DNA of 58,029 nucleotides from Halocafeteria seosinensis (GCA_001687465.1 LVLI01000437.1:1-58029), one strand, 5' to 3'. Positions 1 through 58,029 are shown, counted from the first letter of the stretch. Program-made: numbers and translations. Notes: generated by a model not told the origin, from the letters alone.

Positions 1-202
1 TTTTTCTCCGGAGCTAGGGGTCCATGCAGAGTCCCAATATACAAAAGGAAGCAGTAAAAACTGATGTCTATTCGATGATTGATGTTTCAACCGGACGCAA
101 GTTTCGTATCACAGGAGGTCAGATTGGATACAGTTGGAGAGAGAATTTCTTGCCGACTTCTTAGGCTTACCGTGGACCAAATACAGTAGCAAGAGTAATA
201 AG

Positions 203-3200
203 CTAGTCTTCACCAGACTTCGGACCCTCATCGAGAAGCTTGCGCCTACTTTGTTTGTCTTTACGCGGGACGTAAGCTTGGGCTACTGGGGTTTGACCGA
301 ATTGGCGTTTCTTCTTCCCTAAAGCGTAGGCAGACGTAGGTCCCTTAGTAGACTCCACATTTTTGCTTTTCTTCAAAGCGTTCAGTTCCGAGCGAGCTTC
401 CTCGAGCTCTGCTTCTAGTTCTTTCACCCTTTCCGGACTCGTGTCTGGAGCATCCTCCTCTTCAGGGGTCTTTTCAGGTGCTGCCAGTGGGTTGTTTTCA
501 CTAACAAAGCCACTCTGGCGAGAGTAGAGTAGGCTGGCCTTGTCTGAGGACGACCCCACATGTACACCCTTCCCGGATGCTGATGTTTTGACTCTGTCTC
601 CGCCGCACGAACAGGCTGACACAGCTCGTAAAGCCGCATTCGGATAGAACGTCGAGAGCATTTCGAATCCGAACACAAACAAGAAGTATACACAGCTAAG
701 AATGACGGTTATCATTGCGAGCACACCCAGCGTCTCAAATTCTCCGCGATAGTATTGCATTGATTCCCCTTCGAAACGAGCCGACAAAAACATTATACCA
801 AACAAATTGACTAAGATGGCGCATGAGAGAAGGATTGCCTCGACTGTATTAAAGTTTGTCAGGTACCCTATGATTCGTTCCGACACCAGATATTGACCTC
901 TATTGTCTTTCATTTTCTCCCGCTGCGCTTCCCAGCCGTGACCTGCGGTGGTCTGCTTTATATTCTTCATCTTAGTGTAGTCGATGGTCTCTTGAATCCG
1001 TTTGTGTAGAGAATCGCCTTCCTTTAACCGCCGAATATGGTGCTGCACTACCTCGTGGAAGTCCTTGCTGGCCATGTACGGCTCATGCCGCACTTGGAGA
1101 ACAAATGAAACGAAAATCACCAACATCGTTACCGCCAATTGGTAAACAGGCGACGAACGGAACATCAGTGATGTAAGCGCTATCATGAATTTGCGAAGCA
1201 GAATAAGCAATATCCAGTACCACTTTCCAGGTTTGAAAAGGTGATAAAGCCGCTGGAACCTTCTGCGAAAAGAATAGTTAGGATTTGACAGTGGTGTGTG
1301 CCCATATCCGTGGGCTCGCAAAATTTGATCGTGCTTCACCCGTTCTTTGTTTTTCCTTAGGAGTACAATTGCGAAGGTCGGGAACGCTAAAACATAGATA
1401 AGCAACGTGATAACCGCAAGCGGAACCAACAGCTTCACATGAACAGGACTCTCCCAGCATATTATATCCGTTCTCCCGGACATGTAAAGGTTTCCATCCG
1501 GGGGATCCGTAGGGGCACAGTTAAAAATATCGAGGGTTCTTCTTGCCAGGAAAATGTATAATACGTACATTATAACAACTGCCGTAGCAATTATCGAATT
1601 GATATGTGTATGTCTAAGCCTCGAAGAATTCCGCAAAATGATCAGCTTGTACAGGTAGCGTGTAACATAAATAACAGCAAGGAGTCCGAATGCAAGCAAA
1701 GGAATAGCCATTGTTGCCATCCACTTTATCTCATATGTAGGCGGTGGGGACATCCAACACGAAGGGGCCGCGAGCTCCAAGTTCAGGTTAAAGAACGACA
1801 GTGCTTGTAAAGTCCTTTCCATCACCATTGGCCACTGCACACGAGTTCTTGAAAACAGAGCTAGTACCTGGAAATAGTCCACACCAATAGTAAATGCAGC
1901 CAGCCGAATACCTTTAGAGTTGACAATGTAACCACCAACAGACACCCCGATAACGCCCAAACCAAGCATGACGGCTAGAAGCCATGCATGGTCTGGACAG
2001 GACTGGCACAAACCTCCAATCCTGAAGTAACCATCAGCACAATCACTACACCTGAAACCAGTATACTCTTTCGCACATGTGTTATTTCCCGTACAAGCTC
2101 GGTTCGGTTCGCAAGGGAGGAACACTGGGCATTTTTCCCGACTCTGTCGTTTGGGGTGGCAGCGTTCCGAGGGCGTGGTGTCATTAGTGCGCCACCATTC
2201 CTCGTCTGAGTAAATCAAATCGATAAATCGTTCTCCTCCTGGACAGACTGCACCAGGTTCCTCTTCATCGCAAAATAGACACTCTTCCCCTTGTAATCCA
2301 TACCAGCCTTTCTTGCACTCAGCAATTACCAATTCAAGCCATTCAGGGAATGACTTCTCACGCCGAGCAACATGCAACTCTATACGTTTCGGTCCAACAG
2401 TGGTCTTTGGCATTTCGCAAGAAATGCTAGTATGGGGCTTCCTGATAAACGCATTCCTACATGTTTGGTTTCCAAGTTTCACCTCAAGTTCGGCGAAGTC
2501 ACCTGTTCCAAAATTAGCACCCCGAAATTCGATCGTTTCACCCATTGCATCAGGGCTATTCGGCATGATCCTGTTGATCCGAGGCGGATCGTATGAAAAG
2601 GTTGCTGATTCATTTGTTTCTGATACTCTTCCGCTAACAACTATTTGAGCCAGTAAATTTGCACCGATTCCCTCGGGAAGCATGAAGACACGACTCAAAT
2701 GCGGATTGTTACTAGTTGACGCTTCTCGAATTGCATCTTCATGACCCTCGATAATAAGTTCGATATCAGGACTCTTTTGTCCACCCGGTCCAAAATTGGT
2801 GCCGTTCAGTTGGATCGGAACTTCACCGCTTGTGGGAAAACAATCTGGATACTCGAAAATACACGACGTCTTGTTATTTCGAGTGGTGCAGCGTTCAAAC
2901 GGTGTGCAGTCCTTCGCGCTTGGTCCGTCGAGTCGATTGACAAAGTTCACCACAGGTGGGTCGAACGAAAATAGTACAGGTTGGCTGTAACCACCTGAAT
3001 CTTCCGACCAACCAGCTGGAGCGACTAGTACTTCCAGACTTTCGCCAAACCCTTCGGGAAGACGAAATACAATCTCGGAATGGCTGTAGCCTACAGGCTC
3101 ATACATTTCCCCATCAAACTGCACTTTCCCCTTCACTCCGAAGTTCTCACCGCGAAGTGTAAGGTTGACGGGGTATCCGAGGAAGGTTGTTCCATTAGTT

Positions 3201-6200
3201 GGACCGGTAAGTGGCGATAGAGAGTGTACAGTTGGCTCTTTATACCGAACAGCGTCTGTGCTAGTTTCCTGATCGTCAACAATAACCGTAATAGCCACTT
3301 CATCTCCTTGCCCTTCAGGCGGATTGCATTCAATGTACGTGTGGTTGGAACTGATGTTGGCACACTCACGCGGAGTGTCGAATGCAGACATATCGAACAA
3401 GACAGTGATATTAGGAGAGTAGTAAGGTCCATCGGCAAAGCCACCGCTTGGAGGACCAAAATTATTTCCGTAAATATAAAGCCGGTCTTCCTCGGAAGTG
3501 TCCGTCGGAAACACTTTGGGTGTGACTGTTTTGATACTAGGAGGCATGTACCGGTATGAAAAGAAGGAGGTATACTCTCCAATGGATACTTGTGCTTCTC
3601 GGACTGTCTCTTCAGATCCACCGGCGCCAGGGGGGATCTGAAAATCCAATCGCTCGTGATCATGGTACACAGGTTTCACCGTTCCCAGGACATCTGGGAA
3701 TCGTATTTCGGCGTCAACATCAAAGTCCGAAGTCCCAAAGTTGAAGCCTCTGAGGGTGACGATAGCGCCAGTAGTTGAAATCCTATCGTCTGCGTCAACT
3801 GCTGGTATGGGCACCTGTGGTACGGGCCTTTCTCGTTTTGGGTTAATCCAGTTATTGCACCCAGTATCTTTGAAAAGCAGTCTGCTAAACGAATCTGCCG
3901 TGCTTGATGAGTTAATTGCCACAAAGCAGGGTTCTGGACCACGGTAGTGAACAGTGACATCTGAACGCGGAACCTCTTTGCCTTGGACCGAAACTGAGAC
4001 GGGAAGCTCTTTCCCCATATGAGGAGGCGTAGAACAAGAAATGTTCCCAAACGAGGTCCCCGTTTGGTTATTGACAACAACACTAGTTACCTCTAAGTTG
4101 GTACATGGTTTACCGCCGATAGTCACCACAACCTGCTCGGGGTTAGTAATGTGAATCCCTCGGATTTCCTTTATATCAAACAGACGAAATTTCTCACCAC
4201 CTCTGGTTGCAAAATTGTTGAGCCGCACTCTATCGACTTGGGAAGGGATTTCAGGAAGCGGTTCTCTGAAGGAATGCTTACTTGTCCGAACGGGTTGGTC
4301 AAGGACTTGCACTTGGACTGTTTCTGTAGGGAACCCTCTTTGAGTCCTACTCAGACGATCTATATCCAATACTTTATGAATTTCGTCATGGAAATATTGG
4401 TCCGCTGGTACGTTGATTGGCTCTTCAAAATTATCAACGTAGAGACGTCCACAGCACGTCGCGTCATCGCAAGAGCTTCCCCCACACAAATTGCTTCCAA
4501 AAATAGTTAGTTTAACTTTGTCTCCTTCAACGATCGACGGAGATATCGCTTGAATAGTGGGAGGGGCATAATCAAATTTCATTGGCAGGGAATATGTGCT
4601 ACCCACCCTGAGGAAAACAGCACGGTTTGTACCAAAGCCAGAAGGCAGTGACACTCGAATCGTCTGATCAACGGTTGGAGACCCTCCTTGGTACTCGATT
4701 TCCTCCACACTAATATCCACAAATGAAACATCTTTGAGCCATTGCTGAAGAGCATCGGGAGGAAACCCCAATGCTTCCACGTTTTCAAGCCATGATGAAG
4801 GGTTCTCCTGCTGTTCGGTGAGAACTTTGGTGAGCACGTTGTCATCAATGTCAACCCTCCCTTCATCCTGTAGTCGCCGTAAATGACCGTGAGTATCCAT
4901 CATCAGTCTAATAGGAATGATTTCAACCAGGTTCGCGCCAAGATTCGTTCCGGTGATTGTCAACGTAGGCATCAACCGATCAGTTTTATCAAAACCTGTT
5001 GGACCGTGAGTCGGATTGATGCTTGATATCACTGGAGGAGCGTACGAGGTGCGAGCAACACTAAAATCACTTTTCTGCCCTGCAATAACCACAATCCACG
5101 TATGCTGTTGCCCATGACCCGGAGGAGTCGCGCAGCGAATCCGTTCGTGAGAAATAACACTGCAGCCAATTCCTTCATATGTAGTCCCCCCGGGTCCATA
5201 TGTAACAGATTCGAGAAATCGATCTGATGACCCCTGGGGGCCAAAATTCTCACCGACAATGTCGATCAACTCTCCACCCAGTGTACGCAATCGTTGCGGA
5301 TCAGACCCACTAACCCCTTCAAAATGATCGATGATTGGCTCCTCGTACGACGTCGTGGAGATCTCCGAGCTTTGCCCACCAATTCGAACTGTCCAGAAAT
5401 GGCCGGCCCCCGCTCCTGGATCAGTGGTACACTCCATCTCATTGTGACCGCGGACTTTACATTCCCGGGCTTCGAAAGTGAAGTTACCTTCGCCATACGT
5501 GACTTCGTCGACCGATTGGCCCTCCGGTCCAAAGTAGCGACCACGTATAATGATAAGTTCACCACCAGGAGTCTCCAAATCTGTAACCCCGATTTCGCTG
5601 CTGTTCGCACGAGTGTACGTAGCTACGATTGGAGCATGGTAGTTACTGACACCTGTCAGCTGATTTGAGGTTTGGTTGCCCATGTTTCCGATCCACGAAT
5701 GATTTTTTCCAACCCCTTCAACAGTAATACACTCTATTCTAGTATGGGGATCGACAACCTGACAATCGGAGGCGGTATACTCAAGACTCTCGCCATAGTA
5801 GACCGATATTCCAACTTCATTTTGAGTGCCGACCCCGGGTCCGAAGTTCCTCCCATGTAAGAACACCAGCTCGTCACCCCTCGTGTTTAAATCGCGGGGA
5901 GGTCTCCCTACTACATCAAGTACACTTTCTACTACTGGCCTGTCGTATGATATGGCTTCACTCTTCGGGCTGCGGTCGGAGAGCTGTCCTGCAACTGTGA
6001 CTTGCAAGTCGAAGTGTTCACCAAAACCTTCAGGCAAACTGCACATCAATACTGTATGGTTCTCACGAGCACATTCGGGTATCCATTCTATCCATCCATT
6101 CTTTAGGATGGCAAATATTAAATCATTTGACGGTCCAAAATTAGTGCCTCGTACACGAAGAGCATTTGGCAAACCCGTTGTTGGGAGTACTTCCGACAGT

Positions 6201-9200
6201 ATTGCAACTGTCTCAACGCTGGGTATGGAATAACCGACATCCGCTGGCTTGGCCGTCTCTGACATCTGCTCCCACTCAGGGTCGAGATATGCAGTGACAA
6301 CTCTAAATTCCAAATTCGCCCCGCCACCTTCTGCAGTACGGCAATGAATCACCTCATCACCATCACCAACAACCTCACAATCCTGTGCACGTAGCACTCC
6401 CACCTGCGCATCACTTCTACTCCAATATTCGACCACAACAGGATTCGATATGAGTGCTCGGTCAATGGATGGAATTTGTACTGGTCCGAAGTTTTGGCCC
6501 CTCAGCCGGAATTCTTGGCCACCAGAAGTGTCAGCAGGTTCAGGCCAATCTTCGATGCTATTGACAGCTGGTGGTTGGAAATGAGTCGTAAAAGGAGCCA
6601 TGCGAGAATCTTGATCAACTTGTAAGGTCCACACGAGTCCTGTACCGACACCAGGGGGCACCGAACATTCTACCATGCTGTTATTCCATTGATTGTCCAG
6701 GCGAGTACGGATACACTGACTCTGCAACACCATATGCTCTCCGGGGGAAGTGATCGTGGCACTTATCGATGCAGCACGCCATACAGGACCAAGGTCACTT
6801 CCTAGGACTTTTACCTTTGAGCCACCCATCGTCGCATGTGGATTAAACCGTGCATTTCCGATACTCAGGTCATTGACATTATTCACCACCAATGTGACGT
6901 TCGCATCATCGTATAGGTTGCCAGCGTCGGTGAGACGGATAGTAAGCCGATGGAACCACGTTTCTTCATAATTGAGGTTCGATCCTTCAATCATTCGCAA
7001 TTCATTCGATACGAACCGGAACATCCCCGGCGAGTCCGTCCAAATGATTGACAGAGAGTAGCTGTCCTCAAGATACCTATCCGTAAAGGGGAAGTCCTCG
7101 AGACTTGCAATAACATCCTCACTCGTAATACTTTCGAGAGCATCTACTTCGTATTTTGACTGATTGAATTTCGGGGGCGTATTAACAAACTCCACTGCAA
7201 TATGAATGACAAGCTGATCCGTCAGGTCCTCTTGATCCTCCACTTTCAATGTGAGATCGTAGGAGGATTTTCGGAAATAGTTAAGTTCCTCTGAGATGGT
7301 TAAGTTGACCTTGCCAGTGTGGCCTTGGTCGACAAACACCGGATTTCCAAGAGCAAATGGCAAACCGTCATCCGTTTCGGCTTCGACAATGCTGAAGCTA
7401 AGTTCCTTCTGACTATCACGATCCTGGTCATAGGCTACTAGCTCTTCGACAGCAGACCCAACGTTAGCTGTTTCTTTAACATTCAACGATATCTGCTGGT
7501 TTCCCATCATAAACTGAGGTTGCTCCGGGACGTCCTCGACCATTATCTCAAGCTTACCGGTGTAGTTGGCCTGCTTGGCAAAAGCATCCATACAAATTAT
7601 TTCGAATTTTGCCACATGGTTATCATTTTGCACCAGTGCCTCGTAGTCGAGAAGGCGGGGATCGTCGACCGTCAACCGTCCGTTTTGACGATTAAAGCGG
7701 AAGACATCATCGTAAATATACGGCTCCACCGAAATCAGCTGATACTGGACACCTCGCCTATTCGGATCAGTGCAGAGAGGGTGGAAATCCTCGTACAAAC
7801 CTTCATAGTTTTCGGGAATTCTCGTGGTTAACATTTCGCTGTTTTTAAAAGCTGAAGGTTCCATCCAAACGGGTGGCATCGGGTCGTTAGTGACTTCGAT
7901 GAAATGCGTTCCATTGACACGATGGCCGTAACTGTCCATAGCTTGTACAACGAATGAATACCATGTGCCAATGTCCGAGTCCTGCAAATCCACAGGAGTT
8001 CCCGGAGAGATCAACAGTCGACCGCCATCGCGCAGCAAGAGCGAGAAAGGCGCAGCATCTCTGCTGAATAACTCCTTGGGTCCTTCGATCAGAGACACTT
8101 CCACCAAATCACCTATATCTTCAGTTCCTGCATCAACAGTTCCGAGAGTATCACCACCGGAAGAAAACACGTTCACCGTAAAATTCTGGTGGGGCGGGGT
8201 GAAGTATGGAGCTTCCGGTACGTCTAGGACAGTGATGTGCAGTGTGAAATCGGATGACATATTTTGAACAATATCATGAGCCGTAAACTCGAGCGGTAGC
8301 ACGGCTTGTTCGCTTTGGGAGTCATAGAGGCTTTCGTAATTGGGAACATAGCCAGAAGCAATAGACACGTTCCCTTGCTCACTCAAAATTACGTTGCTCT
8401 TTAAATTTCTTTGTTCAAAGCGGTACTGCGAAGGAGCGGTAGCGAATGGTTTCTCCGTACCGGAAAGCACATCTGGGTCAGTTAGACGAATACTCCCCAA
8501 GACGCCATCGTTCGCAGTGGTATGTTCCTTGACCTGGATGTTGTTTGCTGAAGCATCCAACGTTGGAGCTTCCGCAACATCGATAATATGCACGGTAAAG
8601 TTCTCTTCCCTAGTCCCCGATGGGCTTCCAGTATCTTCAACAGTAACGAGCAAATATACAGTTTGAATAGTTTCGTAGTCCAACGCCTGGTTGAGAGTGA
8701 GCAAGCCGCCGCTACTAAGAGAAAATTGGTCAGCAGCTTCACTAGCGTCAGCGTTCAAGTCAAAGAATCGTGAATTCCCTTCTCTGTCACAGAAGTAGGA
8801 GGAAAGATCAGTTATTGTAATTTGCTGGTGATTTTCCTCCACAGTAAGTTTACCATCAGGGGGAGTGAATCTAGGTTTTTCGTTTACCAACTCAATCGAC
8901 AATCTTATTTGCGCAGGCTTGGATACTGTTGGCCCAGGCATATTATCGCTTCTTTCTATAACTCTGGCAGTAACAGTGATATCAATCCACAGGTCATGCT
9001 CTGTGCAGTTGCCACATGGAGGGTCCGCACAGAGAATAGAATTGAAAGAGGCGGTAGATACGGTAAGTTCACCCTCAGAAGAGACAGCAATGCGATTTTC
9101 GTCCTCTCCCAAGTTGTTGGTTGCTTCTATCAAGTCATATTCGAACTTCGTTCCATGTCTATCTTCTGCTTCCAGGGTACCGATTACGTCCCCCCTGCCC

Positions 9201-11939
9201 ACAGTTTCCTTGAATGTAAACTCTGAACTGAGCACTCTTGGGGCTGATCTCAATAGTTGAATCCGTAAATCTAAGAGAGCCTGTACGGCATCTGCGGACC
9301 GGTCAGTGTACTCGACGCGAACAAACCGGGCCATTTTTGTGGGATTGTCAGAGGAGAGAAACCGAGGATCTTTCACGGTCAGATTTCCATCGGATGTCAA
9401 ACTGAAGGCGTTGCAGTAGTTTTGCCGAGTACATGGAACGAATCGGGTAAATACCTCATCGCCATCTGGGTCTGTGACGAATTCCGGATGTACAATCGAT
9501 GTGATGTTTTCGCCTTCCGGGTCTTGTGTCGTCAGAACAGGGGTTCCTGGATCTGCCCGTTCGACCACGGATAAGACAGGGGGGTCCTCAGCAGGACTAG
9601 GAGGCCTATTGGGTTGTACAACATCAACGCGAACCTCTTGAACTAGCTCCCCCGGGTCATCAGGAAAGTTATCGGTGACAAGAACGTAAACCGTGTACAT
9701 ATCCTGAGAGGACTCCCTCAAGGAGATAGGCTCACTGACTTTCAACTGACCTGTACACGCCCCCACGGTGAACGGGTGATCCTGCCCAATGGTATTCCCT
9801 TCGCGATCTTCTGGAGAAAGAGTGAAAGTCAATTCCTGGCCATCAGGATCATCAAACAGAGGTGCCAGAGGGTCCCCCACTGCTTCATCCCATGAGGATA
9901 TCCTAAAAGCTTTAAATCTTTCTGGCTCACCTATATTTCCTTTCACCTTGTTTGGTTTGGAGTTAACAAATTCCACCACCATTTCGAAAGAACAAACCGC
10001 TGTGACGATTGCACTTCTATTTTCCGATGGATCTATCCCTGATTCAACGACTGTTAGTTTAACATGAACGTTATACCGTCCACAGTCGGCAAATCGTAAC
10101 GTAGATCCGTTTTCTACCTTCAGCATCGTATCAACTTGAGGTATGTTGTCAAATCTACCGCTGTGGTCGTTATCTGGCAACGTTGTTGCGACGACAGGGG
10201 AGTTCGCTGTTACATCAGCCTCGCACTTACCCCCGTCGAGGCTTCTTCCATTTTCCACTATGGACGAGACTTCGTACGTTGCTTCTTCATATGGTACTCG
10301 AATTTCTGTAGAAAGCTTTTCTCCTATAATCTCCGGAGCTTCGTCCCCTTTGACTTCTTTTACGTACATCGTATCCCTCGTATTGTGATGCTTGCAAAAT
10401 TCATCATCCCACACAATTTTATTCAGTCGTTGTCCACGGAAGCAACGAGAATCATGAGGACATTCGCGACAACCTGTACGCGTCTTCTTGCTTTGGTGAA
10501 GTGGTACGGTATATCCATCGGTACACTCCTTGCGGCAGCCGCGTTGGCAGTAGTACAAAGGGTCACCATTTTCAGGCACTCCGCATACCAATTCTCGGGG
10601 AGAAATACTACCAGCAGGACATCTGTAGCCATCGTCGCAAACATCTGTACATTGTTCAGAAGTCATTCCTCGTTCATCCCCATATCTTCCTGCCGGACAG
10701 GGATCTTTTTTAGACTCTTGACAGTACGACCCGAGAGGACACAGGGGTGCGTGGACTTGATTCGGCACCGAGCCGGTGGCGTAATGCCCTTCAGGGACGT
10801 TCCGTGGTTGAGCACTTCCCCGGGGGCAGTGCACAGTGTAATCACCACAATCTTCCCACATATCTTTCCCAGTCCCTGCTTTGCAAACAAATCCTGGGGG
10901 ACATAAGTCTGTGCAATCGCTGTGGGTCTCGCCTGGTCGTCCATATCGCCCTGGGGGGCATTTTTCACCCGCCGTCTTGCTAGTTAGTCCCCTCTCTGTG
11001 GAGAACCTTCCTGCAGCAATAGGACCCTCACATCTCCAACTGGAGGAGCCAGGCTTGGACGCATAACGGCCCATCGGACACTCAGTTTGTCTCCGAGCCC
11101 CCCGATTCGCATAGTGTCCTTGCTCCGCTTGGTAACAGAAGTCTTTTTCTTCGTCGGGCTGATAGTACCCACCTGGACAACGGGGACAGCCACTCCCTCC
11201 CGTTGAATCCTGATACCTTCCAGCATTGCAATTCAAACAGGACGTGGATCCTGCTCGATTGGCGAACCTGCCTTTAGCACATGCAATGCAGCTCGACTGC
11301 TCCTTCTGGTCAGTAAAGTACCCAGAAGGGCATCGTTGGCAGTTTTCCCATCCCTTCTTGGAGTAAAATCCCTCCGTACATACGCTGCATTGGGTCGAGC
11401 CCTCGGAGTTTTCAGCCCGTCCAGGTTCGCATTCTTTGCAGCTACTCTTTAGTAGACTATCTTGGTACCGTCCTGCTGGACATGCTTTACACGAGGTGGC
11501 CCCCGGGTCCGAAACTTTGCCCCTGGTACACGTTCTGCATTCTGATGCACCAGGGTCAGGTTGATACTTTCCAACTACACAGTCGGTGCAACTGGTGGCG
11601 CGAGTAAACATTTCCCTTTGGGGAACGGCATCGTCATTAAACAACCCCGGCTGCGAGACACATATTGGTCAAAGATGAGTTGGTTCCGCATACTTTACAT
11701 ATTCTTTATCTATCCCTGGCTAGAATCCAACGTACCTCGCAGTCACAGCAGTGGTTGGTGTTATTGACGCCGCGGTCGACCATTTTGGTGCCGACAAAGC
11801 AAAAGCAGCACTCTCCATCAATTTTGAGCTCATAGGAGCATCCATCCGGTGGAAATCCTTGTGCGTGTGTACGAGGTAATATCATCAAGGTGCAGCCGCC
11901 TAGCAGGACGGCGGAAAGGATTAGCCGCTTCGCGCTCAT
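203..11939 (-). CDS. Giant multi-pass surface receptor, paralog A (~3883 aa): signal peptide, Cys-rich TNFR/GCC2-GCC3-like repeats, cadherin-like repeats, IPT/TIG repeats, ~9-TM module, coiled-coil tail
   Basis: Exon 1 is 11939-11736 (MSAKRLILSAVLLGG...HCCDCE, hydrophobic signal peptide). A phase-0 intron 11735-11651 (GTACGT...CGCAG) joins it to exon 2, 11650-203, in frame with the 3813-aa ORF. Motifs: CxxCxxG repeats; cadherin-type LDYE, DxD and DVxExPxF linkers; repeated GxNFGP / CxTPxGxG IPT motifs; C-terminal hydrophobic helices. Colinear with the two plus-strand paralogs. Confidence 0.9.
11651..11735 (-). other. Spliceosomal intron (85 nt, phase 0) of paralog A
   Basis: GAG|GTACGT donor and TCGCAG|CCG acceptor on the minus strand. 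Removal joins CCDCE to PGLFNDD, the same junction as in paralogs B and C. Confidence 0.9.
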
Positions 11940-13191
11940 TATCTCGCTGTATATCCTGCACATAGAACATACAAACAAAATGTACAACAAATGTGTCGTT
12001 ATGCACGGAACGACAGATCCAGGTAGCATGCGCACACACTTGTGAATAAACATCATAAGCTTTAAAGTATAATTCCACCCTCCAGCTGTCAGACGCAGTA
12101 CCACCAGCAGCATGCGTCTACATCCCAAACAAGGAATCGTATATGTGTACTATGCCTGCCAGAGGGTGCCCAGCATTCGGATGAATGGACGTTTACTACA
12201 TGCTACTCACGTTTCTTTGGTACGATGTTTTTCTAGTTTGTTTTCCTTTCCCCTCGTCCTGTTGGTTGTTCGGGTTCGCCAGTCAGCCAGCCTTCTTCGG
12301 GGCTCCTTTCTCGACTGTATTGCGTTGCAGACCACAAGACAGAAAAGGAGGGTTACAAACAGAGATAGACAGACTGACCCTTTTTCAAACCCACCCAGAT
12401 GGACATGAGTATATTAATTTTAAATGCTCGGCCCGAATTGCGACTTCTTGCGAGCGAGCTCCATGCCATGCCCTGTATAATATGGACACTGCACATAAGG
12501 TGTTCCAGCGCTAGAGCTATTCAGGACAAAGCACGGACGTATCATGGGGTGCACGCTGCCTCGTACGTACACCACACACATGTATGTACAAGTGGTGGTG
12601 GATGTCCAACCAAGGCCGCATCTTGGTACGTGTTGAAGCAGCAGGAGGGTTCCTGGTTCCGGAGGAATACCGGTCATGGCTCCCCTTCAATGTTTTGCGA
12701 CTACGTGTACACGCATGATATATTATGGTATGTTGTTTCGGCTAAACCAAGCAGTGACGTCAGGATCGTTTTCAGTCTCTGTCTGCCGAGAGCGAGAGAC
12801 CTTGTACTTATTGTTTCCCGTCCTCCTCCCCCAAAAGGTGCTTCAGGTGTTCGTGCTCGCAAGACCTCGTGAGGAAGCGAGAAAGGGAAAGGGAAAGGGA
12901 AAGGGAGACCTGGAATCTCTTTCCACCAATTCAACGTCGTCGAGACTCCCTGGTTCAACGTAAGTAGGCGAGGAATGAATGAATGAATGAATGTTACATT
13001 CATTCATTCATCTCGTGGGGTATGTGTGTAAATGAATGGTGGCTTCCAGGTGGCAGGAAGGCGGGAGGACGCCTCCATTTGTGTAGTGTCTTTGTTTTGC
13101 GTGCGTCTTGATTGATCGAGTGTCTCATATATAAATGTGCAGAACGCACACGACCATGAGGATGGGGCCACCATCGTCGTCATGTAGCCGA
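11940..13191. promoter_or_regulatory. Shared divergent (head-to-head) upstream region of paralogs A and B
   Basis: The two start codons point away from each other ~1.25 kb apart. The region has a (GAAAGG)n run at ~12881-12905, a (GAAT)n/(ATTC)n palindrome at 12979-13011 and TATATAAA at 13128-13135. Confidence 0.55.
12979..13011. repeat. Perfect 16-bp inverted repeat with 1-nt spacer, built from GAAT/ATTC microsatellite
   Basis: ATGAATGAATGAATGT-T-ACATTCATTCATTCAT read directly. Confidence 0.9.
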
Positions 13192-16100
13192 ATGGAAGCT
13201 CTCGGGCGGCTTATCCTTTCCTCCGTGGGACTCGGAGCTGCCTTGTGCATTACGATGACAGCCGATGCCGTCCCTTCCGGTTGCACGTATGAAATCTCAG
13301 TGAACGACCAATGCTGCTACTGCTTCATTGGGACGTACATGGATGTCCAAGTCAACGCGACGAATTTCTGCTGCGATTGCGAAGTAGGTCTAGATTACTA
13401 CCACGATTCCTCCGCTCTCAGCAAGCATGGTATATTTGTTGTTTACGTTTTGCAGCCTGGGACTGTAAATAACGATGCGACATTTCAGAGATACTTTTCG
13501 CGTGCTGAAACCTGCACGAAATGCCCCATCGGAACATTCCAGAAAGACTCTGGCAAGACCGAGTGCAAAACTTGTCCGTTGGGTCGATACTCTGGTGAAG
13601 GTGCTACAGCATGCACGTCATGCGCTCCTGGTCGATTTCAGGATGATAAATTTAAGAGTGGCTGTAAGGAATGCCCTGCTGGCTTTGCAGAAGAATCCTC
13701 TGGTTCTTCGAGTTGTAACATCTGCCCTAAGGGATTTTATGCCAAACCGGAAGCCACAAGTTGCAGGCGGTGTCCAAGAGGATACATTGGCGACACGGAA
13801 GGTTTAGAAGATTGCAAAATATGCGATAAGGGGAAGCATGCGGGACGCCAGGGTTTAACGTCCTGTAGTACCTGCTCCCCGGGTAATTTCGAGGACTCCA
13901 TGGGGGCGGCATGGTGCAATAGATGTCCAGGCGGATACTATCAACCCAACAGTGGCGAAACCACATGCATCCAGGCCGATAAAGGTAATTACGCCAAACG
14001 AGGCGCGCGAAGTCAAACACCATGCCCAATGGGAAGGTATGCAGCGTCCCCCGGTTCGCCTAATTGGCGCTGCGAAGGCCAGGTACAAGCAGGGCGATAC
14101 TCTCAGCAGTCTGGTCTAACGAGTAAAATCGCAGGCAGTCTTTGCCCGGCTGGGCGCTATGGACGTGCAGGGGAGACTGATCCACAGTGTACTGCTGCAT
14201 GCCCTGCTGGGTATTTTTGTAACGCAGGGACTGGTGAGGGAGAGTACGAGGAGTGCGGCGACGTCTCCCTGTATTGTCCCCGTGGTAGCAAGGCTCCTCG
14301 GGAAGTCCCTGAGGGACACTATGCGTCCGGTAAAACGAAGCAGACTCAAGGCCACGCTCACTTATGTCAGCTTGGCCACTACTGCCAAAACTCGGAAATA
14401 TTTAACTGCCCCGAAGGATACTACGGTGGAGAAAGAGGACTGACGGTAGAAACGTGCTCGGGTCCGTGCGATGACGGCTACTATTGCCCAGAAGGTAGCG
14501 AATCGCGAAGGCAAGAAGAATGTGCTCCCCCAGATGCTCCTAATGATGAGCGGACTCTGTACTATTGCCGAAATGGGCTCCGAATGACGTGTGACGATGG
14601 GTTTACTAGCCCGATCCACGGTAATAAAGCTACACGCACACGCTGTCATTCTTGCCCTCATACTCATCGGTGTTTTAAAGGAAGGCGACTCTCTAAAATT
14701 TCTTGGAATGACCGCTATTGTAGATTTCATAACCGCAGAGACACGATGTATGTTCGAGAAGTAGATGTAGACTCAAGCCCCGAGTTGATTGGGGAAAGAC
14801 TATCAGCCGATGTTAGGGTTGCGAACGAGAAGCTGTATTATTGGGTGTCGTCCATCGTGGAAAATGGCAGAACTATTGAGGGTGGAAAGTGCGAAGATGA
14901 TGTTACGGAGAACTCACCGATATCGATGGTGACACTCGTTGACCAAGGTAATACGTTTGGCGAGGGAAACGAAAAGATCCAGCAGTATGATGGAATGCTC
15001 AAGGTCAACAATGGATCTACTCTGCGCTTTGACCAATGTGGACGTTATGATGTACAAGTTGGTATTACTGTGGTTGAGTCTAACGTAAACGAATCGATTC
15101 CGGGTGTGAGCGCTACCTTAACCGAGAAGTGCCGTTTCGAAATGGTGGTAGAGTTTGTTAACTCGCCTCCGCAAAAAGTTGACGGCAAACTCGGTGACAC
15201 CGAAAAGATGGAAGTTTTCCGAGGAACTGGCGTGATGGAATCTTTTGGAGACTCTCTTGCTCCCAAATTTGATGACCCCGATGGGCAAGAGCTCATGTTT
15301 ATGCTAGCTGAAACAGACGGAGAGGGTAACGACGTCGAGCATGATCACCCGTTCACAATTGGTGCCTGTAGTGGACAAATGAAAGTCCGTGACCCGACCA
15401 TGCTGATCGAAATGGAAGAAACAGTGGTCACATTTTTAATTATGGTAACCGATAATGCACCTGATAACCCCGGAGAACTTTTTCAGAAAGTTGAGGTGAC
15501 ATTGATTCAACCGAATCGTGCTCCACAGGTGGCGGATGACCCTCCCGCTCTGTATGTCATAGAAAAATCTCCCGCAGGGACCCCAGTGTACACCGCCCAG
15601 GATCCATCCGGTGTTAATACCACGAGTCTGCTGGATCCTGCCTTTGTAATGGACCCTGATGGCGATGCACTTAATGTCTGGTTGTCACCATGTACGACGG
15701 AAAACTATTGCAATGCCTTCTCACTGTCTCCGGATGGGAACCTCACTGTGAAACATCCCGGATTCCTGTCTTTTGACCGGCCACGAGATCTTGCTCTCTT
15801 CGTCCGAGTAATTTACTCAGATCAAGATGCAGAGCCGGTTGAAACGCTCGTAGAGCTGACTGTTCAAGAGTTGAGATCCGCCCCGTCTATTGAAACTACT
15901 TCATTTTCGTTCGACGAAGACGTGCAAAATGGTACCAGAATCGACACGCTGGCAGCCGTGGATAATGGCGCGACTGATTTCCGATATCATACCAAGTCGA
16001 TCCGCAACAATCGTGGTGAAGAGGAGTCGCGGATTTCAATATTGAGCGATGGAGGTATCGTCGTAATTGACAATTCGTTTAACTCGATCCTTTGTCGTGA

Positions 16101-19100
16101 CGTGCCTTGCGCAAATTGTTCAGATTTTGATCTATGGATTGAGGCGATCGTCACGGCTGAAGTCACCGAGAGGACTGATTCCTTGCCTGGTCCAACTGAA
16201 TCCGCGCCTACAGCGGTCAGGTTTGAAATAGGGCTGGTAAACCAGCCGCCGCGGTACATTGCTCCAGCTCAAGCCGTGACGGTAGAGGAGAATATTGCGA
16301 CAACTGTGGTCGATGTCTCGCGGTTTTTTTGTGACAGAGAGGGTGACAGCATGTTCTTTTCGATCGATCCAGATGCTACCGGTCCTGCAACTCAGTTTTC
16401 TGTGGGCAACGATGGGAATCTTGAACTTGAGGAGGCATTAGACTACGAACGCTTCCAAGTTGTCAATATTCCAGTTGTGGTACAAGATATTGGATCTTCG
16501 GAATCTCAAGAAACAACCCTCGATATTTACGTCGTGGACGTGCCGGAACCTGGGACTGTTCATCCGGAGGAGATGCAGGTGCAAGAACTCTACGAAGGGC
16601 AGGTTGGCAACATCAATGTAACTGACCCTGATATCTACGCCGGAACCAATAAGTGGCTGTCTTCAGAACCCTCGAAATACAAGATCCAACAGAAAACATT
16701 ATCGGACAAGTTCGTTTTGGAAGAAAATGGAACAGTATATGTCGCTCCAGGATATATCCCTGATTTTGAGGATATCGCGACAGGAAGGGGGGACCAAGCA
16801 CTGCTATCGCTCCAATATTCTGTGATCGATACTGTGAATGAGGTGTCAGCTGAACACACTCTGGACATTCGTATTCTGGACGTCGCCGAAGCTCCTTTTT
16901 TCGAACCTCGGGAACAAAAGTTCTCAATTTCGATTACATCCGAACCTGGGGATACACTTGGTACAGTCGAAGCTCTAACTCAAGACTTTGATGATCCCAC
17001 CTCGGTATTCCTGACAAGTGGCCCCTATCTGAAGGAAGGTGCTTCAAGGAAACCGTTCTCCCTTACACTCCGCGAAAATGGACAACTGTTGGTTGAGCCT
17101 GGAGTGCCCATAGACCTTAACAGCTCCGATGTGGACTCAGAGTATGAAATCCGTGTGCGCGCTGTTGACAGTCAAGGCTTGGAGGTAAATGGGACGCATC
17201 GAATTAAAGTCACGAATTCGCAAGCGAATCCTTTTTGGGAGGAACCAAACGCATTTACAGAAGATGGTGACGGGAAAATTGTCCGATACATAGATGAACA
17301 CCATAGTGGAAAATACAACCACCTTAATCTGCTGTGTAAGGACCCTAATGAGCGAGAGGTGCGATATCAGATATTATCGATGGATCCACGGGTGTATGGT
17401 GACATCCTTAAGTTTAATCGATTCGATGGAACATTGAGTGTTTCGGAACCGGAACTCTTGGATTACGAGACTCTCAAAAACGATGGACACACGACGGTCT
17501 CCATTCGTTTGACTTGTCTTGATGACTTTAACGCGCAAGCAGACTTGTCTGGGATGCTCGAAATGCGTGTGAACAACGTCCCGGAGCCTCCACAATTTCT
17601 TTCGGACAGTTCTTTGCTCGAATTTTCCGTGCACGAAGACGCACTTGAAGGCCTTGTGCTTGGGGAGGTTTCAGCCTCTGATGAAGACTTTGAAAGCGCG
17701 TCAAACTTTTCGTTTACCATTGTGCCGGAATCGTCTGTCCCGTTCACAGTGACAGAACCAACATTTGCTGAAGATGGACATGTTGGCCGGGTTAACCTTA
17801 CAGTAGACGGTGAACTGGATTACGCCAAAACTTCTTCACACACGTTTCGGATCAGAGTAATGGATGAAGGAGGAAAAACAGCTGAGATTCCCGTCCACGT
17901 GTCGATAGTGTTTGTTAATACGCCCCCCGAATTTTTGCGAAAGACCTACGAGATTTCAGCTCCTGAAAGCGCGACGAACGAAGATGTTTTAGCCACAATT
18001 GAAGATTTCCCTTTTAACGATAGGTATCTTGATCCGACTCACACTCTGAAGGTCATTTGGGCTGATTCTCCTGGATTGCTGACCGTTGTATCTAATAATG
18101 AGCTACGGGTAGCATCTGGTCGGTCGTTAAATTACGAGCAAATTTGGTACCACAAGTTTGCTATACGTGTTGAGGATGCTGGTGGTCTTCATGACGATGC
18201 CAACGTCACCCTGTTTGTCAAGAACGTCAATGACATGGGTCTTCAGCAGGCAAGTGGCGGGCCGCACTCGACAAAGGGTGGGTCGATAATCACTATTCAA
18301 GGTGCCGATTTAGGGCCCGTTTGGCGGCCAGCAACAATTAACGCCACTATCAGGGCTCCCGGCGGACACATGGTTCTCTTCAGTCAGTGCTCGCGAGGGC
18401 AGGAAGAAGACGGTTGGAACAACAAGAACATCGATTGCGAGGTACCATCGGGTGTAGGTGCCAGCCTTATCTGGACCGTGCACATTGATGAAGACTCTAC
18501 AGAAGCGCCATTTACAACACAATTTTTCGCGCCAGAGATTACCTCGCTTCAACACTGGCCAGAAAGTGCGTCGACAAGCGGTGGGGAACAGTTTCGCATC
18601 GAAGGCAAAAACTTCGGTCCCAAGCAATTGCCCTCGGCAAACGGACAGTACATTGCTAACCCAGTTGCAATTAGCTACGAAAGCTTGGAGGATTTTCGAG
18701 TGGGCACCTTGCAAGCATCGGATTGTGAAGTCATAAAAGAGGATGAGGAAATCCAGTGTACGACAATTGAGGGCGCAGGTTCTGAATTACGCTTCCGGGC
18801 CACAATAGGTACTCTCAATAGTGGCTGGCAGCAACGTTCGCCTTGGAAAGAAACGAATAAGGGGTACCAGCATCCTTCTGTAGATTCAGTTGTGCCATTA
18901 AGCTTCAATTTTCCCACCGATGGCTTACCCAGAGCTCTTCGAGTAGATGGACGAAACTTTGGTCCCTCCGACAACTTGATCACGGCCAAGATAGAAAATG
19001 AGCAATTTGAGTGGTCTCTCCCATGCAGTCGAAGCAATCATACAGTGCTGATATGTGATCTTCCGGAAGGTCTCGGTAGAGAATTGAGGGTCCGCGTAAC

Positions 19101-22100
19101 TGTGGCCAAACAGATTTCGTCAATAGAGGGAGATGATGATACGATTTCCTATGATCCACCACAACTAGGTGAAGTAGTCGATGTAGTCGGTAAACCCCCT
19201 CAGGATCTTAATACCGAGGGTAATGAGCTTGTCATCTTGATAGGCGAGAACTACGGCCCTGTCATCGAAAATGCGGTCACAAATGTGATTTCTGTACGAT
19301 ATGGAGAGTCTCTGGAATACCAAGCCAAGGACTGCTTTGTCTCAGTGCCTCATGCACAGATCCGATGCATTACAGTAGAAGGAATCGGCAAAAATCACAG
19401 TTGGCAAGTAGAAGCTGGCGGACAACAGTCTAATATACTACTGGATGTCAGCAACTACCATCCGCCTGTTGTGGCGACATATTCCAGACCGAATAGCAAC
19501 GTCATTGGAGTGAACGATTTGAAGACCCCTGGGAATGAGACTGTGGTTATCCATGGTCGGTATTTTGGGCCTGCGGATACTGAAATTGATTTTGCGAAGT
19601 ATGGTGATGACAACGTCACCTTTTTTGCTCAACAATGCGATGTATTGGACCATACAGTTATGCACTGTATGAGTGATGCGGGTGCAGGTGAGGGTCATTT
19701 TTGGGAGATTCAAATTGGGGGGCAGTCTTCCGAGATAGCTACGACTGCTTACAAGGAACCTAGTATTAGTTACTTCGAAGGACATGATGGGTCGGATCCC
19801 CAGCGCTTGCGTACTACAGGGAATGAATGGATAGACATTGTTGGGGAAAATTTCGGGCCAAGGACTGCGTATCTGGAATCGGTTACATATGGTCCAAGGG
19901 GAGATGAGCATAGTGCCACAAGCTGTACGGTACACTCGCACCAGCGTATCCGTTGCCAGACTGCCCCAGCGCATGGACAGCTTCATAAGTGGCGAGTGGT
20001 GATTGCAGGTCAGCGCAGCAAATTAAGTGAGACAACTACCTCGTACGCACCTCCAGTGATATACTCAATTTTCCCGGATCACGGTCCTACCGGATTTGAC
20101 AAGTCTAGAGGAGTCATGCCGACTTTGAAGATAAATGGCACTGATTTGGGCGAAAACCTAGTACAGCGTATCCCCATTAAGATCCGCATGGATACGGATG
20201 GCCGGCTTCGGAAACTGAAAGAACTGGAAGAAATAGTAGAAGACAGTGACGACGTGTTGAGCAGAGTTCTTGCTCGTCAGCAAGAAGATCCTTCCACGTG
20301 GATGGATGATATTGGCGCTCTGGGATTTCCGCCCTCGACTATGGAGCAGTGGCTGGATGACATCGTTTCCATTGACGTAGGCATTACCGAGATCGAGCCT
20401 ATTGAAGGCGGTGCCCCATATGAACAACAAATCTCGGTTGCATTACCCTCTGGATTTGGAACTAACCGCCCACTGTTTGTTAGCGTGGGCGGTACGTTCT
20501 CTTTGCCTGTGCAGTTCGACTACGACCCACCCTCTATCGAGGGGATTTCGCCGTCAATTGAAGGTGACACCGTTTTGCTTACTATCTATGGTTCCAACTT
20601 CTGTGGCGGAAGCTCTTGCGTCGGACCTTCGTGCTGCGGGCTACTACGCGTTGACGGTGTCCCTAGAGAAGTGGAGCCTGAGAACTATTTCCATGATGAA
20701 ATCCGTGAAAGGGTACCAAGTAGCATGCTCGTATTTACGCCACGTGGACGACCAACTGGAACAGTGCAGGTTTCTGTCCTACATCAGTCTCAGTCGACGA
20801 ACATAAAGCCGTTCAAGGATCCCTTGCCTGAAATACCAAGGCAAGAAGGCCGTGTTAAGCTTAATGGATTTGCCACGGAGGGATCGGAAGACTTCAAACT
20901 TGTAGATGTGAAAGAAGTCCAAGAAAGCCACACTGCAGAGCAAGTAAGCGTGACTATTGGGGGAGAACCCTGTACTTCTTTTCAGGTCGACCAAACAGTA
21001 TTTGAAGAATCGACTCAGACGTGGCGCGGAAATATCTCATGCATTACCCCACCACACATGGGAAACGATCTTCTCGTCTCCATTACAGTAGACGGGACAG
21101 AGGCTCCTAATTCGGATGTTACTGTGGATTACGCTTCTCCCACAATCTGTTCTGTTGACTTTAATGACACAACACCGAACGCTGTAGTGTTTTCTCGAGA
21201 AACGGACGAATGCTCAGATGTTTTCTCCCGTCGAGGGCGTGCCTTAGACGACTCTAAAAAGGAACGGCTCCCCACAACTGGAGCTGTTCTTCTTATCAAG
21301 GGGGATAATTTGGGATCGTCAGAATTGCCATTTGATCAGGAGCCGTTCCTCTCCATTGAAAGCCTTCAAGAAGCTACGAAGCCGGAGCTGCATGATCACC
21401 ATCTGTTGCGAGTGCGCATACCCCCCGGTGCTGGTGCAGATCGCCGGGCTGAGTTCTTCGTGTCCGACTTTAGATCATCGGGTTCACCTCCTCCGTCATT
21501 TACTTTTGATTATATGGTACCACGGATAGACGAAATAGTGCCGAGGGAGCTTCCCACAAATCCAACCCCGGCAGATCGAATGTTTATCTTCGGCGCAAAT
21601 TTTGGCCCACCTACAGGAACATATAGGGCGGAATCTAGCGACGCATACTGCCCTGACGTCCTCGTTGAGTTGGATACAGACCACGATGGTGCCTATGATG
21701 CCACTTGTGACGTACTTGGCTCCAACCATAGCGTAATAGAGTGCCAGCCTCCAGAAGGTCAAGGGAACAAAATCCTCTTGCGGGTGAGTGTTGATGACCA
21801 AAGACCGGAGTCGCCAGCTGTCCTTAGCTACAAATCCCCGTCGGTAGAATTGATGGATCCTGCCTCTGGCCCCACCAGCGGGAAAATTGGCGATGGAGAA
21901 CCCGTAAACATAACGATTACAGGTACCAATTTCGGTAGGAGGGGTCATATTCAGTTTGGCGAACAAGTGGTACCGCCGCTGAAGTACAATCATGAGGAGA
22001 TCGTATTCCGTCTTCCAGATGGATTTGGCGAAGGTCTGTCGGTGTTTGTAATTCCTGATGGCTGGAATCCTAAAAATGCTGGTGCAAGCAAGCGTATGTC

Positions 22101-24924
22101 ATTTTCATACGACCCACCTCTGGTTGAAAGCGTTGTTCGTGTAAGTGGTGGCGACCAACCCAAAGACTGCGCGCCCTTTGAGCGCTGTATTACGATTGGC
22201 AACAACACGGAATGCGTCTTCGAGTACCCAGATTGCTTGCCCACCACAGGAAAGGTCAGAATAATGGCTATCGGAAAGAACTTTGGGCCAAATGGGGAGG
22301 TGCCATCTGTTAGACTCTTCATTGAAGGGCATGAGAGTGTTGAGGAGGAAGACTCCAGTTCTAACCCTCACACGAAAAGATTCTTTAAGCTTCCACCTGG
22401 TATTGGCGAAAACCTGCTTACGCGTATATGCGTATCTGGAGCGCCACAGAAGCAAACCAACGAAGATTGCTCTGAAGGACGCCTTTCTGAACCCCATCTC
22501 AACAGTTCTGCGCTCTTGTCCTATGATCCTCCTAGAATTAATTCTATCATGCCGAACAATCCGGATGCTACTGGAGAAGAGCTTGAGTTCTTTGGCGCAA
22601 ATTTCGGGCCGGTGGGAACGGAGTTGACAATAAGGCTTCAAAACGTAACCTGTTTAAACCCGCGTATCAAGCGTGGCCATTCAGCTTTAACATGTCAAAT
22701 GCAACCCGATGTTGTTGGCGCGAAGCGAATAGACATGACCATAGGGGATCGTGAAAAAGCTTTTCCCCAATGGCTTGAATTGGTCATTTCAGAATGCAAG
22801 CGTGGGTACTATGGTTTACAAGGAGAAATCTGTCTGAACTGTGAGGAGGAAGAACCGGGTGCTGTGTGCCCAGGAGGAGAGAGATACTTCGACTTGATTT
22901 ATGCAGAAGAAGAATGGTGGCGTACCAATGACTCTACCCCTTCCGAGCGATGCCATCCGAAAAGGCAGTCGCGAGAACGTTGCCCGGTCTTTTTACCGTG
23001 TGAACCGAATCGTGCTTGTACTGGAAACAATACATGCGCTAAGGAGTACACTGGATTCCGCTGCAGCGACTGCGCTGATGGATACTTTAGGATTGCCGGT
23101 CTCTGTCAATCCTGCCCCGACCATGCTTGGTTGTTGGCGGTAATGCTCGGAGTTGGAGTTATAGGAGTTTCAGTTGGTGGTTACATCATTAACTCCAAAG
23201 GCGTTCGACTCGCGGCATTCACCATAGGGATCGACTACTTTCAGGTATTGGCCTTGTTTGCAAGAACACGAGTAAGATGGCCTGAGGTAATGGAGCGAAC
23301 TCTTCAGGCTCTATCGTTCTTTAACCTTAACCTTGAGCTGGCCGCACCGTCTTGTTGGATGTCGCCGCCGCCAACATTTGAGGTTAAGTGGATGGCAACA
23401 ATGGCAGTACCTCTCCTTGCGTTTGGCCTTTTAAGTTTGATATATGTGTTGCACTATTTTTACAAACTGTGTATTCTGAGACGAGAGGCACATTTGCGCC
23501 ATACCCATATAAACTCCATAATTGCTACTTCGGTGACAATTATGTACGTTTTATACCTCTTCTTGGCCAGACGGACTTTGGATATTTTCAATTGTGCACC
23601 GACGGATCCTCCTGATGGCAATCTCTACATGGCAGGTAGAACGGATATTGTGTGTTGGGAGAGCCCGGTACATGTTAACCTCCTTGCACCTTTAGCAAGC
23701 ATTGGTTTGGTCGTATACGTCTCGGCCTTTCCTCTTGGTGCCATCATGTTGCTTAAGCGGAACAAAGAGAGGGTGAAACATGATCAAATTCTTCGTGCAC
23801 ATGGTTACGGTAACAGCAGCCGGACTAACCCCAACTATGTCTTCCGGCGGCGCTTTCAACGCCTTTATCATTTGTTCAAACCTGGAAAGTGGTATTGGGT
23901 ATTAGTTATCCTACTGCGGAAGTTCTTGATAGCTTTAACTGCTCTGATGTTCAGGTCGTCGCCCATTTACCAACTCGCGATGACGTTATTGGTAATATTT
24001 GCTTCGTATGTACTTCAAGTTAGGAATCAGCCGTACATGGCTAGCAAAGACTTTTATGACATAGTCAAACATCACAACCAGCGTGTTAAGGAAGGCGACA
24101 AGCTGCACATGATGATTCAGAGTACGATTGATGAAACTAAATCGCAGAATATGAAGGAAACTCAGAAGAATTTCGGCTGGGAGGCACAGCGAGCAAGAAT
24201 GCAAGAAAAACGAGACGATTACCAAATCTCAGAGAAAGTAATCACTTACTTGACTGACTTTAATACTGTGGAAGCAATTTTGCTGTCCTGCGCCATTGTT
24301 GTCAACTTGTTTGGTATCATGTTTTTATCCACGCGGTTTGACGAAGAATCAATGGAGCATTACCGCGGGGACTTCGAAACCCTTGGTATTCTTGCTATGT
24401 TAGTTGTGGTTCTTAGCGTGGTCTACTTTGCTTTCGTTTTCGTGTTCGAGATCCTGTCAACGTTCTATCCAAACACGGCCTTAAGATGTGCTGCCGGTTG
24501 CTCTTGTGGCGGATCCGCAGTGCGGGCTCGTGCAACCAGTAAAGGGGCCAACGTGAAAAGAGATCGCCAGACTCGAGGAATTTCGTTGGCAGATTCAAGG
24601 GCCTCTTTTACAGCATACAATAACCCTCTTTCGGGAGAAAACAAGGATGAAAAGAAGGAGCAGCACAACGACCCGGCTACCGTTAGAGAATTGGAGAAAG
24701 CGGTGGAAGAGGTACAGGAAGAAATCGCTGCACTAAAAAGGAAACCATCAGTGCGCTCTGGAAAAAGTCAGTACTCGGTATACATGGCGCAGAAAGCAAA
24801 GCGTCAATTTGGACAGAAACAAGCGAGCGGGCGTTCCGTACGAACCTCCTCCACCAGCAGAACTTCCAACCCATTGCATGGTACTTCCACTTCCACCTCA
24901 AACAGCAGTAGCGGTGAAGCTTAA
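13192..24924 (+). CDS. Giant multi-pass surface receptor, paralog B (~3886 aa), same architecture as A and C
   Basis: Likely start MEALGRLILSSVGLGAALCITMTADA at 13192 (signal peptide; earlier in-frame ATGs from 13135 are possible). Exon 1 ends at 13383, intron 13384-13455, exon 2 is 13456-24924. Approximate regions: Cys-rich to ~14700, cadherin-like ~15150-18240, IPT/TIG ~18240-22790, Cys-rich ~22790-23120, TM ~23125-24460. Confidence 0.9.
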   Translation: MEALGRLILSSVGLGAALCITMTADAVPSGCTYEISVNDQCCYCFIGTYMDVQVNATNFCCDCEVGLDYYHDSSALSKHGIFVVYVLQPGTVNNDATFQRYFSRAETCTKCPIGTFQKDSGKTECKTCPLGRYSGEGATACTSCAPGRFQDDKFKSGCKECPAGFAEESSGSSSCNICPKGFYAKPEATSCRRCPRGYIGDTEGLEDCKICDKGKHAGRQGLTSCSTCSPGNFEDSMGAAWCNRCPGGYYQPNSGETTCIQADKGNYAKRGARSQTPCPMGRYAASPGSPNWRCEGQVQAGRYSQQSGLTSKIAGSLCPAGRYGRAGETDPQCTAACPAGYFCNAGTGEGEYEECGDVSLYCPRGSKAPREVPEGHYASGKTKQTQGHAHLCQLGHYCQNSEIFNCPEGYYGGERGLTVETCSGPCDDGYYCPEGSESRRQEECAPPDAPNDERTLYYCRNGLRMTCDDGFTSPIHGNKATRTRCHSCPHTHRCFKGRRLSKISWNDRYCRFHNRRDTMYVREVDVDSSPELIGERLSADVRVANEKLYYWVSSIVENGRTIEGGKCEDDVTENSPISMVTLVDQGNTFGEGNEKIQQYDGMLKVNNGSTLRFDQCGRYDVQVGITVVESNVNESIPGVSATLTEKCRFEMVVEFVNSPPQKVDGKLGDTEKMEVFRGTGVMESFGDSLAPKFDDPDGQELMFMLAETDGEGNDVEHDHPFTIGACSGQMKVRDPTMLIEMEETVVTFLIMVTDNAPDNPGELFQKVEVTLIQPNRAPQVADDPPALYVIEKSPAGTPVYTAQDPSGVNTTSLLDPAFVMDPDGDALNVWLSPCTTENYCNAFSLSPDGNLTVKHPGFLSFDRPRDLALFVRVIYSDQDAEPVETLVELTVQELRSAPSIETTSFSFDEDVQNGTRIDTLAAVDNGATDFRYHTKSIRNNRGEEESRISILSDGGIVVIDNSFNSILCRDVPCANCSDFDLWIEAIVTAEVTERTDSLPGPTESAPTAVRFEIGLVNQPPRYIAPAQAVTVEENIATTVVDVSRFFCDREGDSMFFSIDPDATGPATQFSVGNDGNLELEEALDYERFQVVNIPVVVQDIGSSESQETTLDIYVVDVPEPGTVHPEEMQVQELYEGQVGNINVTDPDIYAGTNKWLSSEPSKYKIQQKTLSDKFVLEENGTVYVAPGYIPDFEDIATGRGDQALLSLQYSVIDTVNEVSAEHTLDIRILDVAEAPFFEPREQKFSISITSEPGDTLGTVEALTQDFDDPTSVFLTSGPYLKEGASRKPFSLTLRENGQLLVEPGVPIDLNSSDVDSEYEIRVRAVDSQGLEVNGTHRIKVTNSQANPFWEEPNAFTEDGDGKIVRYIDEHHSGKYNHLNLLCKDPNEREVRYQILSMDPRVYGDILKFNRFDGTLSVSEPELLDYETLKNDGHTTVSIRLTCLDDFNAQADLSGMLEMRVNNVPEPPQFLSDSSLLEFSVHEDALEGLVLGEVSASDEDFESASNFSFTIVPESSVPFTVTEPTFAEDGHVGRVNLTVDGELDYAKTSSHTFRIRVMDEGGKTAEIPVHVSIVFVNTPPEFLRKTYEISAPESATNEDVLATIEDFPFNDRYLDPTHTLKVIWADSPGLLTVVSNNELRVASGRSLNYEQIWYHKFAIRVEDAGGLHDDANVTLFVKNVNDMGLQQASGGPHSTKGGSIITIQGADLGPVWRPATINATIRAPGGHMVLFSQCSRGQEEDGWNNKNIDCEVPSGVGASLIWTVHIDEDSTEAPFTTQFFAPEITSLQHWPESASTSGGEQFRIEGKNFGPKQLPSANGQYIANPVAISYESLEDFRVGTLQASDCEVIKEDEEIQCTTIEGAGSELRFRATIGTLNSGWQQRSPWKETNKGYQHPSVDSVVPLSFNFPTDGLPRALRVDGRNFGPSDNLITAKIENEQFEWSLPCSRSNHTVLICDLPEGLGRELRVRVTVAKQISSIEGDDDTISYDPPQLGEVVDVVGKPPQDLNTEGNELVILIGENYGPVIENAVTNVISVRYGESLEYQAKDCFVSVPHAQIRCITVEGIGKNHSWQVEAGGQQSNILLDVSNYHPPVVATYSRPNSNVIGVNDLKTPGNETVVIHGRYFGPADTEIDFAKYGDDNVTFFAQQCDVLDHTVMHCMSDAGAGEGHFWEIQIGGQSSEIATTAYKEPSISYFEGHDGSDPQRLRTTGNEWIDIVGENFGPRTAYLESVTYGPRGDEHSATSCTVHSHQRIRCQTAPAHGQLHKWRVVIAGQRSKLSETTTSYAPPVIYSIFPDHGPTGFDKSRGVMPTLKINGTDLGENLVQRIPIKIRMDTDGRLRKLKELEEIVEDSDDVLSRVLARQQEDPSTWMDDIGALGFPPSTMEQWLDDIVSIDVGITEIEPIEGGAPYEQQISVALPSGFGTNRPLFVSVGGTFSLPVQFDYDPPSIEGISPSIEGDTVLLTIYGSNFCGGSSCVGPSCCGLLRVDGVPREVEPENYFHDEIRERVPSSMLVFTPRGRPTGTVQVSVLHQSQSTNIKPFKDPLPEIPRQEGRVKLNGFATEGSEDFKLVDVKEVQESHTAEQVSVTIGGEPCTSFQVDQTVFEESTQTWRGNISCITPPHMGNDLLVSITVDGTEAPNSDVTVDYASPTICSVDFNDTTPNAVVFSRETDECSDVFSRRGRALDDSKKERLPTTGAVLLIKGDNLGSSELPFDQEPFLSIESLQEATKPELHDHHLLRVRIPPGAGADRRAEFFVSDFRSSGSPPPSFTFDYMVPRIDEIVPRELPTNPTPADRMFIFGANFGPPTGTYRAESSDAYCPDVLVELDTDHDGAYDATCDVLGSNHSVIECQPPEGQGNKILLRVSVDDQRPESPAVLSYKSPSVELMDPASGPTSGKIGDGEPVNITITGTNFGRRGHIQFGEQVVPPLKYNHEEIVFRLPDGFGEGLSVFVIPDGWNPKNAGASKRMSFSYDPPLVESVVRVSGGDQPKDCAPFERCITIGNNTECVFEYPDCLPTTGKVRIMAIGKNFGPNGEVPSVRLFIEGHESVEEEDSSSNPHTKRFFKLPPGIGENLLTRICVSGAPQKQTNEDCSEGRLSEPHLNSSALLSYDPPRINSIMPNNPDATGEELEFFGANFGPVGTELTIRLQNVTCLNPRIKRGHSALTCQMQPDVVGAKRIDMTIGDREKAFPQWLELVISECKRGYYGLQGEICLNCEEEEPGAVCPGGERYFDLIYAEEEWWRTNDSTPSERCHPKRQSRERCPVFLPCEPNRACTGNNTCAKEYTGFRCSDCADGYFRIAGLCQSCPDHAWLLAVMLGVGVIGVSVGGYIINSKGVRLAAFTIGIDYFQVLALFARTRVRWPEVMERTLQALSFFNLNLELAAPSCWMSPPPTFEVKWMATMAVPLLAFGLLSLIYVLHYFYKLCILRREAHLRHTHINSIIATSVTIMYVLYLFLARRTLDIFNCAPTDPPDGNLYMAGRTDIVCWESPVHVNLLAPLASIGLVVYVSAFPLGAIMLLKRNKERVKHDQILRAHGYGNSSRTNPNYVFRRRFQRLYHLFKPGKWYWVLVILLRKFLIALTALMFRSSPIYQLAMTLLVIFASYVLQVRNQPYMASKDFYDIVKHHNQRVKEGDKLHMMIQSTIDETKSQNMKETQKNFGWEAQRARMQEKRDDYQISEKVITYLTDFNTVEAILLSCAIVVNLFGIMFLSTRFDEESMEHYRGDFETLGILAMLVVVLSVVYFAFVFVFEILSTFYPNTALRCAAGCSCGGSAVRARATSKGANVKRDRQTRGISLADSRASFTAYNNPLSGENKDEKKEQHNDPATVRELEKAVEEVQEEIAALKRKPSVRSGKSQYSVYMAQKAKRQFGQKQASGRSVRTSSTSRTSNPLHGTSTSTSNSSSGEA
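13384..13455 (+). other. Spliceosomal intron (72 nt, 3n, stop-free) of paralog B
   Basis: GAA|GTAGGT...TTTTGCAG|CCT at the same position as the A and C introns. The 24 aa it would encode (VGLDYY...YVLQ) have no counterpart in the spliced paralogs. Confidence 0.85.
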
Positions 24925-25200
24925 TGTTGGATATTTTGGTATGTATCGAAAGTATCAGCATCTGTCTCATTCTTGCATTGCTGTTACATGGCTGCTCGTA
25001 GTTGTAAAATATCAACACAACCCGGCCAGATGTACTCAACGGTACTTCCACTTCCACCTCAAAGAGTAGTAGCGTTGAAACTTACTGTCGAATATTTTGG
25101 TATGTATCGAAACTATCAGCATCTGTCTCATTCTTGCATTGCTGCTACATCGCCGCTCGTAGCTGTTAAGTACCAACAGAACACGACGAGTTCACTCCGA
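24880..25200 (+). repeat. Two-copy tandem repeat, period 161 bp, overlapping the stop codon of paralog B
   Basis: GGTACTTCCACTTCCACCTCAAA occurs at 24880 and 25041. The blocks ATATTTTGGTATGTATCGAAA and TATCAGCATCTGTCTCATTCTTGCATTGCTG are shared by both copies. Confidence 0.9.
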
Positions 25201-25239
25201 ATGGCCTCGTATAGTTCCTGTCTCCTGCAATATCCGCGG

Positions 25240-26425
25240 TAATATGAAAATTCCAAGCATCACTTTCGTTGCTCGATTCGTACCAGTAAGGTCTATTCGT
25301 CTTGGCTCGATTGCTGCTTGGCGACGTGTCATCAACTGTGGGGCCGGCCACTGCCCTCCCTCTTTCTCCCAGCACGAAATGCGTGATAATTCCCACCCTT
25401 CACATGACCATAATCAGTATATGAGAACTTTGTAGTATGACTGTAGATTGTGAGCCACTCATCATCACTGTGGAAACGGGTGACAGTCAATACATAAACC
25501 CGGATGTCCGGAGTGTTGGCTGCGCTAGTCCTGCTGCGCTGAACCTGCCCTGTTCTCAAACGTTTACGGAGTGATTTGGAAGCACCTTTGAAGCTCGGAA
25601 ATATGCTACACTTGAAGCTCAGAATTAGGCTGTACTGTAAGTTGGACAAGAGGAACTCTTTGGCACGATGGCTCCGATCATAGGGTGGTTTGAACAAATA
25701 CCGTACAACAGTACCACCAAAGAAAGAAGGGAGCCATTGTTTTGCCTTCGATGATTGTACAAGTACAGTACAGGTTACCACTGATTCATATCGATTCCAG
25801 CTGTAACAAATTTGATACATACAGTAGGAGTGTCAAAGTCTGGTGTGGAATATCTACCGCCCAGAAGAAGTTCCACCGGGATGAGGCCTCAAACAGTTTC
25901 TGCTTCCCTCACTAATATATAGAAAATCCATGCTTCAATTCGTTTGCTCGATTCCTACCGCCGGTAGCTTGTCTTGCCGCGATTCCGCTTCCGCAAGCGC
26001 TTGTTTCTTGGCGACACATTGCCGGGTTGTGGGAACAACTTCAATGACGGGATCCACAATTTTTTTCGCAGCAACTCAACCACCACTAAATGCATGATAT
26101 TGCCCATTCGTCAAATGGCCAGTGTCTGAGCAATGTATCGTGTGAGTGTGGGTTACAAGACACTCCTCGTAGTTGCGGAAACGGACGATAATATGATCAG
26201 AATGCCCCACAACGCCCCTGGCTCGTTTCTTGGCCTGCTGAACTTGCACCTCAGTCATTGATTAGGAGATTTGGGAGGTTCTTAATTGTGCTGTACTGTA
26301 AGTTGCAAAGGGGGATGCAAGAACGCGGTTGGGACGATAGCTTGAGTGATAGCGTGGTTTGAGAGATACAGTACAGCACACTGGGTCCACAAGGAGCTGA
26401 TCACCGGAGGTTTTGATATACCATA
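25240..26425. repeat. Degenerate tandem duplication (two ~0.5-0.6 kb units, offset ~660-710 bp) in the B-C spacer
   Basis: Colinear anchors: TTGCTCGATTC (25269/25944), AAATGCnTGATA (~25377/~26088), GCTGTACTGTAAGTTG (25629/26290), GTGGTTTGA (25685/26354). Minus-strand translations also align (TDYGHVKGGNYHAF vs SDTGHLTNGQYHAF). Confidence 0.75.
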
Positions 26426-26673
26426 CATATATGTAGTACTCGATGAACTGAATGCTGCGCAGATTAGTCCTGAACCATTGATCGATACAGTTTCTCGTGA
26501 TACCAGATGAAATACAGTCGCTCGTGCGTACAGAAAGCAGGAAGGAGATCGGGTTCATAAATACTGTAGAGATCCGACCAAAGTCAAAAGGACAAGCCGA
26601 AACAACGCATTGTTTTCTCTTACTTACCACCGGAGTTTCTAAACACACAGGACCGGCAAGAGGTTCCACCGGA

Positions 26674-29600
26674 ATGGAGAGGATCCCGTTCTCACTTATC
26701 CTCTTCTGTGTCCCACTGTGCATGGTGCACGCCTTTGGACCGCCCCACATACCAGAAGGATGCTCGGCGGAACTGAACATTAACGGACAATGCTGTTATT
26801 GCTACATTGGAACTGCCATGACGGAAGTCGTCAACAAAACGAATTATTGTTGTCCGTGTCAGGTACGTGGTATGAGTGTACTCCATTCCAGGTTTTAGTA
26901 GATGCACAGGAAGTTGCGTTTTCTATGCCCGTACAGGCCGGACAATACAATGACGATGCCTCATTTGCCAACTATTTTACCAGGGCAAACAGTTGTAAGA
27001 ATTGTGAACCAGGGAAGTTTCAAGAGAAGGAAGGACGAACGGATTGCAAGAACTGTAGTCCAGGGAGAGTTTCCGGTCCTGGAGCAACGAAATGTACGGA
27101 TTGTTCTGCTGGACGGTACCAAGATGAAATTCTTAAGCAGACTTGTAAAGCGTGTGAGCCAGGGAGAGCCGAAGGCTCGACAGGCTCCTCACAGTGTGAG
27201 GCGTGTCCCCAAGGGTTTTCTCCTTCCGATGATCGGAGCAGATGCGACCGGTGTCCTCATGGTAGATTCGGCTCAGCACCGGAGCAAGACGAGTGCGAAG
27301 TGTGTGACGTTGGTAAACATGCGGGACAAACAGGATCAACACACTGCGATATTTGCAATCCTGGTCGATATCAGCCTCAACAGGGGCAAAGATGGTGCAG
27401 GTGGTGCCCTGCAGGGTATTTTCAAAGTCAACACCAGCAGACCGAGTGTATTCAAGCTTCCAAAGGCTTTTATGCCCCCCGTGGTGCACGTTCGGAGACG
27501 GAATGTCCTAAAGGGCGTTATTCGTCTGTGAAAGGATCCACAAGTTGGAGGTGTGAAGGACTTGTGAATGCTGGACGATATTCCCAAGTGACTGCTGCTG
27601 TGAGCGCCGTCGGAGAATTTCCGTGCCCTACAGGACGTTATGGACGCCCTGGTGAAGTCCATGACGATTGCACTGGCATGTGTCCTCAAGGATATTTCTG
27701 TCCTGAAGGAACTGGGATACACGCCTGGGAAGACTGTGGCCCCAAGGAGAAATATTGCCCGTATGGAACTCTTACGCGTCGCGATGTTTCCGAAGGACAT
27801 TATGCTCACGGTACTCCCCCAAATCAAGTCGGACAAAGTATCTGCCCGTTTGGATCCTATTGTCAGGACACTGAGCGATTTCCTTGCCCCAAAGGAAGAT
27901 ATGGCGATGAGCGAGGTCTGACGGATCCATTGTGTGTTGGGTATTGTCAGGGAGGTTACTTTTGCCCGGAAGGTAGTCGATCTGTCCGGGAAGAAGTGTG
28001 CTCTAACAGAGACCCACTGTTCTACTGCACCGAAGGACAGCGGTACACGTGTGATGAGGGATACACAACCCCTGTTGGCCACAGTGCCTCAACACGAAGT
28101 GCATGCCTACCTTGCCCCCAAAAGTTCCGGTGTCTCGGAGGGGTGCGTCTGGCCAAAATCATATGGCAGGACAGCATGTGCCGTCACAACCGTGCGAGGG
28201 ATACGATGTATGTGCCGACTGTGGAGAAGGAAGATTCTCCGGCTGATATAGGGGAAATATTTAAAGCTGAGGTCCGAGTGCCTTACGACAGTTTGGAATA
28301 CTCGATTGCTTCTATCAAGGAAAACGGACGGAACCTTGAGGGTGGACGGTGTGAAGATGACGTGACGAATGATTCTCCTATAGAAATGAGAACGTTTGTG
28401 GATTCCGGTCGGCTGTTCAATGGAAACATTCAACAACAAAATGGACAGATGAGGGTCAAAGCTGGCTCTGAGCTCAGGTTTGCGGACTGTGGGAGATACG
28501 ACGTGAAGGTTTCGCTAAGCGTTATTGAAACTGGAGTTGTTGAGACAGGAAACATAAGTGCTTTGGTTGTTGAGTCTTGCTGGTTTCAGTTGGTCGTTGA
28601 ACATGTAAACTCCCCTCCTGAGAAGAAACCAGAGTTTGGGTTCCTGAATGAGACGGTATTCCTCGAAGTAGATCGTGGTGAAGCCTTTGATGCGGCCATC
28701 GGGAAGCCTTTAGTGCGAATGTTCACTGACCCAGATCGTCAGGAACTTACATTTACCTTCACTGAAAAAGACAATGATGGAAATAGTGTTACCGTGACCC
28801 CTCATCCGTTTTCCATGGGTGCGTGTACAGGACAGGTTAAGGTGAATGATCCACTGTTACTGCTAGAAACAGTACACGATTATTTCGAAGTGTATGTACT
28901 GGTCAGTGACAATGCACCCGACGAACCAGGAGAGATTGTGCAGGTGGTAGGGATCAACGTGATTCAGCCGAATCGTCTACCTACGATCCAGGAGAATGCC
29001 CCAGTGCTCTATATTGTGGAAAGATCTCCACCAGGGACAATGGTTACAACAGAGCAGGATAGGTTGGGCGTAAACATCACCACTCTTCTGCATTCGTCGT
29101 TTGTTATTGATCTTGATGGAGACGAAATGACGGTTGAGCTCGAGCCTTGCTCTCGCGAAAACTACTGCAACGCATTTCGACTGACGCCGGACGGCAATTT
29201 GACTGTGCGAGATCCCCATTACATATCTTTCAAAGAACCCGTGGACTTAGCCCGCTTTGTACGGGTCAAATATTCGGACGGCTCGGGCGGGGAAGACGCC
29301 AAGGTTCACACTTTACTCGAGTTAAAGATTCAGGAATTACGAAATGCTCCAGTTGTGACGTCCGATGAATTCGCCGTTCGCGAAGATGCAACGGGTAATA
29401 TTGCACATGCCCAAATTGAGGCTTTCGATGCCTTCGGCATGTCGTTTCGGTTTACACTGGTAAGTTCAGTGAATAACCATGGCGAAACTGATGAGCGGAT
29501 TGAGATAACCGCGGATGGTAGTGTTAAGGTATCGGATGAGGCTTCGTTCGATTCAGTGCTGTGTCAAGGCGCTAACTGCTTAAACTGTACGGCCCATGAT

Positions 29601-32600
29601 GTATGGATTGATATCTCTGTGACTGCTGAAGTGGAAGATAGAACGGATACGATGCCGGGTCCAATTGTTTCAGCACCGACAACTATCAGATTAAACATTA
29701 TTTTGGTTAACGAGAAACCGAGGTTTCTTCCACCCACCGACTCGATTACTTTGTTTGAAAATGTTGAACAGACCGAGGTAACTGACATATCTTCTCTATT
29801 TTGTGATAGAGAAGGTAATAATGTGTTCTTCGAAATTGTAAGGGATCTGGATGGAGTTGGGCAAGGGTTTTCCTTGTCAACTGCTGGGATCCTGAAAGTT
29901 GAAAGTGCGTTCAATTACGAGGAGATTCAATCTGGAAACATTACTGTCCGAGTGCAGGATACGGGGTCCCCTTCAATGGAATCCGTGGCTATGGTTCCTT
30001 TTTACGTGATGGACGTTGCTGAGCCTCCTATTCTCGACCTTAGCTTACCAACAAACCAAATAGAGATCACTGAGTTAACGACGAGTGATGCTGGAATGCT
30101 GGGACAGATCCAGGTGACTGATGTTGACATTTATTCTGGCTCATCGTTGCGTTTTGCTTCTGAAACGTCTAGCTTTGAGTACCAGCAAACCTCACTGTTT
30201 GGAAAATTGGTGCTGACTTCACAAGGAGAAGTGTCCGTAGCGGCTGGATATGTCCCTGACTTTGAAGGCTTGTATAGGGAGCAAGATGGTTCTACTGTAC
30301 TACCGCTTGAATTTTCGGTCATTGATGTGGTCAACAATATATCGACTGACCTTTCTGTTGGAGTCAAGGTGTTGGATATCCCTGAAGCCCCGTACTTCAG
30401 CCCTCCGACCCAGAATTTCACCGTCACTATATTTTCTGAAGAAGGCGACATTTTCGGTACCATTGAAAGCGCAACTGACGATTTTGGGGACAACATTGAC
30501 ATATCCCTGTTAGATAAACCTAGAGATCTTGCGACACATGCTTATTTTGACTTTATCACTGTGAGGGAAAATGGGCGTTTGTTAATTACTCCTGAAAGTG
30601 GCCTCAATTTTACCAAAAATGACGTTGGTAGGTGGTTTGCGTTTGGTGCAACGGCTACCGATAGTCATGGCTTAACTGCAAATGGTACACATTATATCCA
30701 AGTAATAAACCCTCCGGCGGAACCATTCTGGGTGTCGCCGGAACCCTTCAAGTTAGGAGGATCGTTTGAACTGGACGTCGATGAGCATCATCAAGGAACT
30801 CTTCGATCAAATGGGATAGAATTTCGCTTGAATTGTGACGATCCGAACGATCTGGGAGTTCAATACCAAGTGTTTGCCGTTTCTCCAGGATTATTCGATG
30901 ACATTGTTGATTTGGACCGGAAAAAAGGGGTTTTGAGAGTTGAGGAGTCGTCCCTGTTGGACTTCGAAACCCTTAGTGAGAAGGGACAACTGGAGGCTAA
31001 TTTCGAAATAATTTGTGTCGATTCCTATGCTCAAAAGGCTGAACAGAGCGGTACGCTAGTATTGACTGTCCGAGATATCCCTGAACCTCCTTCCTTTATC
31101 GAGCCTTCAACTACAGTCCGAGTATCCGTAGAGGAGGACAAACCCAAAGGATATGTGCTCCATGAAATACATGTGTTCGATGAAGACGATTTAAGTCGTG
31201 GGAGGCTATCGTTTACTATTACGTCGAATGACGGAAGTACCGACGTTCCGATATCACACACTCCAATTATATTCGACGGCCACCATGCCTACGTGAACTT
31301 GACGTTGGACGCTGCTTTGGATTTTCTCGATAAGTCTTCCTACATGCTCACTGTGCAAGTGCAAGATGAAGCAAACAACGATGATACGCTTACTGTGGAA
31401 ATTGAAGTTCTATTTGTTAATACTCCTCCGGCTTTTGACTCTCCCCTTTACACCGTCTCTGCTGCTGAAGATGCGACAAGTGAGACTGTGCTCGCTGTCG
31501 ATGATGACTTCTCTTTCCAAGACAGGAGCCAACAACCATCGTATCGCTTTACTGTGACCTGGAGTGATCCTCCTGGTCTATTTGAATTTATCAACAATGA
31601 GCTACGGTTATCGAAGGATATGAGCATGAACTACGAAGCAAAATTGATGCATGAATTGGGAATCCGTGTGGAGGACGACGAGGGTTCGTTTGATGATGCT
31701 AACGTCACAGTCAACGTCACAAATGTGAACGATTTTGTGATAGGACGCGCTGCTTCTCCCCCTCACATGACTAGTGGTGGATCCTTAACTACTATCTATG
31801 GAGAAGATCTGGGCCCTGTTTGGCGTGCTGCCAAAATTGGCGTGGTGATTTCCTCGCCCGGAAGTCACATGATCCTTAGAAGCACTTGTTCTAGGCAAGC
31901 AAACGAGGGTGGGTGGAACAATACCATGATTGAGTGCCATGTTCCTCCGGGAGTAGGTGGTGGACTTGTTTGGGAAGTGACCATTGATGATGATTCCCAG
32001 ATGGCACCTTTTACGACATCTTTCGAATCGCCTGTTGTGGACGGAATTGAAGATTGGCCGAAGTTCGCAGCTACAACGGGAGGTGACAGATTTGTGGTGA
32101 AGGGAAGCAATTTTGGCCCTGCAAAACTTGACGCGGGAGATGGGAGAAAAATTCCAAACCCTGTGGCCGTTCGGTACCAGAGTAACGCAGACCCACGGGT
32201 TGGGATATTGGAAGCTTTGAGTTGTATTGTTGTGGATGACTATGTGCGTGTAGAATGTTTCACCGTTGAAGGGGCAGGGTCTGAATTACAATTTATAGTG
32301 TCTGTCGCCACGTTAGAGGCAACATGGAAGAAGACCTCGAACTGGTTTGCCCCGATTCAAACGAGTTATGCCCCTCCCTCCGTGTTTGATGTAGTGCCAC
32401 TTACTAACAGTCGTCCCACCACTGGTGCTGAAGATGCGGTAGGTTTGACTGGTGATAATTTTGGACCTCGTCTAGACTTAATTGTCGTTAGAATTCTAAA
32501 CAACTGGGTACATTGGGATACTTCGTGCCAGCGGAAGAACCACACATACCTCCTATGTGACTTTCCGGAGGGCGTTGGAGCTTATTTTGTTTGGGAGGTT

Positions 32601-35600
32601 ACGGTTGCCGATCAAGTGTCCGACAATAGTCCCCTTGATGACGCTCTCTCATACGATTCGCCAATCCTAAATAGTGTTTTGGATGTGGTCGGTCGAGTCC
32701 CAAGTGATATGGACACGGAGGGTAACGAAATTATCTATCTGCACGGTTCAAATTTTGGCCCTGGTGTGGGACCCGATGGCAATATACCGATTTCCACCCT
32801 CTACGGAGACGAACTTCAATACACTGCCGACAGCTGTGTCGTAGAGGAACCACATGTCCGCGTACGGTGCCTGACTATCCCTGGGGTGGGGAAGAATCAC
32901 TCGTGGTCGACTACAATCGGATTCCAGAGCTCAAATACTCTCGCAGGTGTGAGCAATTACCACCCGCCTATTGTAGCAACATACAGAAGACCGAACCGCA
33001 GCAGTATTGGTGTAGACGATCTTGCCACACAAGGATATGAAATCGTTACCTTGAATGGAAGATACTTCGGACCTCCGGGGACATCAGTAGACTTTGCAAC
33101 GTACGGTGAAGGCAACCTCACGTTTACAGCTATCAGCTGCGAAGTGTTATCGCACACGCGGGTTGACTGCCAGACCGCTCCTGGTGCTGGTATGAAACAC
33201 TTCTGGACCGTGCAGGTCGGAGGCCAACGCTCAGAAGTTGCTACAACCTCCTACGGGGAGCCTAAAGTTATTGGCTTTAACGGCGTCGCTGGGTCTGACC
33301 CCAAAAATCTCCGAACAGTCGGGGGAGAATTGGTGGATATCCTGGGGGAAAATTTTGGTCCTCCCGCGATGTCGGCCGTGTTCCTGGAAGCGGTTACTTA
33401 CGGACCCAATGGAAACGATTATGCAGCGCGGGGATGTTCCGTCGTGTCCCATGTTCAAATTCAATGCGAAACTGCTGAAGCGTACGGTCAGCGCCACCAA
33501 TGGATTGTAGTCATTGCCGGGCAGCGCAGTGAGCTCAGCAACGCAACCACTTCGTATGCTGCCCCGGTGCTTGAACGCGTTGCTCCTCGACATGGTCCGA
33601 CTGGGTTTGATAAAGAAAGGTTCGACATGCCTACCATTCTGATAAACGGCACAGATCTAGGAACCAACTTGGTTCAAGACATTCCGATTACGTTGTTCAT
33701 GGATACACATGGTGAAATTGAACGACTTGGAAAGGCAGAGTTGCTGGAGGAAGTCTTCGCTCTGCAACAAACTGATCCTCTTTGGCTAGACAGAATAGGG
33801 GATATTGGATTCCCACGTTCTGTGTTTCAGCAATGGTTGAGCGACATACTTAAGGTCGATGTTGATGGGAAAAACTTGCACTACATCGAGGGGGTACCTC
33901 TTTATCGCCAACAATTATCCTTGAAGCTTCCGCGTGGATTCGGTGTCAATAGACCGCTATTCCTAAAAGTAGGAGAAACATACTCTTTGCCAATGTGGTT
34001 TGATTACGACCCTCCTTATATTGAAGCTGTATCTCCTTCTATTGAAGGCGGTAACAAAGTTTCTCTCACTATTTTTGGGCGTAACTTTTGTGGGGGGGAG
34101 TCATGTGGAGACGAAACATGTTGTGGAAAACTCTATGTACAAGACGAGCTCATGGAAGTTCCAACGCATCAATATTTTCATGACGAAATTCAAATCACGG
34201 TTGACAGCGGGAAACTGAAGACAACTGGAGGTGGTACTCCGGAGGGATCGGTGCGTGTTGTTGTTTTGGATCAACCTGTTGAAAGCAATACCAAAGAATT
34301 CAAGGAACCGTTACCGGATATTCCGTTTCAGCAAGGCCGCGTACGGCTTTCCGGGTTTTCGACTGAGGGTGGTGAAGTTTTCGAGCTGTATGATATTCAG
34401 CAAATCAACTCAAACCATGCAACCCACCCAGACAAAATAATAGTTAAAATTGAAAACAAGCCGTGTACATCGCTACGTGTAACGGGAGTGATCGAAGAGG
34501 ACCTAGTCCCGCGTGGGAACATAAGTTGCATCACACCTGAGCATATGGGAGAAGACCTGCTTGTGTCTCTTTCCATTGACGATATTCCAGTTCCTCGTCC
34601 CGATGTATTCGTGGACTACGCTGAGCCCACAATTTGCTATGTATCTCACGTCGATAGTATTGAGGACGATAGTATCGGGACCACACTCGATAAATTTCCT
34701 GACTACTGTGACACCTTTGATGACGATATCCCTGATGAGGCCACGATAGGTGGGGTGCCAACTATGGGGGGCTTTGTCACTGTGCATGGCAACAACTTTG
34801 GATCGTCCTCGTTGACTCAACTGAATCCTATTGTCACCATGGCGGAGCTACAGGCCGACGCTCAGATTTTACTTCATGAGCATCGACGCTTAGATCTACT
34901 GATACCCCCTGGAGCTGGCGGGCACGGGAACTCGGCCCCCGAAGCAGACTTTATTGTGAGCGGGTATTCTTCGTCCTTTCGAATTCACTACCGAGCACCG
35001 ACGATCTTCTCAATCTCTCCATCTATGATTTCGACAAATCCTGCACCAATGGATCGTGTATTCATACACGGGATGGACTTCGGACCGCCCACCGGCTCTC
35101 TCATGGAAGTTGGACAACAGTACGTACCCTCCGTTTCCGTAAGGCTTGTTGGGCAGCTTATGGATAAGGAATGTGACGTTGTTGCTTCCAATCACACGTT
35201 TATCGAATGCATTCCTCCGGTAGGACAAGGTGGGGAAATCACTGTGACTGTCAATGTCGAGGGGCAAGAAGACTCTTCCTCAATAGACTACCACAGCCCG
35301 ATGATAGAAGATATAACTCCGAAACTCGGTCCCACAAGTGGTGTGTCTGACGGTACTCCAGTTCTTATGAATATTTCCGGGACAAATTTCGGCTTGACGG
35401 GACAAGTTAAGTTCGAAGTGACTAATCGAGGGTTCGTGTTGGAGGCAAAGGTTATCGCATACGGTCACAATCTGGTAATTGTAGAAATTCCTGAAGGCTA
35501 TGGGGATGCTGTATCGGTTTGGGTAGTCCAAGCAGGTTGGCCGGACGTTCGTGGGAGCAGCAATGTAAAACCCTTTGCCTACCTGGCACCCATTATCGAA

Positions 35601-38405
35601 GATATGCATCCTCTAGACAGCGGAGGTAACCGACAAACTTGTACCTCTTTTAAGAGGTGCAACACGTTCAATGGTAAAGAGTCATGTGTGATTGAGTACT
35701 CAGATTGCTTTCCGACTTCGGGTGATATAAGTGTTGAAATCGTAGGCAACCATTTTGGTCCTGGAACGAACTGGGTCAAAGGTGTCCCTCCCATTGTTGA
35801 GGTAGCCATTGAGGGCCGCGGGGGCACGGAACAAGTATCTGACGACACCAATAACCCACACACGCAACGCGTTTTTACGCTCCCCGAGGGTATTGGAGTT
35901 GACCTTTTGACCCAAATCGTTGTAGCTGGACGGAGATCCCCTGCGGTGGATTCCCATTTACTATCTTATGACTCACCTAGGATCACGAGCATCATGCCTA
36001 ATAACCCAGATGCAACCGGAGAGCGTATCGAGTTTCGAGGGGCTAATTTTGGACCCTCTGGTACTGAAATTGCGGTCAAATTAGGCAATGTTACTTGCCT
36101 GGATTCTTTCATTAAGACCCCGCATAGTGTTATTACTTGCGAACTCCAAGCCGGGGTTGTCGGTCCTAAACGAATTGATATGGAGATTGGGGAGCGACTT
36201 AAATCATTTCCCGAGTGGTTGGAGTTAGTAGTTACTGAATGTAAGAGAGGATGGTATGGTCTGCAAGGTGAAACCTGTCTGTTTTGTGAGGAAGAAGAAC
36301 CTGGTGCTGTGTGTCCTGGTGGGGAGAGGTATGATGACTTGACGTACTCCGAGGAGTCCTGGTGGAAAAGCGAGGATACTCCACCTTCTGATCGTTGCCA
36401 CCCGGAAAGACAGGAACGCGAAAAGTGTCCGGTGCTGTTGCCATGTGAGCCCAACTTTGCTTGCACAGGCAATAACACATGCCATAAGTCCTATTCTGGC
36501 ACTCGCTGCAGTGATTGCGCTGATGATTACTTCCGAATAGCAGGGCTATGCCAATCTTGTCCTGATCATGCCTGGCTATTGGGTGTCATGGTCGGTTTAG
36601 GTGTCATCGGGGTAGCTGTAGGAGGATATGTCATCAACTCCAAGGGGATCAGATTGGCGTCGTTTACTATTGGTGTTGATTACTTCCAAGTGTTGGCGTT
36701 ATTTGCCAGAACCCGCGTCCGTTGGCCTGATGTTATGCAGAAGACACTTCAAGCGTTATCCTTCTTCAATTTGAATTTGGAGCTTGCTGCCCCTTCTTGT
36801 TGGATGTCGCCCCCACCATCGTTTGAAACTAAGTGGGTGGCCACAATGATGGTTCCTCTGCTTGCTTTCACTCTGTTGGCTATTCTGTATGTGGTACACT
36901 ACCTGTACAAGCTGATTGTTTTGAAGAGACCAGCTCACTTGCGACATACCCATATTAACGCAATCATTGCAACAGCAGTTGTGATTATGTACGTGTTGTA
37001 CATTTTCTTGACTCGGATGACATTGGACATCTTCAATTGCGCACCGACGAATCCGCCAGATGGCAACCTGTACATGGCTGGAATGACCGATATTGTTTGC
37101 GGTAAAAGTCCTGTGCATGTGAATTTGTTACTACCGATTGCCTCCATTTGCCTCGTGGTTTATGTGGGTGCATTCCCCATAGGATCTTATGTCTTGCTTC
37201 GAAGGAACAAAGAGCGGGTGAAACATGACCAAATTCTCCGGGCCCACGGGTATGGCTATACCCGACGGGAAAATCCCAACTACGTGTTCCGTCGTCGATA
37301 CCAAAGGCTTTATCACTTGTTCAAACCTGGCAAATGGTATTGGGTACTTGTAATTTTGCTACGAAAGTTTATGATTGCTTTTACCTCTCTGATGTTCCGG
37401 GCCTCGCCTATCTACCAACTGGCTATGACTCTTCTCGTCATCTTTGCCTCGTATGTATTTCAGGTCAGACACCAGCCTTACATGAGCAGTGGTGATTTCG
37501 CAGATGTAGTCCGAGATCATGAGAAAAAGGTGCAAATGGGAGATAAGCTTCACATGCGGATCCAAAGTACGATCGACGATACCAAAGCTCGGAATATTAA
37601 GCAATCTAAGACGACTCATGGTTGGGAAAATCAAACGACGAAGATGCAACAAAAGCGCGGTAACTACTTGGTTTCTGAGAAAATAATTCAGTATTTGACG
37701 GATTTTAACACAGTGGAAGCAATTTTGTTGTCATCAGCCATATTGGTGAATCTCTTTGGTATCATGTTTCTTTCGTCCCGATTTGACGGAGAATCTATGG
37801 AATATTACCGAGGTGACTTCGAGACCCTCGGGATACTTTGTATGCTCATTGTTTCCCTGAGCTGCGCATATTTCGTGTTCGTCTTTACGTTTGAAATGCT
37901 TTCTACGTTTTATCCCGACACGGCATTGAGGTTGGCGTCTTCGTGCTCGTGTGGAGGACGGACGGTTACCGCAACAGCTTCTGACAAGGGGGCGAGGGTA
38001 AGAAAGGGCGCTCGCCCGTCCTTGAGCGGGAGACGTAGAAGCGCTGTCGTCACCCAAACCAATCCTTTGTCTGCTGCAGCAGCTGAGAAGAAAGCGGCTG
38101 GTGCCGAAGAACTTACAGACGCTGACATGATTAAACAGCTACAGAGTCAGCTCCAACAGGCTCGAGATGAAATTATTGAGCTGAAAAAGAGTCAAGACCA
38201 AGTATCCGTAAAGAATGCTTATGGTACAACGTACTCGAAGAGCAAGACAAAACGAGAATTCGGTCAATTTAGGAAACACACGAGCGGCAAAAGCCCTTCC
38301 AAGGCTACTCCTGGAATAAAAAGGCGAGTGAGTCGCCAAGTAGCGGTACCCCCCGGCGAAGGACTGCTTCCTCAGGATAGTGCAGAAGACGCAAGTCCTC
38401 AGTGA
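26674..38405 (+). CDS. Giant multi-pass surface receptor, paralog C (~3885 aa), same architecture as A and B
   Basis: Exon 1 is 26674-26862 (MERIPFSLILFCVPLCMVHA...YCCPCQ). Intron 26863-26936 (GTACGT...TACAG). Exon 2 is 26937-38405 (AGQYNDD...), in frame with the 3871-aa ORF. Motif-by-motif colinear with A and B. Confidence 0.9.
26863..26936 (+). other. Spliceosomal intron (74 nt, phase 0) of paralog C
   Basis: CAG|GTACGT donor and GTACAG|GCC acceptor. Removal bridges a frame change between the signal-peptide ORF and the long ORF. Confidence 0.9.
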
Positions 38406-38519
38406 GTGTCTAGTCACAATGATTTACTCATTCTCCTCCCTCTTGAATGGTAAACATCTGTTGTATCGACACGCCCAACTGTCCATGCATCCATACACCG
38501 TATCTCTCTATTTGGCCGA

Positions 38520-39346
38520 CTAAATACTGTCCGAGAGCACATTAGTTCTTCGGTTTTGGTGGGCTTCCTCTAATTGTGCGGTCTCTTCACGCTTCGCAAA
38601 CGAGTGCACCGCAAGCGTTACTTTTAGGCTTCTACTTGGTGGCACTTTCGGTGGCATGCCGAGTTTTCCGAAGGCATATTCCGTAGGAATATAGACTTGA
38701 GCCTTTGAACCTCGCGGAATCCGTTGCAATGCTTCTTCGATTCCTGGAGATATGACCAGCATAACGTGTGCAAAAGTTTAAGCGTGTCCTGCTGTACGTT
38801 TTCGTACCTGGAAGGAGCGCATGGACTCCCAATAAACATTTTGCAGTCTCCTTCTTGTCAAAGCTGTTGGCAATAACTTCTTTCCTGGAACCGTCCACAT
38901 CGCAAACCTGAGCCAGTTAGATAGGCACACGCGTGACTGGTACCGCCATAAATAGCTCACCTTCCCATGCTTACCGTAATTTCATAGTCAAAGTTGACCA
39001 AATCGCCCTTGGAAGCGCACTCCGTGTGCTCTCTGTAGCACATTCAGCGATGTCCATTATGAATGAAATGGCACTGGGAATTACTTCAATTTTTAAATGC
39101 AGTGGCGTACCCTTTTTCAATCACTTTGATTTGAATATGTTCCCCTGACCGAGCCGAGGTTCTGTATGAGCCTCGGGAGCTCTTTTTCTTTCTCAGAGAC
39201 GCTTCCCGCGCCTGTATAGCAGTCTCACGCTTGGGATAGTCCTCCAACCTCTCAAAGTCTGGAACCAAGGGGGGCAATAACCGGTTCTCGCTGCTGCCAG
39301 TCGGCCGCTTTCCAGAGGACGACGAGAGTCCTCCCGCCGCAGCCAT
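38520..39346 (-). CDS. FKBP-type peptidyl-prolyl isomerase-like protein (~205 aa, 4 exons)
   Basis: Exons 39346-39111, 39032-38975, 38907-38808 and 38743-38520 are joined by GT-AG introns of 78, 67 (with CTAAC branch site) and 64 nt with compatible phases. The product IKVIEKGE...KGDLVNFDYEIT...LLGVHALLPGIEEAL...KAQVYIPTEYAFGKLGMPPKVPP follows the FKBP_C pattern. Confidence 0.85.
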
Positions 39347-39984
39347 TGCACTTCTTCATACAGGGAAATGGACTCGTCCTGCCTGGTTTGCCCCGCCAGC
39401 GCTGAATTACTGCTATGTCTGTGTAACTAGTTTGTTGTAGCCCGTTGTTGCCTTGGACGTATTCACATTCACTCAACCAATTCACCGTGCAAGTACATAC
39501 TCGTGCGAGTCTTACACAGCGGGATGTTATTTTCCCATCTCATCAAAGTCAATAGGAATCTTTCCTTTATGGAATACTTTAAACAATGCTTTCCTTCCTT
39601 CCTTCCTTGCTGCTTTGTTTAAGCAGTTGATTCACTGAGTTGAACTTCATACCGAACAATCATTGTGCTCAACAGCAAATTGGAAATAACAAAAAAGGTT
39701 TCCCGGGGGGGAAGGTAGGGAAGAGGAATGTACTCTGCGTGTGTTGGCTGTATTGATCAATTCACCAGTATATTGGTCCTTTAGGAGTCAATCCAGGTGT
39801 AGGTAAGTCGGTATGTTATCTCTCTCATGTATGTAGAGTCGTGGCGTGGAGAGAAACGGAAAATAGAGAAAGTGCAAGCGTGGGGACTGGGACCAGAGGG
39901 CGGTCTGTTTGTTTCAGTTGAGTACGGGGGAAGCTGTAGGGGACGGATGGTCCCTGACCTTTTTTGTTGTTTTCAGGGGGCCAG

Positions 39985-40021
39985 TATTCATGGCGTGTAT
40001 GCTGTTATTCATGGCGTGTAT
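39985..40021 (+). repeat. 16-bp direct repeat TATTCATGGCGTGTAT x2 (period 21) upstream of RPL31
   Basis: Exact copies at 39985-40000 and 40006-40021. Confidence 0.8.
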
Positions 40022-40103
40022 AGCCTTGTCGTCACGTATATTAACTCTAATTGTCCTAATGCAGTGGAGCGAATACTCGTGCAAGCCTTAAACAGCGTGA
40101 AAA

Positions 40104-40567
40104 ATGGGAAAAACATCCACACCCCGCGATCGTACGTGTGACTTTCATTCATTCACTTTTTCCTTTGAAAGAGTCCGTGTGTATGTGCATAGAATGGCAC
40201 ACGTATTTTGTTAATGTATACAGTCCCTGTGGAGAAGGAGTTGACCGTGAACCTGCACAAATGCCTCCATGGCATTGGGTTCAAGCGCCGTGCGCCCCGG
40301 GCCATCCGCGAAATCAAGAAGCAAGCCGAGAAGGAGATGAGGACCAAGGATGTGCGTGTTGATACAGATCTCAATAAATTCGTGTGGAGCAAAGGCATCC
40401 GCAACGTACCACGCCGCGTACGAGTGAAGTTTGTCCGCCAGCGAAATGACGATGAAGAAGCCAAAGAGAAAATGTTCACCATTGTCAAACACGTCGATGT
40501 GGAAGATTTCAAGGGATTGGCCACGGCCAAAACAAATGTAGCCGTCGATGAAGAAGACAGCGAGTAA
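40104..40567 (+). CDS. RPL31: 60S ribosomal protein L31 (eL31), ~123 aa, 2 exons
   Basis: Exon 40104-40131 (MGKTSTPRD), 92-nt intron 40132-40223 (GTACGT...TACAG), exon 40224-40567. Signature TVNLHK...FKRRAPRAIREIKK...DVRVDTDLNKFVWSKGIRNVPRRVRV. Confidence 0.97.
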
Positions 40568-40878
40568 AAAACACCTATTTATGGAACCCGAGTCAGAGAG
40601 CACCAGAAAAAGGTCATTATTCCACACGACGACCACATTGCAGCCCAAGAGAAGAGACACGGTCTGCCGGTTGCTTTCTTACTTTCGTTTATTCGCTTGC
40701 TTGTTCATTTGTTCGATGTAACTAATGCAAACGTCCAACATAGGCGTCTTAATGGACCTCTGTTGGTATGTTTGTTGGTTGCAACAAACGAGAAAGGAAA
40801 GAAAAAAAAAATATGCAGCACACGCAGTTTAGGATCCAACTCATATCTATGTATGTACCATCATTGTTTATGAATCGG

Positions 40879-43575
40879 CTACGCTCGTCGTAGCCGTTTC
40901 CTCCCAAGCGTGGTTCTTGCAGTCTTAAAAACCGATCCCACTAACTCTAGAGACTCCCCTTGATTCGGATTCTCATATTGTATTTTTAGAGAACTCTCTG
41001 GCTGAGTTAACTCCTGAGCTGTGCTATATGGTGTATGAAACCCAAGGCCACCCAAACTCAACCCAGAAATATCTGTACTTCCAGCTCGAAACCTAGGGTT
41101 ATATTTGGGCGTCCATGCATCCGAAGGCTGTACTGGCCTCAATGCTTCGGGAAAGTCCAAAGAGCAGCAGCCCAATCCGTCCACCATTTGAATTCTCTCC
41201 GCATCTAGCGGAGCAAACATGAGCAGAATTGGGGTAATATCTTCTTTTGTCACACGAGGCGATGTGTCACAGTGCGTCTCGAAGTGCAACATTCCCGAAT
41301 TGAACACTTGTAATACTAGCCCAATTCCAACACAATTCCAATGGGAAGGAAATGGGCTGTTTATTGTTCTCAGTCCTGATCCGGTGGTAAAGCATTCAAC
41401 GTTGTCAATGTCGTTTGCTGATGCCATTAGGGCAACGGTTTGTCCATTCAACGTAGCGATAACCTGATCATGAGTTAAATTATCCGATACCGTATCTCCG
41501 AGATATCCAAGCGAGACGATTACATCCGATAACGGGACCGTATACAGATATGAAGAGCTGCGGGGGCTTCCATACATCCACTGAGCCGGTGTCGGAACCG
41601 GAAGTCCAGTAGTTCTGTCCTCCTGAGCAGCATACAATATTCTTGGCAAGCCAAGAGGCGTTTGCTGCAATCGAGGAATGCCCTGACCGGTAATCCAGTC
41701 AACTAGACAATCCTCCGTGGAGACCACTGATTGTGGAACGGAAGAGTTCTGACTGTGAAAAGGAGGGACCATGTAGTTCCACATTCGCAGCTTCCTTAAC
41801 TCGACACTGCTCAAAGAGACGGGTTGGCAGGTAGTGCGTTCGACGATACCCTGTGAAACCTCGTTGCTTGCGGCGTTAGTAGGTGAAGGGCCTTCCGATG
41901 TATCTGGGGCAATGACAAAACATTCTATCAATGTGTTCGAAGGAGTTTGTCCGTCGCCTTTCGTTTCCTGTAAGCTTTTTCTCGACTGTAAAATACGCTC
42001 ACACAGGTTCATCGTTATACAATGGCAGTAGTCTGGTTCGATTGCTTTCGTGAAAGGGGAAACTGCACGAAACTCGACAAGCTCGCAATCTTGGAATCGT
42101 TCAAGCCACCAATCAGCTCGCAATTCCGGGTCCTCGAACCCGATTACGCGACATCTGTGCTTCCCCCTTAGAACAGTTTGGAAAACGGTCTCGAATGTTG
42201 ACACCAAAAGCTCGTAGCCCATTCCTTGGGTCCATCCCATCGTGTTGACGAGTATCAAGCCCCCTTGAGTAGTATCAATACCCATAGCGACGTGCTTTAC
42301 TCCATCCAAGAACAACTGTAAAGCATTTTGGGGATTGGTCATGCCCACAAAAGAGCACCGATTAGGCGTCCTGATTTGCTCATATGAGGGTTTCAATAGC
42401 CAATCACCCGGTCGTAGGACATGCAAGGACACCATACCGGGAAGATAGAGTTCCGGCTGTCCCACATCAGCCTCTACCCAAAACACTGGTGTCCGATTTA
42501 AACTCAGATGCGCGTTAGCAATCAGTCTTAAGAAGGAACTTTTGCCCGAACCTTTTGATCCATAAACAAATCCACATGACAGCTGCTTTTGAACTGAGTT
42601 GCGCCCATTGTGTAGCGACACGCATTCCGAGACAACCGACGACCATTGTCTAGGTATCACAGTGCGCTTCCAATGAGCGATATGGGTTGTACTTTGAAGT
42701 ACTTCCCGTTCCGGTGTTGACATGCTCACGCTACCACCGCCACACTGTTGGATAGCATTGCTCGCATGATTACAATGTGTTCGTAACTGAGTTGGTGAGA
42801 GTACTGCAATGGCAGTCTTGAGTTGCAGATCCTCGTTCAATGCCGTTTCGAGCGTGCTTAACTGGTCCCGTACTTGTGTCAAATGCGAGGAGTTCTCATC
42901 CTCCAAATTCCACGGAGAGAGCTCAAGGACTGCTCCATTTTCCACATGCTCTCCCGTCAATCTCTTGTACCTATCCAATAACAATTGAACGTTGTCGACA
43001 TTTGCTTGTGCGTCCTCTTGCGGTTGCATCGAAACATCCACGTGATGAGACATCGGTCTGGCTCTCTCCGTCGACGTGGGTTGCCCATTCTTTGCTTGTG
43101 CTGCTGTAGCTGTGGTCCCCTCGAGTGTCAGCAAGTGGTATCGATCGAACAGACGCACATGTTGAACGAGTGCTGCTGGACCCCATACAGGCGCATGTAA
43201 GAGCGTCCACCCATCTTGTCTGCGTAGTACGCAGCCATTCACTACCACGACTGCTCCTTCGCCAGTATTATCGCCTCCTGCACATCGTATCCAACATCTC
43301 CCCAGGAGCCACAGATGAGAGGCCAGAGTGCTTTCGTCGGTCAATAGCACCAGCGTCGTCCCATCACTAGTACGCTTGGTATGGCATGCAAATGGATGCA
43401 GGATTCCATCTCCATCATCCGTATCCGCTTGCTTGCTAGAGGCACCCGTGCCATGAGCATCTTCTTCCGTACTACTCCCGCCCTCCTGGTGGTCATCAGC
43501 ATGACCATGTACGTAGGATAGCGACGAGGAGGATAGAGAGGAGGAGGTCTGCCGCCGCCGTCTCTTTCTCGCCAT
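40879..43575 (-). CDS. NOL9: Polynucleotide 5'-hydroxyl kinase NOL9/Grc3 (Clp1 family), ~898 aa
   Basis: P-loop GSKGSGKSS, DVGQPE motif, PGMVSL, and LILVNTMGW.QGMGYELL motif of Clp1/Nol9 kinases. A basic NLS-like MARKRRRR lies at the chosen start (the ORF is open further upstream to 43830), and the C-terminus is basic. Confidence 0.85.
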   Translation of the reverse strand: MARKRRRRQTSSSLSSSSLSYVHGHADDHQEGGSSTEEDAHGTGASSKQADTDDGDGILHPFACHTKRTSDGTTLVLLTDESTLASHLWLLGRCWIRCAGGDNTGEGAVVVVNGCVLRRQDGWTLLHAPVWGPAALVQHVRLFDRYHLLTLEGTTATAAQAKNGQPTSTERARPMSHHVDVSMQPQEDAQANVDNVQLLLDRYKRLTGEHVENGAVLELSPWNLEDENSSHLTQVRDQLSTLETALNEDLQLKTAIAVLSPTQLRTHCNHASNAIQQCGGGSVSMSTPEREVLQSTTHIAHWKRTVIPRQWSSVVSECVSLHNGRNSVQKQLSCGFVYGSKGSGKSSFLRLIANAHLSLNRTPVFWVEADVGQPELYLPGMVSLHVLRPGDWLLKPSYEQIRTPNRCSFVGMTNPQNALQLFLDGVKHVAMGIDTTQGGLILVNTMGWTQGMGYELLVSTFETVFQTVLRGKHRCRVIGFEDPELRADWWLERFQDCELVEFRAVSPFTKAIEPDYCHCITMNLCERILQSRKSLQETKGDGQTPSNTLIECFVIAPDTSEGPSPTNAASNEVSQGIVERTTCQPVSLSSVELRKLRMWNYMVPPFHSQNSSVPQSVVSTEDCLVDWITGQGIPRLQQTPLGLPRILYAAQEDRTTGLPVPTPAQWMYGSPRSSSYLYTVPLSDVIVSLGYLGDTVSDNLTHDQVIATLNGQTVALMASANDIDNVECFTTGSGLRTINSPFPSHWNCVGIGLVLQVFNSGMLHFETHCDTSPRVTKEDITPILLMFAPLDAERIQMVDGLGCCSLDFPEALRPVQPSDAWTPKYNPRFRAGSTDISGLSLGGLGFHTPYSTAQELTQPESSLKIQYENPNQGESLELVGSVFKTARTTLGRKRLRRA

Positions 43576-45891
43576 GGCAGCAACATGTCCACGGACACTT
43601 ACTATACTCGAACCCTCCTCTACCATACAAGACGAATACTTCCGGGCCGACGGACCGACGGTATGTGTGTACTGTATGTGCATTGCCATGCATGCGTGGA
43701 TGTGGATTTCCGGTGCGAAATCCGGACCGGCCGGCGACAAGAGACGATGGACGGCAGATTGTTGCAAGAATGAACACTGTACGTGTAGCACCACATTTTT
43801 CATCCACTTTCCATCCATCAATCTATACATCCTTCATATCGATCCGTTTTTCGTCCACCCAATCTCTCTTCCTTACTGTTGCTAACGGCGGGGGTACACT
43901 GTACTGTAACTCCACGAAGCTGACGAAGGAGAACTTAAAGTTCCTACTGGTTCCTGGCGTACAGTATTGGATGCTCCAGACTGGAGAAGTCTGCCCTCTA
44001 AAGACTTACAGGAAAAGGCTAATGAAAAGGCATGCATCCAATGGGCTGCTGGTAGGTACTTGTACAAGACAGACGAACACATGTAGATACATGTATGTGG
44101 TACAAGTGAACCCAACGCTGAAGCATGGGTTTCTTACAACTTCAGATAACTCATGCATGCATGCAGTACCGTATGAAATCACCGGCTACACAATGTACGG
44201 GTTGGAGGGCCCAGACTTATAGGACTTTGAAAGCTGTAAACACGATGACAAAAACACCCGAGTGCAGCGGTTCCACTGGTGAGTGTCACTGAGTGGTAAA
44301 GAAGAAGGAAGCCCCTTAACGGATGAGTACAGTAGATATCTACAATGGATCACCATTAGATACCTACTGAGTACGTCTTCTACTCGGTTCAACACGACCA
44401 ATTCCTGTCTACCAGGTATCTTCGGCGCGTTACACTACCGAAGACCGAGACAATAGTGCGTACTCGACATTTGTTGTGCATACGGTGAGTATGTTAGTCC
44501 GGTACCGCAATATACGAGAATGGAAAGAGTCGGGGTATCTATGTCTGGTTGGTCAAAGCGGCAAGATCCAACAAGCTCACTTCTCTACTTTTTCCTGCTT
44601 CGGTACTATCTGGTTAGTAGCAATAGTTTGCTGTTGTCGAACTTTTAACAATGATTTAGAATTCTTCATAAGTATCCTTTCAATATGTACAGTGTGTGCT
44701 TGTAGCATTGCTGACGACAACAAAACTGTAGTGTTAGAACTCCGTATAGTCATCGCGGAATGATCAGGATATTCTTGAACTTACGGTAAGTGCAACCAGG
44801 CCAACTTGACACACACGTGACAGATAACCCACCGGCCGGGGAGTTGACCGCATCCTCTTAACGAGGAGCGGTACATGCGCCCGTGTCAAGCAGCGACGGG
44901 CCCGCTGTTCCTGCAGCCTTGCTGACATGCGCCGTGAGGGAACACAACACTTGACTGAGTCGGTGCGCTTCAGTAGCGCCTCCATCACTGTTACACTGTA
45001 CAACTGGTACCAATCTCATACAGATGGCATGGATGTTGGAACCATGCAAATTCCATGCTTCCTGGCATTGTGCATCAGTCATGTGCGCCCTGTTCTGCTG
45101 CTTCGATGGCCTGTACGCTATTACTTTGGAGTGGCATGACGACGAGTGCACGCGCACGCGCGGACACACACTTCCGTTGAAGGTGGCGGCTGCGACCTGG
45201 GATGGCAGCCTGCGACTGTCTTGCTGGCGGCAAGGATCTAATAACCGATGTGTTGCAGCAGAATTTGCCCAACGTTTGTTGTTGTATATTCCCACCTTCA
45301 TATTGAAAGCATTCTTGTTTGTATATGTACAGTAGTCAGTCGGTGGTAACGGACAGTTGGCTTTGTGCGTGCGTGCCGAGGAAGCCGGTGGGTTGGTTTG
45401 CTAAGACCACTGCTGATATTCATGCATTCGGGACGCTATTACGACTGCGTTGCTTTAAATTGTACGCGAAACGGAAAAGAGATAGAGAGAGAGTGCACCC
45501 TACACTACTGTATTCGTGCTTTGCAAGACTGTGTGTGCGTTTGTACACGAGACGGAAACGACAGCTGTTTGGGGGGGTCTTTCCCTCCAACAGTATACAG
45601 TACACTCCTTGCATACGCCTATCGACTGGAGGAGAAGAAGAAGAAGGGCGAAAGACAACGCCACTTCTACTCGCATTACGTTCAGTTCCTGTGCTCAGCT
45701 TCGAACAGACCACACCGGCTGCGGGTGGATAGTTGTCAACCGGCCGGGAGCCTTTCCCATTGGTAGATAGCGGCCCACCTACCTGGATGCCAACGCACGG
45801 TAAGTGAAGTCAAAGTTTGGATGGGTAGCTGTGTGGTAGCGGTCCATCCATCACGCATCTACAATGACCTGGTTTTGCGCAGAGATTCGAG

Positions 45892-48800
45892 ATGGCAACG
45901 ATTCCGCCCGCGTTTGACTTGAACTCGTTGCTTAATGCAATAAAGCAGCAATTCAATCTCCCCCATTGGTACGGATTGAGTCGTCAGCAGAGGATCGAGT
46001 TAGGTAAGCGACGTTTCAACACGATTTGTTTCTTTGTATCACGACCAAAAGGTCATTCATTTTCCCATCCCGCGACAGAGCAACAATCGTCTCACCCATG
46101 CACTGCATCTCGGGGTGATGGAACATCCCTTATTCAGCAATTCGACGTGTCCAGAAAGCGGGGCTTGCGGAATAGATATTTTGCGTGGTCGACGAACGAT
46201 ACAAATCAGTGGCGATGGAGACTGGAAGCCTACTGCACTAATGATTCAATAAATGCTTTGTGTGATGTGTTTGGGACGAATCCGCGCAAGTTTGATACCT
46301 GCAAGGGCACCGGTAATAATATGTGGCTTCCAATATATTCGGAATATGACCTATATTTAGCTTGCATGCTAGCATTCATCGACGGCAACTCACGAATAAA
46401 GTTCCGCGTTGTGGTGCTTTCAAAGGTCCTCTCGAGAAAAGTTGGCTCGCTTCCCTCTGGGGAAAGCGGTCTAGCCTTTCCTTATGCCCCTTCTTCTGGT
46501 AGTGCGAACCTTTCTTGTAATGTCGCCCAGTTGACCGGCTCAGAGCAGCTTTACAGGGAGATTACCGACTACAAATCCCACGAAACAAATGAGAAGCCGA
46601 CGGGTATACATAATGTATCTTCGGGTACTCAAGTTGAGTCGCTGCGTACCTCTGCATCAAACATAGGCTCTGATACTTTGAGTCAACCTTCCCACGACCA
46701 GCCAGGGAGACGGCACGTGTCCCCGGTGTCGATGGAAGCAAATGAGGTTTATTCCACAGAGGGTTTGTCTAATCAATCTGCAGCTGGGGGTAACGTTCAC
46801 CCAGTTCCAACCGAAGCTCAGAGGCGGGAGCCCTCCAGGTCGGGTCGTCGTCCGTCTCGACAGCTTACCGTTGAGGATGCTATGCATAGAAGCAGGCGCG
46901 ATTCAGAAGGAAGTTCTGATATTGAGGCAGATGTGAGGACGTTAAATGACGTTAACAATGATTTGGGCCTGGATGAGTCCCCCGATAAAAAAGCGAAGCC
47001 TATCAGTGTCGATATGGCCGGTAAGGAGAAGTCTTTGTTTGGGCCCATTCCAAGCTTTGTTCTCTCTCCTGACGCAAAACAACGAATGTTGCTACAACAG
47101 AAGGACTCACAATTACAAGGAATGACCCGTGCCAAATCCCAGCTTCTGACGCAGATAGACAGGTCGCTGTCGGTCGAAGATGGTCGTGGGGAACCTGATT
47201 TGAACAAGAAGCTAACGAGGAATGCGTCGTGGGGTTCGCTTCGTTATGCTGCCAAGGCGGTCATGAGACCAGTTTCGAGAAAGAAAAAGAGCAACACAGA
47301 AACGGACAGAACCGCCGGATCGGGCATCGCCAACAGATCTTCTTGTCGACGTTTCTCACGTCTCTCTTTAGACACTGAGAACAACGATGATGATAGTGGC
47401 GTAGCAACCTCTCCAAAGCCTGCGGATGAGACTCATTCCGCAGATCATAGTTCTTACAGCTTTGTGCCGCCAAATGCAACGGATCGTTGTTGGACGACTG
47501 AAGCTGATCGTCATTCATCTCTTGGAGGAGCTACAGCGAAAGTTGCTACAACTGCTGTCCCACAGACCCCCGGTTCGCCTTTTCCCGACCTTTTCGAACC
47601 TGATGCACCCAGTAATGTCCCTGTTTTCGAGCATTCCGCCAATGAAGCCGCTGAAAGTTTAGAGCTGCGCAATATGCCTACTGTTCAACAAGCCTCTGCG
47701 CTGTGTCAGCATTTTCACAAGGAAACACTTGAGACGACTCCTGCGCAAGAAAAGGAAATGACCCCAGAGTCTTTCAGCGAGCAGACTCTAGGGGATAGAC
47801 CTATGGATAGCGTATCTGACACGGAAGAGAAGTTAAATGCAACTGATTCCTACAAGGCTCGTGTATCGTATGTATCCTCGGAAAATGCTTCCAGCGCGCG
47901 ACATGGACACCAAGTTAGAATTAGGCAAAATGTTGCCGGACCAATAATGGACCATCCTGAAGAGAACGTCAAAGAGTATAGCGATGAGCGCAACATGTTC
48001 GGTGGTTTAAGTGGACATCCTGTACACATATCTCTTTCAGAAAGCACTGGGGGTGATGTGTTGTGTTGGCCGGGTCGTCAGTCTCGAGAGGTTTTGCCTA
48101 CTCCAACGGCCCCCAACACTGACGCGGCTACAGAGGGATCTAGTTCACCGATGCCGGTACGCACGGTGTCAACAAACAACAGTGGTTTTGTCGCATCTCG
48201 GCCTGTTCGATACAGCAGACCACGAGACGACGGCGACACCAGGGAAAAAGCAGAAATTTCAGAACCCTTTCTCGGGTTAGTTGAACAAAGTAACCTGCTC
48301 TCCGCCAGCGAGCGGCCCGCATATCCTGCCCCTAAGCGACTGAAAGTGAAGGCGACAAAGTCCCGATTAAGCAGCTCCGGCAAGAGTCAAAACGTAGCTG
48401 CTCCTTACTTACACAAACAACGGGGACACGATCATTTGCATTCTCTTGACCAACGGAAACAATCCGAAGGACATCTGCCTGAAGGCCAAGTTTCCCCAGA
48501 AACCAGTGACGTACCAGAGTCCTCCATGGTGCGTCCCTGGTCGCCTGAATCCCGAGGCCAGGAAAGGCAGCAGTTAGTCCTACGAAAACCGCAATCGAGA
48601 CGGAAATTAACTGCTATTCGGTTAGGTGCAGCGCAACCTGCTCCGGAGCCAGATGCCCCTGCGGTACCCAAATTCGAAAATCGCGTATATTCCACAACGC
48701 AGACGAAACACAAACGAGATGGCACCAACGGTATCAAGCGTAAACCTACCTGTGGAAACACTGGCACGCATGCGACATCTAATGAACGAGAAGCCCCTGG

Positions 48801-50025
48801 TGCTTGTGATAGGAGCTTACAGGTTGCATCAATGCAGTGGCAAGTAACACACACTGACGAGAAAAATAATGTTGTTTCCCGAGCACACGAGGCTGCTTCC
48901 AAGCCTGCACAAGTCGACCACCCCAGCGCTGGTGCCTCATTACATCCTAGTGCCTCTGAGGCGGAAACGGATACCGGCAACAAAGGGGATACGAAGTCCA
49001 TCGCAGTTCATCAAACTCATTATGAAGAAGTTCCTGCAGTTCCTGCTGCAGAAACGTCAACACAAGAGGATAATGTCAAGCAAAATGGAAGTACTCAGGA
49101 TTGGCACCAGCTGTCTCGGTTGGCGAGGCCTGAAGGAAAACACCCGACTTTGACAAGAAAGGTTACTCCTGAGAAACTTTTAGGATTGCCTCATCTTGTT
49201 TCGAAGAACGGTGGCAATCCTTCAGATCTAAAAGAAGACGTTATAGAGTACGAGTATGCGGCAGATGGAGAAAAACTCCCCATATCCACAGTTACGAATG
49301 AGTCCTCCCCGGGTTTTTCCTCGCCGATCCGATCGCAGCATGCTGCAGCAGCCCATGATTTAGAACGCGTTGCACATGAATTTGCACAAGGTGTTGGTAC
49401 GGAGAGTGCGGAGGAAGCAGACGCAAAGCACACTGACGACATCCGGGGAACGATGCAGACTCTCGAGTTCGACATACCTGATCAACCAAAAGAAAGCTCC
49501 AAAGCAAGCGGAGAAGGGGAAGCGTTGTCATACTCTTTAGGGGGTCAAATGTGTGGGGTTGGCGTGATGAGACAGAACAAAGAGCGTGCCAGTACTGATA
49601 CAAGGAAACGTACCTCGAAAAACCCGGCTGGCCTGTACCACTTTCTAGGAGAGCAACCAATGGAGAGGATTTATCAGAAGGCAGCGGACCGAGTAACACA
49701 GGAAACACATGAAAACCCGCAGGCTAAGGTAGACAACACTGTCACTTATGAAGAGTATCCAAGCAAGAAGCGGGGCGGAGACGTTCGTTTCGAACACATC
49801 AAGAAGAGGACTGCAGAAGGGAAGATGTTTTTCTCCCAAACGTCTGCTAGTTCTAGGTCATATCGTAGCCGCTTCCCTCAAACAGGTTTATCGGCGTCAC
49901 AAGCTCAATATTCTCTTGCTCGTCAACTTGAGTCCGCGGATGAAGAACCTAACGGTGATTCACATCAGCGTCCCAAATTTTCGCTCCGGAAAGTACGAGG
50001 AAACATTGTGAAGACACCAGGGTGA
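45892..50025 (+). CDS. Large, mostly intrinsically disordered protein (>=1377 aa) with a folded N-terminal region, possibly PB1/ubiquitin-like
   Basis: 4.1-kb open frame, S/P/E/R-rich after ~aa 180. Probable upstream exon 45767-45799 and intron 45800-45882 (GTAAGT...GCGCAG) are in frame, so the true start is unresolved. Confidence 0.75.
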   Translation: MATIPPAFDLNSLLNAIKQQFNLPHWYGLSRQQRIELGKRRFNTICFFVSRPKGHSFSHPATEQQSSHPCTASRGDGTSLIQQFDVSRKRGLRNRYFAWSTNDTNQWRWRLEAYCTNDSINALCDVFGTNPRKFDTCKGTGNNMWLPIYSEYDLYLACMLAFIDGNSRIKFRVVVLSKVLSRKVGSLPSGESGLAFPYAPSSGSANLSCNVAQLTGSEQLYREITDYKSHETNEKPTGIHNVSSGTQVESLRTSASNIGSDTLSQPSHDQPGRRHVSPVSMEANEVYSTEGLSNQSAAGGNVHPVPTEAQRREPSRSGRRPSRQLTVEDAMHRSRRDSEGSSDIEADVRTLNDVNNDLGLDESPDKKAKPISVDMAGKEKSLFGPIPSFVLSPDAKQRMLLQQKDSQLQGMTRAKSQLLTQIDRSLSVEDGRGEPDLNKKLTRNASWGSLRYAAKAVMRPVSRKKKSNTETDRTAGSGIANRSSCRRFSRLSLDTENNDDDSGVATSPKPADETHSADHSSYSFVPPNATDRCWTTEADRHSSLGGATAKVATTAVPQTPGSPFPDLFEPDAPSNVPVFEHSANEAAESLELRNMPTVQQASALCQHFHKETLETTPAQEKEMTPESFSEQTLGDRPMDSVSDTEEKLNATDSYKARVSYVSSENASSARHGHQVRIRQNVAGPIMDHPEENVKEYSDERNMFGGLSGHPVHISLSESTGGDVLCWPGRQSREVLPTPTAPNTDAATEGSSSPMPVRTVSTNNSGFVASRPVRYSRPRDDGDTREKAEISEPFLGLVEQSNLLSASERPAYPAPKRLKVKATKSRLSSSGKSQNVAAPYLHKQRGHDHLHSLDQRKQSEGHLPEGQVSPETSDVPESSMVRPWSPESRGQERQQLVLRKPQSRRKLTAIRLGAAQPAPEPDAPAVPKFENRVYSTTQTKHKRDGTNGIKRKPTCGNTGTHATSNEREAPGACDRSLQVASMQWQVTHTDEKNNVVSRAHEAASKPAQVDHPSAGASLHPSASEAETDTGNKGDTKSIAVHQTHYEEVPAVPAAETSTQEDNVKQNGSTQDWHQLSRLARPEGKHPTLTRKVTPEKLLGLPHLVSKNGGNPSDLKEDVIEYEYAADGEKLPISTVTNESSPGFSSPIRSQHAAAAHDLERVAHEFAQGVGTESAEEADAKHTDDIRGTMQTLEFDIPDQPKESSKASGEGEALSYSLGGQMCGVGVMRQNKERASTDTRKRTSKNPAGLYHFLGEQPMERIYQKAADRVTQETHENPQAKVDNTVTYEEYPSKKRGGDVRFEHIKKRTAEGKMFFSQTSASSRSYRSRFPQTGLSASQAQYSLARQLESADEEPNGDSHQRPKFSLRKVRGNIVKTPG

Positions 50026-50307
50026 CACCATCTCCCAGTCGATCCGGGCATGATGCAGATCTTGTCACATGGACAGGGTTGCGTGCCACGTTGCGCAACG
50101 TGAAACGTTCAACAAGAGAAGGATGTACTGTGGTATGACTCAGATCACGCGGTTCGCTCACCTGTCAGGCACAAAAAGCTGCTGCACCACGCACTAGGGT
50201 ACACCACAACCATACGGTAATACATCAAAAAGGCTGTTTTTGTTGGAAAAGTACCTTCCTTAATGACAAACCCCTACTTTACAGCCATTTGTTTCACCAC
50301 TACTGCT

Positions 50308-52362
50308 TTAGAAGTGTATCGATTCTAGGCTATGCAGGTTCGAGATACGAACAATGGCCACGGTTGGATTAAGGTCTTCAAGAGTGCAACCTCGGAACGC
50401 GTATTGCGTAACACTAAGTGGACGCGACGATTGACAACCACGTTCAATATCAGTGGCATTAGCAGTGATCGGTCCTGAGAGGAGTTTTGATGCATCCCAT
50501 TGCTCCTGAAAGTATTTAGGCTTCGTTTTAAGATAACGACGGATAAAACGGCGATGACAAGCCGCCGTCACCTCCTGCCAAGTCTCCGAACCAATTCCAA
50601 GGTCTGGCACTGTCGGGAGATCGCTAAGGCGGTCATATAGAACATCAAAAACAATGACAGCGGCGTCTGACTCCTGCTCGCATACTCTTCGATACGCACA
50701 TTGGAGGGCGTAGGTCAGATTTGGGGACGTGTAAAATGCCTGACCAAAATCTGAGCCACTAGTGAAGCAATCTGGCTCTATTCCATCTCTACAAATCTTG
50801 TCCGCCGACCAAATGTCTGTACCGTGGAAGAGGCGTACGCAACCACGAGGAAGGAGATCCAAAACGTTTTTTTCCATGGCAGTTGCGAGATCCTCAGTGT
50901 TTCCTTTTCTCTTTGTAGTCTTTTTCCGTGCGTCAATAACTGATATACAAACGCTCTGTCCACCGACGTTTTCCTGCGCGGAGGCATGTTGTTGGTTAGA
51001 AATTCTGTCGCCTGCAAGACAGCATGAAGCTACCGTCGGGCCGGAAGGGGGAAGTAGAGCATCCCTAAGCATCGAAAACAAACTAAAGCCAGGACTTCCA
51101 TAGTTTTTCCAAAAATTAAGTATGTTCCTCCACTTGTTGGCTTGCCAGTCAAGACTTTGCACCTTCGAGAAGATAAACTCATCGTTGGGTTCTCCATCTG
51201 ATAAAGCTGTGGTAAGCGTTCGTATAGCACCATCTACAAACGTACGCACCACAAACTCCGGAGACTGAGACGGGTCCAAACGAAAAATAGCTCGTAAAAA
51301 TGACTGTTTTCCAGAGTGGGAAAATAGCGGGAACACTCGACTGATGGTGGGGGCGACCGGTGGAATTTCTATAGACCCTTCTATCCTCATGCTGCGTCCG
51401 TATTGCGTAAAGAATTGAGATAAATGTTGTTCAGCCTTCTTATGCAGGGTTTTGTTCCAAGTCAGTAAAATGAAATTTGCATCTTTCAATGCTACAGCTG
51501 TCTCACTGTAATAAGTAATGCAAGGCAAACGTCTCTCGAGAGTCATCGCGGCGAATCTGCTCCATAACTCGGGGTCAAACTGTCCGCGAGGACCTAACAC
51601 ACGTGTTAGATCAACCTCATTGTTCTTCGACGAGGACAAAAACATAAATCTATATGGTAAAAGCCATTCGTGACATCGCCGTAGATGGAGTACTTGAGCA
51701 ACTGTATAGGCAAAGTGGGCTGCCGCCGCAGCATTTTCCAATTCTGGGCATTTATAAACAGTTACGTAAACTTCATCTCCTTCAGAAGGGACATTAATAG
51801 ACGGGTCCTGATCATACTGGCTTGATAAAGAGGTGATGGTTTTAGTAAAAGGCGGTTTGTGGTCTGGGTTCAGTCGCTGACTGAAATACGCCTCCACTGC
51901 AGCCGCTCCTAACTCGTCTCTTTTGAACTCTGTTGCAAGTTCTTCAGCATCCTCTTGAGATGAAGCGACGTTGCTAAAGTACAGCATCTCAGAACCCACA
52001 GTGACCTTAACAAATACTGCATCATCCACGATCAGACGGTGTAGACGAGGTAAAGAAACTGCAGACTCATATCGCTCAAGTGCGGCAGAACGAGCTGCTT
52101 TTTCAAGTTCAAACAGTCGCTCCTTATCCTTACAAAACGAAGCCACTACGTAAGACTTGATTTGTTCACGTGATAGCCTCAGAAGCCCGGTTAGCACAGA
52201 GTCAGTTTCGATGTTTGATGACTCCCCAGGCATGGTGCTGCCTTCGTTGACTGTACTTCTGCCTCCGAACTGCTGCAAAAACTCTAGGTCACCTGTGTCA
52301 AGGACATCGCTACCGTTAGCGTGTCGTTCAACAACGTCAGCGTATACGATAACGCTCCACAT
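50308..52362 (-). CDS. Protein with C-terminal DUF3990-like domain (ADP-ribosyltransferase fold) and uncharacterised N-terminal region
   Basis: 2-kb open frame. The C-terminal ~170 aa contain LFHGT, DFGQAFYTS, LLSGPIT and TQYAF motifs. The start is uncertain (ATG 52362 chosen) and upstream exons are possible. Confidence 0.65.
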   Translation of the reverse strand: MWSVIVYADVVERHANGSDVLDTGDLEFLQQFGGRSTVNEGSTMPGESSNIETDSVLTGLLRLSREQIKSYVVASFCKDKERLFELEKAARSAALERYESAVSLPRLHRLIVDDAVFVKVTVGSEMLYFSNVASSQEDAEELATEFKRDELGAAAVEAYFSQRLNPDHKPPFTKTITSLSSQYDQDPSINVPSEGDEVYVTVYKCPELENAAAAAHFAYTVAQVLHLRRCHEWLLPYRFMFLSSSKNNEVDLTRVLGPRGQFDPELWSRFAAMTLERRLPCITYYSETAVALKDANFILLTWNKTLHKKAEQHLSQFFTQYGRSMRIEGSIEIPPVAPTISRVFPLFSHSGKQSFLRAIFRLDPSQSPEFVVRTFVDGAIRTLTTALSDGEPNDEFIFSKVQSLDWQANKWRNILNFWKNYGSPGFSLFSMLRDALLPPSGPTVASCCLAGDRISNQQHASAQENVGGQSVCISVIDARKKTTKRKGNTEDLATAMEKNVLDLLPRGCVRLFHGTDIWSADKICRDGIEPDCFTSGSDFGQAFYTSPNLTYALQCAYRRVCEQESDAAVIVFDVLYDRLSDLPTVPDLGIGSETWQEVTAACHRRFIRRYLKTKPKYFQEQWDASKLLSGPITANATDIERGCQSSRPLSVTQYAFRGCTLEDLNPTVAIVRISNLHSLESIHF

Positions 52363-52763
52363 TAGGGATACTATTACTGGAGAAGGTAGAGGAAACAAAC
52401 GAAGTTTTTTTTCTTTTTTTTTTTCTTTTTTGTTTTCTCTCTGCAAGAACAGCGATTTTAAAATGTGTCAATCCTGGCAAGCGTCCGGTTTTCTTGAACA
52501 CTGCAGGTCTCTTGGTGTAGTAGAAAACTCAGACTTCTGTATCGGGCTGCTGGATGACCTGCTTTTTTGGTTTTTTGGTACCGCCACGACACTTTTTCGC
52601 TTTTTGTTGATTTCCCCCTTTTATTCAGTGTCAGTATAGAGTATCCGTATGGCGCTCTCGTGCAACAACAGAACTATCAATTCAGCTACAAACGTACAAA
52701 CAAGAACCGGTCAACTGCCCCAGGGGGACCTACAAAAAGAAATCGGACAAAGTATCCCGATGC

Positions 52764-53334
52764 TCAGTACCGGTATTCCGCACACACACACACAAATCCC
52801 GGGATGCGCTGTGAGTATCCCGGCGCCCTATCCGCAAATTCAACACCCTGCTTCTGAGAGCTCCCTCTGCTTGCAATTTGATAGATATAGCACTTGGGAC
52901 AGGTTTGAATCTTTCGTGTATCATCTTCTGAATGTTGCAGAATTTGCAAAAGTGCTTTTTCGCGGGACTCCCGTCGGAGAAGCCGTTGATGGTGCTCGAC
53001 TAAGTGCTGGTGGTCGATCAATGATGTCTGAATATCGACAAGGCCCCGTACTCTTGGATTCGTGCAATAGGATAAAACATGCCGCCAGACCTCTATTCGC
53101 TGCTGAACATACATCAAAGGTTGGCTGCAACAGGGACATTGTGGACATGCACTAGACCGGTACTTGCCTAACTGGGCGCTCAAGGATAGTCTACAACTTT
53201 CCACACCTCGTCCATTGCGACGTTTAAAGCCATCGTGATCAAAAAGCGGACTTACCAAAGGCGTTCAAACTTTCCAAGCGTACAGTATTGCAGTATCCTC
53301 AGCCGCTATCAACTCCACTGTTTTGAGATTGCAT
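52764..53334 (-). CDS. Putative spliced Cys-rich, zinc-finger-like coding segment (possibly pseudogene or upstream part of the DUF3990-like gene)
   Basis: An 88-nt GTAAGT...TTAG intron (53255-53168) joins in phase to a frame encoding CPQCPCC-x15-H-x4-C and CPKC. The upstream exon has an in-frame TGA at 53301-53299. Confidence 0.35.
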
Positions 53335-53723
53335 TTTCTGACCGACGTTCAAAAACAGGTTGCGACCTGGTGTGGCTCCGGTGTGGGCCCCCATGGGGCC
53401 CATGCCCACACCACCCGGCTACCCCCGCACGGTGCCGCACCAGACACCACCCGCCACACCAGTCGGTCTCTGCTACAACCTGTGCAGTGTGATCCGGGCG
53501 GAGAGCCCGGTCCGATTTGCCAGGCCTCAGTTTTGTTTCTGGTTCAATAGACTCTATTGGCGTTGATGTGTAGCAGTTCGATCGTGGTGTGTAAAACCAA
53601 GACAGTGTGTTATTTTGTTTTTTTCTGCTGTTGCCTAACCTTATTATATTATACCTTGCATAACAGGAACCTTTTTTTCTGTTTTCTTTGTTTCCTTTTT
53701 GTTTGGGCTTTATACACAAGAGA

Positions 53724-54263
53724 ATGGCGGATAATCAAGCATCCGCTTGCCAGGGAAACAATGGACCTGCTGATGAAACTGCTCCTGGCGGGCCCATGGA
53801 TGATCCTGGGAAAAATAGACCGGCTTCTATTTCTCCCAATGAGTCTGATACCAAACGCAGCGAAACACAAGGCGACAGCAAGCATCACCAAGGGGAACAG
53901 CAAAATGAACGCCAAAGCTCCCCCGACAAGGACGAAAAAGGGGATTCTCTGAAACACCGGCTACTCGAATGGTTGGACGATTACATCCAACGCAAGGAAT
54001 TGACGGTGTCTGATGCCTGGAAACAGCGCATCCAGAAAGAGATCGAGGAAAGCCAGGATTTTAGCGAACACCCTTTTGATAGCAAAGACGAGCTCAAGAA
54101 CGCGTGTGTCGTCAAGATGTCTCCCGACGACGCTACCGCCGTCGTAACCTATATTGGAGGGGCCATGTATGCGTGGTTGCAAAGGCAGGGAGCTGGTAAG
54201 TGGGAGCATCTTACAGTGGTTACCAATAATACGCACAAGAAGGGATGGAACAGGGTGTTCTGA
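53724..54263 (+). CDS. Hypothetical protein: disordered N-terminus plus small helical domain; may be the first exon of a longer gene
   Basis: Protein-like composition (MADNQAS...LKHRLLEWLDDYIQRKE...YIGGAMYAWLQ). A strong G|GTAAGT donor lies at 54196; no downstream exon was confidently identified. Confidence 0.55.
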   Translation: MADNQASACQGNNGPADETAPGGPMDDPGKNRPASISPNESDTKRSETQGDSKHHQGEQQNERQSSPDKDEKGDSLKHRLLEWLDDYIQRKELTVSDAWKQRIQKEIEESQDFSEHPFDSKDELKNACVVKMSPDDATAVVTYIGGAMYAWLQRQGAGKWEHLTVVTNNTHKKGWNRVF

Positions 54264-55545
54264 TGTAGCCAAATTACGCGGAAACAATGATATCCTTTGC
54301 AAGTAAAGGGATGGGCAGCTAAGGGGTTCGATCCCTACACACTTACCTTTTCTGTCGCGCCGGTGTGCCTTCTCCTGCTTCAAGACAGGGTGATGTCCTC
54401 ATGGTGTGCGTCGCACGAGCCAACCTGAAATCGCTGACCCAGAGAAAAGTAGCAAAGGCTGATATCACCGTAGCAAGTAAAGTGTGTTGAGGCAGATCTG
54501 AGTGAATCAGGCCTGCCAAATGCATATGCAAACGACGTCAGTTAACGCGCGTAGCTTTAAGACAATTACCCAATGCACATCGTTGTCAAACTTCGTTGCA
54601 CTAAAGCGCGAGTCGTCTCCGAAATCTGAGTGATTGTGAGGCAGGAGCTCATTTCCGAGTTAATCTCTCACCAGTCCGACTGAATTGGCCTCGCTCACCA
54701 CTACATACAAGGGCACAACATTGGGATGAGTTATAGATACGCAGGGCTAGCATTCCAGGAGAGTCGCCGCCGGCAACCAAGGGCAGCGTCTGTAAGAACT
54801 GAAGCCAAACATTACGTCTCACTGCTGCTACAGGTGTCGCCATTGTTACTGCTACTAAGTCGCCGACACCGCATCATAGTCCACCCATTCCGGGAAAGCT
54901 ATAAGCGGGCTAGACCTACTGTTGGTGCTACTCGAGGACGAGGCTACATCTGTTCATTTGACGTTTCTCCCGTGGCTTTTTAATTCGCAGAATTATTTGC
55001 ATCAGTCCGAAAATAACCCGTGGACACAGTGAGGGTTGGACGCTACAGTCTGCAACTACTGAGTCCAACAAAGCCGAGCTTCATGTGCCTTCCAGATAAG
55101 TTGAAAGGCTCAGTGCGGATGAGCTTGTATCATATGCATTAATTAAGAGTCAGAAGTGCTGTTGGGTACATACTTAATTTAGGTAAGATTGTTAAACTTT
55201 GAGTCCCGCTACTGCAAAAAATTTCACTCATTAACTATATTGGGCTACGCCTCCACATTTCTCTTGATTCATTCCTTAAAATGCTTTGCCAAACATCTTC
55301 AATTTTTTACCGTGCGCTTGGGTCTTTGAGCAGGCAGTACAAAGTACTACTTTGGTTTCCATCAATGATGCCAAGACTCCACTAATCCTTCGGAAGCTTG
55401 CTCGCCGGTTGAGGACGGAGTGATAGGGGGTCTACGACAACCTGGCAGACTCTGTGTTTCCTATTCCATCCAAGCATTAAAGCGCGTTTCAAGCATGAAG
55501 AACCGTCAGCCGAAGGAAGACTGCGCCGTCTGAGAACAACAACGT

Positions 55546-55764
55546 GGTGTGTATGGGAGGATAATAATTGTTAAGGAAATTCATAGGTAGCAGAAACTGC
55601 ACCAAGGAGCGAGAGCGGTTCAAAAACAAGCCGAAAGAGACATGCCCGAGAGAAGAACGCCTTCACTAGCCGAAAGTATTGTTCGATTGCTTAGCTAGGC
55701 TGCATGATTTGGCTGTCCGCACCGTACAGGCTCTGAGCTATTGCTAGATCCGCGATGCGTAACG
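55546..55764 (+). repeat. Left arm of long inverted repeat (219 bp visible)
   Basis: Reverse complement of 57811-58029 with one mismatch (55758 vs 57817), checked base by base. Confidence 0.97.
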
Positions 55765-55827
55765 GCTTCTCACTTGCGATATAAGTTTCCAATCGAGACA
55801 CTGACGTGGCCACCTTCTTATGGGAGA

Positions 55828-57669
55828 ATGAAACTCCTAGCGCATGGAAAGGGGTCTCTGGCTTACGGACTGCAAAGTACGAGTAGCCATATTTCGTCAC
55901 TCACGACGGTTATGTTGGTGACATTGTTTTTCGGTTGCATTCCTATGAACGAGGTAGTAGCAGCAACAGATTTACGACCTGCGATTCTAAATGGTGACGA
56001 ATCCTGCTTTCACTATAGTGCGGATGAAAACCAGTTTGAAATGAATTGTAGTGTGTTGGCTTGGGGTGATCATGGCTATACGAACCAAGACTACATCTCG
56101 TTGGATGCGCATGAGATATTTGATGGTGGTCGGCAAAATGGGAACTTTATAGATCTAAACGGAATAACAAATTTCGAAGGATTGTTTACTATACTGGGTA
56201 GTGTTGCATCATTTGATCAAGCTCCCTTGATTCGGAATGTTGATGTGAGGAATGGGAAAACTGCATGGCGAGGTGGATTTATTGTCCAATCACAGCAGAA
56301 ATTCTTTATCATAGATTCATGTCGTTCATCAGGAGATATTGCTGGTAGCCAAGGTGGTGGTATATGTGGTTGGCGAAGTGGTCATGATCATGGTCAAATC
56401 AAGATATCGAATTCGTATTCGACAGGGAGGATACTGGGTAATTGGGTAGGTGGTATTGCAGGAAATGAAGTAGGATTCAATCATGGGATTGTCAATATCA
56501 CGGATTGTTCTTCCACTGGGACTATTGAAGGACAAGAATCAGGTGGTATTTGTGGACATGCTGCTGGTATAAGCAATGGTCAAGTGTATATAACTCGTTC
56601 CTATTCCACAGGAGATATCATTCCTAGTGGTCAATATGGTGGTGGTATTGTGGGTGGTGATGCTGGTCGTAGCAATGGATTCGTGTATATCAAGGAATGT
56701 TATAGTATGGGACAAATATCTGCAGATCATAGTGGAGGAATGAGTGGAGGGGATACAGCAGAAAATGAGGGTGAAGTACATATCATAGATCGTTATACAC
56801 GAGGAGATATTAGTGGCACCCAAACAGGAGGTATTACAGGAGACCATACAGGAGGCTGCAGCTCAGTGTCTACAGGGGACGTATACATCACAAATACATA
56901 TGCATCAGGTGCAGTCACGGGTACGGATGTTGGGGGTATTATAGGACAAATAGAAAATGGTGCAAGTGGTACTATTCACGTGAAATATTCGGTATACAAT
57001 GGAAATGAAGGAGCAGCGTCGATCGTAGGAGTGGATGATGGAACTAAGCTCGTCGAGACAGACAATTCAGATAATTTGACCGATATACAGGGACAACTGT
57101 ATCAACTGGGAGGGTGGTCTGAGGACGTATGGGCTTTAGATAGAGGACAAAGTGACGACGACGAAGAAGAGAATCTGCTGCCAATTCTACGCTTTCAATT
57201 GGTACCACCGTCATCTCCTACTCCTTCACCGACGTCGACGCCATCAGCGACAACGACAAGGTCGGAGACTCCTTCAAGCAGCTTAACCTCCTCTGCGAGC
57301 GCCACCCCATCGTCATCGTCCTCGTCCTCGCACAGCCAAACGAGGACTCCAACTGGAACGGTAAGCTCCACCCCAACTTTGACACCAACCCACAGTTCCA
57401 CTCTCACGTCGACGGCCACCAGATCGGAGAGTCCGTCAAGGACTGCACTTGCTACACCTACTTGGACATCTACTAGCTCGGCTTCATTTTCTACCACTAG
57501 TTCTCCGACTATGACAGGAACGTCATCGTCGAGCTCAACTCCAACACGAAGCTCCATGCCGACAACTTCTGAAACAAATAGCGCTTCGGTTACTGGTAAA
57601 CCAAAGGAATATACTGACGGGGTCATTGTACTGCCTGCTCAACGACGCAAGCGCACCGTTAAAGGCTGA
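55828..57669 (+). CDS. Putative secreted GLUG-motif (GGIxG) beta-solenoid repeat protein with Ser/Thr/Pro-rich mucin-like C-terminal stalk
   Basis: ~8 repeats of GGI(C/A/V/T/I)G...I..(S/C)YS.G.I. Hydrophobic N-terminal segment (start at ATG 55828 or 55912). S/T/P-rich region ~57200-57600. The frame is open without introns. Confidence 0.85.
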   Translation: MKLLAHGKGSLAYGLQSTSSHISSLTTVMLVTLFFGCIPMNEVVAATDLRPAILNGDESCFHYSADENQFEMNCSVLAWGDHGYTNQDYISLDAHEIFDGGRQNGNFIDLNGITNFEGLFTILGSVASFDQAPLIRNVDVRNGKTAWRGGFIVQSQQKFFIIDSCRSSGDIAGSQGGGICGWRSGHDHGQIKISNSYSTGRILGNWVGGIAGNEVGFNHGIVNITDCSSTGTIEGQESGGICGHAAGISNGQVYITRSYSTGDIIPSGQYGGGIVGGDAGRSNGFVYIKECYSMGQISADHSGGMSGGDTAENEGEVHIIDRYTRGDISGTQTGGITGDHTGGCSSVSTGDVYITNTYASGAVTGTDVGGIIGQIENGASGTIHVKYSVYNGNEGAASIVGVDDGTKLVETDNSDNLTDIQGQLYQLGGWSEDVWALDRGQSDDDEEENLLPILRFQLVPPSSPTPSPTSTPSATTTRSETPSSSLTSSASATPSSSSSSSHSQTRTPTGTVSSTPTLTPTHSSTLTSTATRSESPSRTALATPTWTSTSSASFSTTSSPTMTGTSSSSSTPTRSSMPTTSETNSASVTGKPKEYTDGVIVLPAQRRKRTVKG

Positions 57670-57810
57670 AGATGTTTGGCAAAGCATTTCAAGGAATGAA
57701 TCAAGAGAAATGTGGAGGCGTAGCTAAATACAGTTAATGGGTGATATTTGTTGTCGTAATTTACTGAACATAGAGGACTCCAAGGTTCGTTTCACCGTTA
57801 CGAATCATAG

Positions 57811-58029
57811 CGTTACACATCGCGGATCTAGCAATAGCTCAGAGCCTGTACGGTGCGGACAGCCAAATCATGCAGCCTAGCTAAGCAATCGAACAATACT
57901 TTCGGCTAGTGAAGGCGTTCTTCTCTCGGGCATGTCTCTTTCGGCTTGTTTTTGAACCGCTCTCGCTCCTTGGTGCAGTTTCTGCTACCTATGAATTTCC
58001 TTAACAATTATTATCCTCCCATACACACC
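57811..58029 (-). repeat. Right arm of long inverted repeat, truncated by window end
   Basis: 218/219 identity to 55546-55764 in inverted orientation; the match runs to the last base of the window. Confidence 0.97.

What the first reader, a model, noticed from the sequence alone, without database searches (positions are those of the whole stretch)
203..38405. Cluster of three giant cadherin + IPT/TIG + multi-TM receptors in a protist-like genome
Seen: three ~3,885-aa paralogs with the same order of modules. These are signal peptide, CxxCxxG Cys-rich repeats, ~9-10 repeats with cadherin hallmarks (LDYE, DxD, DVxExPxF), ~14 GxNFGP-type IPT/TIG repeats, a Cys-rich stalk, ~9 hydrophobic helices and a coiled-coil tail. 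Established: cadherin repeats are Ca2+-rigidified adhesion modules, best known in animals and choanoflagellates and sporadic in other protists. IPT/TIG arrays occur in plexins, fibrocystin and Dictyostelium Tgr recognition proteins. Inference: a clustered family of very long contact or mechano-sensing receptors (adhesion, prey, mate or self recognition), architecturally analogous to Flamingo/CELSR or polycystin-1 but assembled independently. I do not recognise this full combination as a characterised family.
Basis: partly seen in the sequence, partly recalled or inferred. Interest (0 to 1): 0.85.

Follow-up and report, generated by a model that had tools for sequence, protein, structure and literature searches.

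The report
Nine-helix cadherin receptors of stramenopiles
Three neighbouring genes of a single-celled eukaryote each encode a 3,900-residue surface protein with cadherin and Ig-like repeats on a predicted nine-helix membrane anchor; they are most likely members of the already named but unstudied 'nonagonal cadherins', and their anchor appears related to parasite secretion triggers and a yeast stretch-activated calcium channel, so they likely sense contact.

Summary
There are three intact paralogs (3,883, 3,886 and 3,885 aa; 52-55% identical; one shared intron). Each has a signal peptide, Cys-rich repeats, 9 cadherin repeats, 13 TIG repeats, an EGF-like stalk, 9 predicted membrane helices and a short tail. 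Cadherin identity holds by Pfam, PDB sequence and fold. Spliced contigs support genes A and B.

The architecture is not new: 53 of 62 relatives carry cadherin + TIG (Cafeteria, Bolidomonas, Aureococcus and others), and a stramenopile family of nine-pass 'nonagonal cadherins' was named in 2016. That paper was not held, so membership is likely (about 0.8) but not proven. I found no functional study.

What I add: the stalk + 9-helix core matched no solved fold. It shares exactly spaced motifs with Toxoplasma/Plasmodium CRMP cores (exocytosis triggers) and weakly but consistently matches PF06011, the fungal Pkd2/Flc family; fission-yeast Pkd2 passes Ca2+ on membrane stretch. I did not find that link in print.

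Best reading: tethered contact or force sensors coupled to Ca2+ signalling (0.4). The scan noted this scaffold before, with another head, in another genome.

The parts
203..11939 (-). Gene A coding region: exon 1 11939-11736, intron 11735-11651, exon 2 11650-203; 3,883 aa
   Evidence: intron skipped by a contig of X2
11955..12209 (-). 5'-UTR intron of gene A (255 nt)
   Evidence: joint 11954/12210 in X2, GT..AG on the minus strand
10421..11858 (-). Gene A: Cys-rich Ephrin_rec_like (GCC2/GCC3-type) repeats after the signal peptide, residues about 28-478 (spans the intron)
   Evidence: Pfam PF07699 E 3e-11; phmmer match to Chlamydomonas Mst1 Cys repeats, 8tx1, E 3.6e-18
9965..10417 (-). Gene A: extra beta-sandwich of unassigned type, residues about 480-630
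   Evidence: strand pattern in the AlphaFold2 model; outside the range aligned to cadherins
6869..9934 (-). Gene A: nine cadherin repeats, residues 641-1662
2315..6868 (-). Gene A: 13 (possibly 14) IPT/TIG repeats, residues 1663-3180
   Evidence: PF01833 E 9e-48; count
1988..2314 (-). Gene A: Cys-rich EGF-like stalk (DUF7630), residues 3181-3289
   Evidence: PF24633 E 8e-7; cysteine spacing identical to three CRMP cores
647..1987 (-). Gene A: nine predicted membrane helices, residues 3290-3736, N-terminus outside and C-terminus inside
   Evidence: AlphaFold2 pLDDT 91.8; hydropathy and loop charge; PF06011 below cut-off
206..646 (-). Gene A: cytosolic tail with a short coiled-coil-like stretch near residues 3808-3835
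13192..24924 (+). Gene B coding region: exon 1 13192-13383, intron 13384-13455, exon 2 13456-24924; 3,886 aa. Cadherins about 15169-18234, TIG about 18235-22803, membrane core about 23125-24465
   Evidence: intron skipped in X2
26674..38405 (+). Gene C coding region: exon 1 26674-26862, predicted intron 26863-26936, exon 2 26937-38405; 3,885 aa. Cadherins about 28626-31733, TIG about 31734-36248, membrane core about 36570-37910
   Evidence: a 4,352-nt contig of X3 covers 34284-38635; intron not seen skipped
12210..13191 (.). Region between the head-to-head genes A and B (holds A's first non-coding exon; a shared promoter is inferred, not shown)

Best explanation
The three genes are old, intact paralogs that most likely belong to the stramenopile nonagonal cadherins, and each likely works as a long surface tether whose binding or pulling is passed to a nine-helix membrane core that would admit calcium or trigger a calcium-dependent response. 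Shown: the modules and their order, the cadherin fold, splicing of A and B, and strong conservation of the stalk and core while silent sites are saturated. Predicted: nine helices, N-terminus outside. Inferred from motif and profile similarity: the stalk + core is homologous to the CRMP core of alveolates and, more distantly, to the fungal Pkd2/Flc domain (PF06011). Inferred by analogy only: the Cys-rich and cadherin part binds a substrate, prey or partner cell about 100 nm or more from the membrane (domain sizes recalled); the roughly 13 TIG repeats act as a spacer of near-fixed length; the core opens or signals, leading to attachment, engulfment, secretion or a change in flagellar beat. No ligand, ion flux or location has been shown.
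For: Family: 53 of 62 relatives found with the core carry both cadherin and TIG, including Cafeteria, Bolidomonas and Aureococcus; add Triparma, Chrysophaeum and five more Aureococcus proteins. Aureococcus P0059 has Ephrin_rec_like, cadherin and TIG in the same order before the core, and a review names Aureococcus among cadherin-bearing species in a sentence that cites the nonagonal paper with two others. In 138 of 148 long core-bearing proteins the order is cadherin < TIG < core; TIG number has median 13 while cadherin number runs from 1 to 36. Selection: A and B are 94% identical over stalk residues 3221-3320 with only 13 of 44 four-fold sites shared. CRMP link: CRMPs are defined by two EGF-like domains plus nine helices. 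The stalk cysteine spacing and the loop/helix-6 L-x3-F/Y-x4-WYW-x6-RK motif occur in TgCRMPa, PbCRMP1 and PbCRMP2 (read by eye) and in the window proteins (both in A and B; the second also in C). They match 32 and 49 of 201 family cores and 0 of 40,200 shuffles each. CRMPs are needed for triggered exocytosis in Toxoplasma and Tetrahymena. Pkd2/Flc link: PF06011 matches A, B, C and 18 of 47 relatives at E<=0.01, 17 of them ending at profile positions 340-344. The only viral-library fold match at E<=0.001 is a Megaviridae protein named 'TRP ion channel' (E 1.2e-4, TM 0.40/0.54). Fission-yeast Pkd2 has nine predicted helices and a short coiled coil in its tail and passes Ca2+ when the membrane is stretched (abstract). 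Charged or polar residues inside the helices are nearly invariant: D and Q in helix 2, R and K in helix 6, N and E in helix 8.
Against: The nonagonal paper was not held and no oomycete protein appeared among the named hits of three searches, so membership rests on the name, on citing papers and on Aureococcus as a proxy. All PF06011 scores are below the curated cut-off (best 26.3 bits against 28.5). The CRMP motifs were chosen while looking at both sequence sets. Two further motifs fit fewer CRMPs (one fits TgCRMPa only, one TgCRMPa and PbCRMP2), and TgCRMPb fits neither main motif exactly. No profile or structure comparison with a CRMP or with Pkd2 was run. The passages read report no channel activity for CRMPs, and no signalling partner was found for them. 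A shared fold does not show shared function. Only about 2-3 of 8 cadherin linkers keep a full Ca2+ motif set, so the array may be too floppy to pass force. Oomycetes, which do not feed by engulfment, also have the family, so prey capture cannot be its general role.
Confidence: 0.4

Rival explanations
1. They are adhesion or attachment proteins; the nine-helix core is a stable anchor and trafficking or dimerisation unit without channel or signalling output.
For: Cadherin and IPT transcripts rise with other adhesion genes in starved Cafeteria (passages; the genes are not identified as this family). CRMPs may act partly as escorts for partner proteins. The ectodomain makes up about 85% of the protein.
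Against: The core is the most conserved part (75-94% between paralogs over much of it against about 40-60% outside) and keeps invariant charged residues inside the membrane. Some relatives carry cytosolic WW domains (3 of 47). A passive anchor needs neither.
Confidence: 0.27
2. They are CRMP-like receptors that trigger exocytosis or engulfment through protein contacts of a core dimer, without passing ions.
For: The motif match is closest to CRMPs. CRMPa and CRMPb form a complex and are predicted to pair through their helices. A and B lie head-to-head and both are spliced in one run.
Against: No partner proteins were identified here. The tails are about 150 aa against 478-565 aa in Toxoplasma CRMPs. 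The cores of A, B and C are about 76-79% identical, unlike the divergent CRMPa/b pair.
Confidence: 0.18
3. The cluster is a self/non-self or mating recognition locus like the head-to-head Dictyostelium tgrB1/tgrC1 pair (recalled).
For: TIG arrays; head-to-head A and B; one relative has a weak Ig_TgrO1 hit below cut-off.
Against: The duplicates are old, collinear and show no gene conversion or hypervariable block. Tgr proteins are single-pass (recalled). Allelic differences seen in the laid contigs were not tested for selection.
Confidence: 0.08
4. They are adhesion-GPCR-like receptors comparable to Flamingo/CELSR, signalling through G proteins.
For: Cadherin ectodomain on a multi-pass core; CRMPa has been annotated GPCR-like; the best VIA matches of the cadherin part are CELSR1 repeats, though tied with other cadherins.
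Against: Nine predicted helices, not seven; no GPS-like motif near the membrane.
Confidence: 0.07

Closest known systems
Nonagonal cadherins (Fletcher, van West, Gachon 2016, Gene 593:64; PMID 27498181). Not held; seen only through citing passages in PMC8164589, PMC7409359 and PMC11603286; further detail is recalled
   Same: Stramenopile cadherins with nine membrane passes (the meaning of the name is recalled). Aureococcus proteins with the same core and module order are homologs. The short subclass with one cadherin block of 3-12 repeats, few exons and paralogous copies (recalled) fits these genes.
   Different: I could not check whether the paper describes TIG or Cys-rich repeats, or any bicosoecid-like member. 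The oomycete subfamily is tri-modular. Aureococcus P0059 has a laminin-G domain that these lack. A three-gene cluster was not mentioned in what I could read.
CRMPs (cysteine repeat modular proteins) of Toxoplasma, Plasmodium and Tetrahymena (PMC9815656, PMC9670195)
   Same: Signal peptide, ephrin-receptor-like Cys repeats, EGF-like stalk, nine helices, cytosolic tail; two exactly spaced core motifs shared.
   Different: CRMPs carry Kringle or MAR domains, not cadherin or long TIG arrays in the passages read; longer tails; they work with thrombospondin-domain partners; heterodimer of two divergent clades. None of this was shown here.
Fungal Pkd2/Flc 'TRP-like' proteins (Pfam PF06011), e.g. fission-yeast Pkd2 (PMC9727806; bioRxiv 2022.08.11.503631)
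   Same: Nine predicted helices behind an extracellular Ig-like part, short coiled coil in the tail; consistent sub-threshold profile match and one fold match to a viral protein named TRP channel.
   Different: Pkd2 has a single 147-aa Ig-like domain outside, no EGF stalk and no repeats; similarity is remote; channel activity is shown only for Pkd2.
Flamingo/CELSR and polycystin-1
   Same: Very long repeat ectodomain on a multi-pass core; cadherin fold shared with CELSR1 repeats.
   Different: No GPS-like motif near the membrane; nine helices, not 7 or 11. Analogy only.

Membership tests
Nonagonal cadherins | Extracellular cadherin (EC) repeats | tested here: met
Nonagonal cadherins | Nine membrane passes (meaning of the name recalled) | tested here: met
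   Predicted: AlphaFold2 pLDDT 91.8; nine helices with family-mean hydropathy 1.7-2.8 and mostly positive-inside loops, the 4-residue loop 6-7 being an exception
Nonagonal cadherins | Stramenopile host | tested here: inconclusive
   All species-named relatives with cadherin + TIG + core are stramenopiles, Cafeteria nearest among them; no housekeeping gene of the window was placed on a tree
Nonagonal cadherins | Homology of the core to the curated sequences of the 2016 paper | not testable with these tools
   Paper not held; six Aureococcus proteins are homologs and serve as a proxy; no named oomycete hit was retrieved
Nonagonal cadherins | Short subclass: one uninterrupted block of 3-12 EC repeats, few exons, paralogous copies (recalled) | tested here: met
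   One block of 9 repeats, two coding exons, three paralogs; the criterion itself is from recall
True cadherins | Ca2+-binding linker motifs (LDRE, DxND, DxD) as named in PMC2926784 | tested here: inconclusive
   LDRE-like motif in repeats 4, 5, 7, 9; full-looking linkers at 4-5 and 7-8, partial at 5-6, degenerate elsewhere
CRMP family | Conserved core of EGF-like domains plus nine helices | tested here: met
   Architecture; two exactly spaced motifs shared with 3 of the 4 CRMP cores whose printed part I read. Motif-level only
CRMP family | Statistical sequence or structure homology to CRMP cores | not testable with these tools
   No named CRMP came back from the protein searches and no library of predicted cellular structures was on hand
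CRMP family | Heterodimer through the membrane helices; role in triggered exocytosis | not tested
Fungal Pkd2/Flc (PF06011) | Pfam match above the curated cut-off | tested here: not met
   17-20 bits in A, B, C against 28.5; best relative 26.3 bits
Fungal Pkd2/Flc (PF06011) | Shared nine-helix fold | tested here: inconclusive
   Fold match to a viral protein named TRP channel, E 1.2e-4, TM 0.40/0.54, rmsd 8.2; no direct comparison with Pkd2
Fungal Pkd2/Flc (PF06011) | Stretch-activated Ca2+ permeability | not testable with these tools
   Shown for Pkd2 only (abstract)
Adhesion GPCRs (CELSR) / polycystin-1 | GAIN/GPS domain next to the membrane | tested here: not met
   No Pfam GPS/GAIN hit; no GPS-like motif near the membrane; an EGF-like stalk sits there instead
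Adhesion GPCRs (CELSR) / polycystin-1 | 7-helix GPCR or polycystin membrane fold | tested here: inconclusive
   Nine helices predicted; absence from fold-search lists does not exclude a family

The most novel reading that the evidence does not exclude
Nonagonal cadherins, CRMPs and fungal Pkd2/Flc are branches of one ancient eukaryote-wide superfamily of nine-helix receptor-channels with swappable heads. The stramenopile branch joins a cadherin tether, a TIG spacer of near-fixed length and a stretch-gated Ca2+ unit in one chain: a single-protein counterpart of the tip-link-plus-channel arrangement of animal hair cells, used by bacterivorous flagellates to feel contact.
Probability: 0.25. Interest if true: 0.8.

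Novelty: new member of a known kind. Interest (0 to 1): 0.45.

Why it matters
The genes themselves are likely new members of a named family with no functional study that I could find. The value lies in the link between three separate literatures. If the nine-helix core is shared with CRMPs and yeast Pkd2, the unknown signalling step of CRMP-triggered secretion and the unknown job of stramenopile cadherins become one testable question: does this core pass calcium when its ectodomain is loaded? The family is also common in free-living flagellates such as Cafeteria, which does not fit an origin tied to host attachment and offers harmless organisms for the test.

Tried and rejected
Artefact or pseudogene: rejected (intact frames, shared intron, spliced contigs, purifying selection).

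Recent duplication or gene conversion behind the very similar cores: rejected (four-fold sites near chance level throughout; no exact shared run of 30 nt).

Core dimer (A with B): the complex predictor was not available; the question stays open.

Oomycete nonagonal cadherins or named CRMPs as search hits: none among the named rows. These searches are limited by length window and shared words. Ten long hits looked up by cluster gave no such name.

Clustering in relatives: a metagenome scan found no confirmed locus (56 pattern matches, 0 confirmed), and two alignments were too variable to scan with.

Expression ranking or co-expression: not possible; all four runs are contigs from one study, none on record as RNA, and they may be the window's own source.

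No whole genome is held, so further paralogs could not be counted.

The tree is the quick tree, not the finished search, on 23 hand-picked rows. The tree used the 201 of 223 core matches that covered most of the profile.

A bacterial promoter scan of the A-B region was uninformative.

No paper tied the accession prefix GECG01 to an organism.

The CRMP-Pkd2-nonagonal link: none of the 13 papers listed (of 14 that held two of the five terms) contains 'cysteine repeat modular'; searches showed no such link in their listings. Subscription journals, including the 2016 paper and its supplements, are outside the library.
Full report
1. Observation. Each is completed by a short first exon and one GT..AG intron at the same position, giving 3,883 (A, minus strand), 3,886 (B) and 3,885 aa (C), each with a hydrophobic N-terminus and 52-55% pairwise identity. 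A and B are head-to-head; C follows B in tandem. Contigs of public run X2 skip the A intron, an A 5'-UTR intron and the B intron (the B joint has only 20 letters on one side). Runs X3 and X4 skip introns of a neighbouring ribosomal protein gene, and X1 shows no joints, so I read X2-X4 as RNA-like and X1 as DNA-like; none is on record as either, and all are one study. C is covered by a 4,352-nt X3 contig, but its intron was not seen skipped and three contigs start inside it.

3. Age and selection. Four-fold sites are at about chance identity along the whole length, even where A and B are 94% identical in protein (13 of 44 sites), and no exact 30-nt run is shared. The copies are old and under purifying selection, strongest on stalk and core. 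In a quick tree of 23 chosen rows, B pairs with EukProt protein P0001 (100), A joins them (99) and C joins next (95); Cafeteria proteins are the nearest species-named group. P0001's source prefix GECG01 is, from recall only, the Halocafeteria seosinensis transcriptome; two paper searches did not confirm this. The host is therefore likely a bicosoecid-like stramenopile, which I did not test with a housekeeping gene.

4. The family. With the core as query, 53 of 62 long relatives carry cadherin and TIG, and 9 of 62 also Ephrin_rec_like. Named members come from Cafeteria, Bolidomonas, Aureococcus, Triparma and Chrysophaeum. 4,501 cluster representatives match the core at E<=0.001, and cores without cadherins occur in Thecamonas and elsewhere. 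Among 148 core-bearing proteins of 2,500 aa or more (the three window proteins and a few near-duplicates included), 138 have cadherin < TIG < core; TIG number has median 13 while cadherin number ranges from 1 to 36. The constant unit is TIG spacer + EGF-like stalk + nine helices, with a variable outer part.

5. It has a name. [quoted passage not shown] A Phytophthora study calls one weakly expressed zoospore gene a tri-modular nonagonal cadherin (PMC7409359, passages). The paper itself is not held; that the name means nine passes, and that a short subclass has 3-12 repeats in paralogous copies, is recall. Aureococcus P0059 has the same module order plus laminin-G. I put membership at about 0.8. 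No oomycete protein was retrieved, so the direct test is open. Four searches showed no functional study in their listings.

6. What the core is. No solved structure matches. Two leads agree. First, CRMPs: their conserved core is two EGF-like domains plus nine helices (PMC9815656, passages, discussion part 1 of 2, supplements 5 and 10), and they are needed for triggered exocytosis in Toxoplasma and Tetrahymena (PMC9670195, passages). Reading the printed cores by eye, the stalk spacing C-x5-C-x5-C-x8-C-x2-C-x2-G-Y/F and the motif L-x3-F/Y-x4-WYW-x6-RK occur, in the same order, in TgCRMPa, PbCRMP1 and PbCRMP2 but not exactly in TgCRMPb. A and B have both, C the second. They match 32 and 49 of 201 family cores and none of 40,200 shuffles. 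Two more patterns fit fewer CRMPs. The patterns were chosen with both sets in view, so this is motif-level evidence. Second, fungal Pkd2/Flc: PF06011 matches 18 of 47 relatives at E<=0.01, nearly always ending at the same profile position and never above cut-off; the nearest Atlas clusters include ones where 11-13% of members carry it; and the one significant viral fold match is a Megaviridae protein named TRP channel. Fission-yeast Pkd2 has nine predicted helices (bioRxiv 2022.08.11.503631, passages) and passes Ca2+ on stretch in vesicles (PMC9727806, abstract). I did not find these links in print (listings), within a library that lacks subscription journals.

7. How it most likely works. The outer Cys-rich and cadherin part likely binds a surface, prey or cell; the TIG run holds it away from the membrane; load or binding reaches the core through the conserved stalk; the core would admit Ca2+ or trigger a Ca2+-dependent step (0.4). 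Rivals: passive adhesion anchor (0.27), CRMP-like non-conducting trigger (0.18), self-recognition locus (0.08), adhesion GPCR (0.07). Against the best reading: sub-threshold Pkd2 similarity, no channel activity reported for CRMPs in what I read, partly degenerate Ca2+ linkers, and presence of the family in non-phagotrophic oomycetes. Cadherin and IPT transcripts rise in starved Cafeteria (PMC7852580, passages), but those genes are not tied to this family. Other papers seen as passages only: PMC2926784 (oomycete cadherins), PMC11603286, PMC4987115, PMC10846610.

8. Earlier notes of this scan. No note holds 'nonagonal' and none resembles the core by sequence. One note describes the same scaffold with a WD40 head in another genome, and one a TIG array on an 11-helix core; neither was checked here.

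9. Verdict. Real, intact and, for A and B, spliced; likely new members of a named, unstudied family rather than a new kind. Interest 0.45, carried by the probable CRMP and Pkd2 relationship, which makes the function directly testable.

Noticed in passing
window 44828-44951: A roughly 125-bp element with very high summed contig depth (45,060 in its bin of X1 against about 70-250 elsewhere) and many loose ends in all four runs; no Rfam match at gathering score anywhere in the window. Likely a high-copy interspersed repeat.
   Followed up: partly
window 55215-58029: Inverted repeats (219 bp at 99.5%: 55546-55764 / 57811-58029; 128 bp at 89%) flank a 653-aa ORF (55708-57669, +) with Gly-rich repeats and a Ser/Thr-rich tail and no Pfam hit. 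Could be a mobile element or a contig-end artefact.
   Followed up: no
window 50308-52467 (-): 719-aa ORF with weak C-terminal PARP and DUF3990 hits below cut-off; possibly an ADP-ribosyltransferase-fold protein.
   Followed up: no
window 24880-25576: A 145-bp direct repeat (88%) at the 3' end of gene B, and an X3 contig with a 59-nt joint that reads as an intron on the minus strand: a convergent transcript may overlap B's 3' end.
   Followed up: no
window 38520-43833: Housekeeping neighbours: NOL9/GRC3-like kinase 40879-43833 (-); a ribosomal protein L31-like gene near 40064-40567 (+) with two spliced introns (name recalled from the translation); FKBP-like fragments near 38520-38777 (-) (recalled, untested).
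   Followed up: partly
BFVD A0A5J6VHI1, A0A5J6VI06, A0A5J6VLW6: Three giant-virus (Megaviridae) proteins are the top fold matches of the nine-helix core; only the first is significant.
   Followed up: no
P0103, P0157, P0163: 3 of 47 relatives carry WW domains behind the core, a hint of cytosolic signalling partners in some family members.
   Followed up: no
window 9965-10417 (-) and equivalents in B and C: A confidently predicted beta-sandwich between the Cys-rich and cadherin regions has no Pfam hit and was not aligned to cadherins; it was not folded or searched alone.
   Followed up: partly
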